Shown piece by piece: positions 1-64,000 of a stretch of DNA of 64,000 nucleotides. Location: positions 4,789-68,788 of the forward strand of contig CAVTHS010000011.1 in NCBI GenBank assembly GCA_963734535.1. The letters are read 5' to 3'. Source of the stretch: an uncultured Chloroflexia bacterium. GTDB taxonomy: Bacteria; Chloroflexota; Limnocylindria; Limnocylindrales; CSP1-4. The notes beneath the pieces were generated by a model. The model was not told the origin of the DNA. It saw only the letters and a program-made list of their open reading frames with translations, and did no database searches. The first letter of the stretch is position 1. Each line of letters opens with the position of its first letter. The translations under genes and the position numbers were made by a program.

Positions 1-1
1 C

Positions 2-352
2 CTGACCGGGCGGCAGGTCCGCGCCGACGAGGCGGCCCGCCTGGGCCTCGTGACGAAGGTCGTGCCGGCCGACGAGACGCTCGCGGCTGCGCTCGATCTT
101 GCGGCCGAGATCGCGGCCTTGCCGGCCGGTGCCGTGCGTGCTGCAAAGGCCGCGGTCCGAGCCGTCGCAGAGCTGCCCCTGGCAGGCGGCGTCCAGCTCG
201 AGCGAACGCTGTTCCGGGAGCGCTTCGGCACGGCGGACCAGGTCGAGGGCATGGCTGCGTTCCTCGAGAAGCGCCCACCTCGCTGGGAAGGCAGGCCGGA
301 ACCTCCCGGGCGGCCGATTCCACGCCGTCCCACGAAGGAACGACCAGGATGA
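2..352 (+). CDS. enoyl-CoA hydratase/isomerase (crotonase) family protein, C-terminal part; the 5' end lies outside the window
   Basis: The frame is open from the window edge. LTGRQVRADEAARLGLVTKVVPADETL...AFLEKRPPRW matches the C-terminal helices of crotonase-fold enzymes. The stop at 350-352 overlaps the next ATG (ATGA). Confidence 0.75.
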   Translation: MTGRQVRADEAARLGLVTKVVPADETLAAALDLAAEIAALPAGAVRAAKAAVRAVAELPLAGGVQLERTLFRERFGTADQVEGMAAFLEKRPPRWEGRPEPPGRPIPRRPTKERPG

Positions 353-1050
353 TGCCTCCACGGCCCGAGTCCGATGCGGCGCCCGGCGCGCGGTTCGCGC
401 CAGCTCATCCGGCCAGGCCGGGCCTCTCCTTCGCTCCGGAACACGACTGGTCTGCCGCGGCCCGGCTCATCTACCCGGTCCTGCGACCGGCCGGCACGCC
501 CGGAAGGTCTCTCGCCACGCTGGCCACGCCGATGAGCGCTGCCGGGGACACGCAGCCGGTCATCGACGCAGGCCCCGCCGACCTGGTCGTCGCCTACGCG
601 ATCTCGGCGGCCGGGTTCGACGTCCTGGCCAGCGGCGACCACGTCGCAGCGTGGACGGTCGGGCCCTCGACGCTCCGCGAGGCGGCCTTCGGGAACCTCG
701 CGGCCTGGTCGAGCGGGGCGACCTGGTCGGAGGACGGCGACGGTCGGCGCCGGATCCTCTCGTCCGATACCGGGGACGGCTGGGATGCGGCTCGGATCCT
801 CCTCCCCGAGGTGACGGCGCACCTGGCTGCGACGCTCGGGGATGGCGGCGCCCGGGTGCTCATCGGGCTGCCGGCGCGCCACCTCCTGCTGGCGGGCGCG
901 CTCCTGCCGGACGACCCCGAGTTCGGCGTCCTGTTCGCCGACTTCGTGCTGGACTACGCCGACGACTCGGACGAGGCAATCGACCGGCGGGTCTTCGAGC
1001 TGGTGGCCGGGCGCCTGGCGCCGTTCTCGACGGGCGCACCGCCGACCTGA
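349..1050 (+). CDS. hypothetical protein
   Basis: 233-aa ORF with an ATGA start/stop overlap with the upstream gene and a coding-like GC3-rich composition. I recognise no motif. Confidence 0.5.
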   Translation: MMPPRPESDAAPGARFAPAHPARPGLSFAPEHDWSAAARLIYPVLRPAGTPGRSLATLATPMSAAGDTQPVIDAGPADLVVAYAISAAGFDVLASGDHVAAWTVGPSTLREAAFGNLAAWSSGATWSEDGDGRRRILSSDTGDGWDAARILLPEVTAHLAATLGDGGARVLIGLPARHLLLAGALLPDDPEFGVLFADFVLDYADDSDEAIDRRVFELVAGRLAPFSTGAPPT

Positions 1051-1134
1051 CCCGAGGCGACCGGCATCGCCGTGCCTTGACTCCAACCGAGTATAGGTGC
1101 AAGATACACCCGAAACAGGTAGTAGGAGCGGACG

Positions 1135-2211
1135 ATGGCTATCGTCAGGGGCCCGTTCCCCACCGGCGGCACCGTTGGCCAGGATGACCTCGTCGACCGC
1201 GAGGCGGTCGTGGCAGAGCTCTTCGGGCGCACGTTTGATCGGCTGAACTCCGTCGTGCTGAGCGCGCCCCGGCAGACCGGCAAGACGAGCGTGGCCGAGG
1301 AGCTCCTCCGGAAGGTGCGTCGCGCCGGCGGGTGGGGCATCTACATCGACTGTTCCGCGGCCACGGACGAGCGCGAGCTGGCCGAGCTCATCGCGCGCTC
1401 CACGTACGACCAGGCCAGCGGAAGTCGGGGTGCGTTCACCCGCCTCAAGGACCTCGTCGCAGGAGCCCCAAAACCCGTCTTCTTCCAGAACGACCTCAAC
1501 CTGTCGCTGGCGTTCTTCGGTGACCACAAGGACACCCCGGCGCGCCTGCTCGAGCATGCGTTCGGGCTCGCCGACGAGCTGGCGACCCAGAAGGACCGGC
1601 GCTGTGTCGTGGTTTATGACGAGTTCCAGCGGCTGGCGACACTCTCCCCCTCGATCTTCGATCGGACCCGTGCTGCGCTGCAGCATCGAATGACGCACAC
1701 CGCCTACGTGTTCATGGGTTCCGAGGTCGGGTTGCTGGACGCGCTCTTCAGGCGGCGCACGAGCATGCCATTCCGCCTGGCCACCCCGATGACCCTGCCA
1801 TTCCCCAGCCCTGGAGCGTGGCACGCGTACATCGGGGCGCGATTCCAGGACCTCGAGATCGCCATCGGCGCAGAGGAGATCGACCGGCTGATCGCGTTCA
1901 CCGGTGGCCACCCGCGCGATTTGATGGAAGCCTGCGAGCACCTGCTCACGATTCGCAGCGTCAACCCGATTGCCACTGGGGCGCTCGAGCTCGCCGAGAC
2001 GAGAACGATTGCTGGGCTATCGGCGCAATTCGACGAGATCTGGACGCAGCGGGCGCGTCAGCGGAACGCGGCCAGGGCGTGCTCGAATGCGGCCAGCGTG
2101 CGCGGCGAGAAGAGGACGAACGTCACCCGTTCGAGCGGTGCTCCCGCCCTGAGCGAGTCCGCGACGGTCGCGACCGCGATACGCGCGGCGTCGTCGAGCG
2201 GATACCCGTAG
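1135..2211 (+). CDS. AAA-type ATP-binding protein (archaeal/bacterial ATPase-like family)
   Basis: Walker A-like SAPRQTGKTSVAEE and Walker B-like CVVVYDEFQRL, with a GGAG SD upstream of the ATG. The last ~150 nt run antisense through the macro-domain gene, so the true 3' end is uncertain. Confidence 0.65.
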   Translation: MAIVRGPFPTGGTVGQDDLVDREAVVAELFGRTFDRLNSVVLSAPRQTGKTSVAEELLRKVRRAGGWGIYIDCSAATDERELAELIARSTYDQASGSRGAFTRLKDLVAGAPKPVFFQNDLNLSLAFFGDHKDTPARLLEHAFGLADELATQKDRRCVVVYDEFQRLATLSPSIFDRTRAALQHRMTHTAYVFMGSEVGLLDALFRRRTSMPFRLATPMTLPFPSPGAWHAYIGARFQDLEIAIGAEEIDRLIAFTGGHPRDLMEACEHLLTIRSVNPIATGALELAETRTIAGLSAQFDEIWTQRARQRNAARACSNAASVRGEKRTNVTRSSGAPALSESATVATAIRAASSSGYP

Positions 2212-2594
2212 GCGCCGGCGCTGATCGCGGGCAACGTCAGCGTCCGCGCGCCGAGCTCGGCGGCGATGCTGAGCGCGGACCGGTAGGCGCCGGCAAGCTG
2301 CACGGGCTCGCCGTGATCGCCGCCGCGCCAGACGGGGCCCACGGCGTGGATCACCCAGCGGGCCGGGAGGGCGCCGGCGCCCGTCGCAACGGCGGTCCCG
2401 GCAGGGGTCCCGTACGAGTGCCGCGAGCGCAGCTCGGCCATGATCTCCGGGCCGCCCGCCCGGTGGATCGCCCCGTCGACCCCGCCGCCACCCGCGAGGG
2501 CGGCGTTCGCCGCGTTGCCGATCGCGTCGGCTGCGATGGTCGTGATGTCGCCCTCGACGAGGACGAGGCGTCCGGTGCCGAACAGCTGCTCCAT
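2058..2594 (-). CDS. macro domain protein (ADP-ribose / O-acetyl-ADP-ribose hydrolase type)
   Basis: From ATG 2594: MEQLFGTGRLVLVEGDITTIAADAIGNAANAALAGGGGVDGAIHRAGGPEI...PAISAGAYGYP, which are canonical macro-domain motifs. The longer ORF to 2786 adds only an Arg-rich leader. Confidence 0.85.
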   Translation of the reverse strand: MEQLFGTGRLVLVEGDITTIAADAIGNAANAALAGGGGVDGAIHRAGGPEIMAELRSRHSYGTPAGTAVATGAGALPARWVIHAVGPVWRGGDHGEPVQLAGAYRSALSIAAELGARTLTLPAISAGAYGYPLDDAARIAVATVADSLRAGAPLERVTFVLFSPRTLAAFEHALAAFR

Positions 2595-2909
2595 CTCGCC
2601 TCCGCGCGGCCCGGCGCGCCGGACCCGGCCGGGCGGCCGCGAATTGTCGTCGCGCCGTCCACGGCCACGGATCACCCACGTGCCGGACATCGCCATTCTG
2701 CGCCTCCCCGACGGTGCCGGACGCAGCCGGTTCGCGAGGTGCTCGCCGCGACGGGCGGAGGCCAGGCGGTCCCGGATTGCCGCCACAGCGCCTAACCGGA
2801 GCCGATTCTTCCACCCGGGCGCGATCCCGCCTATCCTGCAGCCCCCGGGCTGGCCCGGGGCCCAGCGGCACCGGTGCCGCCATCAACGGTCTCATCCTGG
2901 GGAGGTCTC

Positions 2910-3593
2910 ATGCGCCGCCATCTGTTCACCCCGCTCGCCGCCCTGGCGGCTCTCGCGATCATGGTCGCTGCCTGTGGCGGCTCCGCCACGGCCGCTCCGA
3001 GCGCGGCGGCTCCGTCTGCCGCGGCTCCGTCCGCCGCCGCGTCGGTGGCGCCGTCGGTCGAGCCATCGCCATCGCCCGAGGCGAGCGCCTCACCCGCAGC
3101 GAGCGCGGCCGCCGACGCGAGCGGCGCGCTGCCGAGCATCGCCCTCCCGTCCTTCAACGCCGACAAGGACCTGGAAGCGCTCCTCCCGTCGAGCTTCGGT
3201 GGCGTCACGCTCCAGAAGTTCAGCATGAAGGGCGCCCAGTTCCTGGGCTCGAACCCGGATCCCACGTTCAACCAGGCGATCGCCGCGCTCGGCCTGACGG
3301 CTGCGGACGTGAGCGTCGCGATCGCTGCCGATCCGACCAGCAAGATGGAGATCTTGTTCGCCGCGATCCGCTTCGCGGGCGCCGACAGCGGCAAGCTGCT
3401 CACGGTGTTCCAGGCGGCCTCCCAGGCGTCGGGCGACCTCGTCGGCTCGGTCAACGTCGGCGGCAAGGACGTCATCAAGACGAAGGACAGCTCGGGCAGC
3501 TTCAGCTACTTCTACGTGAAGAACGACACGGTCCTCGGCGTCACCGCGACGACCGACGCCGCGGCTGCGCCGGCTCTCCAGGTCCTCCCCTGA
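2910..3593 (+). CDS. lipoprotein, unknown function
   Basis: GGGGAGG SD just upstream of ATG 2910. MRRHLFTPLAALAALAIMVAACGG is a signal peptide with a lipobox Cys, followed by an Ala/Ser/Pro linker and a globular part. Confidence 0.6.
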   Translation: MRRHLFTPLAALAALAIMVAACGGSATAAPSAAAPSAAAPSAAASVAPSVEPSPSPEASASPAASAAADASGALPSIALPSFNADKDLEALLPSSFGGVTLQKFSMKGAQFLGSNPDPTFNQAIAALGLTAADVSVAIAADPTSKMEILFAAIRFAGADSGKLLTVFQAASQASGDLVGSVNVGGKDVIKTKDSSGSFSYFYVKNDTVLGVTATTDAAAAPALQVLP

Positions 3594-3749
3594 GGCAAGC
3601 CTGCGCATGGCGCTGGCCGCGTTGCGCATGGGCACCGGCAAATCGCTCCGGCTCTCGACCGGCGCACGTGGCCGTACGATGCTGGGGATCTGCGAGTGCC
3701 CAGGCGATCCATCCCGGGCCCGCATGACGGAACCCAGGAGGTTGCGACC

Positions 3750-4211
3750 TTGACCACCCTCTCTATCCGCCGTACTCGTCGATTCATTGCCGCGTTGGCG
3801 GCAGCTGCTCTCATCTGTGTCGTCGCCACCGGCGCCGCGCTTGCCGGAAACAACGGCACGCTGAAGATCCACGAGCAGGGCACGCCCGACGGCACCCCGA
3901 ACAACGACCCGAAGGTCTGCACCTTCAACGTCGAGGCGTTCGGCCTCGATGCCGGCCAGACCGGGTACCTCATGTTCGACGTCCAGGGCGGAGATGCCCC
4001 GCAGGGCGTGAACGCGGGCCCCTTCGCGTTCGGCCCGGCCGACGCGAACGGCTCCTTCGCTTCCGAGTACTTCAGCCCGCCGGCCGGCCACTACAAGGCC
4101 ACGCTCTACGGCAAGGCTGACCTGACGGACGTCAAGGCGAAGTCAAAGGTCTTCAAGGTCACCTGCGAAGGTGGCGAGTGGCCGGGCGGGGACGAAGACC
4201 CCAATACCTGA
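3750..4211 (+). CDS. small secreted protein, unknown function
   Basis: AGGAGG at 3736-3741 lies 8 nt before an in-frame TTG at 3750. LTTLSIRRTRRFIAALAAAALICVVATGAALAG is a signal peptide. The ORF track gives an alternative ATG at 3696. Confidence 0.5.
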   Translation: MTTLSIRRTRRFIAALAAAALICVVATGAALAGNNGTLKIHEQGTPDGTPNNDPKVCTFNVEAFGLDAGQTGYLMFDVQGGDAPQGVNAGPFAFGPADANGSFASEYFSPPAGHYKATLYGKADLTDVKAKSKVFKVTCEGGEWPGGDEDPNT

Positions 4212-4231
4212 CGTCGCCCCGGTCAGAACCC

Positions 4232-4265
4232 CTGAGGCCCCACGGAGCGATCCGAGGGGCCTCAG
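4232..4265. terminator. 10-bp GC-rich stem-loop between convergent genes (possible bidirectional terminator)
   Basis: CTGAGGCCCC (4232-4241) pairs perfectly with GGGGCCTCAG (4256-4265) across a 14-nt loop. It sits 21 nt after the stop of the 3750-4211 gene. There is no clear U-tract. Confidence 0.4.
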
Positions 4266-4553
4266 TCGTGCTGCAGCGAGATCCGGCGCGCTGGATCCTC
4301 GGCTCTGCTTCCCTATCTGACCCGGCGCACCAGTCGGAGGATGCGAGGCGCGCCGGGCGCGGACCGGGGCACGGCGCCGTAATTCGTCGCAGGGCCGCGC
4401 ATCCGCGGACCAGGGACCCGGCATGGGTCTCCTATGACCTGACGTCGATCACGAGACGCCCCGACCGCCGGACGAGCCTAAAGGGATCGTACGCTTCGAC
4501 AGCGCGCGGTCGCCGGGCGGCCTGACTCGGCTCACTGCGGGGTTTGAATGGCG

Positions 4554-6768
4554 CTATGGGACGATCAGGTGGACCGGGTTGCCCAGGATCTGGACCTTCC
4601 AGGTGGTGAGGTCGGTGCTGTAGCTCGACGTCGAGCCGCCCATGGTGTACCTGATCTTCCACCATCCTCCCTCGGTCTCGCCCGATGGGGTCGGTGCGAC
4701 ATAGTTGTCCGCGAGCACGATCGTGAGGCGTAGCCAGCAGCCGTTGAACAGGGAGTTGCCGCCCGTGTTGGTCGTCACGGCGTCGATGTCCCGCTTCCCT
4801 GCCGCGTGGCGCAGTTCGAGTGACCCGAATCGGTTGTTCCGACGCTCCCCTTGTAGCTGAATGAATCGGCCACGTAGCCGCCGCTCGTGGGCTCCAGGAT
4901 CTCGAGAGATGCGGAGAGTGCCCCAGTGTCGCCCGGATCCCAGAGGTCGATCTGCATCGTCTTCCCCGCATGGACGGCGTCGATCTTTGCCAGGTAGAAC
5001 TCGGAGGCTTGGCCGCCGGGGAGGCGGACGTAGGCTTCCATGGCGCCATTGCCGTAGACGCGCGGCGTGCCCCCCGTGGCCGTCGCCCAGATCGCGAACG
5101 AGTTGAGCGCGGTGGTGTTGTTCTGGTCGGCCGCATCGGAATGCGTGTGCAGGCGATAGGTCACGCCGTCGTCGGTGCCACCAGATAGTCCGCCTGCCAG
5201 CTGCCACCAACCGTTGTGCCACGCGAGGCCCTGGCAGCTGCCGGACCCGTTGGAGCCACCGAGCGAGGAGTCGTCGAGGCTCAGATTCTGGAAGGTGCTC
5301 CCGGATGCCGCCAGCGGGGTGTCGTCGGTCAGGTCGTACGGCGTCCCCTTCGTGTCGAGGAGGTCGTAGTAGGAGCTCACCGGTTGCGGGCTCGAGTAGC
5401 CGTTGGATCCGCCGACAGTCCAGTTCTCGCCCGTTCCCTGGCTGGTCGAGACCTCGCAGAACCCCGGATCGAAGATCCAGACCTGGCCGTTCGAGGCCCC
5501 GGCGGGGATGTCGATGCCGTAGTTGTAGTAGTTGGCGGGGTCGAAGAGGCGTCGGGGTCCTGGGCGGCATCGACGATGTTGGGGTGCTCGGGTTCCGGAC
5601 TGGTACTTGGTCATGAAGGCGTCACCCTGGATGTTCGGCGCGCCCTGGCTCTGCATGGCACCCCAGAAGTTCTGAGGCGCCAGCAGCGCTCCGTCCGGCG
5701 CGTAGATCGGCCGCGGCCCGGCGTTGCTCGACACCCGGACTTGGAGCGTGTCCACCTGGCGCGAATCGATCGCTCGTGCAGGCAGGCTTGTTGAACGTCA
5801 GGCGGACCATGAACAGGCCGTCGGCGAGGTCCGCCCGGGTCCAGGTGTGGCCGGACCAGGCGGCGGTCGAGGTCGCGCTGCCGAGCGTGCTGCCCACCTC
5901 GCTCGAGGTGAGCGTGATCGTCGTGCGCCGGTCGGAGAGGAAGGGGCCCAGCTCGCGCCGCCGTCCCAGGAGAGCTGGACCTGGAGCTTGCAGCCGCTGT
6001 TCGTGGGGTTCCCGACGCGCTGTACCTCGCGCCCACCTGAACCTCGATCCCGTCGATCGGGGCGCCGAGCGGCAGGCGTGGGCGCGCTAGGAGCCCGAAG
6101 GTTCCCCACGTCTCGGCGCTCCCGGTGGAGGAGCTCGAGGAGGCAAACGCTTGTTGTTATGTGCCGTCCGCATGACCGGGGTTCGACCAGCTGCCAGACG
6201 GAACTCCGCTCTTGAGGCCGGTCGTGTCGGCGGCGTCGATGAACAGCCCGACGCCGTAGTAGTTCTGCGGGCTTCCCATCGGGACGGGCAGGACGTACTC
6301 GGCCTTCGCCGTCCTGGTCGCGTTGATCGAGTTGATCCCGAACACGCGCATGAAGAAGGTGGAGACGGGCGCGGTGATGGTGACGTCCAGCTGGCGCGGG
6401 TTTCCGCCGGTGACCGCCAGCGAGTTCTGGATCGGCGTGACGGCGATTCCGCCCCCGCTGGTGTATCCGTTCTTCGTGGCCTCGTTCGTCGCGCGCAGGT
6501 AGGCGTTGTCTGCACCCGTGTTCACCTTGCCGGGCAGCAGGACCGCCCCGGCGAGCGCCGCGGCGTCGGCGGCGCGCTGCACGCGGAGCGTGTTCGCCCA
6601 GTACCAGGCCACATCGACCACGACGGCACAAAGGCCGACGAAGACGAAGGCGCTTATCGCGAAGATGACGAGCACCTGGCCTCGGGATCGAGAGCGTCGC
6701 GGTGGCGGCTCGGGCTGCGCTTCTGCCCCGGCCGCCGTCGTGCCATCGTGCGCGTTCTGCTGCCGCAT
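4554..6768 (-). pseudogene. TadG-like Flp-pilus assembly/pseudopilin protein (~735 aa), reading frame interrupted many times
   Basis: The N-terminus RGQVLVIFAISAFVFVGLCAVVVDVAWYWANTLRVQRAADAAALAGA is the TadE/G-like membrane helix. There is an in-frame TAA at 6157-6159. Protein-like sequence then continues in changing frames, with shifts near 6030, 5950, 5760, 5585, 5548 and 4800. The last segment, ...DIDAVTTNTGGNSLFNGCW...ILGNPVHLIVP, ends at 4554. Confidence 0.6.
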
Positions 6769-6778
6769 CGTCTCGTCC

Positions 6779-7433
6779 TCAGTCCGTTGGGTTCAGGGCC
6801 ATGACGGTCCTGTCTGACATCGTGAGGCCGCCGGCGGAGGCGCCGCCGAAGAACCTCAGGATGCCAGCCAGGGGCGTCTGGAAGGTGTACGAGTACGTCA
6901 GGCTGACGCCGATCGAGTCGACGCCGGATGGCCCGCCATTGGTCCGGCTGCACGGATTCCAGGCCTGGGACTCCTGGGTGAAGCCAATCTGCTGGCCGTC
7001 GACCGTCGGGCCCGTTGCGGGTCCTGTGTACGTCCAGATGTTCACGGAGGATCGGGAGGCCGTGATGACTGGAGCGCCGTTTGCGATCGGCCTTCCAGAT
7101 CAGGACCTCCGTCCCGTTCGCCACCAGCTTCACGCGGGAGCCGGGCGAGAGAAGCACGCGCCGCACGGCCGCGATGATCTGGGGATCGACGGTCGCCGCG
7201 TTCGGCGATTGTCCGGTGTCGCAGCCCAGCGCCCCGCCCCCATTCGCGAGCGCCGACCCGACCCGCGCGCCCTCGCGGGTGGCGTACTCCAAGGTCAGGT
7301 TCTGGTCGAACGCGAAGCCGAACTCGAGCATCCCGAGGAGCAGGAGCAGGAAGACGGGGACGAGCATGGCGAACTCGACGAGGCCCTGGCCGCGTGTCCG
7401 CCGCCCGCTCCTCGCCCCGCCGGATCGGGCCAT
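6779..7433 (-). pseudogene. TadE-like pilus assembly protein, one apparent frameshift
   Basis: MARSGGARSGRRTRGQGLVEFAMLVPVFLLLLLGMLEFGFAF is the TadE N-terminal motif. The frame changes near 7078 (...VLIWKAD / NGAPVITASRSSVNIWTYTGP...), and the C-terminal part is the 6779-7045 ORF. Confidence 0.65.
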
Positions 7434-7496
7434 CCGCCCGGATCGTCGCCGCGCGCCTCACAGGACCGGCTCCATCCGCATCGCGTTCGACTGCGG

Positions 7497-8073
7497 TCAG
7501 CGTAAAGCCGCCGTCCCGGCCAGCCCGAAGTTGCCCATCGGCGTGACCCAGGCGTGGCGATAGGTGATCTCGACGCCGATCGTGTCGATCTGCGTTCGAC
7601 CAAGGCTCACGCACATCCGTTGAGGAAGTTGCATCGCTGGTCATAGGTGTACGTGCCGGTCGGCGACGAGTACGGAACCGTGAGCGTTGTCGTTCCCTTG
7701 GTGCAGGTCGTGCTGCCACCGCGCGTGTACGTCAGGGTCGCCAGGCGCGTGGATCCGCTCTGGTCGCGTCCGGTAGATCGTCACCGTCTGGACGTTGGCC
7801 TTGTTTCCCGGTGCGCCGATGGAGTTCTCCACCTGCTGGAGGATGACGCAGTCCGCCAGCTTGTCGCTGCCGGCTTCTGCCGCGGTGAGCGCCGCGTTCC
7901 GGCTCGCGTAGTTCACGCCGAGCAGGGCGCTGAAGACGAAGGCGAACTCGACGAGGAACAGCGTCAGCAGCATGAACAGCGGGAAGACGAGGGCGAACTC
8001 GACGAGCGACTGACCCGTCTCGCGGCCGTGCCGAACTGGACGCGTTCGCTCTTCGACGGTGCGACGTCGACAC
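7497..8073 (-). pseudogene. second TadE-like pilus assembly protein, about three apparent frameshifts
   Basis: GGGAGG (8081-8086) lies 7 nt upstream of GTG 8073. GQSLVEFALVFPLFMLLTLFLVEFAFVF is the TadE motif. Frame changes near 8030, 7770 and 7610 restore ...DQSGSTRLATLTYTRGGSTTCTKG...IDTIGVEITYRHAWVTPMGNF, ending at TGA 7497-7499. Confidence 0.55.
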
Positions 8074-8288
8074 CCAGTGACCTCCCGACGTGATGACGCA
8101 CACGCTGCTGACGCGGCGACAGGAACGGTGACCCCGCAACCTTGCAGCGCACCTTGCGTCGTCGCCAGGGCGCACCACGCCGCGCTGTCCGCGGACCGTC
8201 GCTGCCGCTTGCGGTACGACCGGGCAGACTCGCTCGGCTCGGCTCGAATCGCCGCGACTCCTCGTCCCCTTGCGCCTAGAATCGAGCC

Positions 8289-9512
<1,224 letters not shown>

Positions 9513-9520
<8 letters not shown>

Positions 9521-10388
9521 CCCGCAGCCGATCGGCGTGGTGGCTGCCCGTCACCAGGGCGGGCTCTCCGGCCTCGTCGGGCGGCTCCGGATCGCGTCGA
9601 CGATCGGGGGACGCGCGGCGCTCGCCCCGATCTACCGCGCCTACACGGCCCGGCTCCGCGCCGAGGTGCTGGCACGGCCGGTCCCGGAGCACGTGGCGCT
9701 GATCATGGACGGCAACCGCCGCTGGGCGCGCCACGTCGGCGGCGGCGCGGGCATCGGGCACCGGCACGGCGCGAACAAGGCGATCGAGCTGCTCGACTGG
9801 TGCAGCGATCTCGGGATCCGCGAGGTCACCCTCTGGGCCCTCTCGCTTGAGAACCTCGACCGGGCGCCCGAGGAGGTGGAGCTGATCACGGAGATCGCCC
9901 GCCAGACCCTCACCGCGCTCTCCGAGCGCGACAAGGTGAAGCGGCTGGAGATGAGCCTCCGGGTGATCGGCCGGCGCGAGCTGCTGCCCGATCGGCTTCG
10001 GGAGGCGGCCGAGCGCGGCGAGGCCGAGACGCAGGGTCGCCCCGGGCTCCGCGTGACGCTTGCGCTCGGGTACTCGGGTCGCGACGAGCTGGTGGAGGCG
10101 GCTCGGGCCGCGATCCGGACCCTCGTCGCGGACGGCGTGACGCCGGACCAGCTTCCGGGCGCGCTCACGGCTGAGCAGCTCGAAGCGCACCTGTACACGC
10201 GCGGGTCGAGCGATCCCGACCTCATCATCCGGACGTCGGGCGAGGTTCGCCTGTCCGGCTTCCTCCCCTGGCAGAGCGCCTACAGCGAGTTCTACTTCTG
10301 CGACGCGTACTGGCCCGCCTTCCGCGAGCTGGACTTCCTGCGCGCGATCCGGACCTACCAGCTGCGCGGGCGCCGGTTCGGCCGCTGA
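9513..10388 (+). CDS. uppS: isoprenyl transferase / undecaprenyl-diphosphate synthase
   Basis: [22 protein letters not shown] and [24 protein letters not shown] are cis-prenyltransferase signatures. The ATG at 9513 overlaps the thiolase stop. Confidence 0.9.
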
Positions 10389-10556
10389 ATGCGCTCGCGG
10401 AGGCGCCGCCGCTGACGAGCCGGTTCGGCCGCTGAATTCCGCGCACAGAGGCCGTGCGGCTGATTTCGGCGCGGTGCTTGTCGAAAATCGCCGAAACGCC
10501 TAGGATTTCCGTGCCTGTTCCCGCACCCCCCTTCGTCCCAAGGAGGACGCTTCCGA

Positions 10557-10937
10557 ATGATCGACAGCGGCTCGACCACCCTCAGCCTCAGCGACGTCGC
10601 CGCGGGGAAGCTTCGCGAGATCACCGCCGGTGAGGCCAACCCGAATGTCGGGCTTCGCGTGTACGTCTACTCGGGCGGGTGCTCCGGCTTCCGGTACGGG
10701 ATGATGATCGAGGACGCGCCGACCCCCGAGGACCAGGTCCTCGAGTCCCAGGGCATCAAGGTCTACGTCGATACGAAGAGCCTCGACCTGCTGACGGGCT
10801 CGCAGATCGACTACGTCGACACGCTGATGGGGGCGGGCTTCACGGTCAACAACCCCAACGCCGTCGCAGCGTGCGGGTGCGGGTCGTCCTTCCGGACCGC
10901 CGAGTCCGAGGGCGCGCCGGGGGCCTGCCACCACTGA
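10557..10937 (+). CDS. HesB/IscA/ErpA-family iron-sulfur cluster insertion protein
   Basis: LRVYVYSGGCSGFRYGMMI and a C-terminal CGCGSSF motif. AAGGAGGA SD upstream. Confidence 0.85.
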   Translation: MIDSGSTTLSLSDVAAGKLREITAGEANPNVGLRVYVYSGGCSGFRYGMMIEDAPTPEDQVLESQGIKVYVDTKSLDLLTGSQIDYVDTLMGAGFTVNNPNAVAACGCGSSFRTAESEGAPGACHH

Positions 10938-11311
10938 TCGTCCGCCCGGATGGCGGGGCCATACCGGGTTGGTGGTGCATGCCAGGGCCGGCGAACCCGG
11001 CCCCGCCCGATGTGCACCAGGTGACCGCTACGACCGCCGGCGACCCGGACCGGGTTGGATGTGCGTCATGGGCTGCGCCAGCCGACCGGCGAACGGTGGT
11101 TTGGGTCACGCGGTGACCGATCCCGCCGCCGACGGGGTCCTCGCCGGTCGCAGTGCAGAATCTGTGCACGTCGGCGCGGTGACGCCATACCCCGAGGGAC
11201 CGACGTGGACCCGCAGCTGGAGCGCCGCTTGACGGTTGCTCTCACCGCTCGTAGCGTCGCGCTCGAGCGTGCGTGCGCCGCCGGTGCACGACGCCGGAGC
11301 CCGAGGTCCGC

Positions 11312-12037
11312 GTGAGCTTCCTCCACAAGGCGAAGGTGAAGGCGTCCGAGGTCGCGCGTGATGCCGCCGACGCGTCGACCCGCGCCGCCGGCGCCGTCAC
11401 TGCGAAGGCCCACGACCCGGAGACGCAGGAGAAGCTCAAGAGCGGGCTGGCCACTGCTGGCAGGACGGCCGCCGACGCCTCGACCCGCGCCGCGGACGCG
11501 TCCGCGAAAGCCGCGAGCGCGGCCGTCGCGAAGGTGCAGGACCCTGCAACGCAGGCGCGGGTGAAAGGGGGCATTGCCTCGGCCGGCCGCGGCGCCCGCA
11601 CGATGGTGGAGCGGATCGATCCGGGGATCCTGGCCGAGGTCGTCATCAAGGCGACGGCCCTCCAGGAGCGGGCGAACGCTCGCCTCCGGGCCAAGGGTTC
11701 GATCTACCGGATCGGCGAGATCCAGGTGACCGCCTCGCTGCCCCCGGGCATCTCGTTCTCGATCGAGCGGATCGGTGATTCCGGCCACGAGGACGCCGGC
11801 CACGAGGGCGCCGGCCACGAGGGCGCAGCGAGCGACTCCCTGCGCAGCTCGACCGAGCTGCTGGCCGAGGAGCATGCCGCGGCGGCCGACGCGATCGTCT
11901 CCCTCGACACCCACGAACAGGCCGGCATCGTGGAGGAGATTGCCGCAGCCGAGGCGTCCATGGACGCCGCGGTCGAGGTTCTCGAAGACACGTCCCCGGT
12001 CGCGACTCCGGCCGCCGCCGAATCGCCGGCGCGCTGA
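11312..12037 (+). CDS. hypothetical protein with an internal Ala/Asp-rich duplication
   Basis: GTG 11312 (VSFLHKAKVKASE...). The segment DASTRAAGAVTAKAHDPETQEKLKSG is repeated as DASAKAASAAVAKVQDPATQARVKGG. No family is recognised. Confidence 0.4.
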   Translation: MSFLHKAKVKASEVARDAADASTRAAGAVTAKAHDPETQEKLKSGLATAGRTAADASTRAADASAKAASAAVAKVQDPATQARVKGGIASAGRGARTMVERIDPGILAEVVIKATALQERANARLRAKGSIYRIGEIQVTASLPPGISFSIERIGDSGHEDAGHEGAGHEGAASDSLRSSTELLAEEHAAAADAIVSLDTHEQAGIVEEIAAAEASMDAAVEVLEDTSPVATPAAAESPAR

Positions 12038-12327
12038 GGCCGCTGGATCGCCCTCGTCCCGGCGCTCCACCCTGGCGGGGCCGTGCGTCGCGGCGCCTGC
12101 CGGGCCTCGCAACGGCCTGAGATCGCGGGCAGCTGCCGGTCGGGTGGCCCGCCGTCATGACGGCCGGTCATGACGAGGGAGGACGTCCACCGCACACTAG
12201 CGCCACGCGGGTCACGGAACCCGCGGTATCGCCTACCCGGCGAAGGTTCGGTGCCATGCTCGACATCCGGCTCGTCGATGCTCGGGCGGCCCACGCTGCC
12301 GCCGACGCCGATTCGCGCGCCGGTGCC

Positions 12328-13590
12328 ATGTCGACGGCCACGCCGCTCTTCCGCAACCGCAGCTTCCTGCGCCTGTGGTTCGTCGCTGCCGCGACCCAGG
12401 TGGGCGGCCACATGGCGCTCTACGCCATGACGATCCTGGTCTTCTCCACGACGCGGTCGAACACCGCGGTGAGCGCGCTCCTGATGACCTACATGCTCCC
12501 CCAGGTGCTGCTGTCGCCGTTCGCGGGCGTGATCATCGATCGGGTGGACCTGCGCTGGGCAATGATCGCTCCGAATGCCGTCCGAGCCGCCCTGATGGTC
12601 GGACTCGCCCTGGCGGGCTTCAGCGTCCCGATGCTGTTGCTCCTCAACATCGGGATCAGCCTCACGAGCGTCGTGCTCATGCCCGCCGAGGGATCGATGG
12701 TTCCGCGGGTTGTCCCGGCCGAGCAGCTCGAAACCGCGCTCGGCATCTTCAACCTGACCTTCCAGGCGTCGTTCGCGGTCGGGTTCGCCTTTGCGGGTCC
12801 GCTCCTCGTCGTGGTCTTCGGGCCATCAATCGTCCTGGCAGTTGTCGCCGCCTTCTACGTTGCCGCGACCGCCGTGTGCATGGGCTTGCCACCTGCCGCG
12901 CCCGAGGCGAGACGTGCGGACCACCTGCGACGTTCCGATGCGATCCAGCCCATTCGTGAGCTTCTCGACGGATTTCGCGTGATCCGCGGGAACCTCGAGA
13001 TCGAGCGGCCGATCATCGTGCAGGCCGCAGCGGCGGCTGGGGCCGGCGTCCTCGGTGTGCTGGGTCCGGCGCTGGCGATCTCGATCGGCCTCGAGCCCGC
13101 CCACTTCGCCGTCGTCGTGCTTCCCCTGGGCGTCGGGGTCGTCGTCGGCATCCTGGGGCTGCGCCGGCTGCGGCGCACCTCGCACCGACGGGTCGCGGAG
13201 CTCAGCCTCATGGCGTTCGGCGTGCTTGCCTTCGCGCTGGCCCTGATGGCTGCGATCGGAAGCATGCTGGGCGGGTTCGCCACCTCGGTCCTGCCGTTCG
13301 TGATCGGCGCCGCATTCGCTGCCGGCGCCGCCTACGGGATGACTGCGGTGTCGGCGCAGACGTCGCTCCTCGAAGCGATGCCGTCCGACGTTCGCGGTCG
13401 TGTCTTCGGCGTCCTCGCCTCGATCGTGAGTGCCGTCGCCCTCTTGACCTCCGTGGTCGCCGGCCCCGTGGCCGACCAGGTCTCGGCACCCATCGTCGTC
13501 GCCGCGGTGGGCCTTGCGATCGTGGCGGTCGCGACCTGGCTGACCCGCAGCCCCGGTCCGCGGACGACCCTGCACCAGCCAGCCCCGTGA
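12328..13590 (+). CDS. MFS transporter
   Basis: About 12 hydrophobic segments, an FRNRSFLRLWF start and a DRVDLR loop, as in DUF894/enterobactin-exporter-like MFS proteins. An alternative start lies at 12256. Confidence 0.75.
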   Translation: MSTATPLFRNRSFLRLWFVAAATQVGGHMALYAMTILVFSTTRSNTAVSALLMTYMLPQVLLSPFAGVIIDRVDLRWAMIAPNAVRAALMVGLALAGFSVPMLLLLNIGISLTSVVLMPAEGSMVPRVVPAEQLETALGIFNLTFQASFAVGFAFAGPLLVVVFGPSIVLAVVAAFYVAATAVCMGLPPAAPEARRADHLRRSDAIQPIRELLDGFRVIRGNLEIERPIIVQAAAAAGAGVLGVLGPALAISIGLEPAHFAVVVLPLGVGVVVGILGLRRLRRTSHRRVAELSLMAFGVLAFALALMAAIGSMLGGFATSVLPFVIGAAFAAGAAYGMTAVSAQTSLLEAMPSDVRGRVFGVLASIVSAVALLTSVVAGPVADQVSAPIVVAAVGLAIVAVATWLTRSPGPRTTLHQPAP

Positions 13591-13683
13591 CCCGGGTCCA
13601 GCCGCGACGGTCCCGCTCCTGCGTGGATCGGCCCTGGAGGCTCGTCCCGCGTTCGAGGAAAACGATACGGAACCCCGACGCGC

Positions 13684-14544
13684 TCAGCGCGCCTCGAACG
13701 AGCGCTTCGAAAGCCCGTAGAAGTAGCCCTCGATGGTGAAGTCCGGCGAGTCGTCGGGCTTCGCGACCGCGCCGAGCGTCACGAAGATCGGCGCGAAGTG
13801 CTCGACCGTGGGATGAGCGTACGGCATGCCGGGCGCCTTCTCCCGGAACGCGAAGAGCGTGTCGAGGTCGCCGCGGTTCAGCGCCTCGGTCGCCCACTGG
13901 TCGAAGTCGATCGACCACTGCGGGGCGCCCGGCCTGCCCAGGAAGTAATCGTGGACGAACGGCAGCCCGTGGGTGAGGAACCCGCTGCCGACGATCAGGA
14001 CGCCCTCGTCTCGCAGCGGTGCCAGGCGCCGGCCCACCTCGAAGAGGTGCCGCGGATCCAGGTCCGGCATCGACATCTGGAGAACCGGGATCTGCGCGTC
14101 CGGGTACATCGCCTTGAGGGGCACCCACGCGCCATGGTCGAGCCCGCGCGTCTCGCGATCCAGGACGGGCTCGGTCGCCGGCATCAGGGCCCTCACTCGT
14201 GCCGCGAGGTCCGGCGCCCCGGGCGCGTCGTAGGTCATCCGGTAGTAGTGCTCCGGGAAGCCGTAGAAGTCGTAGACCAGCGGCACGCGCCCGGTGGCGC
14301 TCAGTGCGATCGGCGCGGTCTGCCAGTGCGCGCTCACGATCAGGATGGAGCGTGGTCGCGGAAGCGACGCGCCCCACGCCCCGAGCTGGCCCATCCACGC
14401 GTCGTCCTCGAGGAGCGGCGGCGCTCCGTGCCCGAGGTAGATGGCCGGCATGGGCCCGGCCGCCCGTGCAACGGGCGCGACCGCGCCGGCCGCGGCGACG
14501 GTCGGGGGCGGCGCCTGGATCGAATGCGTGTCCGGCATGCGCAT
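13684..14544 (-). CDS. class III extradiol ring-cleavage dioxygenase (LigB / 4,5-DOPA dioxygenase family)
   Basis: IYLGHGAPP, ILIVSAHW, YDFYGFP, GLDHGAWVPL, LIVGSGFLTHG and YAHPTVEHFAPIF are typical family motifs. Confidence 0.8.
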   Translation of the reverse strand: MRMPDTHSIQAPPPTVAAAGAVAPVARAAGPMPAIYLGHGAPPLLEDDAWMGQLGAWGASLPRPRSILIVSAHWQTAPIALSATGRVPLVYDFYGFPEHYYRMTYDAPGAPDLAARVRALMPATEPVLDRETRGLDHGAWVPLKAMYPDAQIPVLQMSMPDLDPRHLFEVGRRLAPLRDEGVLIVGSGFLTHGLPFVHDYFLGRPGAPQWSIDFDQWATEALNRGDLDTLFAFREKAPGMPYAHPTVEHFAPIFVTLGAVAKPDDSPDFTIEGYFYGLSKRSFEAR

Positions 14545-14817
14545 GAAGCCTACGCCGCCATGGCGCTGGCCGCCCCGCTGACCGAGGACACCGGGGACGG
14601 ACCCGGCAGCCTGCTGATCATCTATCCCCGCCACCGCCGTACCGCCGCCCCACCGCCGCGCCACCGCCGTTCCGAGCTGGCTGACGCGAAGGCCTGAGGC
14701 GCGCGCGACGAAGGCCTGAGGCGGCGGGGCGGCGCCCAATATCGCCCCACCCGATCAGAATCGGTTTTCGCACGCTCGAAGTCGCAGCGAAACCCAGGCG
14801 GATTCAAGCGGTTCGAT

Positions 14818-15377
14818 GCATCACCACGCTCGGGGCGGGTCCATGCGATCGGCTGGCCCGATATCTGCCGCAGGATGGGCGCTGCACACGCCAGCCGTCA
14901 CCCGACGCGAAGGCCTGAGGTGCGCGACGTCGTCACTCCTCGCTGAAGCGCTCCTCCTTCCAGGGGTCGGCGTCGTTGTTGTAGCCGTAGCGCTCCCAGA
15001 AGCCGCGGATGTCGTGGTCCAGGAACTCCAGCGCGCGGACCCATTTCGCGCTCTTCCAGAAGTAGCGCTTGGGGACGACGAGGCGGAGCGGATAGCCGTG
15101 CTCGGGCTCGAGCGGCTGTCCCTCGTACCGGTCCGCCAGCAGAACGTCCGCATCCGCGAGAACCTCGAGCGGCAGGTTGGTGGTATAGCCCTGCTCGCAG
15201 TGGACCAGCACGTGGGTTGCCTCGGGCAGGACCTGGGCCATCTCGAGGATCGCCTGGATCGGCACGCCCTGCCAGGTCGTGTCCAGCTTGGACCAGCGCG
15301 TCACGCAGTGGATGTCGGCCGTTACCGCCGCTCGCGGAAGCGCCAGGAACTGGTCACAGGTGAACGTGAGCGGCGCG
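14818..15377. repeat. direct repeat copy 1 (~560 bp; about 7 mismatches counted by eye against 16668-17227)
   Basis: Constant offset of 1850 nt to copy 2 with no indels. Homology continues in strongly degraded form to about 15540. Confidence 0.9.
14933..15304 (-). pseudogene. decayed duplicate of the sulfite-oxidase-like molybdopterin oxidoreductase gene (C-terminal 123 codons intact, 5' third degraded)
   Basis: The translation is almost identical to residues 79-201 of the 16783-17388 product. Upstream (15305-15540) the homologous sequence carries many substitutions and deletions and has no intact start. Confidence 0.7.
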
Positions 15378-15472
15378 CGACGATGCGGACGTGAGGTCCC
15401 AGGCAGAAGGTGACTTGGACGCTGCGAGTGGAGACCGGGAATTTAGTGAGTACTGCGGCGGGCGCGTGAAGC

Positions 15473-16660
15473 GTGGGGATCTGGCGCGGAAGAGTGCTGA
15501 ACATGTTGTTCTGTAGTGGCGGCATTTGCCCGAGAGATCGCGGGGACGATCGGGTGCTCGGAACGGACGGTCTACGACGTCGTCTCGCGAGCGGGGGGCA
15601 TCGTGCCGGCGGCGTTCCGGAAGCCGCCGAAGCCGCGCTCCCCGCTGCGCCTGCGGCCGGCCGAGCGGGAGGAGATCAGCCGCGGCCTGCGGGTCGGCCT
15701 GTCCCTCCGCCAGATCGCCGCCGGGCTGCACCGGTCGCCCTCGAGGCGTGTCCCGGGAGGTGTCCCGCAACGGCGGCCGCGAGCGGTACCGGGCCGTGCG
15801 GGCGGGCACCGCGCGCCCGGGTCCGAGCCCGACGCCCGAAGACCGCGCGGCTGGCCCGCGACCCGCGCCTGGCCGCCGAGGTCGAGGGCCTCCTGCTGCG
15901 GCGCTGGTCGGCCGCCAGCAGATCGCGCAGCGCTCTTCCGCCTGGACGCATCGCTGACGAGCGGGAGCTGCGGGTGAGCCACGAGACGATCTACCAGGCA
16001 CTCTTCATCCAGAAAAGCCGGGGCGCCCTGCGCCGGGAGCTCGCCGCCTGCCTGCGGACGGGGCGGGCTCGGTCGCCGGGCGCAGGTGCCCGCCATTCGT
16101 GACCGGGGGCGGATGGCCGGCATGGTCCTGCTCAGCGAGCGGCCGGCCGAGGTCGAGGACCGCGCGGTCCCCGGGCACTGGGAGGGCGACCTCCTCGTGG
16201 GCAAGGGCAACCGCAGCGCGATCGCCACCCTCGTGGAGCGCCGGACCCGCTACGTCCTGCTCGCGGCCCTGCCCGCCGGGCGAGCGGCCCCCGAGGTCCG
16301 CGACGCCCTGGCCGAACGGATCGGGACCCTGCCGGCGCACCTCCGCCGCTCGCTCACCTGGGACCGCGGCCACGAGATGGCCGAGCACCAGCGGTTCACC
16401 GTCGACACGGGGGTCGCCGTCTACTTCTGTGACCCCCACAGCCCCTGGCAGCGAGGCACGAACGAGAACACCAACGGCCATGTAATAATACGTCCTGCGC
16501 CAGTACCTCCCGAAGGGCATCGACCTCGCGCCCTTCACCCAGGCGGCGCTCGACGCCATCGCCGCCGAACTCAACGGCCGCCCTCGACAGACCCTCGGCT
16601 GGATGACACCATCTGAGGCGCTCGCCGCGGTGTTGCGATGACCGGTTGAATCCGCCCACG
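15473..16660 (+). mobile_element. IS30-family insertion sequence with a transposase broken by several frame changes and a 13-nt AT-rich insertion
   Basis: IS30 hallmarks are spread over three frames: LRPAEREEISRGLRVGLSLRQIAAGLHRSPS, VSREVSRNGGRERYRA, RRPKTARLA, VSHETIYQALF, VPGHWEGDLLVGKG, TLTWDRGHEMAEH, YFCDPHSPWQRGTNENTNG and LRQYLPKGIDL...LNGRPRQTLGWMTPSEA, with the stop at 16639-16641. CATGTAATAATAC (16489-16501) interrupts NENTNG/VLRQY. Confidence 0.75.
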
Positions 16661-16667
16661 GTTGGCT

Positions 16668-17227
16668 GCATCTCCACGCTCGGGGTGGGTCCATGCGATC
16701 GGCTGGCCCGATATCTGCCGCAGGATGGGCGCTGCACACGCCAGCCGTCCCCCGACGCGAAGGCCTGAGGCGCGCGACGTCGTCACTCCTCGCTGAAGCG
16801 CTCCTCCTTCCAGGGGTCGGCGTCGTTGTTGTAGCCGTAGCGCTCCCAGAAGCCGCGGATGTCGTGGTCCAGGAACTCCAGCGCGCGGACCCATTTCGCG
16901 CTCTTCCAGAAGTAGCGCTTGGGGACGACGAGGCGGAGCGGATAGCCGTGCTCGGGCTCGAGCGGCTGCCCCTCGTACCGGTCCGCCAGCAGAACGTCCG
17001 CATCCGCGAGAACCTCGAGCGGCAGGTTGGTGGTATAGCCCTGCTCGCAGTGGACCAGCACGTGGGTTGCCCCGGGCAGGACCTGGGCCATCTCGAGGAT
17101 CGCCTGGATCGGCACGCCCTGCCAGGTCGTGTCCAGCTTGGACCAGCGCGTCACGCAGTGGATGTCGGCCGTTACCGCCGCTCGCGGAAGCGCCAGGAAC
17201 TGGTCCCAGGTGAACGTGAGCGGCGCC
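16668..17227. repeat. direct repeat copy 2 (partner of 14818-15377)
   Basis: See copy 1. This copy lies inside the intact gene at 16783-17388. Confidence 0.9.
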
Positions 17228-17388
17228 CCCACGAGCCCGTGGACGCGGAGGTCCCAGGCCGCCAGGTCGACCTTCGGGACGCTGCCGTAGTGGAGGACCG
17301 GGAACTTCTCGGTGAGGTACTGCCCCGGCGGGACGCGTGAAGCCGTGGCCGGATCCTGGCCCCGGGCGCCGAAGAGTCGCTCGAACAT
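16783..17388 (-). CDS. sulfite-oxidase-like (SUOX-fold) molybdopterin-dependent oxidoreductase, short form
   Basis: 201 aa. [10 protein letters not shown]..., [43 protein letters not shown] and GFWERYGY are typical of the Mo-cofactor oxidoreductase domain. Confidence 0.8.
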
Positions 17389-17497
17389 GTTGTTCTCCGT
17401 GAGGGTGGCGGCATTCTCGCCGATCGGGGTGGGTGCGGTCCATCGCCGCCCCTGCCCGAATCGTCCACGCGTGCCGCCAAGCCGTTACGCTTCGTCC

Positions 17498-18298
17498 ATG
17501 GAGGAGCAGGACCGCCAGCCGCAGGACGCCGCCGCCCGCGAGGCGATGGCGGGCCACCGCATCGTGATCGTGATGCCCGCCTACAACGCGGCCCGGACCC
17601 TGGAGCGCACCTACGCCGACATCCCCCACGACCTCGTCGAGCGGATCATCCTCGTTGACGACGTGAGTCGCGACGAGACGGTCGACATCGCCAGGCAGCT
17701 CGGCCTGGACGTGATCGTCCACCGTCAGAACCGCGGCTACGGCGGCAACCAGAAGACGTGCTACGACGCGGCCCTGGAGTTGGGTGCCGAGGTCGTGATC
17801 ATGCTGCACCCCGACTACCAGTACGACGCGACCCGGATCCCGGCGCTCGTGGAGCCGATCCTGCGCGGGGACGCGGACCTCATGCTGGGCAGCCGCTTCC
17901 TCGGGGATCCACGAGCCGGCGGGATGCCGACCTGGAAGTTCATCTCCAACCGCTTCCTGACGGCCCTCGAGAACTTCGCCTTCGGGCTGCGGCTCTCGGA
18001 GTACCACACCGGCTTCCGGGCCTACTCACGGCGACTGCTCGAGACGATCCCGTATCACCGCAACTCCGACGACTTCGTGTTCGACCAGGAGCTGGTCTCG
18101 CAGGTCGTCGCGGCGGGGGGATTCCGGATCGGCGAGATCGCCGTCCCGACGCGCTACTTCGAGGAGGCGAGCTCCGTCGGCTTCAGGCGGAGCGTGGTCT
18201 ACGGGCTCTCGACGCTGCGGGTCGTGGCCCGGTTCGTGCTCCACCGGGTCCGCGTCCGACCCTCGCCCAAGCTGACGCCGCGCGCGCCGCGCGACTGA
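17498..18298 (+). CDS. family 2 glycosyltransferase
   Basis: IVIVMPAYNAARTL, ILVDDVSRDET, GYGGNQKTCY and LHPDYQYD follow a GT2 (DPM1-like) pattern. Confidence 0.85.
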   Translation: MEEQDRQPQDAAAREAMAGHRIVIVMPAYNAARTLERTYADIPHDLVERIILVDDVSRDETVDIARQLGLDVIVHRQNRGYGGNQKTCYDAALELGAEVVIMLHPDYQYDATRIPALVEPILRGDADLMLGSRFLGDPRAGGMPTWKFISNRFLTALENFAFGLRLSEYHTGFRAYSRRLLETIPYHRNSDDFVFDQELVSQVVAAGGFRIGEIAVPTRYFEEASSVGFRRSVVYGLSTLRVVARFVLHRVRVRPSPKLTPRAPRD

Positions 18299-18329
18299 AC
18301 CGGCCCGGCGGACGAGGCTGCGCGGGCGG

Positions 18330-19304
18330 ATGCGCCGATCGCTGGTTCGCGGCGGGATCGGGATCGCCATCTCGATCCTCGCGCTCGCGCTCGTGGTTCG
18401 ACAGATCGACGTCGGCGCGGTCGGGCGGGTGCTCGGGGACGCGACCCCGGCGTGGGTGCTCGCCGTCGCGCTGTTCATCGGGATCGACGTGGCGTGCCGG
18501 ACGATCCGATGGCAGGGCCTCCTGGCCCCCATCCAGCCCGTCCGGTTCGTGCCGGTGCTCGGCTATCTGCTGGTCGGTTACCTCGCCAACAACGTCCTGC
18601 CGGCCCGCCTGGGCGAGCTCGTGCGCAGCCACTACCTGGGTGACCGCGAAGGGATGAGCCGCGCCACGACCCTGGGCACGATCGTCGTCGAGCGCGTCGT
18701 CGACACGGTGGTCCTCGTGGCGATCGCGTCGGCGGCGATCCTCCTGCTCCACGTCCGCGGGATCGTGGCGAGCGCCGTGCTCGTGGGTGTGGGCCTCACG
18801 GGGCTGCTCGTCGTGGCGCTCGCCATCGCCCTGGTCGCGCACCGGCTCCCGTACGCGGACCGTGGCCTGGCGGCCGTGGAGCGCTGGCCGTCCGTGATCC
18901 GCCTCGCCGGCCGGCTCCGCGGCGGGCTGGCCGTGGCCGGGCGGCCGCGGACCGTCGCAGTCGCCGTCGGCTGGAGCGTCGTCGCCTGGAGCGCCACCGT
19001 CGTCGCGTTCGCGGCGGCCGGGCAGGCCGTCGGCGTCGAGCTGACCTGGGGGCAGGCTGCCCTCCTGGCCGCCGGCGTCTCCCTGGCGACGGCGATCCCG
19101 GCAGGACCCGGCTACCTCGGGACGTTCGAGCTGGCCGCGGTCCAGGTCGCGGCCGTCTTCGGCGTCGGAGCGGACCCGGCAGTCGCGCTGGCCGTGCTGG
19201 TCCACGTCGTCATCCTGGTCCTGACCTCGGCCGGCGGCGCAGTCGCGCTCCTGCGGCTTGGCTGGCGTCGGGCACCGGCAGGCGCGGCGCCCACGATCCG
19301 GTAG
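18330..19304 (+). CDS. flippase-like / lysylphosphatidylglycerol-synthase TM-region family membrane protein
   Basis: About 8 TM segments, RWQGLL and NNVLPARLGELVRSHY motifs. It is adjacent to the GT2 gene, as is usual for this family. Confidence 0.7.
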   Translation: MRRSLVRGGIGIAISILALALVVRQIDVGAVGRVLGDATPAWVLAVALFIGIDVACRTIRWQGLLAPIQPVRFVPVLGYLLVGYLANNVLPARLGELVRSHYLGDREGMSRATTLGTIVVERVVDTVVLVAIASAAILLLHVRGIVASAVLVGVGLTGLLVVALAIALVAHRLPYADRGLAAVERWPSVIRLAGRLRGGLAVAGRPRTVAVAVGWSVVAWSATVVAFAAAGQAVGVELTWGQAALLAAGVSLATAIPAGPGYLGTFELAAVQVAAVFGVGADPAVALAVLVHVVILVLTSAGGAVALLRLGWRRAPAGAAPTIR

Positions 19305-19419
19305 GCCCGGGCCACTGGCCGGCGCGGCCCACGGTTCGACGGGACCTGGCGTCCGATCCCGGAATCGACGAGCCCGCCGTTTCCGGCGGGCTCGGACGAT
19401 GGACTGGCAGGGCCGGACG

Positions 19420-20328
19420 CTACTTGACCAGGCCAGCCGTCTGGAGCCAGGCCTTCGCCACGGCGCTGATGTCCTTCTTGTCGACCGTGATCTGCTTGCC
19501 CAGGTCGGTCAACGTCGACGTGTCCATCTTCGCCGAGACGTCGTTGAGGATCTTCTCGAAGGCGGTCTTGTCCACCTTGGCGAGGAGATCGTTGCGGACC
19601 AGCGGGGCGATGTTGTCCGCCGGCTGCGTCTGCTTGTCGTCCGTGAGCACGACGAAGCCGTTGACGGCGATGTCGGGCTGGGTCGAGCAGAGCTCTGCCA
19701 CGTCGATCGTCTTGTTTGCCAGGGCCTGCGCCATCGGCGTGTCGCACGCGGCGAGCGGGGTGATGTTCTTGGGGTCGAGACCATAGGCTGACTTGAGGGC
19801 GGCCGCGCAGACGGCGTTCGTCTTGCAGTCGGTCGCGAGGCCCCACTTGAGCTGGTCCTGCACCGCGGTGGTGTCGCTCAGCTTCGCCAGGTTGAACTGG
19901 GTCGCGGTGTCCTTGCGGACCACGAACGCGTTCTGATCGGCGGCCGGGGAGTAGGTCAGGACCGTGATCCCGCCCCCCTTCGTCGCCAGGACCGCCTGGA
20001 GGGCCGTCGCGTTGGCGGCGGGGTCGCCCGTCTGCTTGCCCGGCTCGTAGAATGCCAGGCCGCTCCCGATGTACTCGGGCTTGAGATCGATCTGGCCGCT
20101 CTCGAGCGCCGGGGCGGAGACCTTGCGGGCACCGATCCCGATGCCGGTTCGATCGACCGTGTAGCCGCCGGCCTCGAGGGCCTGCGCATAGATCTCGGCC
20201 ATGAGCTTGGCTTCGTAGAAGCCGTCCGATCCGACCTTCACGGTCGGCTTGCTGCCCCCACCCGTCGAGCAGGCGCTGAGAAGCACCAGTGCCGACGCCC
20301 CGAGGGCGAGCACGCGGGTGAACCGCAT
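19420..20328 (-). CDS. glycine betaine/choline-type ABC transporter substrate-binding lipoprotein
   Basis: AAGGAGG SD. MRFTRVLALGASALVLLSACSTGG is a lipoprotein signal. VKVGSDGFYEAKLMAEIYAQALE and DLKPEYIGSGL follow an OpuCC/OsmF-like pattern. Confidence 0.85.
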   Translation of the reverse strand: MRFTRVLALGASALVLLSACSTGGGSKPTVKVGSDGFYEAKLMAEIYAQALEAGGYTVDRTGIGIGARKVSAPALESGQIDLKPEYIGSGLAFYEPGKQTGDPAANATALQAVLATKGGGITVLTYSPAADQNAFVVRKDTATQFNLAKLSDTTAVQDQLKWGLATDCKTNAVCAAALKSAYGLDPKNITPLAACDTPMAQALANKTIDVAELCSTQPDIAVNGFVVLTDDKQTQPADNIAPLVRNDLLAKVDKTAFEKILNDVSAKMDTSTLTDLGKQITVDKKDISAVAKAWLQTAGLVK

Positions 20329-20443
20329 GGGTCGCCTCCTTGCTGTTTCCCGTGTCTGGCCTGGGTCAGGCCGCATCGGGTCGGCAGACTATATCGGCTC
20401 CGGCCCGAACGCTCCGATTCGGTCTTCGGGGGCCCGCCCGGCC

Positions 20444-21181
20444 CTACGCCCCGCGCACGGGTGGCGGCGGAGTCAGCTCCGGCGCAGGTCGGATCCCGGG
20501 CCCGCGCAGTCCCGGCGACCTGGCGAGGCGTTCGAGGAGCCCTACCGCGACCTCGGTGGCAATCGCGAGCCCCGCCACGAGGACCACGCCGCCGAAGACC
20601 TGGCCGTCGTCGTTCTGGGCGATCCCGTCGACGAGGAAGCGTCCAAGGCCGCCGCTGCCGAAGATCGCCCCGAGCGTCGCCGTCGCCACGATCTGGACCG
20701 CCGCGGATCGAACGCCGCCGAGCACGACGGGGAGCGCCACCGGCAGCTCGATCCCCGCGAGGATCTGGCGCTCGCGCATGCCCATCCCGCGGCCGGCCTC
20801 GACGAGATCCCGGTCCACCTCGGCGATCCCGGTATACGCGTTCACGAGGATCGGCGGGATCGCGAGCACGACCATGGCCACCAGCGTCGGCAGGACCGTC
20901 CCGCCGAGCACCGGGTCCACGAGCACGGTCACCGGGATCGCGATCGCGATGACCGCGAGCGACGGCAGGGAGCGCCCGAGGTTCGCCACGCCCGCCGCCA
21001 CGGCGGCTCCCCGGCCCGTGTGGCCGATCGCCAGGCCCGCCGGCAGCGCGAGCAGCAGCGCGATCGCGAGCGAGATGCTCGCGATCAGCACGTGCTCCAG
21101 GAGCCGGTTCGGGATCCCGCTCTGGCCTGCCCACTGGGCGGGATTCGTGAGCCACGCCGCGGTCTCCGTCACGAGGTTCAT
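20444..21181 (-). CDS. ABC transporter permease (OpuCB/CD type)
   Basis: Six hydrophobic segments and an EAGRGMGMRERQIL EAA-loop. The ATG at 21181 overlaps the upstream stop (ATGA). Confidence 0.85.
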   Translation of the reverse strand: MNLVTETAAWLTNPAQWAGQSGIPNRLLEHVLIASISLAIALLLALPAGLAIGHTGRGAAVAAGVANLGRSLPSLAVIAIAIPVTVLVDPVLGGTVLPTLVAMVVLAIPPILVNAYTGIAEVDRDLVEAGRGMGMRERQILAGIELPVALPVVLGGVRSAAVQIVATATLGAIFGSGGLGRFLVDGIAQNDDGQVFGGVVLVAGLAIATEVAVGLLERLARSPGLRGPGIRPAPELTPPPPVRGA

Positions 21182-21840
21182 GCGGCTGCCTCGGTCGCTC
21201 GCGCCCGGGCCCACGGGGTGACGCGCCGCTGCGCCCGAACGAACAGCAGGTCCGCGAGCAGCGCGAGGATGATCGAGGGGACCGCCCCGGCATACATCTC
21301 GGTCAGGAAGTTGCCCCGGTGGTAGCCGTCGAGGATGAAGTAGCCCAGGCCGCCGTATGCGTCGCTGATCGTTCCCGTGATCGTGACGAGACCGATGGTC
21401 GAGACGGTCGCGAGCCGAAGCCCCGCGACGATCAGCGGGAGCGCCAGCGGCAGCTCCACGCGCCACAGCCGCTGGCGGCGGGAATGGCCCATGCCGTCCG
21501 CGGCCTCGAGCACCTCGATCGGGACGGCGTCGAGACCCGCCACGATGTTCCGGACCAGGATCACGAGGGTGTACAGGACGAGCGGCACCTCGGCCGTCAC
21601 GACGGAGAACCCGGTGATCGAGATGAGGGCGGCGAAGAGCGCAAGGCTCGGGATCGTGAAGAGGATTCCGGCCAGCGCGCTGATCGGCGGGTAGAGGATG
21701 CGATACCGGGCCGCGACGAGGGCCAGGACGAACGAGATCGCGAACCCGATTCCGACCCCCAGCGCGGCCAGGTAGACGTGCTGCCAGGTCCGGTAGGCGA
21801 TCGCGTCGAGGTGGCCGGCCAGCCAGGCCCAGTCGATCAT
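21178..21840 (-). CDS. ABC transporter permease (OpuCB/CD type)
   Basis: EAADGMGHSRRQRLWRVELPLALP EAA-loop and about 6 TM segments. Confidence 0.85.
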   Translation of the reverse strand: MIDWAWLAGHLDAIAYRTWQHVYLAALGVGIGFAISFVLALVAARYRILYPPISALAGILFTIPSLALFAALISITGFSVVTAEVPLVLYTLVILVRNIVAGLDAVPIEVLEAADGMGHSRRQRLWRVELPLALPLIVAGLRLATVSTIGLVTITGTISDAYGGLGYFILDGYHRGNFLTEMYAGAVPSIILALLADLLFVRAQRRVTPWARARATEAAA

Positions 21841-21858
21841 CCCGAGGTTGCCAGCCGC

Positions 21859-23113
21859 TCACGCGTCGGCGCCCGATGGGGAGGGCGCGGACGTCCGGCC
21901 GTCGGACGTGCCGCCCGCGGACGTCCCGCCACGCGGACGAGGCGGAGGCGATGACCTCCGGATCGGCGCTCGGGCGGAGCGCGGCCGCGATCGCCTCCAC
22001 GGTGAGCACGCCGCGGAGACGGCCCGTCCGGTCCACGACGATCCCGGTCTGGACATCCGCGTCCAGCATCATCGACAGCGCGTCCTTCAGCGTGGTCCGG
22101 CGATCGAGCAGCGGCGACATCGGCGTCGCGAGCGATGGCGCCAGCGAGCCCGTGGCCGGGATGTGCCCCTGGCTGACCCAGCCGATCGGGCGGTCCGACG
22201 CGTCGAGCAGCAGGAGGTACGGGAACGGGTCCGCGAGCGTCCGGGTCCGCGCGTCGCCCGCCGGGTCGCCGACCCGGGCGGTCACCACCGGCTGGAGCGC
22301 GAGCTCGCCCACCCGCGTCAGGGAGAGGCGCTTGAGGCCGCGATCGGCGCCGACGAAGTCGGCCACGAATGCCGACGCTGGGGCCGCGAGGATCTCGGCC
22401 GGGGGTGCGAACTGCTCCAGGTGTCCGCCGACCTGCATGACCGCGACGAGGTCGCCCATCTTGATCGCCTCGTCGATGTCGTGCGTGACGAACAGGATCG
22501 TCTTTGCCAGCTCGGCCTGCAGGCGCAGGAACTCGTTCTGGAGCCGCTCGCGGACGATCGGGTCAACGGCGCCGAACGGCTCGTCCATCAGCATCAGGGG
22601 CGGGTCGGCGGCGAGCGCGCGGGCCACCCCCACGCGCTGCCGCTCGCCGCCCGAGAGCTGGGCCGGGTAGCGGTCGCGGTAGAGCGCAGGGTCCAGCCCG
22701 ACGAGGGCCAGCAGCTCCTCGGCGCGCTCGCGCTGGCGAGCCGCCGGCCAGCCGAGCAGGCGCGGCACGACGGCGACATTGGCCCCGATCGTCTGGTGCG
22801 GGAAGAGGCCGACCTGCTGGATCACGTAGCCGATCTCGCGCCGGAGCTCCGTGGCGTCACGGCCGGCGACGTCTGCGCCGTCGATCAGGATGCGACCGCT
22901 CGTGGGCTCGATGAGCCGGTTGACCATCTTGAGGCTGGTGGTCTTGCCGCAGCCCGACGGCCCCACCAGCACGCAGATCTTGCCGGCCGGGACCGTCAGC
23001 GAAAGGTCGTTGACGGCGCCGGGCCCGGCGCGTGCATCCCTGGCCGCCGCGTAGCTCTTGGAGACGTGCTGGTACTCGACGATCGCGGCCCCTCGGGCGG
23101 CCTGGTCCGGCAT
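21859..23113 (-). CDS. osmoprotectant ABC transporter ATP-binding protein with C-terminal CBS pair; 3' end uncertain
   Basis: Walker A GPSGCGKTT, signature LSGGERQRV and Walker B LMLMDEPF, then CBS-like segments. In the starting frame no stop occurs until 20444. A 1-nt shift near 21900-21930 gives ...TSAPSPSGADA ending at TGA 21859-21861. Confidence 0.8.
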
Positions 23114-23122
23114 CCGCGGGCG

Positions 23123-24079
23123 TCAGGCGCGGCCGGCGTCGACGAGCGGCTTCACCTCGCCGATCAACCGTTCCAGCGTCTCGACGTCGTAGGGGGCGGG
23201 GACCTCGACCACGACCGTCGAGAAGCCGGCGTCGACGTATTCGCGCAGCCGCGCCGCGATCGCCGCGGGCGGGCCGAGGAGCGGGCGCGACGGCTCGAGC
23301 GAGTCCTCGAGCGGGGTCCGGTTGTGCTCCATCCAGGCAGCCCAGGCGTCGCGTGCGGCCGCCTCGGTGGCGCGGATCGAGATCCACAGGTTGGCGGTCC
23401 GCTCCACCTCGCGCTCGTCCCGACCGACACTGGCGCAGTGTGCCCGGAGCACCCCGTCGAGCTCGCGGACCTCGTCGGGCGTCCCGAAGCCGTTCCACAT
23501 GTCGGCGTACCTGGCGATGGTCCGGAGCGTCTTCGTGCGGCCGTTCCCGCCGATCAGGATCGGGAGGTGCTCCTGCACCGGGAGCGGCGCGTGGCGGAGC
23601 TCGCGGAACGCGTAGTGGCCGCCCTCCGGGGACGTCACCGTCCCGCCGTCGAGGAGGGTCCGGATCGCCGCGACCAATTCGTCGAGCCAGTCGAGCCGCT
23701 GCCCGGGGCCGGTTCCGAACGGGATCCCATGCGCCGTGTGCTCGGGCTCCATCCAGGCGCCCCCGATCCCGAGGATGGCGCGGCCCCCGGAGACGTGATC
23801 GAGCGTCGCAACCTGCTTCGCCACGAGCCCCGGGTTGCGGAACGTGTTCGCGCCCACCATCAGGCCCAGCCGGACGCGCTCGGTCGCCATCGCCCACGCC
23901 GGGAGCATGCCCGGACCCTCGAAGATGGGCTGGTACGGGTCGCCGAAGATCGCGTAGAGATGGTCCCACGTCCAGAGCGAGTCGTAGCCGAGCGCGTCGA
24001 CGCGGCGCGCGGCCGCGAGGACTTCCGGCCAGGTGGCGGCCTGGCTCCACAGGTTGATCCCGAGGCGAAGGTTCGTCAT
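23123..24079 (-). CDS. LLM-class (luciferase-like) F420-dependent oxidoreductase
   Basis: LGINLW, YDSLWTWDH, GRAILGIGGAW and PILIGGNG follow the typical LLM TIM-barrel pattern. Confidence 0.85.
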   Translation of the reverse strand: MTNLRLGINLWSQAATWPEVLAAARRVDALGYDSLWTWDHLYAIFGDPYQPIFEGPGMLPAWAMATERVRLGLMVGANTFRNPGLVAKQVATLDHVSGGRAILGIGGAWMEPEHTAHGIPFGTGPGQRLDWLDELVAAIRTLLDGGTVTSPEGGHYAFRELRHAPLPVQEHLPILIGGNGRTKTLRTIARYADMWNGFGTPDEVRELDGVLRAHCASVGRDEREVERTANLWISIRATEAAARDAWAAWMEHNRTPLEDSLEPSRPLLGPPAAIAARLREYVDAGFSTVVVEVPAPYDVETLERLIGEVKPLVDAGRA

Positions 24080-24137
24080 TTGCGTGACTCCAGTCTGGTG
24101 CCAGGGAACCGGCCGGCGCCGCAGGAACGGGGCCCCG

Positions 24138-24428
24138 TCATGCGTTGACCAGCTCGCGGCCGATTGCCCGGAGGATGAAACGGGCCGCCTCGGCGGACTT
24201 GCCGCCCAGCCGCTCTCCGGCCTCCGTGTCCGCCTCCAGCGCGGCCGCGAGGTCGCGCAGCATTGCGTCGAGCGCGGGCGTGCGCTTCAGGACACCGGCC
24301 GCGAAGGCGGCCTCCAGGCCTTCCGCCGCGGCGCGCGCATTCTCCACGGCGTGACCCGTGGCCGCGGCCTGGTCGGCGAACGCGTGCCGCGCCGCCTCCG
24401 CGGCAGCTCCGGTGCTCCCCATCCTCAT
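24138..24428 (-). CDS. small Ala-rich hypothetical protein
   Basis: 96-codon ORF from ATG 24428 with helical Ala/Glu-rich sequence and no recognised motif. Confidence 0.3.
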   Translation of the reverse strand: MRMGSTGAAAEAARHAFADQAAATGHAVENARAAAEGLEAAFAAGVLKRTPALDAMLRDLAAALEADTEAGERLGGKSAEAARFILRAIGRELVNA

Positions 24429-24456
24429 CGCTCTCCCGGGTGGCGGCGCCTGTCGC

Positions 24457-25059
24457 TCAGTTGACCGGCTCCTCGGCGGGCACGAGGCCCAGCGCACGTT
24501 CGCGCGCCGCCCGCCACTCCTCCTCGAGGATGCTCATCTGGATCTCGTCCCAGAAGCGGCCGCCGCGCCAGATCGCCTCGCGCGATCGGCCCTCCACCGT
24601 GAAGCCCACGCGTCGATAGGCGCGGATGGCGCGCTCGTTGTACTCGAAGACCGCTAGCGCGACGCGGTGCAGGCCCAGCACTCCGAAGGCGTGCTCGAGC
24701 ATGAGCGCCGTCGCCTCGGAGCCGTAGCCGCGGCCCCAGCAGTCGGGCTCGCCGATCGTGATGTGGAACAGCGCCGACCCGTTGTCCCCGTCGAGCTGGC
24801 TGAAGGCGCACGTGCCGATCAGCCGGTCCGACCCCGCGACGTGGATGGCGAGCGCAAGCGAGCCGACCCCGGCGACGCGCGCCTCGAAGAACCGCTCCAC
24901 CTCGTCCGCCCGCATCGGGCCTTCCTGGTAGCGGGTCAGCCGGGCGACCTCCGGGTCCCCGTACCAGCGCTTGAACGCCGGCAGGTTGCGGGCGGTGTGG
25001 GGCCGCAGCACGACCGTTTGACCGGGGATCGCGGCGGGAAACCAGCTCCGGGCTCGCAT
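24457..25059 (-). CDS. GNAT family N-acetyltransferase (RimJ/RimL-like)
   Basis: VVLRPHTARNLPAF..., WGRGYGSEATALMLEHAF...LHRVALAVFEYNERAIRAYRRVGF is the acetyl-CoA-binding core. Confidence 0.8.
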   Translation of the reverse strand: MRARSWFPAAIPGQTVVLRPHTARNLPAFKRWYGDPEVARLTRYQEGPMRADEVERFFEARVAGVGSLALAIHVAGSDRLIGTCAFSQLDGDNGSALFHITIGEPDCWGRGYGSEATALMLEHAFGVLGLHRVALAVFEYNERAIRAYRRVGFTVEGRSREAIWRGGRFWDEIQMSILEEEWRAARERALGLVPAEEPVN

Positions 25060-25085
25060 GCCTGCGAGCGTATACCATCCCGCCC

Positions 25086-26906
25086 ATGCGCCGGTGGAGC
25101 CAGGTTGCCGGGCGGATCGCCGCGACGACACGGACGTCCGAGAAGACCCGCCTCCTCGCCGAGTACCTGCGCGACCTGGAGCCCGACGCGCTCCGTGACG
25201 CGGTCATCTTCTTCACCGGTCGCGCGTTCGCCGAGGCAGACGCGCGCGTCGCCGGCCTGGGGTGGGCGACCATCGCCGACGCCGTCGCGCGGGTCGCTGG
25301 AGTTGATCGCGCGGCCCTCGCCGCCGCGTACGATCGGCACTCCGATCTCGGCCTCGCCGTCGGCGACGTCCTGGCCGCTCTGGATCCGGCGGGAGCTCCC
25401 GGCCATGTCCTTGCCGAGCCGGAACCCGCGGGTACCGCTGGCCCGGGCCTCCGTGGCGGTTCCGAGCCGGGTGCGGCCGCTGCGTCGCCGACCCCCCCGG
25501 AGGTGTCTCCGGCCGCGTCGCCGACCATCCCCGAGGTCGCGGCCGCGTTCGCGGCGATCGTCTCCGCGGGGGGTCCCGCCGCCAAGTCGGCCGCCTTCGA
25601 GTCGCTGCTCCGGCGCTGCGACGCGCTGAGCGCCACGTACGTGGTCAAGATCCTGACCGGCGAGCTGCGGATCGGCCTCCGCGACGGGCTGCTCCAGGCC
25701 GCGATCGCGCAGGCGTTCGGGCGCTCCCTCGAGGCGGTCTCGAATGCCGCCATGCTGACGGGCGACATCGGCGAGACGGCCGTTCTCGCCCGCGAGGATC
25801 GGCTGGGGACGACTCGCCTGCGCCTCTTTCGGCCGCTCCGCTTCATGCTGGCGTCGCCCGCCGAGGATGCCGCCGAGATCATGACCCGCCTTGGGCCCGT
25901 CGTCTGGACCGAGGACAAGTACGACGGGATCCGCGTCCAGCTCCACCGGCGAGGCGCGGAGGCACGCCTCTTCAGCCGCGACCTCAACGACGTGAGCGGG
26001 CAGTTCCCCGAGGTCGTGGAGGCCGCGACGCGCCTCGACTGGGACGGCGTCCTCGACGGCGAGCTCCTGGCGTACCGGGACGGCGTCGTCCTCCCGTTCC
26101 TTGCGCTCCAGCGCCGGCTCGGTCGCAAGGAGCCGTCCGCGGGGCTGCGGGATGAGGTTCCCGTGGCGTACGTCGCGTTCGACGTGCTCGCGCTGGGTCC
26201 GCGTGACGGCGACGCGGAGCCACTCCTGGGACGGCCACTGGCGGAGCGCCGGGCGCGCCTGGAAGCGCTGCGCCTCGCCGACGCCGAGCCCGGCCGCTTC
26301 GTGCTCTCGCGGCTCGTCCAGGTCGCCTCTGCCGACGAGCTCGAGACGGTCTTCGCGGCTGCCCGCGAACGCCGGAACGAGGGCCTCATGGTCAAGGACC
26401 CGACGAGCGTCTACGCGCCGGGCCGGCGTGGCTTCGGCTGGCTGAAGATGAAGAAGGCGCTCGCCACGCTCGATTGCGTCGTGGTCGGCGTCGAGGGCGG
26501 CCACGGCAAGCGGCATGGCGTCCTCTCCGACTACACGTTCGCCGTGCGCGACGACGCGACGGGCGCGCTGGTCACGATCGGGAAGGCCTACAGCGGCCTG
26601 ACCGACGCCGAGATCGCGGAGCGCACCCGCTGGTTCGACGAGCACACGCTGACCCGGCACGGGCGATACCGGACCGTCGAGCCGACGGTGGTCGTGGAGG
26701 TCGCCTTCGACGTGATCATGCGAAGCGCCCGCCACCGGTCGGGCTTTGCGCTCCGGTTCCCCCGCATCGCGCGCCTGCGCACGGACAAGTCGGCTGCCGA
26801 GTGCGACACGCTGGCCACCGTCGAGTCGCTCTGGCGCGAGCTCCAGCACGGCGCCGAGCACCTGGTCACGCTCGGGGCGCAGCCGGGACTCCGCGGCGAG
26901 CGATGA
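25086..26906 (+). CDS. ATP-dependent DNA ligase
   Basis: Adenylation motif I EDKYDGIRVQ, plus FSRDLNDV, LDGELL, EGLMVKD, WLKMKK and a C-terminal OB-fold. It has a long N-terminal DNA-binding domain with an Ala/Pro insert. Confidence 0.9.
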   Translation: MRRWSQVAGRIAATTRTSEKTRLLAEYLRDLEPDALRDAVIFFTGRAFAEADARVAGLGWATIADAVARVAGVDRAALAAAYDRHSDLGLAVGDVLAALDPAGAPGHVLAEPEPAGTAGPGLRGGSEPGAAAASPTPPEVSPAASPTIPEVAAAFAAIVSAGGPAAKSAAFESLLRRCDALSATYVVKILTGELRIGLRDGLLQAAIAQAFGRSLEAVSNAAMLTGDIGETAVLAREDRLGTTRLRLFRPLRFMLASPAEDAAEIMTRLGPVVWTEDKYDGIRVQLHRRGAEARLFSRDLNDVSGQFPEVVEAATRLDWDGVLDGELLAYRDGVVLPFLALQRRLGRKEPSAGLRDEVPVAYVAFDVLALGPRDGDAEPLLGRPLAERRARLEALRLADAEPGRFVLSRLVQVASADELETVFAAARERRNEGLMVKDPTSVYAPGRRGFGWLKMKKALATLDCVVVGVEGGHGKRHGVLSDYTFAVRDDATGALVTIGKAYSGLTDAEIAERTRWFDEHTLTRHGRYRTVEPTVVVEVAFDVIMRSARHRSGFALRFPRIARLRTDKSAAECDTLATVESLWRELQHGAEHLVTLGAQPGLRGER

Positions 26907-26964
26907 GCCCCTGTTCCAGGCTCGACGAGAGTTCGGGCGAGCGCCCGAGGGCGGGGAGCGAGCC

Positions 26965-28338
26965 GTGAACATCGCGTCGATCGCTGCTGACCGAAGGTAC
27001 CGGCATCGCATCGTCCGCGCCACGGTCACCCTGACAGGTCGGGACGGCGAGCCGCTGCGCGGGGCGCCCGTGACCATCGGGCAACTCGGGCACGCGTTCG
27101 GCTTCGGCAACATCGGCTTCGACTTCGTCGGCCTGGCCAACGCCGAGGACGACGCGCTCGCGTCCGGCCCGTTCGGTGGGGCCTCCGCCGCCCGGGCGTC
27201 GCGTCTCGCCGACCTCTGGTTCGAGCTCTTCAACACGGCGACCCTTCCGTTCTACTGGGGCCGCTTCGAGCCTGTGCGGGGCGTCCCCGACACCCGGCGC
27301 CTGTTGCGCACCGCGCAGTGGTTCGTCGAGAAGGGCTGCACCGTGAAGGGTCATCCGCTCGTCTGGCACACGCTGGCACCGTCGTGGTTGCTGGACCTGG
27401 CGAACGGCGAGGTCACGGAGGCCGTCAGGGGACGTATCCAACGAGAGGTGACCGATTTCGCCGGGGTGATCAGCACCTGGGACGCGATCAACGAGGCCGT
27501 GATCATGCCGGTCTTCGATCGCGAGACCAACGCGATCACCCTCCTCAGCCAGCGCCTCGGCCGCGTTGGCGTGGTCCGACTGGCCGTCGAGACTGCCCGG
27601 GCGGCGAGCCCGGGCCTGACCCTTCTCATCAACGACTTCGACATGTCCCCGGCGTACGAGCGGCTTATCGGGGAGTGTCTCGAGGCGGGAGTCACCCTCG
27701 ACGGGATCGGCCTGCAGAGCCACATGCACCAGGGGTACTGGGGCGAGGCGAAGACGCTCGACGTGCTCGGCCGGTTCTCCGAGTTCGGCCTGCCGCTCCA
27801 CCTGTCCGAGACGACCCTTGTATCGGGTGAGCTGATGCCGCCCGAGATCCAGGATCTCAACGACTTCCAGGTGCCCTCCTGGCCGTCGACGCCCGAGGGC
27901 GAGGCGCGTCAGGCCGACGAGCTGGTGCGGCACTACCGGACGCTGGTGGAGCACCCCTCGGTCCGGGCCGTGACCTACTGGGGGCTGACCGATCACGGCG
28001 CCTGGCTCGGGGCGCCCTCGGGTCTCGTGCGGGCCGACGGCACGCTCAAACCGGCGTACGAGGCAATTCGGCGCCTCGTCAAGGACGAGTGGTGGCTGGC
28101 GCCGTCGACGATCGTGGCCGACGACGAGGGGCGCGTCGTCATCAACGGATTTGCCGGCACCTACGAGGTCGTGGTGGACGGATCGCGGACGGTCATCGAC
28201 CTGGGCCGCCCGGGCGTGACGGCAGAAGCGATCGACCTTCGCGACGGGGACGTCCATCGACCGCCGGGATCCCAGGAACGCGGCCCGGTGGGTTCGGATT
28301 CGCAGCCAGCGCATCCGGGAGACGACGGCGAGCGATGA
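26965..28338 (+). CDS. glycoside hydrolase family 10 (xylanase-like), no signal peptide seen
   Basis: GGGGAG SD before GTG 26965. KGHPLVWH, WDAINEAV, NDFDM, GIGLQSHM and LHLSETTL follow the GH10 catalytic Glu contexts. Confidence 0.75.
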   Translation: MNIASIAADRRYRHRIVRATVTLTGRDGEPLRGAPVTIGQLGHAFGFGNIGFDFVGLANAEDDALASGPFGGASAARASRLADLWFELFNTATLPFYWGRFEPVRGVPDTRRLLRTAQWFVEKGCTVKGHPLVWHTLAPSWLLDLANGEVTEAVRGRIQREVTDFAGVISTWDAINEAVIMPVFDRETNAITLLSQRLGRVGVVRLAVETARAASPGLTLLINDFDMSPAYERLIGECLEAGVTLDGIGLQSHMHQGYWGEAKTLDVLGRFSEFGLPLHLSETTLVSGELMPPEIQDLNDFQVPSWPSTPEGEARQADELVRHYRTLVEHPSVRAVTYWGLTDHGAWLGAPSGLVRADGTLKPAYEAIRRLVKDEWWLAPSTIVADDEGRVVINGFAGTYEVVVDGSRTVIDLGRPGVTAEAIDLRDGDVHRPPGSQERGPVGSDSQPAHPGDDGER

Positions 28339-28544
28339 GCCGTCGCCGGCCCGGCGAGCACCCGAGGGGCGTCGGGTCCGCGCCATTCCGACGTCCGTTG
28401 CCCCGTTCCGACGGCCGTCGCCCCGATTCACGGCGGACGTAGCAGGCCGGCGACCCGTCGATGCGATGTCGCTGACGTGCGTCGGCTCCCACATTTGCCT
28501 GTATCGGGGGCGCTCGGCATCAAACCAGGGGAGAGACGCGCGGG

Positions 28545-28847
28545 ATGGACAGTCTCGGAGTGCTGGCGGCGATCCTCGCCTGGCTCCTGATCCTCGGCGT
28601 GGCACTCCTGCGCATCCCCGGCGTGGGAATGCGCGCCCTCGCGGGGCCCTGGCTCGTCCTGACCGTCGTCTCGATGGGCGGTCTGTTCATGGTGTTCTTC
28701 GTGGTCTCGTACGGGCTCCTGTTCGCATTCGGGAGGGAAGCGGCCGCGGCGGGCGTGGCAGTGGCGGCCATGGTCCTCGCGGCAACGCCCGTCTTCTGGG
28801 CGCTCGTCCTCCGGCGCCGGGCACGTCGCACGGCCGCGCATGGCTGA
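28545..28847 (+). CDS. small membrane protein (3 TM)
   Basis: 100 aa with three hydrophobic helices. Its stop overlaps the start of the LuxR gene. Confidence 0.45.
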   Translation: MDSLGVLAAILAWLLILGVALLRIPGVGMRALAGPWLVLTVVSMGGLFMVFFVVSYGLLFAFGREAAAAGVAVAAMVLAATPVFWALVLRRRARRTAAHG

Positions 28848-29628
28848 TCGCATCTCGAGGAGCGCCGACGCCGTCCCGGCGGTCGCCCCCGTCCCGGCGG
28901 GCTTTGCCGGCGGTCACGTACCGACGCTCAACGTCGTCATCGCCATCACCGGATTCCCGCTGCTCGCGGCCGGGTACCGGGCCGTCATCGAGGAGGCCCC
29001 GGACCTGCGGGTCGCCGGCGCCGTGGAACGCCGCGACCGGGTGGCTGACGAGGTAGCCCGGCTCGCCCCCGACGTCGTGGTCATCGACGTGCCGACTTCG
29101 CCGCGCACAGACCGCCCGTCGGCTGGGACGATCTGGGCGATCCGGGTCGCTCGGCCTGCCGCGCGCATCCTTGCGATCGAGTCGCGGTGCGCCGGGGAAG
29201 ACCGCTCGCCGGCGACTGGGGCCGGTGCCCACGGCCTGCTGTCCCGTGAGGCCTCGCCCGGGGACGTGCTGGCGGCCCTCCGCTGTCTCGGCCGCGGCGA
29301 GACCTGGTCGAGCGCGTCGATCTCGACGGACGAGTCCCGCGCGGACGCTGCACCAGGGATGCCCGAGTTCGCCGCGGACCCCGTTCTGACCGTTCCCGGC
29401 CCCGCCGGCGACGGCGCGTTCGACAGCCTGAGCGAGCGAGCCCGCGAGGTCTTCCGCCTCGCAGCGATCGGCCATTCGAGCCTGGAGATCGCGCGGGAGC
29501 TCGGCGTCTCCGAGGATACGGTCCACGACCACCGGGGGCTGATCATGCAGCGGCTCGGCCTCCATCGACGCGTCGAGCTGTTGCGGTACGCGCTCCGCCA
29601 CGGCATCGTCCGGGCGACAGAGCTGTGA
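28840..29628 (+). CDS. LuxR/NarL-type transcription regulator with a degenerate receiver domain
   Basis: C-terminal HTH LSERAREVFRLAAIGHSSLEIARELGVSEDTVHDHRGLIMQRLGL. The receiver-like N-domain lacks the acidic DD pair (VVIAITGFPLL) but keeps DVVVIDVP. GTGA overlap with the next gene. Confidence 0.75.
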   Translation: MADRISRSADAVPAVAPVPAGFAGGHVPTLNVVIAITGFPLLAAGYRAVIEEAPDLRVAGAVERRDRVADEVARLAPDVVVIDVPTSPRTDRPSAGTIWAIRVARPAARILAIESRCAGEDRSPATGAGAHGLLSREASPGDVLAALRCLGRGETWSSASISTDESRADAAPGMPEFAADPVLTVPGPAGDGAFDSLSERAREVFRLAAIGHSSLEIARELGVSEDTVHDHRGLIMQRLGLHRRVELLRYALRHGIVRATEL

Positions 29629-30329
29629 GCCGCGTCCGCCGTGCCCTCGGCGGCGGTCGGACCGCCGCTCTCCGGTCCAGGCTTCGCCGCCTCCGGCCGT
29701 CGAGCCGGGCCGGCGTCGTAAGCGGGATGGTCGCCGGCGCAGCTCTCATCGCCGGACTGGCCGTCGTGCTCGTGGTGCTCGGTGCGGCGTTCTCGACCTT
29801 CTACGCGGAGTACGGGTTCCACCCGCAGGAGAATGCCCGCAGCTGGGCCGCCCTGACGCCGGCATACGCCGACTCGACGCTCTGCGAGCGGTGCCACGAG
29901 CCGGAGTACGCCCACTGGGTCGTATCCAGACACGAGGCCGTCGTCTGCGAGAGCTGCCACGGCCCGCTTCGCGCCCATGCCGCCGAAACCTCGCCGGATG
30001 CCCCGGCCGGCTCCGTCATCCTCGCCAGAGTTCCAGACGGGATCTGCGCGACGTGCCATGCGCAGGTGACCGGCCGGCCGCTCGCGTTCCCCCAGGTGGA
30101 GCTGGCCGCTCACTATGCGGGAGCCTCCTGCCTGTGGTGCCATGACCCTCACGACGCGAAGGCGCTGCGTCCACCCGACATCCCGCATTCGCTCGACCGG
30201 CTTCCAGCGTGCGTGACCTGCCACGTGCCCGGTGGCCTCAAGCCCGTCCCGGCCGGGCACGTCGAATCGAGCGACGCCGTCTGCCGGACGTGCCACTCGC
30301 GGCCCGCCGCGATCGTGGGCCGGCCATGA
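29625..30329 (+). CDS. membrane-anchored hexahaem c-type cytochrome
   Basis: One N-terminal TM helix and six CxxCH motifs (CERCH, CESCH, CATCH, CLWCH, CVTCH, CRTCH). ATGA overlap with the next gene. Confidence 0.85.
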   Translation: MSRVRRALGGGRTAALRSRLRRLRPSSRAGVVSGMVAGAALIAGLAVVLVVLGAAFSTFYAEYGFHPQENARSWAALTPAYADSTLCERCHEPEYAHWVVSRHEAVVCESCHGPLRAHAAETSPDAPAGSVILARVPDGICATCHAQVTGRPLAFPQVELAAHYAGASCLWCHDPHDAKALRPPDIPHSLDRLPACVTCHVPGGLKPVPAGHVESSDAVCRTCHSRPAAIVGRP

Positions 30330-31192
30330 GGAAGACGATGAATGCCGACTCGACCGACGCCGGGCGGGGATCGACGACGCTGTCGCGCCGGCGCGTCCTG
30401 CAGCTCGGCCTCGCCGCCGTGCCCGCCGTGTGCGGGGCGCAGCTCCTCGGGAGCGGGCTCGCGCAGACCACCGACGTGGCCCGCGCCGCGGTGCCGAACC
30501 CGGCCGGTGGGTCGTATGACCCGTCCGCCCATGACTGGGCCTTCGTGATGGACACGACCACCTGCATCGGGTGCGGTCGCTGCGTGGAAGCCTGCAAGCA
30601 GGAGAACCACGTCCCGCCCGAACCCGAGCTCAACCGGACGTGGGTGGAGCTGCATGTCCAGGCGGACGACTGGACCGTCTCCGTGAGCTCGCCCCAGGGC
30701 GGCGGGCACGGCGTGCCTTCCGAGGAGGCTGTCCCGGCCGCGGCCGGGGCGGTGCGGAATGCCTACTTCGTGCCCCGGCTGTGCATGCAGTGCGAGAACC
30801 CGCCGTGCACCTGGGTCTGCCCGGTCAGCGCCACCTACCGGACCGAGGATGGGATCATCCTGGTGGACGAGACGCGCTGCATCGGCTGCGGCTACTGCCT
30901 GATCGCCTGTCCGTACGGCGCCCGGTACATGGTCCCGGCGGGCGACACCACGCCGAAGGGCGTGCCCGGGATCGCGGACAAGTGCACCTTCTGCTACCAC
31001 CGCATCACCCGCGGGCTGCTGCCGGCCTGCGCCGAGGTCTGTCCCGTCAACGCCAGGATCTTCGGCGACCGCAACGACCCGGTGAGCCCGGTGAGCGTGG
31101 CCCTCGACCAGAAGCGCGTCCGGGCCATGAAGACCGCCCTCGGGACGCGGCCGCGCGTCTTCTACACGGGCCTCGAAGGCGAGGTGGACTGA
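30326..31192 (+). CDS. Tat-exported 4x[4Fe-4S] ferredoxin-type subunit (NrfC/PsrB/DmsB family)
   Basis: Twin-arginine signal SRRRVLQLG. Four Cys clusters: CIGCGRCVEAC, CMQCENPPCTWVCP, CIGCGYCLIACP and CTFCYHRI...CAEVCP. Confidence 0.9.
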   Translation: MRKTMNADSTDAGRGSTTLSRRRVLQLGLAAVPAVCGAQLLGSGLAQTTDVARAAVPNPAGGSYDPSAHDWAFVMDTTTCIGCGRCVEACKQENHVPPEPELNRTWVELHVQADDWTVSVSSPQGGGHGVPSEEAVPAAAGAVRNAYFVPRLCMQCENPPCTWVCPVSATYRTEDGIILVDETRCIGCGYCLIACPYGARYMVPAGDTTPKGVPGIADKCTFCYHRITRGLLPACAEVCPVNARIFGDRNDPVSPVSVALDQKRVRAMKTALGTRPRVFYTGLEGEVD

Positions 31193-32568
31193 TGTCGGTC
31201 CGCATGGCCGGCAGGGACCTGAGCGCCGACCCGCGGGTGCTCGCATCCGGGCTGCGCCGTGCGATCGGTGCCATGCCGCGGCCGCTGCGAGCGTGGTACG
31301 GCCTGCTCATCCTGCTCTGCCTGGTCGGGGCCGTCGGGGCCGCCCTGAGCATCCCGCCGGGCTGGGAGGTGCTGGGCACGAGTCCCTCCTTCGAGTGGGG
31401 GATCCTCATCGCAGCCTATGTCTTCTTCGCGATCACCACGAGCGGGCTCTGCCTCGCGTCGTCGCTGGGCACAGTGTTCGGGATCGAGATGTTCATCCCG
31501 CTCGAGAAGCGCCATGCGATCCTGGCCCTGCTCTGCCTCGTGACCGCCTTCGGGATCATCGCGCTCGATCTCCACTTCCCGGTCCGGATGGTCTTTGGGG
31601 CGGTCCTGAGCCCCTCGCTCCGATCGCCCATGTGGTGGATGGGCGTGTTCTACGGCGCCTACCTCGTGTTCCTCGTCATCGAGGTGGCGAGCATGTTCAC
31701 GGGGCGCTGGCGGATCCACCGGGTCGCCTGCGTCCTCTCCTCGATCACCGCGATCGTCGCGCCGACCACTCTCGGCGCGGTCTTCGGGGTCCTTGCGTCC
31801 CGCCCCTACTGGCACGGCGCGTTCACGCCCCCGGCGATGGTGTCGGCGGCGCTGCTCTCCGGCACGGCGCTCCTCGGGATCGTCTTCTACGGCGTTCACC
31901 GGTTCCGCCTCGCGGGCTACGAGCGGGCCGAGCGGCTCGCGATCCCCGCGATCCGGCTCCTGCTCACGATCACGCTCGCCGTGACGGTGCTCCTCGTCGG
32001 CTGGCAGATCGCGTGGGGGCTCTACGGGGACGTCCCGGGCCTGTCCGACGCGACCGCTGCGATCCTCGTCGGGCCCCTGGCGCTGCCGTTCTGGGTTCTC
32101 CGGATCCTGCTGGGCCTCGCGGTGCCGCTCATCCTCCTGGTGCTCCCCCGGACGCGGACGCCCGCGGGACTCGCCGCCGCCGCCGGCCTGGCCATGGTCG
32201 GGCTCTTCGCCGACCGGGGGATCTTCGTGTTCGCGGGCCAGGTCGTGCCGAGCACGGCGGTAGCGGGCGTGAAATCCTCCCCCTTCGCGCCGTACGTGCC
32301 GTCGCTCGTCGAAGTCAGCGTCGTCGTCGGGGCGCTCGCGGCGCTCGTGCTGGCCTATACGCTCGCCGAGCGCTGCCTGCCGATGGGCGAGCACTCAGGG
32401 CACGCCACCGGCGCGTTCCTCGGCTCCGCTGACGGTGCGGGAGTCGTTGACGCGAGGCCCGCCACGCCGGTCCCGTCCGCGCCGATCATCTCCGCGGCTC
32501 CGGTCGCCTCGCCGACGCCCGCCTTCGCCCCGGTCGCCCTGCATGACGGCACCGGAGCGGTGCTGTGA
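31192..32568 (+). CDS. NrfD/PsrC-family integral membrane quinone-interacting subunit
   Basis: About 10 TM helices with NrfD-like spacing. The ATG overlaps the upstream TGA (TGATG). It has a ~70-aa Ala/Pro-rich C-terminal tail. Confidence 0.85.
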   Translation: MSVRMAGRDLSADPRVLASGLRRAIGAMPRPLRAWYGLLILLCLVGAVGAALSIPPGWEVLGTSPSFEWGILIAAYVFFAITTSGLCLASSLGTVFGIEMFIPLEKRHAILALLCLVTAFGIIALDLHFPVRMVFGAVLSPSLRSPMWWMGVFYGAYLVFLVIEVASMFTGRWRIHRVACVLSSITAIVAPTTLGAVFGVLASRPYWHGAFTPPAMVSAALLSGTALLGIVFYGVHRFRLAGYERAERLAIPAIRLLLTITLAVTVLLVGWQIAWGLYGDVPGLSDATAAILVGPLALPFWVLRILLGLAVPLILLVLPRTRTPAGLAAAAGLAMVGLFADRGIFVFAGQVVPSTAVAGVKSSPFAPYVPSLVEVSVVVGALAALVLAYTLAERCLPMGEHSGHATGAFLGSADGAGVVDARPATPVPSAPIISAAPVASPTPAFAPVALHDGTGAVL

Positions 32569-33461
32569 GGGCGCTCCGAAGGCGCGGCGTCGTCCTCGCG
32601 GTCGTCGGCGTCGTCGCCGCGGTGGCCATCGGTGCGGCAGCGGGCGTCGGAATCGTCAACTCGAGGCTGATCGACTCCCTTGTCGCCGGCGTGCCTGTCG
32701 TGGCCCCCGCGCCGGGTACGGCATCGTCCGCGCCGGGTGCCACCTCCGGCCCCGGCTCGACGGGACGCCCCGGCTCGACGGACGTGCCGGCCCCCGCGGT
32801 ATCCCCGGGTTCGCCGACCACCCCCGGACCCTCCGCGGCCCGCCCGGGGGCATCGCCGGCCGCACCGGCGCTCGCCCTCACGCTGGAGATGCCGGCCGGG
32901 GCCGACTGCCTCGGCTGTCATACGATGGCTGCGGGCGGCGTGGGCACCGCCACGGTGCCGCCGATCGGCCATCCCCTCGCGGGCTGGACGAGCTGCACGT
33001 CGTGCCATGCCAACGACAGCCTGGTGAGGACTGCGCCCGGCCATTCGGGCATCCACGCCGATCAATGCCTCCTCTGCCACACCGCCACGACCCCGGCCGC
33101 GGTGGACCGCCCGCACTCCGCCCGCCAGGACGTGCCCTGCCTCAGCTGCCATGGGAAGACGGCGCCGCTGCCCGACAGCATGAAGAACCGATCGGAGACG
33201 ACCTGCTGGCTGTGCCACCCGGCGTCGGCCGCGCAGGCCCCGCGCTATCCCCATCCGACGCCCGCCGACGGCATCTGCCTCGGCTGCCACAGCGCCGCCA
33301 AGCTGGGTGCGCTCCCCGCCGACCACGTCGGGCGAACGAACAGCCAGTGCTCCGCCTGCCATGCCCCGGACTCGAAGCCGGCGCCCACCGCGCCCCACGA
33401 CCTGGCCTCGCGCGCCGGGATGTGCGCCTTCTGCCACCTCGCGGGGAAGCCGAGCGACTAG
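32565..33461 (+). CDS. membrane-anchored octahaem c-type cytochrome
   Basis: GTGA overlap with nrfD-like stop, an N-terminal TM helix and a Pro/Ser/Thr/Gly linker. Eight CxxCH motifs (CLGCH, CTSCH, CLLCH, CLSCH, CWLCH, CLGCH, CSACH, CAFCH). Confidence 0.85.
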   Translation: MRALRRRGVVLAVVGVVAAVAIGAAAGVGIVNSRLIDSLVAGVPVVAPAPGTASSAPGATSGPGSTGRPGSTDVPAPAVSPGSPTTPGPSAARPGASPAAPALALTLEMPAGADCLGCHTMAAGGVGTATVPPIGHPLAGWTSCTSCHANDSLVRTAPGHSGIHADQCLLCHTATTPAAVDRPHSARQDVPCLSCHGKTAPLPDSMKNRSETTCWLCHPASAAQAPRYPHPTPADGICLGCHSAAKLGALPADHVGRTNSQCSACHAPDSKPAPTAPHDLASRAGMCAFCHLAGKPSD

Positions 33462-33922
33462 ATCCGCGAGGGTCACGGCCGCCGAGCGGACCGGCGTGGC
33501 CGCGGGCCGCCAGCCCGATCGGCGGTCAACGACGTCGATGAACCCGCGGGAGTTGGTCAGCACAGCCCGAATGGGGCCTCCCACCCGCGGTTCGAGCGGA
33601 ATCGCACGTGAAGTCAACACCCCGGGGCGGCGCGCGCCCTCAAGCCGCGGCGCCGGCCGCGCGGCGGACCAGCGGCGCGAGCTCCGCGGTCCGGCTGAGC
33701 ACGAGCTCGACCCGCGACGTCGAGGCGGGCTCCTGTGGAAAGGGTCCCCGAGCGGCGGCTGCCCTCAAGACGTCAGTCCGGCGACTCGCGTGTTCAGATC
33801 ACGTGCGATTCTGCAGGTCTGCGGGAAGACAGGCGTGCCACGATCGCCGGAGACGGGCCCGCCACGACCGCCGAAGCTCGGCCCGCCCCGAGGCCCGCCG
33901 CGGGCCCCGCGGGCCCCGGCCA

Positions 33923-34594
33923 TTACAGGTCGGCGACGTCGATGATCCCGCGTCGGATCGCGTACTTGAGCAGCTCCACCCGGTCGTGGAAGCCGAGCTT
34001 CTCCATGACATTCGCCCTGTAGTTGTGAATCGTCTGTTCCGCCAGGTGGAGCGTCAGGGCGATCTCCCGATTGGTGTGGCCGATCGCGGCGAGCAGCATG
34101 ACCTCGCGCTCCCGGTCATTCAGGCTCTCGTACGGGTCCGCGAGGATCCCTTGCGGCGCCTTGAGGACGTACGTGTTGACCATCCTCGTCACGATCGCAG
34201 GGCTGACGTATGTCTGGCCGCGCGCCACGGAGCGCAGGGCCGTGACGACGTCGGCTGGCTCCGCCTCGCGCGTGATGAAACCATCCGCGCCCGCCTTGAG
34301 GGCGAGCGAGAACTGCTCGGAGCTGCCCCGGCACTCGAGCGCGAGGATCTTCGTGGCCGGCCGGGCCGCGCGGATCGACTCGATCGACTCGAACGACGTG
34401 CATCCGGCGCGGTCGAACGGGAGGCACTCGGCGATGACGACGTCGGCGACCGTGCGCGCGATCTCGTCGCGAAGGGCCTCGCGGCCGCCGACCTCGCCGA
34501 TCACCTTCATGTCGGGCTCGGCGTCGACCACCTCGCGGAGCCCAACGTTGAGCATCGGGAACTCGAAGATGGCCAGGAGGACGCCCAGCTTCAT
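33923..34594 (-). CDS. LuxR/NarL-type regulator with a degenerate receiver (phospho-acceptor Asp replaced)
   Basis: HTH LNDREREVMLLAAIGHTNREIALTLHLAEQTIHNYRANVMEKLG. In the receiver, VLLAIFEFPML replaces LIVDDHP and DVVIAECLP replaces DxxLLDLxMP. It is a paralogue of the 28840 gene. An alternative ATG lies at 34630. Confidence 0.8.
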   Translation of the reverse strand: MKLGVLLAIFEFPMLNVGLREVVDAEPDMKVIGEVGGREALRDEIARTVADVVIAECLPFDRAGCTSFESIESIRAARPATKILALECRGSSEQFSLALKAGADGFITREAEPADVVTALRSVARGQTYVSPAIVTRMVNTYVLKAPQGILADPYESLNDREREVMLLAAIGHTNREIALTLHLAEQTIHNYRANVMEKLGFHDRVELLKYAIRRGIIDVADL

Positions 34595-34635
34595 CCCGTT
34601 CCCCGGTCCATGCCCGTCCGTTCGCACCATGCGGA

Positions 34636-35205
34636 TCAGCCCTTCGGGAGGTCGGTTGGCGTGCCGGGAACGCCGTTCCCGCCGAACGTCGCGTCGACCT
34701 CGGCCCGGATCTCGGCCAGGGAGCGGCCCTCCCCGATCCGCTGCTTGGCGAGGAGCGCGGTCTGGACGCATACGTCGCAGAAGGAGGCGTGCTGCTCGAA
34801 CGCGACCGCCCCGGCCGTCATCCGTGCTCGCAGGAAGCAGTCCAGGTTGCTGCGGTGCTGCATCGACGCGCAGCCGCAGTAGCAGGGCATCCAGCGGATC
34901 ACATCCGGCCGCTCGAGCGCGTAGCGATACGCTTCCTGGACCCGTGCGTCCGCCCCGCGCACGTAGTCGGGCCGCGCCGCCCAGGCGGTCTCGACGGCTG
35001 CCGCATCGGTGCCCGGATCTCGCGAGGCAGCGCCGGGCATCTCCGTCGCCGATGCGACCGAGGCGCCCATCGTCGGCATGACCGTCGCGTTCGCACCCCC
35101 GCCGCACGCGGCCACCAGGCCACCCGATAGGGCTAGGACGAGGACGGCCAGCGTACCGGTGATCGCCCGACGACGGTGCGACCGGGCTGTAGCGGGGACG
35201 CGCAT
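34636..35205 (-). CDS. PCYCGC-motif lipoprotein
   Basis: MRVPATARSHRRRAITGTLAVLVLALSGGLVAACGG is a lipoprotein signal, followed by RWMPCYCGCASMQHRSNLDCF and FCDVC Cys motifs. Confidence 0.7.
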   Translation of the reverse strand: MRVPATARSHRRRAITGTLAVLVLALSGGLVAACGGGANATVMPTMGASVASATEMPGAASRDPGTDAAAVETAWAARPDYVRGADARVQEAYRYALERPDVIRWMPCYCGCASMQHRSNLDCFLRARMTAGAVAFEQHASFCDVCVQTALLAKQRIGEGRSLAEIRAEVDATFGGNGVPGTPTDLPKG

Positions 35206-35228
35206 GGTGAGCTCCTTCCCTCGGATCG

Positions 35229-36932
35229 TCATGGGACGGCTCCGGTGGGTGGACGATCGGCGGGCAAGGTCGCGACGGTGGGCGGACGGTCGGCGGGCAG
35301 GGCCGCGACCAGCGGCCAGCTGATCCCCTCGACGATGGCGCCCTCGGGCTGGGTGATGAACGGCGCGGTGACCGGAAGCACCTTCTCCGCGTGGCAGCGG
35401 GCGCAGTAGACCGGCTGGTGACAGTAGGCGCAGGCCCCGTTGCCCTGGTCGCGGATCACCTGGGCGTGGTTGGTCATCATCGTGTCGTGCTTCACGGTCA
35501 CGGCGCCGGTCTTGTGGCAGTTGACGCAGTAGTCGCGAGCGTGACATCCACCGCACGACTGGCCGCCCGGGTCCACCGACGTCGCCACGCTCCGATGGGT
35601 GAAGACGTACAGGGGGTCGGCGTGGGTCGATGGCGGCTGGCCGAGCGGCAGGCTGGCGATTGCCGTCCCGATCTGGGGGAACGTGTGGCACGTGTCGCAG
35701 GTGGAGGGGATGACCTCATTCGTGATCGTGCCGTCCTTCACCAGGAAGTGGCCGCCGTCGTGGCAGCGGAAGCAGCCGGGGAAGTCCAGGTGGCCGAGGT
35801 TGTCCGGGTAGGAGGCTGCCGTCACCTTCATGTCGGGCGTGGCCGCGAGGCGGTAGAGGAGCTTGATCTGGGCGACTGCCTGGCCGATCGCCGTCGCCCG
35901 GGTCGCGGCGACATCCGGGTAGTTGAGCGAGTAGAAGCTCGCGAGCTTGTCCGCCTCCGCGTCGGCGGTCGGCACGTCGGGGAACGCGGACCAGAGAATT
36001 CGCATCGCCTCCCGCTTGATGAACGGGAGCGTCGGGTCGATCTGGCCGGAGACGAGCTTCGCGTCCGTGCTCAGGCCAGGGTTCGGAATCGGGTGGCCCA
36101 CCCGGTTGTGACACGTGATGCAGTCCATCTTCCGGTTCGGCTCGGTGGCCTTGATCTTCGCGATGTCGGGCCTGACGTCCTCCGCGACGCCCACCTTGTC
36201 CTGGGCGATGAACTCCTCGACCGTCCCGTCGGAACGCGTCACGGCGACGTAGTCGATCTTCTGGGCGTTCGCGGAGGGGGCCCGGAACTGGACGTCGGAG
36301 AGCACGTGCCAGTGCACGCTGCGCCTCACGTCCGCGACGTCCCCCGAGCCGGGCCGGATCATGAGCCCGACGAACTGGCGCGTGTTCGCCTGGTCCTCGG
36401 TGAACGTGGTCCGCGTCACGAGGTTGACGGTCGCCAGCCGCTCGAGCGAGTGACAGCGCAGGCACGTGTCGGCGACCGGAGGAAGGTCGGAGTGGTCCGG
36501 AGGCGGCACGGGCTTCGGATAGAGGCCCGTGATCACCTGGATCAGCTGCTTCGTGCCGTTGAGCTTGGCCTTGATCCAGCCCTCGACGCCCGGCTCCACG
36601 TGGCACTCGCCGCAGGTGACGTCCCGATGCGGGCCCGCGTCGTACGCCGCGAGCTCGGGCCCCATCTGGTGGCAGCGCCCGCAGAAGCTCGCAGTCTCCG
36701 TCCACTGGATGAGCGTGACGCCCGTCCAGACGGCAGCGAACCCGAGAGCGCCGAACACCAGGAGCAGCGCGAAGATGCCCGTCCGCGAGCGCGGAACCCG
36801 CAGCCGCGGAAGGCGGCGGCGCCGACGAGCCGGCTCCTCGGCCGCGGGAGTGGTCGCCCGAGCCGTCTCCGGCGGCATGTCGGACGGCATGGCCGGACCG
36901 CCGCCTTGGGCGTGCGTTCCGGGCTCGCTCAT
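35229..36932 (-). CDS. NapC/NirT(NrfH)-type membrane-anchored multihaem cytochrome, ten CxxCH
   Basis: An N-terminal TM helix followed by SFCGRCH...TCGECH...KLNG...CLRCH, the NapC/NirT quinol-dehydrogenase layout. Seven further CxxCH follow (CITCH, CFRCH, CDTCH, CGGCH, CVNCH, CAYCH, CARCH). Confidence 0.85.
   Translation of the reverse strand: MSEPGTHAQGGGPAMPSDMPPETARATTPAAEEPARRRRRLPRLRVPRSRTGIFALLLVFGALGFAAVWTGVTLIQWTETASFCGRCHQMGPELAAYDAGPHRDVTCGECHVEPGVEGWIKAKLNGTKQLIQVITGLYPKPVPPPDHSDLPPVADTCLRCHSLERLATVNLVTRTTFTEDQANTRQFVGLMIRPGSGDVADVRRSVHWHVLSDVQFRAPSANAQKIDYVAVTRSDGTVEEFIAQDKVGVAEDVRPDIAKIKATEPNRKMDCITCHNRVGHPIPNPGLSTDAKLVSGQIDPTLPFIKREAMRILWSAFPDVPTADAEADKLASFYSLNYPDVAATRATAIGQAVAQIKLLYRLAATPDMKVTAASYPDNLGHLDFPGCFRCHDGGHFLVKDGTITNEVIPSTCDTCHTFPQIGTAIASLPLGQPPSTHADPLYVFTHRSVATSVDPGGQSCGGCHARDYCVNCHKTGAVTVKHDTMMTNHAQVIRDQGNGACAYCHQPVYCARCHAEKVLPVTAPFITQPEGAIVEGISWPLVAALPADRPPTVATLPADRPPTGAVP
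35244..35309. repeat. 2 x 33-bp imperfect tandem repeat encoding the C-terminal ATLPADRPPT duplication of the decahaem
   Basis: GGTGGGTGGACGATCGGCGGGCAAGGTCGCGAC is followed directly by GGTGGGCGGACGGTCGGCGGGCAGGGCCGCGAC. Confidence 0.8.
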
Positions 36933-36945
36933 CGGGTGGACCTCG

Positions 36946-37545
36946 TCAGCCCTTGACGAGCTGCTGCACCAGCTGCTCCATGTCGCCCGGCGAGAGCCGG
37001 CCGATGCGCACGTCGCGAATCAGGCCGTCACGCCCGATGAAGAAGTGGATCGGGATGCCGTAGGTTCGGTAGAGGTCGGCGATCCGGCCGGACGGGTCCG
37101 CGACCATCGGGAAGGTGAAGCCGACCCGCTTCGCGTAGTCCTGGACGGCGGCCAGGTCCTCCTGGATGAAGACGCCGAGCACCGCCAGCCCCTGCGGCTT
37201 GTACTTCGCGTACGTGGCCTCGAGGTCGGTTGCCTCGGCGCGGCAGTCAGGGCACCAGCTGGCGCCGAAGGTCAGCCAGGTGGGCTGACCCTTGAGCGCG
37301 GCAATGGAGACCGCCGAGCCGTCGAGGGCAGTCGCCTGGAAGTCGGGCGGCAGGTTGCCCGCGCGCGGGGGCGAGCCGGCCGCCGCTCCTCCCGGCACGA
37401 GGGTCACCCCGTCGTCTGCGGGCTTGTCGACGACCCAGGCCACGACCCCGACGAGTGTCGCCGTCACGGCCAGGACGAGGAGGGTCCGCAGGCGGCCCGC
37501 GGCCAGACCGACCGGCCGCGACGCCGGGATCTGGATCACATCCAT
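36946..37545 (-). CDS. resA: membrane-anchored thioredoxin-like thiol:disulfide oxidoreductase (ResA/TlpA family)
   Basis: TM anchor and active site FGASWCPDCRAE, within a cytochrome c maturation gene context. Confidence 0.85.
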   Translation of the reverse strand: MDVIQIPASRPVGLAAGRLRTLLVLAVTATLVGVVAWVVDKPADDGVTLVPGGAAAGSPPRAGNLPPDFQATALDGSAVSIAALKGQPTWLTFGASWCPDCRAEATDLEATYAKYKPQGLAVLGVFIQEDLAAVQDYAKRVGFTFPMVADPSGRIADLYRTYGIPIHFFIGRDGLIRDVRIGRLSPGDMEQLVQQLVKG

Positions 37546-37574
37546 GGCCGTCTCCGTTCGTCAGCCGGCCCGGC

Positions 37575-38459
37575 TCAGGCCAGGCCGCTGTAGCTGTGAA
37601 GCCCGCCGAAGAAGAGATTGCCGAAGTAGGTGAGGAGCGTGGCGCCGAAGCCGACCAGGAGCAGGAGGGCCGCCTTGTTGCCGCGCCACCCGCGGACCAC
37701 CCGGGCGTGGAGGTAGGCACCGTAGATGAGCCACGTCACGAGCGATGCGGTCTCCTTCGGGTCCCAGCTCCAGTACGTGCCCCATGCGGTGTCGGCCCAG
37801 ACGGCGCCGAGGACCACGGTGAGGGTCAGGAAGGGGAAGCCGATGACGATCGCGCGATAGCCGATCTCGTCGAGCACTCCGGGCTTCGGCAGGCCCCAGC
37901 GGCCGGTCGCCGGCTGAATCAGGTAGAGGAGCGCCGCGGCGAACGCGATCGTGAACGAGCCGTAGGCGACGATGGCGGTCGCGACGTGAACGGTGAGGAG
38001 CATGTTGTTCTGGAGCGCGGGGATCAGCGGCTCGATGCTCGCCGGGACGGTCGCGGCGTAGGCCAGCAGCGCGAGCGCGACGGGGAGGGCCAGGAGGCCC
38101 AGGATGCGCTGGTGGTATTTCCGCTCGAACCAGTAGTAGGCGCACAGGATCCCGAAGGCGAAGGCGATCGAGAACTCGTACATGTTGGAGAACGGGCCGT
38201 GGCCTGTGGCGATCGTCCGGAAGACCAGGCTCGCCGCGATGGCGAAGACGCTCAGCCCGCCCAGGAGGGTCGCGTAGTGCCCGATGGAGGCGGTCCGGGG
38301 CCCCGACGTGAAGCCGATCCCCCCGGTCGTCATCGGGACGCCCGCGGCGGCCATCCGGGCGGCCCGGACACCCGAAAGGGCATAGAGGACATAGCCGGCG
38401 AGGGCGAGGAACGTGCTCAGCGTCCCTGCGACGAAGGCGTATTCGGCGAGCTTTCCCAT
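37575..38459 (-). CDS. ccsA: cytochrome c biogenesis protein CcsB/ResC (haem-handling, WWD domain)
   Basis: Trp-rich motif WADTAWGTYWSWDPKETASL and multiple TM helices. ATG at 38459. Confidence 0.9.
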   Translation of the reverse strand: MGKLAEYAFVAGTLSTFLALAGYVLYALSGVRAARMAAAGVPMTTGGIGFTSGPRTASIGHYATLLGGLSVFAIAASLVFRTIATGHGPFSNMYEFSIAFAFGILCAYYWFERKYHQRILGLLALPVALALLAYAATVPASIEPLIPALQNNMLLTVHVATAIVAYGSFTIAFAAALLYLIQPATGRWGLPKPGVLDEIGYRAIVIGFPFLTLTVVLGAVWADTAWGTYWSWDPKETASLVTWLIYGAYLHARVVRGWRGNKAALLLLVGFGATLLTYFGNLFFGGLHSYSGLA

Positions 38460-38472
38460 GGTGCGGCGCTCC

Positions 38473-39990
38473 TCAGCTGCGCGCCGGGCCCGTGACGGCC
38501 TGGCGGATGTCCGTGACGAGAGACGTGAACTCGGCGTCGAGGTCGCTGTCCCGGCGGCCGACCGCCGCGACGGAGAGCGAGCTGCCGCCGTCGGGCCGCG
38601 GTGCGAGCTGGCCCCAGATCCGGCGATAGGGGACGAAGAGGCGGACCATGAACCCCACGACCAGGAGGAGGCAGCCCAGCCACACGATCGGCGTCCCCGG
38701 ATCCTTGGCGACATTGAGGCCCGTGTACTTGGTCTCGCGGTCGAACGTGTATGTCAGGCCCTCGATCGTCGTCGGCGTGCCCTGGTCAATCGACTTCTGG
38801 ACGATCGGGTTGCCGGTGTCGGAGGCGTACAGCTCGATCGCCACCTGGCCGGGCTTGACGCTCGGGTCGTCGGGACCAGTGGTGGCAACCACCCAGACCG
38901 CGATGTTCTGGCCCGGGAGGGAGAACGTGCCGACCTTGTTGCCCCCGTTGTTCGAGGTCCAGGCGAGCGGCACGCCCGCGGAGTAGAGCGTCGCGCCCTT
39001 CGCGTCCTTCACGGTCACGACCGCGGCCGGCCCGAAGAACGCCTGGTAGAACGAGACGTCGCCGTAGCGCAACGGCTCGTTGACCCGGACCTGCTGCTGG
39101 GCCACGGTCCGGCCGTCGCGGGTGAGGACCACGTCGCTCACGTAGTCGGACGGAGCCCCGGTGTCCGGGTAGTACGTGTCCTTGAAGGAGTTGAGCGTGA
39201 TGGAAAGGCCCGGCTCCGTTGGCACGGCCGACGTGGCGCCCTCCGCGAGCATGAACTGCGAGTCGCGGAAGCCCCACATGGAGCCGACCATCGCCCCAGC
39301 CAGGATGACCACGATGCTGAAGTGGCCTGCGATCCCGGCCCACGGCTGCCAGCGGTTGCGGTCGGCGTAGATGCGGACCGTTCCGTCGTCCTGGGCGACC
39401 GTCCGGTAGTGGCGGCGCTTGAGGACCTGCTCCGTCGCGGCGAGGACGTCGGCCGGGGCGCGGTGGAAGGTCATCTGCTCGTGCTGCGGCGCATGCTCGA
39501 AGAACGTCGGGCCCACGTTCACGTGCGGCTTCGTCATGGTCCGCCACGTGCCCGGGATGCGGTGGAGCGTGCAGGCGATCGTGGAGGCGGCGAGGAGCGC
39601 GCCGATGGCCCGCAGCCAGACCGACTGGAAGATCGTGAAGAACTGGAGCTGGTCCAGGACTCCGGTCCATCCGCCGTACTTCGGGCGGACCTCCGCGAGC
39701 CAGCCGGCCCGCGCCTGCGGGTCGTCGGCGACGCCTGCGGGCATCTGGATCAGGAGCGTGCCGACGAGCCCAAAGGCCGCGAAGGCGAGGATCAGGAGCA
39801 GCCCGAACTTCATCGAGGTGAGCAGACCCCAGAGACGGTCCAGCGCCGAGTCGAGGGCGCCGGTCCGGCCGGTCGCGGCGATGGTCGGCAGCCCGTCGGC
39901 AGGCAGCGCGCCGGTCAGGGCCGGCACGGCGGCAGCCCCGGACGGCAGGGTGCCGGCCGCAAGGTTCTGGGTTCTCGTCGTGTGTGCCAT
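38473..39990 (-). CDS. resB: cytochrome c biogenesis protein ResB/Ccs1
   Basis: LTSMKFGLLLILAFAAFGLVGTLI-type N-terminus, a large extracytoplasmic loop and a C-terminal KDPGTPIVWLGCLLLVVG helix. Confidence 0.9.
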   Translation of the reverse strand: MAHTTRTQNLAAGTLPSGAAAVPALTGALPADGLPTIAATGRTGALDSALDRLWGLLTSMKFGLLLILAFAAFGLVGTLLIQMPAGVADDPQARAGWLAEVRPKYGGWTGVLDQLQFFTIFQSVWLRAIGALLAASTIACTLHRIPGTWRTMTKPHVNVGPTFFEHAPQHEQMTFHRAPADVLAATEQVLKRRHYRTVAQDDGTVRIYADRNRWQPWAGIAGHFSIVVILAGAMVGSMWGFRDSQFMLAEGATSAVPTEPGLSITLNSFKDTYYPDTGAPSDYVSDVVLTRDGRTVAQQQVRVNEPLRYGDVSFYQAFFGPAAVVTVKDAKGATLYSAGVPLAWTSNNGGNKVGTFSLPGQNIAVWVVATTGPDDPSVKPGQVAIELYASDTGNPIVQKSIDQGTPTTIEGLTYTFDRETKYTGLNVAKDPGTPIVWLGCLLLVVGFMVRLFVPYRRIWGQLAPRPDGGSSLSVAAVGRRDSDLDAEFTSLVTDIRQAVTGPARS

Positions 39991-40003
39991 TCGTGCGCCT
40001 CCG

Positions 40004-40882
40004 TCAGCCGCCGAGCGGCGCTGTCAACGCCGCGAGACGCGCGAGCAGGTTGGTGACCATGAGAACGCCGAGGCCGATGAGCATCGCCCCGCTCACGAGC
40101 GAGACGACGCGGTGGTGGTGTCCAACCCAGCCGAGCCGGCGGGCGACCCACGTCGCGCCCATCGCGACGGCCAGGAACGGCACGGCGAGCCCGGCCGCAT
40201 AGGCGAGGAGGAGCACGGTGCCCTGGGCCACGCTCCCGGTGGTGGAGGCGAGGCCGATGATCCCGCCGAGGATCGGGCCGATGCAGGGGCTCCAGCCCGC
40301 GGCGAAGACGACCCCGAAGAGGAGCGACCGGCCGTAGCCGGGACCGCGCAGGCGCACGCCCGCGCCGGGTCCGCCGCCGAGCGTCAGCGTGCCACCACCG
40401 GGCAGGGCGCCGCTCGTCATCGTGCCGGCGCCGGCCATGGCGCGGCTCGCGATCGTGTCGCCGGCACCACTCATGCCGCCGCCCGCCAGGCCGCCGCCCG
40501 CCATGGCGCCACCGGCCAGGGCGCCGCCGAAGGCGGGCATCGGGCGGGTGTCGCGCCACAGCGCCCGGAGGTTGATCACGCCCGCGACCTGGAGGCCCAG
40601 GACGATGAGGACGGCCCCGCCGATCTGGCGGAGGTACTTCGCGTTGTCCGCCAGGGCGTATCCAATCGCGCCGATCGATGCCCAGAAGGCGACGAAGACG
40701 AGCGTGAAGCCGGTCACGAACGCGAGGCCGTGGACGAGGCTCCGCCGGCGGTCCGCCGCTCCCGTGGCGCCAACCATGTACCCGATGTAGGCCGGCACGA
40801 GCGGCAGGCAGCACGGCGAGGCGAAGGAGACCACGCCTCCGAGGAATGCGACGAGGAGGCCGATCCCGGCCCCGACGGTCAT
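40004..40882 (-). CDS. ccdA: CcdA/DsbD-family cytochrome c biogenesis thiol transporter with a Gly/Ala/Met-rich insertion
   Basis: SFASPCCLPLVPAYIGY and FAAGWSPCIGPILGGI are the two conserved Cys motifs. A ~70-aa low-complexity loop lies between them. Confidence 0.85.
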   Translation of the reverse strand: MTVGAGIGLLVAFLGGVVSFASPCCLPLVPAYIGYMVGATGAADRRRSLVHGLAFVTGFTLVFVAFWASIGAIGYALADNAKYLRQIGGAVLIVLGLQVAGVINLRALWRDTRPMPAFGGALAGGAMAGGGLAGGGMSGAGDTIASRAMAGAGTMTSGALPGGGTLTLGGGPGAGVRLRGPGYGRSLLFGVVFAAGWSPCIGPILGGIIGLASTTGSVAQGTVLLLAYAAGLAVPFLAVAMGATWVARRLGWVGHHHRVVSLVSGAMLIGLGVLMVTNLLARLAALTAPLGG

Positions 40883-42180
40883 GGCCTGGCGCTCGATGAC
40901 GGCGCGGCGCTCGACGCAGGCGCGGTCGATGGCGCGGACGATCCCGCGCTCGCGGCGGGGGAGCCGGCCGGCGCCGCGCTCGCGAGGGCGTCGAGGTGCG
41001 CCTTCACGGTCGTGGCGATATCGCTGTCCGGGGCGAGCGCGACGACGCGCGACCACTCGCGCTGGACCCCGACCATGTCGGCCGGCTGGCGGTTCAGGTA
41101 GAGGAAGCCCAGGTCGTAGTGCGCCTCGACGTTCTTCTCGTCGAGCGTCAGGACCTGTTTCCACGCTGTCTCGGCCGTGGTGGCGTCACCCAGGTTGAAG
41201 GCCGTCGCGCCGAGGGCCAGGAAGCCGCGCACGTTGGTCGGCTCGATCGCCGTGACCTTCGAGTACCAGTCGCCAGCGGTCTTGTAGTCGCCGGTCCTGT
41301 AGTACTCGTCGCCGAGCGCCATCAGCGAGTCGGCGTCCTCCGCGTTCGCCTGGATCTTGACCATCAGCGCGGCCACGGCCGCCTGGTCGAGGACCGGCGC
41401 GCTCGCGGCGGCGCTCGGTGCCGGGCTTCCGCCCGCGCCGATGACGGACGCGCTCGTGCCGCCCGCGTTGAAGCCCATCACGACCACGATCCCGATGGCG
41501 GCCACGGTGGCGCCGACGATGGCCAGGTTCCGGAAGGCAGCCGACCCGATGATTCCCAGGAGCTTGCCCGGGCGGGAGGTGGTCCCGGTTCTGGCAGCGG
41601 TCGACGCGGCGCGCTCCGCGGCGGTCCCGACGATCTCCCGGTGCGCGGTCGGATCCACCTCGGCCAGGAGGGCGTCGATCTCGTCGTCGCTGACGATGCG
41701 TCGGCCGGTCTCGTCGACGAGCACCGCCGCGGTCGCTGCCGCCGCGGCTGCCGGGGTCGCGTTTGTTGCCGCCGCGGCCGAGGCCGCGAGCACGGCCGTG
41801 TCCTTAGCCGCGCCCGCCGCTCGCCCCGTCGCGGCAGAGGGTGCCGCGACGGGGGTCGGCGCGAGGGTTTCCCGGCGAGCCGGAGGTGTCGCCGGCTCGC
41901 CGGGCAGGACGGCCGGTCGCGCGCCCGCCCCGACAAGGGCGACGGCACGGGAGAGCGCGGCCGGGTCCGTGAGAAGTGCGTACGCCTCGTCGGCACCGGA
42001 GGCCTGGACGCGTGCCCAGGCCCGCAGGCTGCGCGGCGCCGCCGCGAGATACGCGGAGACCGTCTCGTGGGCGGTGCTCACGTCCTCGGGCGTGGCGGAC
42101 GGGTCGAGCCCGAGGCGTGACAGGAGCTCGCGCTCCAGCTTCTCCGGGCCCCTGGGAGTGGTGCTGCCCGGGCCGCTCAT
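40879..42180 (-). CDS. membrane-anchored TPR protein (CcmH/NrfG-like C-terminal domain)
   Basis: A central TM helix (LAIVGATVAAIGIVVVMGF) and C-terminal TPR repeats (DSLMALGDEYYRTGDYKTAGDWYSKV...). The stop overlaps the ccdA start (ATGA). The start is taken at ATG 42180. Confidence 0.65.
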   Translation of the reverse strand: MSGPGSTTPRGPEKLERELLSRLGLDPSATPEDVSTAHETVSAYLAAAPRSLRAWARVQASGADEAYALLTDPAALSRAVALVGAGARPAVLPGEPATPPARRETLAPTPVAAPSAATGRAAGAAKDTAVLAASAAAATNATPAAAAAATAAVLVDETGRRIVSDDEIDALLAEVDPTAHREIVGTAAERAASTAARTGTTSRPGKLLGIIGSAAFRNLAIVGATVAAIGIVVVMGFNAGGTSASVIGAGGSPAPSAAASAPVLDQAAVAALMVKIQANAEDADSLMALGDEYYRTGDYKTAGDWYSKVTAIEPTNVRGFLALGATAFNLGDATTAETAWKQVLTLDEKNVEAHYDLGFLYLNRQPADMVGVQREWSRVVALAPDSDIATTVKAHLDALASAAPAGSPAASAGSSAPSTAPASSAAPSSSARP

Positions 42181-42384
42181 CGCGCGGCTCTGGCCGGACG
42201 CGCCCACCCGGCGCGTGCTCGTCTTCCGTGCATCTCGGATTGCCCTCGTTGATCGGCCGGGTCCATACCCGGTCCGTGACACCTGCACCGAAGTGTCGGC
42301 TCCGCGAGGTCGTGATCCCATCCGCCGGGCGGCACAAATGCGCCGGCGGACGAATGCTCAAGAGATACGGAAGGTCGGGGGGGG

Positions 42385-42402
42385 CTCTACCGATCGGTAG
42401 AG
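42385..42402. promoter_or_regulatory. 18-bp perfect palindrome CTCTACCGATCGGTAGAG (terminator hairpin or operator)
   Basis: It lies in the 261-bp gap between the stop of the 1095-aa cytochrome gene (42442) and the start of the TPR-ccdA-resBC operon (42180), flanked by G runs. Confidence 0.35.
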
Positions 42403-42441
42403 GGGGAAAGGCGACGGGCCATTCGCCGGGCGCCGTTGGGC

Positions 42442-45400
42442 TCAGTACGACTCGTCTTCGTGATTCTTGCCATGGCACGTCAGCGTGCACGTGCCCGTCT
42501 GCGTGCCGGCGCGAGTCCAGTCCACGGAGCCGATGTTCCCGGTCACGTTCGGCGCGAAGTTCACGAGACCAGCGTTGGTGCCGCTCTGCGATGGCGAAGG
42601 GCTCGTCCGGAAGTCACCCGCAAACGAGTTCGAGTGGATCCGGAAGTGGCATTCCGCGCAGATCGCGTCGCCGCGGCCCGCCTCGGGCGTGTCGATGGTC
42701 CCGTCGACAAGGCCCCGGTTTCGAATGCCGATCACGTGCAGCCCGTGGTACCGGAAGTTGGTGTCGGTCCTGGTCTTGCCGCTGGCGTCCGTGAACGGCG
42801 CTTCCGCATGGCACATGTAGCACAGGGCGAAATCGGCTGACCGATAGGGTTCCGTGAAGGGCTTCAGGTCGCGATCGCGGTAGTTCTGCATGAGATCGCC
42901 GCGGTACTGGTTGGCGTGAGGCGCCAGGTCAGAGCCGGGCGCCGGCGGCGACGTGGTGTTGAACTTGCGGGAGTCTCCATGGCAGTTGGCGCAGCGGATC
43001 GTGCTGCCGGTCGTGAACGACCAGAGCTTGTAGGGCGATGTTCCGGCGAGACTGTTGGCCATCGCGGCGGTCGCATTCTTGCCCGGCGCCTCGATCGGGT
43101 GGAAGGATCCGTTGGCAGGATTGAGCTCGATACCCTTGTCCTCGGCCCACCACGAGGGGTGCTGTGGATCCTTCGCCGGCAGCACGGTCGAGCCGGAATG
43201 GCACTTCAGGCAGAGCTGATACTCGAGCGTCGTCTTGCCGGTCGACCCATCGAGGAAGGCATAGCCGGGCGCGCTGTTCGCGGCGCCATTCGTGACCGAC
43301 ACGCCGGTGACGCCCGTGAGCTCGCCAGGGGCCGTCCAGCCCTGGGTGGTCTGGATGCTTGGCGCGCCCGAGGCGGCGTGGGGATCGTGGCAATCCGCAC
43401 ACTCGTTATGGCGGTTGCTGACACCCCCGAACTCGACGTCGGTGGCAAGCGTGTGGCCGCTGCCGCCGGCCAGGGCGTCGTGGCGGTAGTAGGAGCCCGT
43501 CGCCGGGGAATTCTGCGGGACGAGCGGGTCCGTGTACTGGGACTGGACCTTGCTCGTGGCCCCCGAACCCAGGGTGTCGTGACACCGGAAGCACAGGGAG
43601 GATTGAGGCAGGCTGCTCACCACGAGAGACGCGGTGCCCTGCGCCGTGTGCGTGCTATGGCAGAACGCGCACTGATCCGCCGCCATGCCATAGGGTCCAT
43701 GGATGTCGAGCGCCATCCCCCCCGGTGCCGCCGGGGCGACGAGGACATACCTGGTGCTCCCGACGGCACTGGCCGTGGCGGCCGCTGCCGGGAGCCCGAA
43801 TAGGGAGCCCGGCTGGACCAGGCGGTACCTGAGGTCGGGGCTGGTATCCGGCGCCAGGCCTATCGGGAGACCCCCCGCCGGGCCGACCGGCTGGAGGCCC
43901 GGCGCGGTCGACTGGGTCGAGCCCGGCTGGGCCAGGCGGTACGCGAGCGCTGGATCAAGGTTCGGCGCCGGCCCGACGGAGACCCCGGGGTTCTGGACGG
44001 GCGATTCGAGGAGGGGCGGCTCAGCCCCCATGTGCAAGGTGGCAGCGACCGCACCGATGAGAGCCGTGCCCGCGTCGGTGATCCGGAATTCGTACGATTC
44101 CAGGTACTGGGCGTCAGTCGTCGGCCGGATCGTGAACTCGACCTCCGTGTAGGACATGGCTGGAAGGGTCAGCGGGCCGGCCGGGTTCGGGCCCATGGAA
44201 TGGCGGCCGACCGTGCGGACCTGAGACGCGTCGCTGGTGTCGCGGCTTCGAATCGTGCCGACGCTGATCGTGTCGGCGTCCGGTCCGAGTCTTGACCCAC
44301 CGCCCGGCACGCCGCTGCTTACCCACTCGGGACCCACGTAGAAGCCCATCCCAATCACGCTCTCGCCGCTCGGCACAGCGACGAAGGCTGTGCCGCACTT
44401 CGGGCGATACTCGAGCCGAGGCGAGATCGTCACGGGGCGATCGCCCTCGTTCCGCACCTGGAACCGAATCCGAACCATGCTGAAGCGCCGGACGTTCGCG
44501 AGGGGTTCGTCCTCGGGCATGTAGGTCGGCGTGAGGCTGAGGTCCGCTACTTCGCCGACGGTCGAATGCTCGATCTCCACGAGCGGTGCGACGAAGATGG
44601 TGGCCGAGGGGCCGATCGCGAGGGCGCCCGCCACCTCCAGGCTGGAGGCGAAGGTCGCCGCGAAGTCGAGGCCGCCGTCGACCGGCGACGAGGTCGGAGC
44701 CCGGAGCACCACCGACCGGTCCACGGAGATGTCCGCGCCGACGGGATCGAGATCCCAAACGATCCTTTCGAGATTGCCGTCGTACGTCCCACCGCCGGCA
44801 TCGACGATCGACCAACCCGCCGGGATGACGACGTTCAGGCTGCTGGCCGGCTGATCCTCGGCGGTCGTGAATCCGACGGTAACCCGGAGCTGTGTGCCGG
44901 GATCGATCCGGTGGCGGCCCTCGGCCGGCGCATCGGTGGTCAGGTGGAGCCGGACCGTGGCCGCCGGGTTCGGGGCGGGTGCGACGAAGATGGTGGCCGA
45001 GGGGCCGATCGCGAGGGCGCCCGCCACCTCCAGGCTGGAGGCGAAGGTCGCCGCGAAGTCGAGGCCGCCGTCGACCGGCGACGAGGTCGGAGCCCGGAGC
45101 ACCACCGACCGGTCCACGGAGATGTCCGCGCCGACGGGATCGAGATCCCAAACGATCCTTTCGAGATTGCCGTCGTACGTCCCACCGCCGGCATCGACGA
45201 TCGACCAACCCGCCGGGATGACGACGTTCAGGCTGCTGGCCGGCTGATCCTCGGCGGTCGTGAATCCGACGGTAACCCGGAGCTGTGTGCCGGGATCGAT
45301 CCGGTGGCGGCCCTCGGCCGGCGCATCGGTGGTCAGGTGGAGCCGGACCGTGGCCGCCGGGTTCGGGGCGGGCGAGGGGCTCGCGATCGGATCAGGCGAG

Positions 45401-45729
45401 GGGCTCGCGATCGGATCAGGCGAGGGGCTCGCGATCGGATCAGGCGAGGGGCTCGCGATCGGATCGGGCGAGGGGCTCGCGATCGGATCAGGCGAGGGGC
45501 TCGCGATCGGATCAGGCGAGGGGCTCGCGATCGGATCAGGCGAGGGGCTCGCGATCGGATCAGGCGAGGGGCTCGCGATCGGATCGGGCGAGGCGGAGGC
45601 ATCCGGCGTGAGCGCAAGCACCGACGCGGCGTTGTTCGGAACGTACGCGAGCAGGAGCGTCCCAAGGAGCATCGCTGCCGCGGAGAGTGTCCTGGCGCGA
45701 TGACCCACCGAGCGGTGCGTCTGCCTCAT
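42442..45729 (-). CDS. large modular secreted multihaem cytochrome (~1095 aa): signal peptide, SPSPDPIA linker, two DUF11-like repeat domains, C-terminal cytochrome domain
   Basis: ATG 45729 (MRQTHRSVGHRARTLSAAAMLLGTLLLAYVP...). Nine PDPIASPS repeats and a 131-aa domain present twice. The C-terminal ~470 aa carry 7 CxxCH (CAFCH, CFRCH, CADCH, CLKCH, CANCH, CYMCH, CAECH) plus CTLTCH. Confidence 0.85.
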   Translation of the reverse strand: MRQTHRSVGHRARTLSAAAMLLGTLLLAYVPNNAASVLALTPDASASPDPIASPSPDPIASPSPDPIASPSPDPIASPSPDPIASPSPDPIASPSPDPIASPSPDPIASPSPDPIASPSPAPNPAATVRLHLTTDAPAEGRHRIDPGTQLRVTVGFTTAEDQPASSLNVVIPAGWSIVDAGGGTYDGNLERIVWDLDPVGADISVDRSVVLRAPTSSPVDGGLDFAATFASSLEVAGALAIGPSATIFVAPAPNPAATVRLHLTTDAPAEGRHRIDPGTQLRVTVGFTTAEDQPASSLNVVIPAGWSIVDAGGGTYDGNLERIVWDLDPVGADISVDRSVVLRAPTSSPVDGGLDFAATFASSLEVAGALAIGPSATIFVAPLVEIEHSTVGEVADLSLTPTYMPEDEPLANVRRFSMVRIRFQVRNEGDRPVTISPRLEYRPKCGTAFVAVPSGESVIGMGFYVGPEWVSSGVPGGGSRLGPDADTISVGTIRSRDTSDASQVRTVGRHSMGPNPAGPLTLPAMSYTEVEFTIRPTTDAQYLESYEFRITDAGTALIGAVAATLHMGAEPPLLESPVQNPGVSVGPAPNLDPALAYRLAQPGSTQSTAPGLQPVGPAGGLPIGLAPDTSPDLRYRLVQPGSLFGLPAAAATASAVGSTRYVLVAPAAPGGMALDIHGPYGMAADQCAFCHSTHTAQGTASLVVSSLPQSSLCFRCHDTLGSGATSKVQSQYTDPLVPQNSPATGSYYRHDALAGGSGHTLATDVEFGGVSNRHNECADCHDPHAASGAPSIQTTQGWTAPGELTGVTGVSVTNGAANSAPGYAFLDGSTGKTTLEYQLCLKCHSGSTVLPAKDPQHPSWWAEDKGIELNPANGSFHPIEAPGKNATAAMANSLAGTSPYKLWSFTTGSTIRCANCHGDSRKFNTTSPPAPGSDLAPHANQYRGDLMQNYRDRDLKPFTEPYRSADFALCYMCHAEAPFTDASGKTRTDTNFRYHGLHVIGIRNRGLVDGTIDTPEAGRGDAICAECHFRIHSNSFAGDFRTSPSPSQSGTNAGLVNFAPNVTGNIGSVDWTRAGTQTGTCTLTCHGKNHEDESY
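44587..45372. repeat. 2 x 393-bp tandem duplication; I saw no mismatch
   Basis: 44587-44979 and 44980-45372 align at a constant 393-nt offset. In-frame, they encode a duplicated 131-aa domain (APNPAATVRLHLTTDAPAEG...PSATIFVAP). Confidence 0.9.
45371..45586. repeat. 9 x 24-bp tandem repeat (GGCGAGGGGCTCGCGATCGGATCA; units 4 and 9 end in G)
   Basis: Read directly from the sequence. On the minus strand it encodes (PDPIASPS)x9, the linker of the large cytochrome. Confidence 0.95.
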
Positions 45730-45952
45730 GAGCGGGTTCCGACCGCTGGTTCGCCGGGGACGTCTGTTTCGGTCAGCCAGGCGACGCCCAGAGGCGGAAC
45801 GACCAACGAGATCCCCAGCCGCGCGAGGCGCGCGGGAGATCGAGGATTCTCGCACCGCTGGCTGGTTGATCGCATCTCGAAGCTCAATTCCTGGAGGTCT
45901 GGCCCGATCGGGGCCGCCGTGGTGGACGACCCCGATCGGTGGCCTTCAAGGA

Positions 45953-47320
45953 TTACGGGAAGTTGACCGGCGCAGTCCCCTGCGGTAGCGGGGTTGTGCC
46001 CGTGTTGGCGCTGCCCTTCGTCGGGTCGTGACACAGCTCGCAGATCCCGCGGTTGTCAACCTTGAGGAGGCGGCTGTCGCCGACGGCCGTCGAGCCATCG
46101 GGATACGGAACGTTGGCCGAGTACTGGGTCGTGCTCGAGCCGGTGTTCATGACGGCGTTCGAGCCATGCGCGACGTGGCAGGTCGTGCAGGTTCGGTTCT
46201 TGGCGGTCGTGTGGCGATACATGTAGATCGCATCGCCTGAAGCCACGCTCCGCGAGCCCGAGGGCGCCAGGTAGCGGGTGTGGCATTGCGAGCACCAGTT
46301 CGTCATCTGGACGTTGAACCCAAGTGGGTCCGCGCTGTTCCAGGCGGCGCTGCCGCTGGCGGACGTGTTCGGCCTCGCGTTAGGAGCGTCGTAGGAGGTT
46401 GTGCCGGTGGCGTTGTACGGGACGTTCTTGTGCAGATAGTCGCCGGACGCGGCCGCGTAGTCCCCGGCGATCCCGTTGAAGGTTCCCGCGGTCCGAGCTG
46501 CGAGCACCTGGTCTGCGTAGAGCAGGTACGTCGATTCGGTTCCGGGGGTGCCGTTCACCTGGATCACGGTGTAGTTGCGGGTCTTGGCCGGGTCGAACGT
46601 GGCATCAGTCACGTTCACGGCGGCCGCCGCCAGGGTCGTCCCCGTCGTGGCGTCACCGTTGGCGTCCGGGATCCCCTGTAGGATCCGGTAGTTTCCATTC
46701 CCATGCGGATTGTGGCAGGCCGTGCACTCCATCTCGGAGGCGAGATCGCCGCCGGCGCCGGTGCTTCCATCGCCATTCCCGAGGGCACCGCTGCCCCAGA
46801 CGATGTTCTTCGAGGTGAGCCCGTTCCCACCGGTCCCGGCGATCGCGATGTGGGCTGAGGTCACCTTGGCTCCCGCGGCCGAAGTGTTCGCCACGGGGAC
46901 CTTTGCGTTCGAGACGCCGCCGGTGTTGCTGACGAGTCGATAGGCGGCACCCGAGCCGATGTAGGCCGTGATGAAGCCGCCGCCGCGGAGGGCTCCGACG
47001 ACGGTGCTCTTGTCGCGGGCGACCCCGCTCAGGTTGTACTGGACACCGCTGTCGACGTCGGTTGCCGCGCCGGTCCCGGAAGCCCCATGGCAGGAGCGGC
47101 AGTATTCCGTGACGGTCGCCTCGCTCGAGACGAGGAGGTAGCCCGTCGGGCTCTTCGACGTGTGGAGGCGATGGCACGCGGCGCAGCCATCGGCCGTGAT
47201 CCCGCCGGTGGATCCGTTGTTGAACTTCATGACGTGCGGCCCACCGTCGGCGGCGGCAGGCAATGCGGCGAGGATCAGCCAGACGGCGCCGCCCACGAAC
47301 AAGAGCGCCAGTCGTCTCAC
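45953..47320 (-). CDS. secreted hexahaem c-type cytochrome, OmcS-like by motif pattern
   Basis: AAAGGAGGTGA SD 5 nt before GTG 47320. The signal peptide is RRLALLFVGGAVWLILAALPAAADGG. Six CxxCH motifs (CAACH, CRSCH, CTACH, CSQCH, CTTCH, CELCH), with Gly/Ser/Thr/Asn-rich sequence in between. Confidence 0.85.
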   Translation of the reverse strand: MRRLALLFVGGAVWLILAALPAAADGGPHVMKFNNGSTGGITADGCAACHRLHTSKSPTGYLLVSSEATVTEYCRSCHGASGTGAATDVDSGVQYNLSGVARDKSTVVGALRGGGFITAYIGSGAAYRLVSNTGGVSNAKVPVANTSAAGAKVTSAHIAIAGTGGNGLTSKNIVWGSGALGNGDGSTGAGGDLASEMECTACHNPHGNGNYRILQGIPDANGDATTGTTLAAAAVNVTDATFDPAKTRNYTVIQVNGTPGTESTYLLYADQVLAARTAGTFNGIAGDYAAASGDYLHKNVPYNATGTTSYDAPNARPNTSASGSAAWNSADPLGFNVQMTNWCSQCHTRYLAPSGSRSVASGDAIYMYRHTTAKNRTCTTCHVAHGSNAVMNTGSSTTQYSANVPYPDGSTAVGDSRLLKVDNRGICELCHDPTKGSANTGTTPLPQGTAPVNFP

Positions 47321-47439
47321 TGTCTCACCTCCTTTCGCTAGTGCTACGGAACTCCAGTAGTCGCCCGCCCTGCGGGTGTCGGCGTGGGCCGATGGCCAAC
47401 CTTCCTTTCCTTCAATGACTGGATTCACAGCCCATCAGC

Positions 47440-47455
47440 GCAGGTCCGGACCTGC
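47440..47455. promoter_or_regulatory. 16-bp perfect palindrome GCAGGTCCGGACCTGC directly after the NHL gene stop (stem-loop)
   Basis: It abuts the stop codon (47456-47458) on the minus strand. It opens the 135-bp, comparatively AT-richer spacer preceding the hexahaem gene. Confidence 0.35.
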
Positions 47456-48574
47456 TCAGTAGGTCCAAACCTGGATCCGGTTGTTGCGCCAATCGGCCAC
47501 GTAGACACGTGAGCGGCCGTCCACGGCGACGGCGTTGGGCAGCTTGAAGCCGCCATCCCCCGAGCCCCCCTCGCCGAACGCGCCGATGTTCTGGGGGCGG
47601 GCGTCGCCTGCCGCGAGCACGTGGTAGACCTGCACGCCCTGGAGAGAGAGGTCGGCGACGAAGACGCGGCCCGAATCGTCGATCGCCGTTCCGCGTGGCA
47701 GCCCGAGGTTCCCGGCTCCCGCGCCGCGCCCGATGACGCCAAGCTGGCTGCCATCTCGGCCGAACACGACGAGCCGTCCGTTGTTGCTGTCCGCCACGTA
47801 GACGTTGCCGCTCGCGTCGACAGCCACGCTATTCGGGAAGCTGAACTCGTTCGCGCTCCCGAAGGTCTGGATGAACCTGCCGTCGGGCGCGAACTCATGG
47901 ACAGCCTGGAACGGTGCCCCGACGCTCGTGACGAAGAGGTCCCCCTTCGTGTCGAACGCCAGGCCGAGCGGTGCCCAACCCGTGAGGTCGGGCCCGGGGT
48001 CGAAGGCTCGCAGGTAGGTTCCGTCGGCCGAGTAGATGTAGATGGTCGCTGCGGGCCGGTCGCTCACATAGACATCGCCGTTCGTCGGGTTGACCGCAAC
48101 GTAGACGGGAACGTGGGTGCCGCCCGCAGTTGTCGGTGCCCTGAGCGAGCCGACCACGCTGCCGGATCCGTCGAACACGACGACCTGTGGGTCGCCTTCG
48201 GTCTGCGTGGCGTAGATCCGGCTTCCGTCGGCGTTCACGGCCACGCCTGTCGGGGCGACCACGTCGTAGATGCTGTACGAGTAGTGCGGCACCGCCTCGA
48301 TGGTGATCCCTGGCAATGGGAGCTCGGCGATCGGCTTCCGGTTGAGGAGGTACCAGCCTCCGATCGTCAGTAGAGCGACAGTTGCGGCCAGAAGAAGGAA
48401 GAGGAGCACGATCCGTCGGCGCCGGGCGCGCTCGGGCGACGCCTCGCCCCCGGGAGCGACGTCGCCGTGGGGCGCGCCGTCGTCTTCGGGAGCATCTGCG
48501 TCGGCGGGGATCGAGGGTCCCAGCACGGAGCCGTCGATCGATGTCATTCCCTGTGCCGTGACTTCACTGGTCAT
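47456..48574 (-). CDS. membrane-anchored NHL-repeat beta-propeller protein
   Basis: TM helix IVLLFLLLAATVALLTIGGWYLL, then six repeats of the type P.GVAV...G.vYVaD..n.ri.vf. ATG 48574 lies 1 nt after the upstream stop. Confidence 0.85.
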   Translation of the reverse strand: MTSEVTAQGMTSIDGSVLGPSIPADADAPEDDGAPHGDVAPGGEASPERARRRRIVLLFLLLAATVALLTIGGWYLLNRKPIAELPLPGITIEAVPHYSYSIYDVVAPTGVAVNADGSRIYATQTEGDPQVVVFDGSGSVVGSLRAPTTAGGTHVPVYVAVNPTNGDVYVSDRPAATIYIYSADGTYLRAFDPGPDLTGWAPLGLAFDTKGDLFVTSVGAPFQAVHEFAPDGRFIQTFGSANEFSFPNSVAVDASGNVYVADSNNGRLVVFGRDGSQLGVIGRGAGAGNLGLPRGTAIDDSGRVFVADLSLQGVQVYHVLAAGDARPQNIGAFGEGGSGDGGFKLPNAVAVDGRSRVYVADWRNNRIQVWTY

Positions 48575-48575
48575 G

Positions 48576-49550
48576 TCAGCCACCGCTCGTCGTGCCGGAG
48601 GAGGGCGACGCGGCCGGGCTGCCGGATGGCACGCCACCCACCCGGGCCAGGCCCGTGTTCGCGGCGAAGTTCTGCGGATCCTGTGTCAGCACTCGGCTGT
48701 AGGCGTCGACCGCGGCGGCCGCGTCGTTCTGGACCTCGGCGACGAGCCCGAGGCCGATGAGCGCGTCGACCGCGTAGGTTCCCGACGTCAGGGGTCCGAG
48801 CTTCGCCCGGGCGTCGTCGGGACGCTTCTCGCACAGGGCAACCATCCCGCCCGCGTACTGGGCACCGGCGAGGTCACCCAGCGACGTGTAGGCCGTCTCC
48901 ATCTGCGCGTACGGTTCGCACCAGTCGACCGGAACGAGCGCGGTCGCCTGGCGGAGCGCGGCCACGGCACGCTTCGGTTCACCTGCCTGCATGAGCGCCG
49001 TGCCGAGGAGATTGAGGGCGTCCGCGTCGGTCCTCTTGATCAAGATCGCCTTGGAGAGCGAGATGACCGCATCCTTGGGCTGGCCCTTCTTCACCTGGAT
49101 GACGCCCAGGCTGAAGTAGGCGGACTCGAGTTGGGGGTCCACGTTCGCCATCTCCCCGCCCACCGCCGCATCGATGACCTTCGTGAAGTCCGCCGCGGCG
49201 GCATCGAGCTTGCTGAGGGCGATCTCGGCGCTGCCCCGGCCGAGGAGGGCCGCGTTGGAATCGGGTGCGGCCTTCAGGATCTCGTCGTACTGGGAAACGG
49301 AGTCAGCGAACCGACCTTTCTTCATGTACGCGGCCGCGAGGGTGAGCCGGGCATTCAGGAGGTTCGGGTTTCCGGTCAGCGCCTCCTCCGCGACCTGGAT
49401 GTCACGGTCGACGATTCCCGGACCCGGGGTGCGGTACTGGTCCAGGACGTAGAGGACTCCGACCAGCGGGATCCCGATCACCAGGATCATCGTCAGGCTG
49501 ACGATCAAACGGTTGAGTGACCTGTTGGGCAGGGACGTGACCCGGAGCAT
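48576..49550 (-). CDS. membrane-anchored TPR-repeat protein
   Basis: ATG 49550, TM helix LIVSLTMILVIGIPLVGVLYVL, then TPR-like helical repeats (ARLTLAAAYMKKGRFADSVSQYDEILKAAPD...). Confidence 0.75.
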   Translation of the reverse strand: MLRVTSLPNRSLNRLIVSLTMILVIGIPLVGVLYVLDQYRTPGPGIVDRDIQVAEEALTGNPNLLNARLTLAAAYMKKGRFADSVSQYDEILKAAPDSNAALLGRGSAEIALSKLDAAAADFTKVIDAAVGGEMANVDPQLESAYFSLGVIQVKKGQPKDAVISLSKAILIKRTDADALNLLGTALMQAGEPKRAVAALRQATALVPVDWCEPYAQMETAYTSLGDLAGAQYAGGMVALCEKRPDDARAKLGPLTSGTYAVDALIGLGLVAEVQNDAAAAVDAYSRVLTQDPQNFAANTGLARVGGVPSGSPAASPSSGTTSGG

Positions 49551-49774
49551 GTTGTGCACCTGCTGCTGCAACCTGAACGCGAGGCGTTGCGGCCGAGGGC
49601 GCACCCGCAGGCACACCCCACCGGGTTCAATGGTGGTTGGCGGGCGTGCGGGTTCCAATCCGCCGGGGGGTAGAACATCGATACAGCCGGGCGGTCGTGT
49701 CGGCCCGGGGGGCATGTATCGCCCGGACGATGTATCCGCCGCCGCGCCGCGCCGGGCCGCCGCCAGCGCCCGCG

Positions 49775-50314
49775 TCAGGCGGCGGGGCGGGGCGTCGAGA
49801 AGTCCGCGGGGACCTCGAGCTCGATCGGGCCGTCCGTCTCCCGGACGCCGAACCGGTCGAGCGGTCGCGGGGGCGGGCCCGAGATCACCGAGCCGTCGAT
49901 GCGAAAGAAGCCCTTGTGGCAGAGGCAGGCGAACGAGGCCTGGTCGGTCCAGTCGTAGGCGCACCGCGCATGCGTGCAGCGGGGGTCGAACGCGACGAGA
50001 TCGCCGGCGCTCCGGCGAACGAGCCATGCCGATCCTGCGACAGTGGCGCCGCCGACGGTCCCGGCGAAGCGGACGGGGACTGGCTGATCAGGGATCAGCC
50101 CGGACGGGTCGACGTCCGCGCGCACCCATCCGCCGGGCGCGGAGACGGCCGCCGATCCGCACGCATCGAGCAGGACGATGCCGGCGACGGTCGACCCGAT
50201 GACGGCGAGTGCCCGGCGCCGGCTGATCGGGGCGGCCAGCGGAAGACCGCGGGGGACCGTCTCGGGCGGGGCCGCGTCAAGCCCGGCGGCGTCGCGCGGA
50301 GCCCTGTCGTCCAT
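49775..50314 (-). CDS. Tat-exported Rieske [2Fe-2S] protein
   Basis: Twin-arginine signal SRRRALAVIG. Rieske boxes CTHARC and CLCHKG are separated by 12 residues, followed by GSVISGPPPRPL. Confidence 0.85.
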   Translation of the reverse strand: MDDRAPRDAAGLDAAPPETVPRGLPLAAPISRRRALAVIGSTVAGIVLLDACGSAAVSAPGGWVRADVDPSGLIPDQPVPVRFAGTVGGATVAGSAWLVRRSAGDLVAFDPRCTHARCAYDWTDQASFACLCHKGFFRIDGSVISGPPPRPLDRFGVRETDGPIELEVPADFSTPRPAA

Positions 50315-50840
50315 GGCCGGGATCGTACGCCTGCGCGTCAGGGGGTCGGAACCGCCGCCTACGCGAATACGATGCGGGCTGCGAGGGTGCCGTCCACGGT
50401 CGACGGCCCATCTCTCTTGCCGTCCCACTCCCGGGACCGTGCTCCCGTATCAGTGCCAGTGTTAGCGAACACAACGGCCGCATTCCCAGTGCCCGGAGCT
50501 ACCCCGAGACGACGCGTCTCCTGGTCCTCGGCGCGGCGATCTCCCTCGACTCGAGCGTGAACCCATCTGCGCAGGTCCCGGGAGCAGCGCCGGAGCCCGT
50601 CCCCTGGCTCGAACCGCCCGGAGCCGAACCGGAATCGTATCGGCGAATGATGGGAGTGATACGGCGGCGGCCCGGGTCCCGACCGGTCGCGCAGTGAAGC
50701 CGCGCCGCGCCGGGTTGAAGGCTCGCGCCGCGCCGACGGCCCGCGCCGTGCTGAAGGCCCGCGTAACGCCGCGCCGACGGCGCCGGGCGGAAGCCGCTCG
50801 TCCGTCGGCTTCACTTGCCTCGGCAGGGTCCCGGCGATCC

Positions 50841-51212
50841 TCAGCCGACCACGGGGAGGGGAGCAACCAGGCGACGGTCGCCCAGACAGGCGCCGACGAT
50901 CCGGTCGATCAGGGACTCGGGGTCCGTCGAGATCTCCTCGCGGCGGATCGACCACGCCTGCGACGTGCTCATGCTCACGTCGACGATCGCCCGGCAGCGG
51001 CTGCCTCGAAGGACGTCGAGGAGCCCGACCGGTCCGCCTTCCTCCAGCACCACGACGTCGGGATCGGCTGCGATCGCCCGCTCCATCGCGTCCGGGTCGC
51101 ACATCGAGATCCGTTCCACGTGGAGGTCGGGAACGGAGGCCATGAGTGCGCTGAGCCCTTCGCCGAGGAGCGGATGGTCGTAGAGGACGAGAACGCGGAC
51201 TGGGTCCGCCAT
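50841..51212 (-). CDS. stand-alone receiver-like protein with a degenerate phospho-acceptor pocket
   Basis: VRVLVLYDHPLLGEGL...DPDVVVLEEGG: CheY-like layout, but DD is replaced by YD and the acceptor Asp is replaced by Glu. Confidence 0.55.
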   Translation of the reverse strand: MADPVRVLVLYDHPLLGEGLSALMASVPDLHVERISMCDPDAMERAIAADPDVVVLEEGGPVGLLDVLRGSRCRAIVDVSMSTSQAWSIRREEISTDPESLIDRIVGACLGDRRLVAPLPVVG

Positions 51213-51431
51213 GGCCCGGGCTCCTGCGATGGGCGATCCCCCACTGGTCTCGCTCGGCCGCGATCGTACGAAGGGCAACGACGAGCTGCCATCCGCCCGA
51301 GGGCACAATTCAGGGGCCATCCGGTCTACCGAACGGCACCGAACGGCACACGATCGACAGGGGTGCGTCCCTCCGGCCCGCCCTGTCTGCCGGCCCACCC
51401 TCCCGGACCTGCCCGCCGGCGCCGGGCGGCC

Positions 51432-52133
51432 TCAGGTTCGGTGGGGATTCGACGGCCGCGGCGCGGACAGGCCCTGGGCGACCGTGAACGCGGCCGCCTG
51501 CGTCCGGTTGGACAGGTGAAGCTTCTCGAGCGTGTTGTGGACGTGGTTCTTGACCGTGCCCTCGGTGATCGTCAGCTGGTTGGCGATCTCCTTGTTCGAG
51601 AGGCCGGCCGACACCAGCTGGAGGATCTCGGTCTCGCGCCTGGTGAGCGCCGTCTCGCCTTCCCCCGGGGTGGTCGAGGCATGTGCGCGCGGCGGCCCCT
51701 CGCGCAGCGCGTCGAGCAGCTTGTGGGCGATCGCGGGTGCGATCGGCGCCTCGCCGCGCATCACGCCGCGGAGGTCGTCGAACAGGACCTCCGGCCGGAT
51801 GTTCTTCAGCAGGTAGCCGTTCGCCCCTGCCCGGATCGCGTCGAAGAGGTCGTCATCCTCCTCGGAGATCGTGAGCATGACGATCTTCGTGGGGTAGCCC
51901 GCCCCGCGGATCGCGCGGACGCCGTCCACGCCGCTCGCAACGGGCATGTTGACGTCCATCACGACGACGTCCGGCTCGAGTGTCCGCACGCGTTCGAGCG
52001 CCTCCATCCCGGTGTCGGCCTCGCCGACGACGGTCATGTCGACCTGGGCGTTGAGGAGTCCGGCGAGCGCCTTGCGAAAGAGCGGCTGGTCGTCAACCAC
52101 CAGCACGCGCAGCGTCGGGGGCGTGTGCGGCAC
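51432..52133 (-). CDS. NarL/FixJ-family response regulator (canonical)
   Basis: LRVLVVDDQPLFR, DVVVMDVNMP and the HTH LTRRETEILQLVSAGLSNKEIANQLTITEGTVKNHVHNTLEKL. GTG 52133 is preceded by GGAGGAG. The ORF-track ATG at 52166 is an alternative start. Confidence 0.9.
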   Translation of the reverse strand: MPHTPPTLRVLVVDDQPLFRKALAGLLNAQVDMTVVGEADTGMEALERVRTLEPDVVVMDVNMPVASGVDGVRAIRGAGYPTKIVMLTISEEDDDLFDAIRAGANGYLLKNIRPEVLFDDLRGVMRGEAPIAPAIAHKLLDALREGPPRAHASTTPGEGETALTRRETEILQLVSAGLSNKEIANQLTITEGTVKNHVHNTLEKLHLSNRTQAAAFTVAQGLSAPRPSNPHRT

Positions 52134-53907
52134 GCATCTCCTCCTGTTGGAGCCGGACGACGACACGGGTCCCCGTGCCCGGCGCAGTGTGCACCTCGAG
52201 CGTACCGCCGATCTGCTCCACTCGCTCGCGCATCGCCGTCATGCCGAAGCCGTGGTCGAGGGCATCTTCGACCCGCGCCGGGTCGAAGCCGGACCCGTCG
52301 TCCGTGACCTCGAGCGTCATGACGCCGCCGTCCTCGCCCAGCCTGACGGCTGCGTGGTAGGCGCCGGCGTGCTTCCGGACGTTCGTGAGCGCCTCCTGCA
52401 CGACGCGCAGGAGCTGGACCTCGCTGCGTGGCGTGAGCGCCCGACTCGCTGCACCATCGCAGCTGAGCGTCGTCTTGATCCCGGTCTGGCGGGAGAACTT
52501 GCCGAGGTATTCGCCCAGGGCACCCTCCAGCCCCTCGGTCGATGCGGTCGAGTTGCTGAGCCCCAGGATCGCTTCGCGCACATCCTTGTAGCCCTCGTCC
52601 GCGATATCCGCCAGCCCGGCGAGCTCGGTGGCGGCGTTGTTGCCGGCCACGAGGCGTATCTTCGGAACCAGGCCGCGGAGTCCGAGGTGGAGCACGCCGA
52701 GCACCTGGGCGATGGTGTCGTGCAGCTCGCGGGCGATCCTGTCCCGTTCGGCGACGATCGTGTACTGGTGCTCGGCGTCTCGGAGGCGGGCGGTCCGCAC
52801 CCCGATGGCGGCCATGTAGGCGAGCGCGCCCAGGAGGTTTCGCTCCCGGTTCGCGAACGGGACCCCGTTCGTGCGCATCACGCAAAGCTCGCCGAGGAAG
52901 CCATCGGCGCCCCGCATCGGCTGCGCAAGGACGATCGCTCGCGGCCCCCCGTGCTGGATCGGGCATGCCGAATTGTGCCGATGCTCCTCGTGGGTATCGG
53001 CGCTGTGGGCCAGCAGGCAGGTCGATCCGTCGTCGGCGAGCGCCAGGCGATCCGTCCAGTCGTACGTCCGGCCGTCGTCGCGGGGGTTGGCCAGGCAGGC
53101 AACCGCCCGCTCCGCGCCGAGCAGCTCACGGGCGTGGCTCGTGATCGTGTCGAGGACCTCGCGCAGCTCGGCGCTCCCGGTGAGCTGGAGGGCGACCGAA
53201 TGGAGAGCCTCGCGCTCGTGCTCCTCGCGGCGGAGGTCGGCCAGCGTCGTCGTCAGGGTCGCCGCCGTGCCGATCGCGCCGGCAAGGTCCACCAGTGCCG
53301 CCATCGAGATGGCCGGATCGCCCGACGGGTGGAAGACCAGGCGCATCGTCCCGACCGTGGCGCTGCTGCCAGCCAGCGGGAGATCCAAGACCGTCGCGTC
53401 GACCCCGGGGAGCTGCGCCTGGGCGGGACGCGCCGTCACGGCCGGCGTCTCGTCCAGGATGGCGTGGGCCCACAGCATGCCCGTGCTATCGCCGAGGTCG
53501 CCCGGCCGTCGAGCCGCCAGCGGCTGGCCGCCCGGCCCGTTGACGCTGATCTGGCCGGCGAGCGCGCCCGTGTGCACGAGCACGCGATCGAGCGCGGCAG
53601 CGAGCATCGCCGGGAGCTCCTGGTCGCCTTGCAGGGCCGAGGCAACGGCATGGGTGGCGGCAAGGTCCCGGTTCGTCTCGACGAGCTGACGCTGGGCGCG
53701 ATCGAGGAGCGCGAAGATGCCGAGGGCGAAGAGCACCGCCCCGCCGCTCATCACCAGGGCCGCGAAGAGGTGGGCGGAGTCGGCCGGGACGCGGGGATCG
53801 ATCACGAGGTAACGAGCCAGCTCGAAGCCCCAGATGAGGCCGATCGGAAGCAGGACGCCAACCCACTTCGCACGCACCAGCAGCCGAACGTCGCGCTCCG
53901 GATTCAC
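52093..53907 (-). CDS. GAF-domain sensor histidine kinase (HisKA_3 / NarX-LiaS type)
   Basis: Two N-terminal TM helices and GAF-like segments. H-box ERDRIARELHDTIAQ, N-box EALTNVRKHA, and G-boxes DDGSGF and GFGMTAMRERV. Confidence 0.9.
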   Translation of the reverse strand: MNPERDVRLLVRAKWVGVLLPIGLIWGFELARYLVIDPRVPADSAHLFAALVMSGGAVLFALGIFALLDRAQRQLVETNRDLAATHAVASALQGDQELPAMLAAALDRVLVHTGALAGQISVNGPGGQPLAARRPGDLGDSTGMLWAHAILDETPAVTARPAQAQLPGVDATVLDLPLAGSSATVGTMRLVFHPSGDPAISMAALVDLAGAIGTAATLTTTLADLRREEHEREALHSVALQLTGSAELREVLDTITSHARELLGAERAVACLANPRDDGRTYDWTDRLALADDGSTCLLAHSADTHEEHRHNSACPIQHGGPRAIVLAQPMRGADGFLGELCVMRTNGVPFANRERNLLGALAYMAAIGVRTARLRDAEHQYTIVAERDRIARELHDTIAQVLGVLHLGLRGLVPKIRLVAGNNAATELAGLADIADEGYKDVREAILGLSNSTASTEGLEGALGEYLGKFSRQTGIKTTLSCDGAASRALTPRSEVQLLRVVQEALTNVRKHAGAYHAAVRLGEDGGVMTLEVTDDGSGFDPARVEDALDHGFGMTAMRERVEQIGGTLEVHTAPGTGTRVVVRLQQEEMRAAHAPDAARAGG

Positions 53908-54135
53908 CTGCCAACCCTACCCCCCCGAGGGGTGCCGAATGGCAGGGCCGATCGGCCCCATGCGTGTGTGCGCATCGGTCCATATACGCACGTGAGGTTG
54001 CGCGCACGCCGCGCGAGCGTGCCGCGGTGCGAATCCCCGGCCCAGCGGGGTCCCCGGATGGCGTGCGTTCCGCCAGCCCGCCATTCTCCGTACACTGCGG
54101 CGGTGGTGTTCGAATCGAGCTACCGGACCATTCCC

Positions 54136-54708
54136 ATGACGCTCTACACCGAGCAGTTCGTCGTGCGGGGGACGATCCAGACCCGCCAGCATCGCGTGAC
54201 GGACATCCTCAACGACGCGGACCAGCGGTTTCTCGTCCTCGAGGACGTGTCGATGGAGGAGCTCGGTTCCAGGGAGCTGCCGACGCGCGCCGACTATGCC
54301 CAGGTGAACCTCGCCTCGATCCTGTTCGCGGTCTCGCTCCAGGCCATCGAGCCGACGCGCGAGCTTCGAACGCCGAAGATCACCGAGCGAGCCCTCGTCT
54401 CCATCCCGCCCTTCCGGGTCATCGGGAACGTCCACCTGCTCCTGGAACGAAGCCTCCGCGACTCTCTCGCGGAGCTGCAGGCCCAGTTCGTGCCGGTGAC
54501 CGACGCGGTCTTCTGGTCCGAACGCCTGGGCGAGGCGCGCCGGAGCGCGGCGATGGTGGCGGTCAACCAGGCCCGCGCGGAGATCCTGGCTCCTTTCCGG
54601 GAGGTCAATCCGTCGGCGGACCCGGCCGGCACCGCGCCCTCGGGGTCACCGACCCGCCTGCCAGGCGTTCGGGAGGATCGCGATCCGAGGCCGCCCGGCT
54701 CGTTCTAG
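54136..54708 (+). CDS. hypothetical protein
   Basis: ATG 54136 (MTLYTEQFVVRGTIQTRQHRVTDILN...). The composition is coding-like and no family is recognised. The long upstream part of the 920-aa ORF is antisense to the kinase gene. Confidence 0.5.
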   Translation: MTLYTEQFVVRGTIQTRQHRVTDILNDADQRFLVLEDVSMEELGSRELPTRADYAQVNLASILFAVSLQAIEPTRELRTPKITERALVSIPPFRVIGNVHLLLERSLRDSLAELQAQFVPVTDAVFWSERLGEARRSAAMVAVNQARAEILAPFREVNPSADPAGTAPSGSPTRLPGVREDRDPRPPGSF

Positions 54709-55551
54709 CGGTCGACCGGGAGGTCCAGGCGGCCGCCCCAGTCGGCCCAGCCGCCGTCGTAGACCGCCACGTCGTCGTGGCCCATGAGCGCCAGCACGAA
54801 CGCGAGCTTCGCGGCCCCGATGCCCGATGCGTCGTAGCAGACGACGCGCCGCCCGGACGTCACGCCGGCTCGATCGATGAGGGCGCGAAGGCTGCCGCCG
54901 TCGACGAACCGTCCCGAGCCCGGCTCCGTGGTCAGTGCGACCGGCAGGTTGACGGCGCCCGGGACGTGACCGAGCCGTCGGCCGTTCCCCTCGAAGCCGC
55001 GGTACTCGGCGGGCGCCCGCGCGTCGAGGATGACGGCCCCGGCCGACCCGACGAGGGAGCGAAGGTCGCTCGTCGTCAGCCGCGTCCGCAGCTGGGCTCG
55101 CGGGGTGAATGCAGCGGGCACCGGCTCGTTGGCGGCGTGGCTGATCGGGCGACCCGAGTCGACCCAGGCCCCGTACCCGCCGTCGAGGACGCGGACGGAT
55201 TCGATGCCGTAGGCGCGCAGGCTCCACCACGTCCGGGCCGCGTACAGGCTGGCCGTGTCGTCGTACACCACGACGGTGCTCCCGTTCGAGATCCCGGCCC
55301 CGGCGACGGCGGCCGTGACCTGGTCGGGGGGCGCGAGGAGGAGCAGCGTGTCGGCGTCCTCGGGATCCACGAACGCCGACGCGCCAGTCGACGTAGGTCG
55401 CGTTCGGGACGTGGCCGGCAGCGAAGGCGAGCCGCCCGGTCCCGTCGGGACGCCACCGGACGTCGAGAATCCGGACCTCGGGCCGGCCGAGGTTCTCGGC
55501 CAGCCAGTCGGGGGACGCGAGGAGCTCGGGTCGAGCGTGGGCGCCTGGCAT
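54705..55551 (-). pseudogene. thiosulfate sulfurtransferase (tandem rhodanese), one apparent frameshift
   Basis: The N-terminus LASPDWLAENLGRPEVRILDVRW...AGHVPNATYVDW is in one frame. ...DPEDADTLLLLAPPDQV...VVVYDD...RAYGIESVRVLDGGYGAW...GHVPGAVNLP...VVCYDASGIGAA...YDGGWADW is in another. The shift lies near 55375. Confidence 0.8.
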
Positions 55552-55573
55552 CGCCGCCTATCATACGGACCCC

Positions 55574-56843
55574 ATGACGCATCCGATCGAGGCGCCGGCC
55601 GGCGCCGACCCCGACCGCGAGAAGGTCGCCGCGCTCCGGGCATCGCTCCCCGCGACGCGCGCCGGGATCTACCTCGACACCGGAACCAGCGGGCCGATCC
55701 CCGCCGAGAGCGCCGCTGCGATGCGTCCAGGCCGAGGAGCGGGAGCTCGCGCTCGGCCGCGCGACCCGCGACGCGGACGAGGAGCTGGCGGACCGGATGG
55801 CGGAGGCGCGCGGGGCGCTCGCGGCAGTCCTCGGGACCGACATCGACCGCGTGGCCCTGACCCACTCCACGACGGAAGGGATCGGGCTGGCGGTCGGGAC
55901 GCATCGACTGGCGTCCGGGAGATCGCGCGCTGACCACGAGCCAGGAGCATCCCGGGCTGCTGCGGCCAGCTGGCGGCCGCGCGGGACCGGCACGGGGTCG
56001 AGGTGCGCGTCGCCGAGATCGGCGACGGCGGTGACGATGACCGAACGCTCGCCGCGCTCGAGCGCGAGCTCGTCGGCGGGACGCGTGCGGCTCGTCGCGC
56101 TCTCCCACGTGCTGTGGACGACCGGGGCGGTCCTTCCCGTCGCCGAGATCGTGCGGCGCGCCCATGCGCACGGCGCCGCCGTCGTGCTCGACGGCGCCCA
56201 GGCGGGCGGCGCGATCCCGGTCCACGTGGACGACCTCGGTGCCGAGTTCTACGCGGTCCCCGGCCAGAAGTGGCTGCTCGGCCCGGCGGGCACGGGCGCG
56301 CTCGTCGTTCGTCGGGACGTCGCGGCCGCGGCCGTGCCGCTGGCGCGCGGCGACTTCAGCTCGGCCACGCCCGATGGCGTCGGCGGCGACGACCTCTGGC
56401 CGGACGCCCGCCGTTTCGAGGTGGCCGGCTACCATGGCCCATCGCTCGTCGGCCTCGCCCGAAGCGCCGGGTGGCTCGCGATGTACGTCGGCCTGCCCTG
56501 GGCGCACGCGCGGGCCGGCCGCCTCGCTCACGCGGCCGCGATCCGCCTCCAGGGCACGCCGGGCGTGAGGCTCGTCACCCCGCCGGAGCGGATGGCGACC
56601 CTCGTCACGTTCCGGCTCCCCGGCTGGCCGGCGGAGCGCGTCGCAGAGGAGCTGGCACGCCGCGTCTTCGCGAGCGTGCGCGCCATCCCCGTCCTTGACG
56701 CCGTCCGTCTCTCGGTCGGCTTCTTCACCACCGAGGAGGAGCTCGGCCGCGTCATGGACCTCGTCGCCGAGATCGCGCGCCACACGCCCGCGACCCTGCC
56801 GACGCGTCCCGCGATCGAGTTCCTCGGGCAGTCGTCCGCGTGA
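55574..56843 (+). pseudogene. class V aminotransferase / cysteine desulfurase-like protein, at least four apparent frameshifts
   Basis: IYLDTGTSGPIP, ...ELADRMAEARGALAAVLG...VALTHSTTEGI, DWRPGDRALTTSQEHPG, VEVRVAEIGDGGDD and RLVALSHVLWTTGAVLPV...HAHGAAVVLDGAQAGG...DFYAVPGQKWLLGPAGTGAL are spread over three frames, with shifts near 55725, 55905, 55965 and 56085. Confidence 0.75.
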
Positions 56844-57236
56844 CGGAGCCGGATCCCCGCCCGGTCCCGCAGCGATCCTGGCTCGAGGTTCGCTGGCGCC
56901 AGGCCCGAAACGCGCCGCCGCCAGTCTTCCGCGCCGTCCTCAGCAGCGTCACGGTCGCGGTCGTGCTGGGCGGGCTCTACCTTGCCTACGACCTGGCGCT
57001 GGCGGACGGGGCTCGGCTGCCGGGCGGGGACCTGCGGACCCTCGCCGGGATCGTCTTCGTGGTCGCGGTCACGGGCCTGGGTGCGTGGATCACGTATCTC
57101 GTGGTGCCGCAGCCGGGTCGGCCCGGCGTTCGAAGCCGCGTGGAGCGCGGCGCTCGGGCTCTTCGCGGCCCTGCCGATCGCCTACCTGGCGCTCGTGATC
57201 CTGTTCCAGGTCGTGAAGCCGCTCCTGGTCCGGTAG
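56840..57236 (+). pseudogene. small membrane protein, one apparent frameshift
   Basis: Hydrophobic helices VTVAVVLGGLYLAYDL and IVFVVAVTGLGAWITYLVV lie in one frame, and AALGLFAALPIAYLALVILFQVV lies in another, with the shift near 57110. No family is recognised. Confidence 0.35.
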
Positions 57237-57839
57237 CCGTCGGAGCAGCCGGGCCGCCGGGATCGGTGCATCGCCGCACCGTCGATGCGCACGGCGCACG
57301 AGATTGGTACTGGTACGATCGGCCGTGCTGCGGTACCCTCGTCCGGCATTCATCCGCGGTGCGCGGCAGTATCGTCGCTCCCGTCAACCCAGCACGATCG
57401 GAACTCCACGTGGCTGTCCAGCCGGACCCATACTTCGCGCTTCCCAGCCTGTACGGCGCCCCGGCGTATTCGCGCCCGCCGCGCCCGCCCGTCGAGGTCG
57501 CGCGGCCACTCGACCCGGACGACCTCCCGATCTCGAGTCGAACAGACCGAGGAGGAGCGCCGGCTCGCCGATGCGCTCCTGGCGTCGAGCGGTCCGTGCC
57601 GGTCGGCACGGGTGTCGGGCGCGAGCTCCCCGGCGGCGGCGACCCCGGCTACCAGGCCGCCGGGCGCGGCCGTGCGCTCGCGGTGCGTCCGAGCTGCTCC
57701 CGCGCCGCCTGAGCCTCCGCGTGCTCACCGATCGCGTCCGCCCCCGCGGCTGAGACGCGATCCGGCTCGGCCGGATCGGCCCGCTCCGCGCGCCCATCTG
57801 TTCGACATGCCGACTCACCCGACGTCATCATCTGCAGGG

Positions 57840-58261
57840 ATGAGCACGCCAACGATCCGGATCGGACAGGCCGCCGAGCTGCTCGGCGTCGGCGTCGAGA
57901 CGCTGCGACGCTGGGAGCTCGAGGGCCGGCTCGCCACGACCCGAACCGACGGCGGACAGCGGCGGGTGGCGATCGCTGAGGTGACCCGGCTCCTCGCGGA
58001 GCGGCGCCGGAGCACGCAGGACCGGCCGATCGTCGCCCAGTCGGCACGCAATCGATTCGCGGGAATCGTGACCCGGATCGAACGCGATCGGCGTGGCGGC
58101 CGTCGTCGAGGTGATCGCCGGCCCGCACCGGCTGGTCAGCCTGATGACCGCGGAGGCGGTCGAGGAGCTCGGGCTGAAGGCCGGGCGACGAGGTCGTGTG
58201 CGTCGTGAAGGCGACGAACGTGATCGTCGAGGTCCATTCGTCGCGAGAGTCGCGCGCGTGA
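57840..58261 (+). pseudogene. MerR/excisionase-type HTH plus TOBE (molybdate-binding) domain regulator, two apparent frameshifts
   Basis: IRIGQAAELLGVGVETLRRWELEGRL...SARNRFAGIVTRIERD (frame a), AAVVEVIAGPHRLVSLMTAEAVEELGLKAG (frame b) and DEVVCVVKATNVIVEV (frame c). TGA 58259-58261 overlaps the modA GTG. Confidence 0.7.
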
Positions 58262-59085
58262 GATCCCGCCTCCCCACGCTCGTCGGCGTCGTCGCCCTCC
58301 TCCTGGGCGCCTGCGCGGGAAGCCCGTCGCCTGCGTCCGGGCAGCCTGCCGCGGGCGTCGCCGCATCGGGTGCCCCACGCGTCGAGGTCACGATCTACGG
58401 CGCGGCGTCGCTGCAGGGCGTGCTTGCCACGGTCAAGTCCGTCTACGAGGCGGCCGTTCCCGGCACCGGCCTGACCATCTCGACGGACTCGTCGGCCGCC
58501 CTCGAGACGAAGATCGAGCAGGGCGCCCCGGCGGATGTCTTCCTCTCCGCGGACACGACGAACCCGCAGAAGCTCGTCGACGCGGGTCTCGCCGACGGGG
58601 AGGCGGTCGTGTTCGCGACCAACAGGCTGGTTGTCATCGTGCCGACGAGCAACCCCGCCGCGATCACATCGCCGGCCGACCTCGCGAGGCCCGGAATCAA
58701 GGTGATCGCCGCCGGCGACAGCGTGCCGATCGCGAAGTACGCGGCGCAGCTGGTCGCGAACCTCGCCAGGGAGCAGGGCTATCCGGCCGGCTTCGTCGCC
58801 AGCTACACCACGAACATCGTGTCCAAGGAAGACAATGCGAAGGCGGAGGTCGCCAAGGTCGAGCTCGGCGAGGGCGACGCCGCCATCGTGTACGCCACGG
58901 ATGCCAGGGCCTCGAGACGGGTCGCGACCATCGAGGTGCCCGAATCGGCCAACGTCCTGGCGCGGTATGCCGGCGTCGTCGTCAGGCGGCCGGCGAACGC
59001 GGCGGCAGCGACGTTCCTCGCCTGGTTCACCGGACCGGACGGCCAGGCGATCCTGGGCAGCTTCGGGTTCCTTCCCCCGTCATGA
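58258..59085 (+). CDS. modA: molybdate ABC transporter substrate-binding lipoprotein
   Basis: Lipoprotein signal VGVVALLLGACAG, then IYGAASL, DVFLSADT and IVYATDA motifs of ModA. Confidence 0.85.
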   Translation: MRSRLPTLVGVVALLLGACAGSPSPASGQPAAGVAASGAPRVEVTIYGAASLQGVLATVKSVYEAAVPGTGLTISTDSSAALETKIEQGAPADVFLSADTTNPQKLVDAGLADGEAVVFATNRLVVIVPTSNPAAITSPADLARPGIKVIAAGDSVPIAKYAAQLVANLAREQGYPAGFVASYTTNIVSKEDNAKAEVAKVELGEGDAAIVYATDARASRRVATIEVPESANVLARYAGVVVRRPANAAAATFLAWFTGPDGQAILGSFGFLPPS

Positions 59086-59963
59086 TCGAGGACGCAGTGG
59101 AGCTTGTTGGCAGCGCCGCAGCCGAGGCCCGCGCACCGGCGCAGGCTGCGACGCGGCGACCAGCGCGGGGCGCGGGCCCGATTGTCGCGATGGCCGCCCT
59201 TCTCGCGCTATTCCTCGGGCTTCCCGTCCTCACGCTGCTGGTGCGGGCCGTTCTCGACGGGTCGCTCGCGGGCGCCGTGGTCTCGCCCGTGGTCATCGAC
59301 GCGCTGTCGCTGAGCCTGGTGACGACGGCGATCAGCCTCGCCCTCACCGTGACGTTCGGCGTGCCGCTTGCCTTCGTGCTCGCCCGTCGCAGGTTCCCGG
59401 GCAAGGGCCTGCTCGAGGCGGTGATCGACCTGCCGATCGTGCTGCCGCCCTCGGTCGCCGGGCTCGCGCTCCTCCTGGTCTTCGGCCGGCGTGGGCTGCT
59501 CGGCGCGCCGTTCGACCTTGCCGGCATCTCGGTTCCATTCACGGTCGTCGCCGTCATCCTGGCCCAGACGTTCGTCTCGGCGCCGTTCTTCGTGCGCTCC
59601 GCGCGGACGGGGTTTGCCGGGGTCGACAGCGACCTCGAGGATGCCGCGCGTGTCGACGGCGCCTCGGAGCGCCAGCTGTTCCGGATGATCACGGTGCCGC
59701 TCGCCGGAGCGGCGCTCGCGGCCGGTCTCGTGATGAGCTGGGCGCGCTCGCTCGGCGAGTTCGGTGCCACGATCATGTTCGCCGGGAACGTCGAGGGACG
59801 GACCCAGACCCTGCCACTCGTCGTCTATGGCGAGTTCCAGGGCGGGAACCTCGACTCGTCGATCGCTGCGGCCGCGATCCTCGTGCTGGCGGCGTTCGGC
59901 GTCCTGGTCGCGGTTCGCGTCATGCACTGGGGACGCGTGCTCGAGACCCGCGGGTTGGGGTGA
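59082..59963 (+). CDS. modB: molybdate ABC transporter permease
   Basis: DAARVDGASERQLFRMITVPLA EAA-loop and SLGEFGATIMFAGN, the ModB signature. The start overlaps the modA stop. Confidence 0.9.
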   Translation: MIEDAVELVGSAAAEARAPAQAATRRPARGAGPIVAMAALLALFLGLPVLTLLVRAVLDGSLAGAVVSPVVIDALSLSLVTTAISLALTVTFGVPLAFVLARRRFPGKGLLEAVIDLPIVLPPSVAGLALLLVFGRRGLLGAPFDLAGISVPFTVVAVILAQTFVSAPFFVRSARTGFAGVDSDLEDAARVDGASERQLFRMITVPLAGAALAAGLVMSWARSLGEFGATIMFAGNVEGRTQTLPLVVYGEFQGGNLDSSIAAAAILVLAAFGVLVAVRVMHWGRVLETRGLG

Positions 59964-60084
59964 TTCCGCCGCTCGCCACGACTCCGGTGCGGTGGCCCTG
60001 CCGGCCGCCAGCGCAGCGGTGGCGACGGCCGCCTGATCGCGAGCGGGTCCGGCGGCCACGCCTGGACACCCGTGCCGCGGGACG

Positions 60085-60909
60085 TCAGCCGGGCGGCGGG
60101 CCCGGGCAGGTCCAGCGGAACGTGCCGCGAACCTCGTTCACCTCGGACGAGCCGGACGCGAGGTTGACCTGGAGCAGGTCCAGCGCGATGGCACCGGTCC
60201 GGTCGCCGGGTCCCCGCGTCATCTCGTCGGAGGGCGGGGCGACCGCCGCGTCGCCGAGCGCGAGCAATGTCGACGACGCCCCGTCTGCGAGCTCGACCTG
60301 GCGGGTGAGGAAGTTGGCCTTCAGGGTGTGCGACGTCGGGAGCCCGGCGATCGGGGCGATCGTCGTGAGCAGCCCGATGCGCCAGCGGCCGCTCGCCCAC
60401 TCGCACGACAGGGCGCCCGCGCTCGCGCCCACGGCCGGAAGCGTCGGCGCAAACGTGTAGGTCCCCGCGACGGTCACGGCCGGAGGGACGGTCGGGCCGG
60501 TTCCCAGGCCAAGGGCGCCGCCGCCGAGCACGAGCACCGCGACGATCACCACGCGGTCGACGTTGAAGCCGCGGAAGAGGAGCTGGAAGACCAGCCCGAT
60601 CACGAAGACCAGGCCAAGGCCGAACTGGAGCACGAAGAGCAGGAACCCGAAGTCGACGGGCAGGCTCCCCGCGAACCGGAGCGCGGCCCCCCACGCGACC
60701 CCAGCCAGCAGGAGCACGGCCGCGGTCGCGAGGTCCCGCCGCGTGGGCGGGAAGATGCGTCGCCCGGCGATGACCCCGGCCTCGATCTCGGACCACCCCA
60801 ACGGGTCGATCGGCGCCGTCGGCGGGAGTCCGCGCTGGCCGCGGGACGCCGGCCGTGCACGCAGGTTGAGCGACGGTCGAAGGGACGGCATGGGCCGGGA
60901 TCGTCGCAC
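60085..60909 (-). CDS. hypothetical membrane protein
   Basis: 274-aa ORF with about four TM helices followed by an extracytoplasmic domain. No family is recognised and the start is uncertain. Confidence 0.45.
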   Translation of the reverse strand: MRRSRPMPSLRPSLNLRARPASRGQRGLPPTAPIDPLGWSEIEAGVIAGRRIFPPTRRDLATAAVLLLAGVAWGAALRFAGSLPVDFGFLLFVLQFGLGLVFVIGLVFQLLFRGFNVDRVVIVAVLVLGGGALGLGTGPTVPPAVTVAGTYTFAPTLPAVGASAGALSCEWASGRWRIGLLTTIAPIAGLPTSHTLKANFLTRQVELADGASSTLLALGDAAVAPPSDEMTRGPGDRTGAIALDLLQVNLASGSSEVNEVRGTFRWTCPGPPPG

Positions 60910-60946
60910 ATCCCGGCGGAGGCGGTGTACGCTCGTGATGCCCGGC

Positions 60947-61022
60947 GGGGGAGTAGCTCAATGGTTAGAGCACCCGCCTTATACGCGGTTCGTTGGAGGT
61001 TCGAGTCCTCCCTCCCCTACCA
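60947..61022 (+). tRNA. tRNA with anticodon TAT (would read AUA, Ile), 76 nt with encoded CCA
   Basis: Manual cloverleaf. Acceptor GGGGGAG/CTCCCCT (G1-T72 wobble), D stem GCTC/GAGC, and anticodon stem CCCGC/GCGGT (one mismatch). The anticodon loop is CT-TAT-AC, the T stem GGAGG/CCTCC, the T loop TTCGAGT, and the discriminator A followed by CCA. Confidence 0.85.
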
Positions 61023-61161
61023 CCGTGCCGGACGTCATCCAACGCCTCGATCTCGCCGGGCCCGCGCAGGGCGGTCATCGATGGAGGCGCGCCATCGCGC
61101 CGGGCCCGGGCGGCCGAAGGTGGCATCGCATCGGAATCCCACCGGCGGTATGGTCTCGGCC

Positions 61162-61740
61162 ATGGGCTGGGAGGGTGCCTACCGTAACGGGACTCCGCCG
61201 TGGGACATCGGGCGCGCCCAGCCGGCGATCGTGCGCATTGCGGACGAAGGCCTGATCGCCGGCGACGTGATCGACGTCGGCTGCGGAACCGGCGAGAACG
61301 CGCTCCACCTCGCAACCCAGGGCCTGGCGGTCGTCGGCCTGGACGGCGCCCGGACGGCGATCGCCCGGGCGCAGGAGAAGGCCCGACGGCGCAGAAGCAG
61401 CGCCACGTTCGTGGTCGGGGATGCCCTCGCCCTCGGAACGCTCGGCCGAACGTTCGACACGGCGATCGATTGCGGCCTCTTCCACACCTTCTCCGATGCC
61501 GACCGGGTCCGCTTCGAGCGGAGCCTCCACGACACGCTCCGCGCAGGCGGCCGCTACGTGCTGCTCTGCTTCAGCGAGCTCGAGCCCGGCGACTTCGGCC
61601 CGCGCCGCGTGACCCACACCGAGATCCGCAGCACGTTCGCGAACGGCTGGACGGTCGACTCGATCATCGCGGAGCGATTCGCGGCCCGGCTGCCGGGCGG
61701 CGGCGCGCACGCCTGGCTGGCGACGCTGACTCGCACCTGA
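61162..61740 (+). CDS. class I SAM-dependent methyltransferase
   Basis: PPWDIGRAQP, VIDVGCGTGENAL (motif I) and AIDCGLFH follow a thiopurine/TehB-like MTase pattern. Confidence 0.8.
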   Translation: MGWEGAYRNGTPPWDIGRAQPAIVRIADEGLIAGDVIDVGCGTGENALHLATQGLAVVGLDGARTAIARAQEKARRRRSSATFVVGDALALGTLGRTFDTAIDCGLFHTFSDADRVRFERSLHDTLRAGGRYVLLCFSELEPGDFGPRRVTHTEIRSTFANGWTVDSIIAERFAARLPGGGAHAWLATLTRT

Positions 61741-62049
61741 GCGCCGCCCGCGTGCGGCGTCCGCGCTCTCGCCGCGGCGACCGGGGCGAGTGGACTGGTG
61801 CGGCGATCTGGGCGCGATGACCGCGGGCGAACCCAGGAGGCCGGGCGCGGCATCGTCCTCCCCGATCAGAATCACCCTTTGCACGCTCCGGAACGCGACC
61901 AACGTCGGGGTTGGCCGCGCTCCCACGCTCACGCCGGGTCCCAGCGATTGGCTCGCACGATACTCGGTGCGGGGACGAAGACACTCCGGGCTGTGCGCCA
62001 GGCGAGGCGCGCCGTGCGCCGTTCGCCCGGCGAGGCGCGCCGTTGAGGA

Positions 62050-62310
62050 TCAGGCGGTCGTGCGGCGACCCCCGACCATCCGGTACAACGCGACGACGAT
62101 GACGCCACCGATCACGGCGACCACGATGCTCTCGATGTTGATGCCGGTCACGTCGGCGACCTTCAGGACGGTGCCGGCCAGCCAGCCCCCGACGACCGCA
62201 CCCACGATGCCCAGGATCACGGTGAGGACGACGCCCTCGCCACCGCCCATGATCAGGTTCGTGAGGAACCCTGCGATCGCACCCAGGACGATCCACGCGA
62301 TGATGCCCAT
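62050..62310 (-). CDS. GlsB/YeaQ/YmgE-family (transglycosylase-associated) small membrane protein
   Basis: MGIIAWIVLGAIAGFLTNLIMGG...GIVGAVVGGWL, the typical 3-TM Gly-zipper sequence. Confidence 0.85.
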   Translation of the reverse strand: MGIIAWIVLGAIAGFLTNLIMGGGEGVVLTVILGIVGAVVGGWLAGTVLKVADVTGINIESIVVAVIGGVIVVALYRMVGGRRTTA

Positions 62311-62444
62311 GGCAACCTCCTACCCTCGTGTCGGCGCCAGCGGACGCCCCAGTCGAGCACGAGTGTGGTGCCAGGGCCCGCAAACGTCATGACTGCGCGT
62401 CATCTTGGGCGACGAGGGGCACGGGATGCGGGAATCGGAACCTC

Positions 62445-62507
62445 GCCGCGAGGAGGCGGCGAGGTCTGACGGGTAGGGCGCCGCGAGGAGGCGGCGAGGT
62501 CTGACGG
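62445..62507. repeat. 28-bp direct repeat x2 (GCCGCGAGGAGGCGGCGAGGTCTGACGG, period 35), each with hairpin potential
   Basis: Copies at 62445-62472 and 62480-62507. The first is extended to a 9-bp stem, CCTCGCCGC-GAGGAG-GCGGCGAGG (62441-62464). It lies just downstream of the NlpC/P60 stop on the minus strand. Confidence 0.7.
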
Positions 62508-62535
62508 ATCGCGGAGGTGCCCGATTCGGGACCGG

Positions 62536-63345
62536 TCAGGCTGCGCGCGTGTGCCAGCCGGCAACCCAGCCGAGCCGGCCGCCGACGAGCACGCGGAACC
62601 AGGTGCGCCCGGACCCATCCTTCGCGCTGCGGACGACGCCGACCTTCGTGCCCGGGGCCAGCGTGCCGAGGACGCGTACGGCCGTCGACGGGCCCGCCCG
62701 GAGGCGAAGCCCGGTCGTCGTGATCCGGTGGCTCGTAATCTTCACGGCGGTCGAAGCCACGGCCTTGGGCTTGGTCGCGTGCGGGATGGCCGCCGCGGCC
62801 GTCGCGGCGATGCCCGTGTGGAGGAAGGCGGTGAACGGTGTCGTGAGCGCACGGACCGCGTGGACTCGGACGCCGCTCACGAGCGTGGAGATGGCCATCC
62901 CGTTGCCGAGGTAGATCCCCACGTGGGTGCCGCCGCCCCAGATCACGAGGTCTCCCGGCCGCCCGCCTGTCCTGCTGGCGAGCCCGAGCGCCCGGAACCG
63001 AGCGTAGAGCGCGTACGCGCTGACCTCCCGGCTCGAGCCCACGACGCGAGAGATGCCCGCCGTCCGGAAGCTGTAGATGACGAGGCCAGAGCAATCGAAC
63101 ACGCTCGGGCCGGTTGCACCGAACACCCACGGATGACCGAGCTTCGACTTCGCGATCGCGATCACCCGGTCGGCATGCGTCGGCACGACCGCGACCTTGG
63201 TGGTCGTTCGAGCCGCTTCAGCGATCGGCGCGATCGTGGTCGGCGTGGCGGCAGCGACTCCGGACGCAGCGGGACCGACGCCGATGAGGAACGCAGCCGC
63301 ACTGGCTGCCATGACGTACGCCCTGAGGCGCGCGCTTCCGGGCAA
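62536..63345 (-). CDS. NlpC/P60 peptidoglycan endopeptidase with a C-terminal SH3-like domain
   Basis: A signal peptide, then WVFGATGPSVFDCSGLVIYSF (catalytic Cys), GDLVIWGG..HVGIYLGNG (His) and a C-terminal LRLRAGPSTAVRVLGTLAPGTKV...WFRV SH3b pattern. Confidence 0.85.
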   Translation of the reverse strand: MPGSARLRAYVMAASAAAFLIGVGPAASGVAAATPTTIAPIAEAARTTTKVAVVPTHADRVIAIAKSKLGHPWVFGATGPSVFDCSGLVIYSFRTAGISRVVGSSREVSAYALYARFRALGLASRTGGRPGDLVIWGGGTHVGIYLGNGMAISTLVSGVRVHAVRALTTPFTAFLHTGIAATAAAAIPHATKPKAVASTAVKITSHRITTTGLRLRAGPSTAVRVLGTLAPGTKVGVVRSAKDGSGRTWFRVLVGGRLGWVAGWHTRAA

Positions 63346-63620
63346 TGGTGCTCCCTTCTACCAGGACACCGCGCTCAGCGCGAGGTGGCGATGGATGCGC
63401 CGCCGAACGGCAGGAAGGTGACCCGAACGGCGCTGGGGCGCAGGTTTCGGGTCGGGGAGATGACCGCAAGCTGGGGCTCGCGGCGGCGGCAGGACGGGCC
63501 TGCCGTGTGGCGGCATTCTTCGGTTGATCCCGTGTGTCGCGTTGTTCCCCGACCGCGACCTTACACGACGGCCCCGCTCGTGTCGCCCCGCCGATGGGCC
63601 GGCCCACCCCCGTGAACTGG

Positions 63621-64000
63621 TCAGGGCACCCGGGCGACGAGCACGCGAGCACGCGCGGGCGCATCGATCGTGTACGCGACGACGGCGGCCGAGACCACGG
63701 CGGACTCGAGTCCGCCGAGCACCATCGGCTCCGACCCGGCGCGAACCCCATCCGGCGCCTCCGATGGGACCGTGAGCAGGCGAATGGGCCCGTCGAGCGC
63801 CGTCACGACGTGGACCGATGCCCCGCCGGGGTCCAGCCGGGCAGGCCGATCCGGCCCGACCACCACCTGCTCCAGGACGAACTGCTCGCATTCCACGACG
63901 GTCGCGCGGTCCCCGGTCGGTGCATGGCGAACCCGGGACCGGCTCGTCGGTCGGACGGACGCGAGGGCCTGCGCGATGTGCAGGGGCCGCTCGGGCGTCG
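63621..64000 (-). CDS. hypothetical protein, N-terminus outside the window
   Basis: The minus-strand frame is open from the window edge to the stop at 63621 (...ATVVECEQFVLEQVVVGPDRPARLDPGG...). No confident family is recognised. Confidence 0.3.
   Translation of the reverse strand, partial: TPERPLHIAQALASVRPTSRSRVRHAPTGDRATVVECEQFVLEQVVVGPDRPARLDPGGASVHVVTALDGPIRLLTVPSEAPDGVRAGSEPMVLGGLESAVVSAAVVAYTIDAPARARVLVARVP

Follow-up and report, generated by a model that had tools for sequence, protein, structure and literature searches.

A multihaem cytochrome cluster conserved in Limnocylindria resembles systems proposed for Gram-positive iron reducers

The closest described systems and the gene content of the locus

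Close parallels to the cluster described here come from monoderm Fe(III) reducers. In the model for Thermincola potens and Thermincola ferriacetica (ImdcA, PdcA, CwcA, OcwA), the hexahaem cytochrome CwcA has been modelled, after OmcS, as a wire that crosses the wall (PMC7911101). Clusters for extracellular electron transfer (EET) in Dethiobacter combine NHL and TPR proteins with a CymA-like cytochrome (PMC10376724), and OmcE clusters encode beta-propeller proteins and lie adjacent to resB/ccsB (bioRxiv 10.1101/2025.10.22.684050). We compared these systems with a locus from an uncultured Limnocylindria genome, contained in a 64-kb window (the whole stretch of DNA analysed). Judged from its sequences, the cluster resembles the systems already proposed for Gram-positive iron reducers. 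The first-pass annotation knew of no described system with this combination of genes in a high-GC lineage; precedents exist, as Thermincola and Dethiobacter also have OmcS-like hexahaems, NapC/CymA-like cytochromes and NHL/TPR proteins (PMC7911101, PMC10376724).

The likeness is uneven. As in the Thermincola model, no porin is present and there is a decahaem cytochrome with a NapC/NirT-like N-terminus homologous to ImdcA; CwcA is the analogue of the secreted OmcS-like hexahaem, likened by description and not by sequence (PMC7911101). Unlike Thermincola, the cluster has no OcwA-like (NrfA-fold) terminal nonahaem, in place of which it encodes a large cytochrome with a Pro/Ser linker, beta-rich domains and 7 + 1 haem motifs; an NrfCD module, a Rieske protein and embedded System II genes are additional. 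By gene content, the Dethiobacter alkaliphilus clusters are alike in their secreted multihaem cytochromes, CymA/NapC-like quinol oxidase, NHL/TPR-repeat proteins and flanking regulators, but they belong to another phylum, and the cluster here is without flavoproteins or an ABC transporter (PMC10376724).

Five c-type cytochrome genes carry 37 in-frame CxxCH motifs (6, 8, 10, 7 plus one CxxxCH, and 6), exactly as first counted. These are 37 of the 39 CxxCH motifs found in all six frames of the window, compared to about 3 in shuffled windows, a density of haem motifs far above chance. The other components first assigned (NrfC/NrfD, the NapC/NirT decahaem, the Rieske protein, ResA/CcsB/ResB/CcdA, two TPR proteins, NHL, PCYCGC and two LuxR regulators) are all supported by Pfam, and the tight junctions noted earlier are borne out by the coordinates: neighbouring genes overlap by 1-8 nt or lie 13-29 nt apart.

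The genes form two modules. Module A (28545-33461) comprises a small membrane ORF, LuxR, a 6-haem cytochrome, NrfC, NrfD and an 8-haem cytochrome. Module B (33923-53907) runs from a histidine kinase, response regulator and pseudo-receiver through Rieske, TPR, NHL, 6-haem and large cytochrome genes to TPR, CcdA, ResB, CcsB, ResA, 10-haem, PCYCGC and LuxR. The bounds originally drawn, 28840-50314, were too narrow on both sides: a conserved 100-aa membrane ORF (28545-28847) extends the block to the left, and the pseudo-receiver, a NarL-type response regulator and a GAF-HisKA_3 kinase extend it to the right (50841-53907). Nor is this the self-contained island first envisaged. GC content is flat, there is no border tRNA, and the minus-strand block is vertically conserved past the end first given; no mobile-element marks were found at the locus. 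It is a chromosomal cluster conserved in uncultured soil and freshwater Chloroflexota (Limnocylindria), not a mobile island.

In 47 related loci, none shorter than 20 kb and all from Chloroflexota/Limnocylindria metagenome-assembled genomes (MAGs), the order HK-RR-pseudoreceiver-Rieske-TPR-NHL-hexahaem-large cytochrome-TPR-CcdA-ResB-CcsB-ResA-decahaem is kept, with one to three copies of the hexahaem gene; counted by species-level genomes, about 45 Limnocylindria/Chloroflexota share the gene order of module B. Only in close relatives does module A adjoin module B, and in one more distant relative the NrfCD module lies about 900 kb from module B on the same contig. The NrfCD module is a unit separate from module B.

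Candidate quinol-oxidising modules and cytochrome maturation

The two different quinol entry modules proposed in the first reading were both recovered, each on the extracytoplasmic side: NrfC/NrfD flanked by 6- and 8-haem cytochromes, and the NapC/NirT-type decahaem. Module A, encoded on the plus strand, opens with the 100-aa ORF (28545..28847; three membrane helices predicted by hydropathy); in four relatives (L081-L084) a 100-aa ORF likewise precedes the LuxR gene. LuxR1 (28840..29628) has a GerE/LuxR helix-turn-helix (Pfam GerE, 1.6e-15) and an atypical, possibly pseudo-receiver N-terminus in which Pfam finds no Response_reg domain. Then come a membrane-anchored hexahaem cytochrome c (29625..30329; six CxxCH, Pfam, hydropathy), whose orthologue precedes NrfC in the same four relatives, and an NrfC/PsrB/DsrO-like four-cluster Fe-S protein (30326..31192; Pfam Fer4_11; PDB PsrB 2vpw_B, 4e-45) whose 4Fe-4S polypeptide bears a twin-arginine (Tat) signal. 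An NrfD/PsrC-type integral membrane, quinol-interacting subunit (31192..32568; Pfam NrfD, 85 bits; 615 homologues) has ten hydrophobic stretches over the hydropathy threshold, and the module closes with a membrane-anchored octahaem cytochrome c with a Pro/Ser/Ala-rich linker (32565..33461; eight CxxCH, Pfam, hydropathy).

A Tat-exported four-cluster Fe-S protein with NrfD, and multihaem cytochromes at the outer face, are common to NrfCD-type modules (NrfBCD, DsrJOP, Qrc, Hmc/Tmc, the Geobacter Cbc complexes and the ACIII core). Module A differs in that two single-pass anchored cytochromes, of 6 and 8 haems, replace NrfB, DsrJ, QrcA or ActA, and in being without a molybdopterin-like subunit. 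Because every NCBIfam match falls below its family cut-off (the best, the NrfC-like protein to DsrO, at 183 bits against 200), module A is not an equivalog of any named complex.

The second candidate, in module B on the minus strand, which carries all of that module's genes, is a membrane-anchored, ImdcA-like decahaem (35229..36932) with an N-terminal NapC/NirT/NrfH-type quinol-dehydrogenase module (Pfam Cytochrom_NNT, 43 bits; PDB NrfH 2j7a_C, 8.5e-7). BLASTP aligns it with Thermincola ferriacetica ImdcA at 29% identity over 128 aa (E 9e-13), with a second, C-terminal piece at 9e-5. Behind it in six related loci (L054, L066, L067, L069, L083, L084), as here, lies the gene for a PCYCGC-motif lipoprotein (34636..35205; Pfam PF13798, 81 bits; lipobox LVAAC). 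Beyond this is LuxR2 (33923..34594; Pfam GerE), a paralogue 42% identical to LuxR1, which in more distant relatives directly follows the NrfCD module on the same strand; both LuxR proteins lack the canonical receiver acidic pocket.

Upstream of the decahaem gene is a System II maturation set: a ResA/TlpA-like membrane-anchored thiol-disulfide oxidoreductase with WCPDC (36946..37545; Pfam AhpC-TSA/Redoxin), CcsB, the haem handling/ligation subunit (37575..38459; Cytochrom_C_asm, 157 bits), its ResB/CcsA partner (38473..39990; ResB, 258 bits) and CcdA, a DsbD-type reductant transporter (40004..40882; DsbD_TM, 59 bits). TPR1 (40879..42180), directly upstream of CcdA and present in 37 of the 47 loci, spans the membrane once and has its TPR domain at the extracytoplasmic C-terminus (Pfam, hydropathy); its weak CcmH/CycH-TPR similarity makes it a candidate apocytochrome or assembly chaperone. 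That the set is dedicated to this cluster, as first suggested, is unsupported: since ccs genes hold this position in nearly every relative, they may be the general maturation system of the lineage, and those of the cluster may be the sole cytochrome c maturation genes of the host.

Also in module B, a Tat-exported Rieske [2Fe-2S] protein (49775..50314; Pfam Rieske; signal SRRR) has bc/b6f-type boxes (CTHxxC...CLCH) and a best, sub-threshold NCBIfam match to PetC; it is present in 38 of the 47 loci. A tblastn search found no cytochrome b gene in the window, and in 14 of 79 related loci one lies no more than 10 kb from the hexahaem gene. In one of these (L001) cytochrome b follows the Rieske gene and is itself followed by more multihaem cytochrome genes.

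Possibly sole maturation genes together with a bc-type Rieske protein would equally suit a locus for ordinary respiration and cytochrome biogenesis, in which a general System II operon sits amid extracytoplasmic electron carriers and no electrons leave the cell. Menaquinol would be oxidised via a Rieske/bc-type or NrfCD-type complex, and the electrons would end up, at the membrane surface, on terminal oxidases or soluble acceptors. Consistent with this are the near-ubiquity of the block among the related genomes sampled, where it invariably encloses ccdA-resB-ccsB-resA, the flat composition without mobile-element marks, and the loci with a nearby cytochrome b. Furthermore, the Limnocylindria are generally regarded as aerobic heterotrophs, and a near-universal cluster in such a lineage counts against an electron conduit. 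Counter to this, neither the cluster nor its flanks encode an oxidase or reductase, 37 haems far exceed the need for soluble carriers, and the NHL and TPR partners are typical of monoderm EET clusters (PMC10376724). Given also the OmcS layout of the secreted hexahaem and the surface-protein character of the large cytochrome's linker and variable non-haem domains, both discussed below, we consider an ordinary respiratory locus unlikely, albeit with a real share of the probability.

The secreted cytochromes and the probable relation of the hexahaem to OmcS

The first-pass annotation had envisaged an OmcS-like extracellular polymer. The remote relation to OmcS has stood up, whereas polymerisation is a conjecture. 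The secreted hexahaem (45953..47320; six CxxCH), whose start we corrected from 47428 to a GTG at 47320, has a conserved DGGPH motif right after its signal peptide. In a PDB profile search OmcS ranks top (E 1.2e-4, in colinear pieces), and twelve invariant histidines, the six of CxxCH and six others, occur in identical order in the two families. In a joint MAFFT alignment of 148 sequences, all but one of the six haem-binding motifs are invariant, as are three of the six histidines outside the motifs (presumably distal ligands), at 18-25% identity between hexahaem and OmcS. With hhalign, the native order scores best among 41 segment orders; the raw probabilities are inflated, as segment-permuted OmcS alignments still reach 90-99.4%. 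Segments 2-5, four of the six haem segments, each best match their positional OmcS counterpart (chance of at least four of six about 0.009, a binomial estimate), and segments 1 and 6 do not. Single-sequence phmmer gave nothing linking the two proteins, and an OmcS HMM matched no ORF of the window. AlphaFold2 gave two models of poor quality (pLDDT about 51), the first of which had no match in Foldseek. Taken together, the profile, alignment and histidine comparisons indicate that the hexahaem is probably a distant OmcS homologue.

OmcS of Geobacter sulfurreducens (PDB 6EF8) shares with it the number of CxxCH motifs (six), a mature length of about 430 residues, the twelve histidines including three CxxCHxxH sites, and local signatures at motif 3 (CH[DN]PHG..YR), motif 4 (WC..CHT) and motif 5 (C..CHxAH). 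The Geobacter locus, like the cluster, has OmcS paralogues, a beta-propeller, a TPR protein and a two-component system. The propeller here is of the NHL type, with no sequence similarity to that of the Geobacter OmcS locus. It has an N-terminal membrane anchor (47456..48574; Pfam NHL, 87 bits, hydropathy) and its gene adjoins the hexahaem in all 47 loci; next to it is TPR2, an N-terminally anchored TPR protein (48576..49550; Pfam) found in 46. Unlike Geobacter, no porin or PpcA-type periplasmic carrier is seen, and the host is probably without an outer membrane. OmcS is a nanowire cytochrome; filaments of the hexahaem are hypothetical.

The large secreted cytochrome (42442..45729; motif count, Pfam, repeat analysis) consists, in order, of a signal peptide, an SPSPDPIA-repeat linker, a duplicated 131-aa beta-rich domain encoded by an exact 393-bp tandem duplication, a further non-haem region and a C-terminal haem domain with 7 CxxCH and one CxxxCH. 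The Pro/Ser linker, of about 80 residues, and the repeat domains agree with the earlier description. The Ig-like fold then attributed to the repeats is tentative, the match being a sub-threshold bMG10 hit, and a wall-spanning role is purely conjectural.

Unusual haem-binding motifs often mark the catalytic haems of octahaem enzymes such as NrfA and MccA. The large cytochrome might accordingly be an enzyme with the CxxxCH haem as its active site and the rest of the cluster feeding it electrons, acting for example on sulfite, tetrathionate, nitrite or hydroxylamine; the 7 + 1 pattern is conserved in most orthologues. Arguing against catalysis, Pfam, NCBIfam and PDB searches gave no similarity to NrfA, ONR, Otr, MccA or HAO, BLASTP shows the first two-haem unit to be a paralogue of the OmcS-like hexahaem (37% over 87 aa, E 5e-7), and the N-terminal half is linker-rich and varies among orthologues. 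We regard a catalytic octahaem as very improbable.

Proposed electron flow between the quinone pool and the cell exterior

Gene content fits the quinol-to-surface multihaem chain first proposed. The cluster region has no unassigned ORF of beta-barrel size, in line with the early statement that no porin is encoded. A catalytic subunit nearby had been named as evidence for a known periplasmic pathway; domain searches (Pfam, NCBIfam) found none of the molybdopterin, NrfA, HAO, MccA or multicopper-oxidase type in or beside the cluster.

The sequence does not tell reduction of external acceptors from electron uptake, be it from Fe(II), Mn(II) or another donor. Known multihaem conduits of the Mto/Mtr type work in both directions, and the same hardware could run inwards: outside the cell, Fe(II) or Mn(II), reduced humics or a partner cell would be oxidised, and the electrons would be delivered to the quinone pool or, through the Rieske protein, to an oxidase. 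The operon is headed by that bc-type, presumably high-potential centre, the hosts are widespread in soils and freshwater, and one related MAG (L044) is labelled 'Mn-Chloroflexi-1', a link by label alone. Yet nothing in the sequence sets this direction, and Cyc2, MtoA and a multicopper-oxidase-type oxidase are absent by Pfam and NCBIfam; uptake seems to us rather improbable.

Expression of the conduit would be turned on by the kinase and regulator set. This comprises a GAF-HisKA_3-HATPase sensor histidine kinase (52093..53907; Pfam; 38 of 47 loci, and in the same position in L002), a NarL/LuxR-type response regulator (51432..52166; Pfam Response_reg, 97 bits, plus GerE; 44 of 47) and a stand-alone pseudo-receiver (50841..51212, its start possibly as far upstream as 51398; 44 of 47), which shares 36% identity with the adjacent receiver over the first half of the latter and has Glu in place of the phospho-acceptor Asp.

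In the outward direction, menaquinol would be oxidised at NrfD, at the decahaem or at both, and the anchored cytochromes would hand the electrons on to the OmcS-like hexahaem, perhaps stacked or polymerised across the wall, from which they would finally reach the large cytochrome at the surface; the NHL and TPR proteins may aid export, positioning or assembly. On the evidence of the genes, we favour, with a probability of roughly 55%, the interpretation that the two juxtaposed respiratory modules constitute a multihaem conduit between the membrane quinone pool and the cell exterior, of the kind proposed for monoderm metal reducers.

Gene content and borders of the cytochrome cluster

The cluster encodes five multihaem cytochromes, whose motif counts are exactly those reported in the first-pass annotation. 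Two are membrane-anchored proteins encoded on the forward strand, with six (29625-30329, +) and eight (32565-33461, +) CxxCH motifs. The other three lie on the reverse strand and comprise a decahaem protein (35229-36932, -; 10 CxxCH), a large cytochrome (42442-45729, -; 7 CxxCH plus one CxxxCH) and a secreted hexahaem protein, hereafter the hexahaem (45953-47320, -; 6 CxxCH). Across all six frames of the whole window there are 39 CxxCH motifs, where about 3 are expected per shuffled window, and 37 of them fall in frame within these five genes. Because G+C content is uniformly high (0.67-0.75), window genes were picked by third-position GC combined with homology.

Pfam matches support the accompanying genes that the same annotation had named. 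They include a Tat-signal NrfC-like Fe-S protein and NrfD in the forward-strand NrfCD module (28545-33461), the NapC/NirT N-terminal module of the decahaem, and, in the reverse-strand main block (33923-53907), a Tat-signal Rieske protein, the System II set (a ResA-like redoxin, CcsB, ResB and CcdA), two TPR proteins (TPR1, 40879-42180, -, adjoining CcdA; TPR2, 48576-49550, -, adjoining the NHL gene), an NHL propeller and a PCYCGC protein with a lipobox. The two GerE/LuxR regulators, LuxR1 in the NrfCD module and LuxR2 at the facing end of the main block, share 42% identity, and both lack the acidic pocket of true receivers. Most gene junctions are tight, as described at first, with overlaps of 1-8 nt or gaps of 13-29 nt.

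The borders proved wider on both sides than 28840-50314, which had been taken as the full extent; the region runs on to 28545 on the left and to 53907 on the right. At the left edge, a 100-aa ORF with three predicted membrane helices and no family match (28545-28847, +) overlaps LuxR1 by 8 nt, and such an ORF lies directly upstream of LuxR1 in all four relatives compared (L081-L084). The right-hand extension begins with a stand-alone pseudo-receiver (50841-51212, within ORF 50841-51398, -). The Pfam search with this ORF gave no match; over its last 123 residues it is similar to the N-terminal half of the receiver of the neighbouring response regulator, with Glu where that receiver has the phospho-acceptor Asp, and 44 of the 47 related loci retain it. 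The block further includes a NarL-type response regulator (51432-52166, -) and a GAF-HisKA_3 histidine kinase (52093-53907, -). A forward-strand ORF (51946-54708, +) overlaps the kinase gene antisense. Since its single family match, to DUF6812, falls in the 3' part downstream of 53907, the true DUF6812 gene probably starts past the end of the kinase gene.

The genes outside these borders are unrelated. To the left they encode GH10, an ATP-dependent DNA ligase, a luciferase-like oxidoreductase and a betaine ABC transporter; to the right they encode the DUF6812 protein, rhodanese-domain proteins and an ABC transporter. The GH10 glycoside hydrolase gene (26746-28338, +), which separates the NrfCD module from the DNA ligase gene, is missing from that position in two of the relatives (L083 and L084).

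Conservation and history of the two modules

The hexahaem has more than 1,700 metagenomic homologues, of which those with names are assigned to 'Candidatus Limnocylindrales' or Chloroflexota. Scanning one genome for each species yielded 77 loci, almost all of them in metagenome-assembled genomes (MAGs) of Chloroflexota/Limnocylindria, including one that is 96% identical to the window. We compared all window proteins by tblastn with the 47 related loci of at least 20 kb. The shared order runs from histidine kinase, response regulator, pseudo-receiver, Rieske, TPR, NHL and hexahaem (one to three copies) to large cytochrome, TPR, CcdA, ResB, CcsB, ResA, decahaem and sometimes PCYCGC. Among these loci, NHL is found in 47/47, TPR2 in 46/47, the response regulator in 44/47, ResA in 43/47, ResB in 42/47, and the Rieske protein and the kinase in 38/47 each; the decahaem is present in 36/47, a count limited by the 10-kb flank.

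This gene order, shared across the related loci, identifies the main block as a vertically inherited core locus and not as an acquired island. The first-pass annotation had presented the region as a self-contained island, a description that does not survive the comparison. There is no compositional break (GC stays at 0.67-0.75 window-wide), no tRNA at either border (the window's only one, at 60947, is 7 kb off), and the genes flanking the block are ordinary metabolic and repair genes. With synteny of the main block in about 45 species, we reject a mobile genomic island. That tRNA gene (60947-61022, +; ARAGORN) encodes tRNA-Ile with anticodon TAT, an uncommon bacterial solution for reading AUA.

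The forward-strand NrfCD unit is a second, independent module, and here the synteny survey that had been proposed for the whole region gave a divided answer: the order of the main block is kept in the 47 related loci, but the NrfCD module adjoins it only in close relatives. In relatives the unit reads small ORF, LuxR, 6-haem, NrfC, NrfD, second cytochrome, LuxR. Where NrfD is 85-86% identical, the module adjoins the decahaem end of the main block, as in the window; in a more distant relative the two are far apart on one contig, the module at 965-987 kb and the main block at 65-86 kb. From these layouts it follows that LuxR2 was historically part of the NrfCD module and that the present juxtaposition is specific to this sub-lineage. 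Signs of rearrangement are confined to the point where the two modules meet. In one close relative (L084), a DDE_3 transposase gene (12357-13424) sits exactly between the NrfCD module and LuxR2, where the window has a 462-bp non-coding gap (33461-33923). This placement suggests that the two modules were joined by rearrangement.

The same hexahaem cluster also occurs in a MAG labelled 'Mn-Chloroflexi-1, isolate MnB_4' (L044; VEOW01000005.1). The label hints at a possible link of the cluster to manganese-cycling habitats.

Probable relationship of the hexahaem to OmcS, and the large cytochrome

We consider the hexahaem to be probably a remote member of the OmcS family, with a probability of roughly 0.7-0.75. 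With six CxxCH motifs and 455 aa, including a 24-aa signal peptide, it has the motif number and size of that family (six CxxCH, secreted, roughly 400-430 mature residues). Correction of the start codon revealed the signal peptide followed by a near-invariant A|DGGPH. An alignment of 43 hexahaem sequences contains 12 invariant His, namely the six of the CxxCH motifs and H29, H53, H157, H206, H370 and H385, enough for six bis-His haems. The OmcS-family alignment likewise has exactly 12 invariant His, in identical order relative to the motifs; the non-motif residues of OmcS (H2, H16, H110, H147, H257 and H335) are the counterparts, in the same order, of the six in the hexahaem. Both families carry CxxCHxxH at motifs 1, 3 and 5; the conserved non-motif His of the OmcS family, including that of motif 1, are present in the hexahaem. 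The second His of motif 1 corresponds in OmcS to His16, which in the 6EF8 structure reportedly ligates haem 5 of the neighbouring subunit. One OmcS haem (haem 5) is described as taking a His from the adjacent subunit (PMC7911101, PMC12954529).

Profile searches point in the same direction. Searched against all PDB sequences, the hexahaem alignment recovered OmcS (6EF8) first, at an E-value of 1.2e-4 and in colinear pieces, followed by MtrA at 6e-4. With signal peptides removed, hhalign of the hexahaem and OmcS profiles gave a probability of 98.8% in local mode and 99.5% in global mode, the latter over 314 columns with the six motifs in register. These values must be read against a permutation control in which segment-permuted OmcS alignments still reached 90-99.4%: the repeated CxxCH units strongly inflate the probability that hhalign assigns to pairs of multihaem cytochrome families. 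Given the high scores of the permuted controls, we relied instead on two measures, the rank of the native segment order and a 6x6 segment matrix. The native OmcS order ranked first of 41 (score 115.9, against a mean near 68). In the matrix, segments 2, 3, 4 and 5 matched best to their positional OmcS counterparts, clearly so for 3 and 4, and the chance of at least four diagonal best matches is about 0.009 by a binomial estimate.

The OmcS likeness proposed in the first pass stands in the order of the 12 His, the top PDB profile match and segments 2-5, but not in segments 1 and 6, which did not match best to their OmcS counterparts, or in single-sequence searches. By single-sequence phmmer the hexahaem matched no cytochrome in the PDB, an OmcS-family HMM matched no window ORF at E-values up to 10, and the OmcS profile aligned out of register with the single window sequence. 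Identity between hexahaem and OmcS is 18-25% in the joint alignment. AlphaFold2 models built without haems reached a pLDDT of 51.6 from the 43-sequence alignment and 50.7 from a 148-sequence joint alignment with the OmcS family, and neither model was usable; Foldseek of the first, low-confidence model (pLDDT 51.6) against the PDB returned 0 matches.

The large cytochrome is organized as a signal peptide, an SPSPDPIA repeat, a duplicated beta-rich domain, a further non-haem region and the haem domain. The repeat is encoded by 9.3 copies of a 24-bp unit (45371-45593), and an exact (100%) 393-bp tandem duplication (44585-45372) doubles the beta-rich domain of 131 aa. This duplication is either a very recent event or an assembly artefact; in a close relative (L083) the orthologue has 130 aa fewer, consistent with one domain copy instead of two. 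The 'Ig-like' label given to the domain rests on a sub-threshold bMG10 match only. Across orthologues the 7+1 haem motif pattern is kept, and the N-terminal half differs from one orthologue to the next in its length and in its linker content. Over its first two-haem unit the protein shares 37% identity with the corresponding unit of the hexahaem (E 5e-7). Pfam, NCBIfam and the PDB showed no similarity to octahaem enzymes already described, and single-sequence phmmer against the PDB matched only the low-complexity linker and no cytochrome.

Probable electron transfer roles and relation to known systems

Two modules could exchange electrons with quinol. The decahaem has an N-terminal membrane helix and a NapC/NirT/NrfH haem module, the architecture of that quinol-dehydrogenase family (Pfam Cytochrom_NNT, 43.1 bits against a cut-off of 24.1, residues 49-136; PDB NrfH 2j7a_C, 8.5e-7). 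Both of its ends align with ImdcA of Thermincola ferriacetica (E 9e-13 and 9e-5; sequence from the supplement of PMC7911101). It is no NrfH or NapC equivalog, because the NCBIfam scores for both fall below cut-off. In the second module, NrfD (Pfam, 85 bits), a membrane subunit, and NrfC (Fer4_11, 76 bits, with an RRR signal), a Tat-exported four-cluster Fe-S subunit, have the features of NrfCD pairs of the CISM superfamily. NrfC is closest to PsrB (4e-45) and DsrO (183 bits, cut-off 200); every NCBIfam score is below cut-off, and we reject assignment to a named NrfCD complex.

The main rival explanation, which we consider rather improbable, is an ordinary respiratory and cytochrome-biogenesis locus. 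In its favour, the cluster is near-universal in the lineage, its Rieske protein is of the bc type, with bc/b6f-type cluster boxes, and its ccs genes may be the lineage's only copy. The System II set is complete and intact (ResB 258 bits, CcsB 157, CcdA 59, and a redoxin of 81 bits with WCPDC), and the ccs genes hold the same position in 40-43 of 47 relatives, a distribution as compatible with one general copy as with the dedicated maturation set proposed in the first pass. A cytochrome b gene lies within 10 kb in 14 of 79 related loci; two of the related loci (L001 and L002) have cytochrome b and extra multihaem cytochrome genes nearby, in L001 directly after the Rieske gene. The 64-kb window itself has no cytochrome b gene. 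On the other side, the first-pass annotation had named a known periplasmic respiratory pathway with a catalytic subunit nearby as one observation that would speak against extracellular electron transfer (EET), and no catalytic partner for NrfCD (molybdopterin enzyme, NrfA or the like) is encoded in the cluster, its flanks or the NrfCD modules of L081-L084. If the rival explanation were true, the locus would be the lineage's core cytochrome-maturation and respiratory operon, and of routine interest.

On the most likely reading, EET, the parts form a plausible chain. The components, co-oriented and tightly packed, start with the two quinol-interacting modules on the outside of the membrane. Further out come the anchored decahaem and two cytochromes with single-pass anchors, followed by the secreted OmcS-like hexahaem and the secreted large cytochrome. 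The set also includes a sensor/regulator group, the machinery for haem attachment, and the anchored NHL protein, TPR1 and TPR2, each with one membrane helix and a repeat domain predicted to lie outside. Menaquinol may be oxidized by NrfD/NrfC, by the decahaem or by both, and electrons would then pass through the anchored cytochromes to the hexahaem, which might stack or polymerize across the wall, and on to the large cytochrome at the cell surface. The first-pass interpretation is partly supported, with a wall-spanning large cytochrome and an extracellular polymer as candidate features. Export or assembly may depend on help from the NHL and TPR proteins, and the Rieske protein may link the chain to a bc-type complex encoded elsewhere. 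The direction of electron flow could equally be inward.

The cluster belongs to an already known type of system, because the Thermincola, Dethiobacter, OmcE and OmcS loci share its parts. In the Gram-positive model of Thermincola, a membrane decahaem, ImdcA, and an OmcS-like hexahaem, CwcA, are proposed to wire the wall (PMC7911101). EET clusters of Dethiobacter combine secreted multihaem proteins, a CymA-like cytochrome, NHL and TPR proteins and regulators (PMC10376724), and OmcE nanowire clusters always include beta-propeller lipoproteins and adjoin resB/ccsB in Desulfuromonadia (bioRxiv 10.1101/2025.10.22.684050). The Geobacter OmcS locus, as we examined it, holds OmcS paralogues, a YncE-type propeller, a TPR-glycosyltransferase and a two-component system; the NHL protein has no sequence similarity to its beta-propeller. 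What sets the window apart from known EET systems is a new phylum, a distinct large cytochrome, the embedded System II set, the Rieske protein and, in this sub-lineage, the attached NrfCD module. Unlike Thermincola, it lacks an OcwA-like (NrfA-fold) terminal surface reductase, and no island protein has a Cytochrom_C552/NrfA-type match. Unlike MtrCAB/Pcc porin-cytochrome conduits, the cluster has no gene for an outer-membrane beta-barrel: each ORF within 28545-53907 was assigned and none is barrel-like, as the first pass had noted, and a porin-cytochrome complex is rejected. The novelty then suggested for this combination holds in part. The Thermincola and Dethiobacter clusters make the type a known one, but we found no description of the cluster in literature on Limnocylindria/Ellin6529 and multihaem cytochromes or EET, a search of incomplete coverage that amounts to absence of evidence only.

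A stronger proposal, which we hold tentatively and regard as doubtful, is that Limnocylindria assemble OmcS-type cytochrome wires through a monoderm envelope without a porin, with NHL and TPR proteins as assembly factors and the large cytochrome, which shares its first two-haem unit with the wire subunit, as anchor or tip. Were this true, it would be a porin-free nanowire system distinct from that of Geobacter and conserved across an abundant soil lineage, and would mean that ordinary soils host extracellular electron exchange that has gone unrecognized.

The Limnocylindria, an uncultured class of Chloroflexota, are abundant in soils and freshwaters. If the cluster does serve EET, then a whole common class would share, as a conserved trait, cytochrome-based EET with an OmcS-type subunit, and such EET would extend beyond specialized anaerobic metal reducers, with a bearing on iron, manganese and humic redox cycling in soil. 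It would also offer a porin-free monoderm model for the export and assembly of cytochrome wires, and would single out the conserved NHL and TPR proteins and the large cytochrome as concrete candidates for these functions.

Follow-up and report, generated by a model that had tools for sequence, protein, structure and literature searches.

A conserved Limnocylindria operon for a putative quinone-interacting NrfCD-type complex with two membrane-tethered multihaem cytochromes

The 64,000-nucleotide stretch of Chloroflexota DNA analysed here (the window) contains an array of six overlapping genes, followed by a GC-rich hairpin and by a second regulator gene on the opposite strand:

28545..28847, forward strand: small membrane protein of 100 aa with three predicted transmembrane (TM) helices and no Pfam match
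28840..29628, forward strand: LuxR1, a LuxR/NarL-type transcription regulator of 262 aa with a GerE domain
29625..30329, forward strand: membrane-anchored hexahaem cytochrome c of 234 aa with six CxxCH motifs and one TM helix
30326..31192, forward strand: NrfC-like, Tat-exported ferredoxin subunit of 288 aa with four [4Fe-4S] clusters
31192..32568, forward strand: NrfD-like, quinone-interacting integral membrane subunit of 458 aa with 10 TM helices
32565..33461, forward strand: membrane-anchored octahaem cytochrome c of 298 aa with eight CxxCH motifs, a TM helix and a stalk
33479..33525, forward strand: GC-rich hairpin, an inverted repeat after the octahaem gene
33923..34612, reverse strand: second LuxR-type regulator with a pseudo-receiver (GerE, 62 bits)

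The initial annotation had described a coupled five-gene operon running from LuxR1 to the octahaem cytochrome. Its four junctions were read from the sequence as claimed: the LuxR1 stop overlaps the GTG start of the hexahaem gene in GTGA (29625-29628), the hexahaem and NrfC-like genes share ATGA (30326-30329), the NrfC-like and NrfD-like genes share TGATG (31190-31194), and the NrfD-like and octahaem genes share GTGA (32565-32568). The five gene identities were likewise borne out by motifs, Pfam matches and topology, but the array is headed by a sixth gene, that of the small TM protein, which overlaps the LuxR1 start by 8 nt (ATGGCTGA). All genes of the array have a GC3 of 0.85-0.94. The ATGA and GTGA overlaps indicate an operon, though they are not unusual in themselves, and the genes are probably co-transcribed and translationally coupled; we infer both a single transcript and the formation of a complex by its products. 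Such overlaps are common in the host genome, where the adjoining NapC-type/PCYCGC junction is also an ATGA. The hairpin begins 18 nt 3' of the octahaem stop, with 18-nt arms that are 83% complementary and an 11-nt loop, and is a possible transcript end that has no T-run. A scan of positions 28200-34000 found no consensus promoter, and the sole terminator match in the same interval was weak, on the minus strand and within chance expectation.

Across the class Limnocylindria the cluster is common (183 genome loci), and 80 related genome loci, nearly all from Limnocylindria MAGs, were compared. Gene order and overlaps are kept in 80/80, the NrfC-like and NrfD genes are present in all 80, and the hexahaem gene and the cytochrome gene downstream of NrfD were found at every locus whose contig extends to them. 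The overlap is 4 nt at the LuxR/hexahaem junction in 51/56 loci, so the placing of a regulator inside the coupled array is both real and conserved. The junction between NrfD and the downstream cytochrome is a 4-nt overlap in 59/78 loci, with other overlaps in seven more, while the hexahaem and NrfC genes overlap in 43/75 loci and the NrfC and NrfD genes in 37/81, the remainder of the latter mostly having gaps of 0-6 nt. Because it is kept in relatives, the arrangement is more than chance, and the operon is real and conserved in soil Chloroflexota of this class. Beyond the core array and the two regulators, the 80 loci have no conserved gene in common. The hexahaem-NrfC-NrfD core recurs in other Chloroflexota, including a Dehalococcoidales genome; at one locus (L088) it is followed by a nine-haem protein with collagen-like, CarboxypepD_reg and PKD domains, and at another (L087) it lies near a 15-haem protein. 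The initial description of a module bracketed by two cytochromes carrying 14 haems therefore holds for this locus, but the bracketing is a lineage elaboration of the conserved hexahaem-NrfC-NrfD core, and the haem count is lineage-specific, relatives having 11 to 14. A homologue of the small TM protein occupies the same position in 37 loci and another was found at L081 (68 bits); L087 and L088 have small TM ORFs at the equivalent position with undetectable homology (E 0.2-0.3).

LuxR1 has a C-terminal GerE helix-turn-helix (57 bits) and no Pfam Response_reg match, and its NCBIfam matches to NarL/UvrY-type regulators are partial and far under the cut-offs. In an alignment with NarL, the acidic pocket is lost and a Lys is replaced by Arg, and the N-terminal domain is a degenerate pseudo-receiver. 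The second LuxR-type protein is a paralogue of LuxR1, with a sub-threshold Response_reg match (23 bits), a Glu in place of the phospho-Asp and conserved Cys residues. In most relatives its gene directly follows that of the downstream cytochrome and shares its strand; in this window it closes a convergent cytochrome-biogenesis/multihaem operon as its last gene.

Both cytochromes have the N-terminal TM anchor that had been claimed for them. The hexahaem protein begins with a basic N-terminus and a single TM helix, which a short linker joins to the six CxxCH motifs. These six are kept in 64/72 homologues; six further His residues, the distal ones, are conserved, suggesting that all of its haems are bis-His ligated. 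Its GTG start is supported by the conservation of an N-terminal RxRP region, and since the gene usually has no Shine-Dalgarno (SD) sequence of its own and this GTG overlaps the regulator stop, its synthesis is likely tied to translation of the regulator. Pfam matches are to Cytochrome_C7 and Paired_CXXCH, with none to Cytochrom_NNT. The structure model is poor (pLDDT 69) and matched no known structure, which leaves the choice of the cytochrome that docks on the NrfC-like subunit a guess. In the octahaem protein, the TM helix is followed by an 82-residue linker whose residue counts (74% Pro/Ser/Thr/Gly/Ala) confirm the Pro/Ser/Thr/Gly stalk of the initial annotation and show it to be Ala-rich as well; the eight CxxCH motifs follow at about 24 residues per haem. 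The protein is weakly homologous to the hexahaem cytochrome (BLASTP E 2e-6), and its homologues, all of which have the TM helix and a PSTGA-rich linker, carry eight haems in 24 loci, seven in 12 and five in 38.

An octahaem cytochrome beside NrfCD recalls MccACD/SirACD, just as a small cytochrome beside NrfCD recalls NrfB-NrfCD of the Nrf system (PMC8076601), and there is a weak NrfB-like Pfam match. One of the cytochromes might on these grounds be a catalytic reductase of the Nrf, Mcc or Otr type, acting on nitrite, sulfite or hydroxylamine. We consider this very improbable: neither a CxxCK nor a CX15CH motif occurs, both proteins are tiny (about 24-28 residues per haem), the conserved His and one Met suffice to ligate the haems, and the NrfC and NrfD HMMs score far under cut-off.

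The NrfC-like subunit matches Fer4_11 (76 bits) and contains 17 Cys, of which 16 lie in four cubane motifs and are conserved in at least 90% of aligned homologues; together with a Tat motif (SRRRVLQ, kept as SRRxxL in homologues), these confirm the Tat signal and four clusters first proposed for it. Its NCBIfam scores are all under cut-off, namely DsrO 183 (cut-off 200), TtrB 169, NrfC 143, QrcC 107 of 400 and HmcB 101 of 420, and its closest solved chain is PsrB (2vpw_B, E 4e-45). The NrfD-like subunit matches Pfam NrfD (85 bits) and fails every curated family threshold tested; its sole NCBIfam affinities, both weak, are to DsrP and QrcD (22 of 570 for the latter), and HmcC, to which it has no NCBIfam match itself, appears only among more distant relatives. 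Its start is conserved in homologues, with an SD-like motif upstream in 69/79 loci. The AlphaFold2 model (pLDDT 79, pTM 0.80) comprises an N-terminal hairpin, an amphipathic helix and 10 TM helices, and ends in a cytoplasmic tail (396-458) that is disordered and rich in Pro and Ala, in agreement with the earlier estimate of about 10 helices and a long tail. Charged and polar residues are conserved inside the helices, which would fit a coupled movement of protons. Foldseek places the model nearest ActC (TM-score 0.68-0.72), a protein that a profile search did not find by sequence, followed by ActF (0.53-0.58) and PsrC (0.44/0.75).

The absence of a molybdopterin partner, noted at the outset, extends from the window ORFs, of which the three longer than 880 aa are an ABC transporter, a DUF6812 protein and a multihaem protein, to the surroundings of the cluster in 80/80 loci. 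Outside the clade, the NrfD-like subunit has its nearest sequence relatives (about 37% identity; 308 bits against the family profile) among the membrane anchors of PhsA/PsrA-like molybdoenzymes, in MoA-FeS-NrfD operons of Desulfuribacillus, Desulfuromonas and Desulfurivibrio. The FeS subunits of these enzymes show a matching HMM score pattern, but are 183-189 aa long and are encoded with an adjacent molybdopterin subunit of 732-734 aa. This kinship with a catalytic family, which counts in part against the initial annotation, is distant, and would allow the array to be an orphan Psr/Phs-like BC anchor module whose Mo subunit is encoded elsewhere and whose cytochromes are accessory carriers. With a Mo gene beside the cluster in 0/80 loci and none in the 64-kb window, we regard that as improbable; moreover, a Tat signal is present on the NrfC-like subunit itself, and the FeS subunits of the Mo operons are, judged by their length, too short for a long N-terminal leader. 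The cytochromes appear to replace the Mo subunit.

NrfCD modules occur in Nrf, Nhc, Qrc, alternative complex III (ACIII) and Mcc (PMC8076601, PMC6303296), and complexes in which a multihaem cytochrome takes the place of the Mo subunit, reported from MBNT15 and Melioribacter (PMC9386147), match the architecture found here. The likeness to Cbc-type, ACIII and Qrc oxidoreductases suggested initially is apt, and in architecture the array corresponds to Geobacter sulfurreducens Cbc4 (CbcS-CbcT-CbcU), which combines an anchored multihaem cytochrome with an unstructured linker, a four-[4Fe-4S] protein and a cofactor-less membrane subunit, has no Mo subunit, and is proposed to be a menaquinol:cytochrome oxidoreductase for extracellular transfer (bioRxiv 10.1101/2025.04.14.648717). 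CbcS, however, is a NapC/NirT-type tetrahaem protein, whereas the hexahaem here lacks the Cytochrom_NNT match, and the array adds a second, stalked cytochrome of five to eight haems, the small TM protein and an in-operon regulator, in a Chloroflexota host whose lineage is inferred to be monoderm (10.1101/2021.08.23.457424). E. coli NrfBCD likewise has a small multihaem cytochrome gene directly 5' of NrfC and NrfD with 4-nt overlaps, but its NrfD has eight TM helices and aligns over the second half only (hhalign E 2e-5), and no NrfA catalytic haem protein is present in the array. The NhcABCD, HmcABCDEF and QrcABCD complexes of Desulfovibrio share a multihaem cytochrome, an NrfC-type FeS protein, a 10-TM-helix NrfD-type subunit and sometimes a small extra membrane subunit (PMC8076601, PMC6303296); in contrast, the cytochromes of the array are TM-anchored and flank the module, and QrcB is absent.

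ACIII (ActABCDEF) shares the ActC fold with its 10 TM helices, a TM-anchored multihaem subunit and an outward-facing FeS module, but identity to ActC is only 14-16%, and the array lacks the molybdopterin-like ActB1 domain, ActD, ActE and a second NrfD-like subunit corresponding to ActF. The array could nonetheless encode a minimal functional analogue of ACIII or bc1, a core respiratory complex and not a module for extracellular transfer, whose tethered cytochromes would relay electrons from menaquinol to a haem-copper oxidase or to reductases on the periplasmic side such as NirK and NosZ. Besides the structural proximity to ActC, the conserved pentahaem core and TM anchor of the downstream cytochrome resemble ActA, one conserved Met in it could give a higher-potential haem, the hexahaem weakly matches ActA by sequence (8k9e_A, E 0.004), and the cluster, found at many loci in the class, belongs to a lineage whose members almost all reportedly have cytochrome c oxidases (10.1101/2021.08.23.457424). 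We nevertheless hold this to be unlikely, since no oxidase family recurred among the flanking-gene clusters of the 80 loci (flanking ORFs read by eye), the core also occurs in the Dehalococcoidales genome and beside very large surface-type multihaem proteins, and a dedicated regulator suggests conditional expression.

In the window, the array lies next to an island encoding ResBC/TlpA, a NapC/NirT-type decahaem protein, an NHL propeller, and six- and seven-haem proteins, and the presence of this large multihaem-cytochrome island suggests that an extracytoplasmic or extracellular chain is probably fed. Only 9/80 loci have a ResB-ResC-TlpA-NapC-type cytochrome set near the cluster (at L054 within the same array), and the case for a role in extracellular transfer is therefore one of co-location in a minority of them. 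The same complex might also run as a cytochrome:menaquinone oxidoreductase of the Qrc/Nhc/Hmc kind, drawing on an extracellular or periplasmic donor (for instance Fe(II), a hydrogenase-linked cytochrome or reduced humics) and reducing the quinone pool electrogenically. The group of NrfD proteins with 10 TM helices includes the quinone reducers QrcD, HmcC and HybB (PMC6303296), the weak affinities to DsrP and QrcD point the same way, and an all-bis-His hexahaem would suggest low potentials. No donor enzyme, however, is conserved among the flanking genes of the 80 loci, and as sequence cannot give direction, we treat reversal as a doubtful alternative.

Most likely, the quinone pool exchanges electrons with two multihaem cytochromes that are tethered to the cell membrane on its outside. 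Our preferred reading, to which we assign a probability of about 0.6, is that the array would encode a respiratory complex in the membrane, built as an NrfCD "dimeric redox module" with multihaem cytochromes in place of the Mo catalytic subunit and acting, by analogy with Geobacter Cbc4, Nhc or ACIII, as a menaquinol:multihaem-cytochrome oxidoreductase that feeds an extracytoplasmic or extracellular chain. In the mechanism, which is inferred from protein families, menaquinol would be oxidised by the 10-helix NrfD-like subunit at a site close to its outer face, and electrons would travel via the four [4Fe-4S] clusters of the NrfC-like subunit to the hexahaem, the invariant partner, which would lie next to the membrane, and from there to the octahaem wire on its flexible Pro/Ala/Ser/Gly stalk. 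The octahaem would deliver them to extracytoplasmic acceptors, for which the large multihaem cytochromes of the neighbouring island are the probable candidates, with extracellular or cell-surface oxidants as final acceptors, and the same hardware could run in reverse. The operon would presumably be controlled by the phosphorylation-independent LuxR-type regulator. The kind of complex is already known; the variant found in these soil Chloroflexota is undescribed.

The window DNA has a GC content of about 71%, and on its plus strand five open reading frames (ORFs) with GC3 values of 0.85-0.94 lie where the initial annotation had placed a coupled operon for a LuxR-type regulator, a hexahaem cytochrome, NrfC- and NrfD-like proteins and an octahaem cytochrome. 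Pfam and motif scans confirmed these identities, and the four overlapping junctions, GTGA at 29625-29628, ATGA at 30326-30329, TGATG at 31190-31194 and GTGA at 32565-32568, were read in the sequence exactly as described. The stop codon of a sixth ORF, encoding a small transmembrane (TM) protein, overlaps the LuxR1 ATG by 8 nt, and the array is therefore longer than the five genes originally reported. A scan for consensus promoters and terminators was uninformative in DNA of 71% GC. The array contains the following genes, the last five assigned by Pfam or motif scans:

28545-28847, plus strand: small TM protein, 100 aa, three predicted TM helices
28840-29628, plus strand: LuxR1, GerE/LuxR-type regulator
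29625-30329, plus strand: hexahaem cytochrome, 234 aa, one TM helix, six CxxCH motifs
30326-31192, plus strand: NrfC-like protein, 288 aa, Fer4_11 domain, SRRRVLQ twin-arginine motif, four cubane Cys groups
31192-32568, plus strand: NrfD-like protein, 458 aa, NrfD-family membrane protein (85 bits)
32565-33461, plus strand: octahaem cytochrome, 298 aa, TM helix, 82-residue Ala/Pro/Ser/Gly-rich linker, eight CxxCH motifs

Close homologues of the NrfD-like protein number in the hundreds in metagenomes, and relatives were confirmed at 183 loci, counted in a collection with one genome per species and nearly all labelled Chloroflexota or Ca. Limnocylindria. The gene order hexahaem-NrfC-NrfD-cytochrome is kept in 80 of 80 fetched loci wherever the contig reaches. 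Most of these loci have a LuxR gene upstream, the closer ones also have the small TM gene upstream, and a second LuxR paralogue is usually found downstream. The inclusion of the regulator in the overlapping array, as first proposed, is likewise a conserved trait, with a 4-nt LuxR/hexahaem overlap in 51 of 56 loci. NrfD and the downstream cytochrome gene overlap by 4 nt in 59 of 78 loci and by other lengths in 7 more, hexahaem and NrfC overlap in 43 of 75, and NrfC and NrfD in 37 of 81, the remainder of the last being mostly separated by gaps of 0-6 nt. NrfD has an SD-like motif ahead of its start in 69 of 79 loci, whereas only 15 of 70 have one 5' of the hexahaem gene, whose start lies in a conserved CTGTGA context; the rarity of the motif and this context are consistent with termination-reinitiation coupling of the first cytochrome to the regulator. 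Comparable overlaps are ordinary among operons of the same genome and occur in E. coli nrfBCD, and the start/stop overlaps support an operon and nothing more exotic. Apart from the core and the regulators, clustering of flanking genes at the 80 loci revealed no enzyme partner that is conserved, the sole enzyme-type exception being a recurring NapC/ResBC/TlpA set. At one related locus without an upstream LuxR gene (L081, 8001-10226), NrfC and NrfD are called as a single 741-aa protein (P0117) with 63% identity to the window NrfD; the call reflects either a long-read frameshift or a true fusion of the two genes, and the latter would support NrfC and NrfD as a fixed pair.

The NrfD-like protein belongs to the NrfD/PsrC superfamily, as it matches Pfam PF03916 with 85.4 bits against a cut-off of 25.8 across profile positions 2-311 of 313. 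Members of this superfamily bind quinone and have no redox cofactor of their own; conserved polar residues are present in the NrfD-like family. The AlphaFold model (pLDDT 79, pTM 0.80) opens at the N terminus with a hairpin and an amphipathic helix, followed by ten TM helices and then a disordered tail, in agreement with the ten or so helices and long tail first noted. Foldseek ranked ActC of four ACIII structures highest (TM-score 0.68-0.72), followed by ActF and the 8-helix PsrC. The ten-helix subgroup of the superfamily (ActC, DsrP, QrcD, HmcC, HybB) is built from two four-helix bundles and two extra TM helices, and the ten modelled helices, with ten-helix ActC chains as the best structural matches, place the NrfD-like protein there. 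No PDB chain was matched by sequence, either with the single sequence or with a 14-sequence profile, so the classification rests on fold and HMM scores. Alignment to E. coli NrfD and HybB with hhalign indicated remote similarity only. Searched against 1.84 billion cluster representatives, the family profile recovered 1,619 proteins at E<=1e-3, of which 175 reached E<=1e-30, few enough to mark a small, distinct branch of the superfamily. In the window (32540-32568) and in relatives, the otherwise variable NrfD tail closes with a conserved DGxGG-like motif, which at the DNA level is a GGAG/GGNGG SD-like stretch for the overlapping downstream cytochrome start.

The Tat signal and four cubane motifs attributed to the FeS subunit were both found in the NrfC-like protein, and its homologues retain 16 Cys in at least 90% of aligned sequences together with a Tat SRRxxL motif. 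Along with the Fer4_11 match and similarity to PsrB (2vpw_B, E 4e-45), these features point to an NrfC/PsrB-type subunit with four [4Fe-4S] clusters that is predicted to be exported to the outer face of the membrane.

Both cytochromes are TM-anchored as proposed, and the linker of the octahaem protein corresponds to the stalk described earlier. Six CxxCH motifs are present in 64 of 72 hexahaem homologues, and the conservation of six additional His implies bis-His ligation of every haem; the GTG start is supported by a basic segment conserved at the N terminus. For the hexahaem protein the AlphaFold model is poor (pLDDT 69, pTM 0.46), and with this model Foldseek returned no match under E 0.5; PDB sequence searches gave marginal matches for the two cytochromes (ActA, E 0.004; MtrC, 3e-4; NrfB, 0.013). 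The downstream cytochrome shows weak homology to the hexahaem and contains roughly 24 residues per haem; its TM anchor and PSTGA-rich linker are constant features. Eight haems are present in 24 loci, seven in 12 and five in 38, and conservation centres on a pentahaem core, with three His and one Met conserved outside the motifs.

The layout had been likened to Cbc, ACIII and Qrc complexes. The comparison holds for the Cbc4 architecture and for the ActC-like NrfD fold, whereas the features that define ACIII and Qrc are absent. In ACIII, ActB has a molybdopterin-like B1 domain, whereas the 288-aa NrfC-like protein has ferredoxin-type (Fer4) domains only; ACIII also contains a second NrfD-like subunit, ActF, plus ActD and the monohaem ActE, whereas each of the 80 loci has one NrfD gene. 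A link to oxidases or periplasmic reductases in the manner of ACIII, for which the ActC-like fold may be cited, is a rival to the surface-directed electron transfer that we favour. Current annotations of this class-wide gene set read only "hypothetical protein", "HybB-like" or "molybdoenzyme membrane anchor". That the pair is the orphan anchor of a Mo enzyme is unlikely: the absence of a Mo partner first reported holds across the 64 kb, where there are zero molybdopterin-type ORFs, and no Mo-like ORF was found in the 80 loci.

Against NCBIfam models the NrfC-like protein scored below every cut-off (DsrO, 183 of 200; TtrB, 169; NrfC, 143 of 378; QrcC, 107 of 400; HmcB, 101 of 420), and the NrfD-like protein matched only DsrP (42 of 350) and QrcD (22 of 570). 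No QrcB was found to accompany the low QrcC and QrcD scores. A Dsr system, considered for its near-threshold DsrO score, was rejected on two grounds, since FeS subunits from unrelated Mo operons reach equal or higher DsrO scores and DsrP lies far under its cut-off; window ORF scans also detected no DsrMK near the cluster. A catalytic enzyme of the Nrf/Mcc type would likewise combine multihaem cytochromes with NrfCD, and is unlikely in view of the NrfC score, the lack of a TIGR03148 match and the absence from the cluster cytochromes of a CxxCK motif as in NrfA. Hmc and Nhc differ in having a soluble 9- or 16-haem cytochrome, whereas those of the cluster are TM-anchored with 6 and 8 haems, and HmcC gave no match. 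Geobacter Cbc4 has in common with the cluster an anchored multihaem cytochrome, a four-[4Fe-4S] protein and a cofactor-less membrane subunit, encoded together without a Mo subunit, although this match is architectural only: the Cbc4 cytochrome is of the NapC/NirT (CymA/NrfH) family, whereas the hexahaem has no Cytochrom_NNT match. The cluster is thus outside ACIII, Qrc, Dsr, Nrf and Hmc/Nhc by their defining features, and its architecture is common to Cbc4-type complexes. We found no paper on such a cluster in Limnocylindria or Chloroflexota.

Three other Chloroflexota contexts indicate that the invariant unit is hexahaem-NrfC-NrfD. A complete Dehalococcoidales genome (L087; CP070842.1, 4135-9440) has a small TM ORF, hexahaem, NrfC and NrfD next to System I ccm genes and a 376-aa protein with 15 CxxCH, built from an LPxxHxGR...CxxCH repeat also present in the window octahaem. 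A Chloroflexi MAG (L088; JACQUK010000008.1, 1200-10109) has a small TM ORF, a canonical response regulator, an uncalled hexahaem, NrfC and NrfD, followed by a 9-haem protein (collagen-like repeats, CarboxypepD_reg, PKD), a 10-haem protein and a second NrfC-NrfD pair. One further contig has hexahaem-NrfC-NrfD alone. The regulator and the stalked cytochrome come on top of this core. The small TM protein at the head of the window array belongs to no known family and keeps its position in 37 loci; it has no demonstrable homology to the small ORFs that L087 and L088 have in that place, and may be an additional subunit (compare NhcD, ActD) or act together with the regulator.

The best-scoring NrfD outgroup, at ~37% identity, is a protein group (P0253 and relatives) from Desulfuribacillus, Salisediminibacterium, Anaerobacillus, Desulfuromonas and Desulfurivibrio. 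In three of these genera, Desulfuribacillus, Desulfuromonas and Desulfurivibrio, the NrfD relative is preceded by a molybdopterin subunit of 732-734 aa and a short FeS subunit of 183-189 aa, and the two Mo subunits scanned, from Desulfuribacillus and Desulfuromonas, are PhsA-like (386-556 bits against a cut-off of 694). Salisediminibacterium has FeS and NrfD only. The module resembles a Psr/Phs-type BC pair in which cytochromes appear to have replaced the Mo subunit and NrfC to have gained its own Tat signal.

NarL/LuxR response regulators have a receiver with an acidic pocket, a phospho-Asp and a conserved Lys; LuxR1 does not qualify, and it has no Response_reg Pfam match. We aligned a pseudo-receiver family drawn from LuxR1, its convergent paralogue LuxR2 and the upstream and downstream LuxR genes of loci L002-L080. 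In its consensus, compared with NarL, the acidic pocket is lost, Glu occupies the phospho-Asp position and Arg replaces Lys, and Cys are conserved in EC...GC and CRC motifs. LuxR1 is a divergent copy with a linker insertion and most consensus Cys lost, whereas LuxR2 keeps them. No histidine kinase recurred among the flanking genes of the 80 loci. We speculate from these residues that LuxR1 and LuxR2 are phosphorylation-independent and possibly redox-sensing, perhaps metal-sensing.

Convergent to the cluster is a minus-strand island of ~16 kb that encodes multihaem cytochromes and cytochrome biogenesis proteins, in this order:

33923-50027, minus strand: TPR protein; NHL beta-propeller; 491-aa protein with 6 CxxCH; 1137-aa protein with 7 CxxCH and one CxxxxCH; second TPR protein; ResB; ResC; TlpA-like thioredoxin; NapC/NirT-type decahaem, 567 aa; PCYCGC lipoprotein; LuxR2 (33923-34612)

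Several distant loci again have a ResB-ResC-TlpA-NapC-type cytochrome set close to the cluster. The set, in some cases with the PCYCGC gene, immediately adjoins the cluster in L030, L033, L074 and L075; in L054 (875-9823) it lies in the same orientation and array directly 5' of the hexahaem gene, where it replaces the regulator. Such side-by-side placement hints at a functional link between two quinone-facing modules. For the PCYCGC protein of the window, a start at 35232 (MTIRGKEL...; region 35205-35232) is probable and gives an ATGA overlap with the decahaem stop; the protein has a lipobox-like LVAACGG after the signal helix, and the mechanically listed 351-aa ORF is an over-extension.

The quinone-module interpretation is supported by this analysis. 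By analogy with characterised NrfCD modules (PMC8076601, PMC6303296) and Geobacter Cbc4 (10.1101/2025.04.14.648717), the most likely function of the cluster would be menaquinol:multihaem-cytochrome electron transfer at the membrane's outer face, the interpretation also proposed for MBNT15 and Melioribacter complexes in which a multihaem cytochrome substitutes for the Mo subunit (PMC9386147). The host lineage has been deduced to be monoderm (10.1101/2021.08.23.457424). Electrons would pass from NrfD through the NrfC clusters to the hexahaem and the stalked octahaem, and from there to the neighbouring large cytochromes or external acceptors. The motifs, topology, fold class, synteny and coupling signals are direct observations of this analysis; from them we infer the formation of a complex, its carrier order, direction, proton coupling and physiological role. 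With respect to direction, the same carriers working in reverse as a quinone reductase are a rival to menaquinol oxidation. In its fullest form our reading, to which we assign a probability of roughly one in four, is that hexahaem-NrfC-NrfD and the stalked haem wire are the main conduit from quinone pool to cell surface in soil-abundant monoderm Chloroflexota, with cytochromes replacing a Psr/Phs-like Mo subunit, switched by a kinase-independent, Cys-rich, redox-sensing pseudo-receiver LuxR protein in translational coupling with the first cytochrome.

Little is known about the respiratory chains of Limnocylindria (Ellin6529), uncultured bacteria that are abundant in soil and freshwater, and the gene set probably encodes a distinct quinone:cytochrome complex. 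If that fullest reading is true, these bacteria would have a hitherto unrecognised ability to respire or oxidise iron or humics. The regulator within the operon, putatively phosphorylation-independent, offers a handle on the inducing condition. If electrons reach or leave the monoderm cell surface, the cluster would be a candidate pathway in the redox cycling of metals and humics in soil, and a compact model of how NrfCD modules swap catalytic partners.
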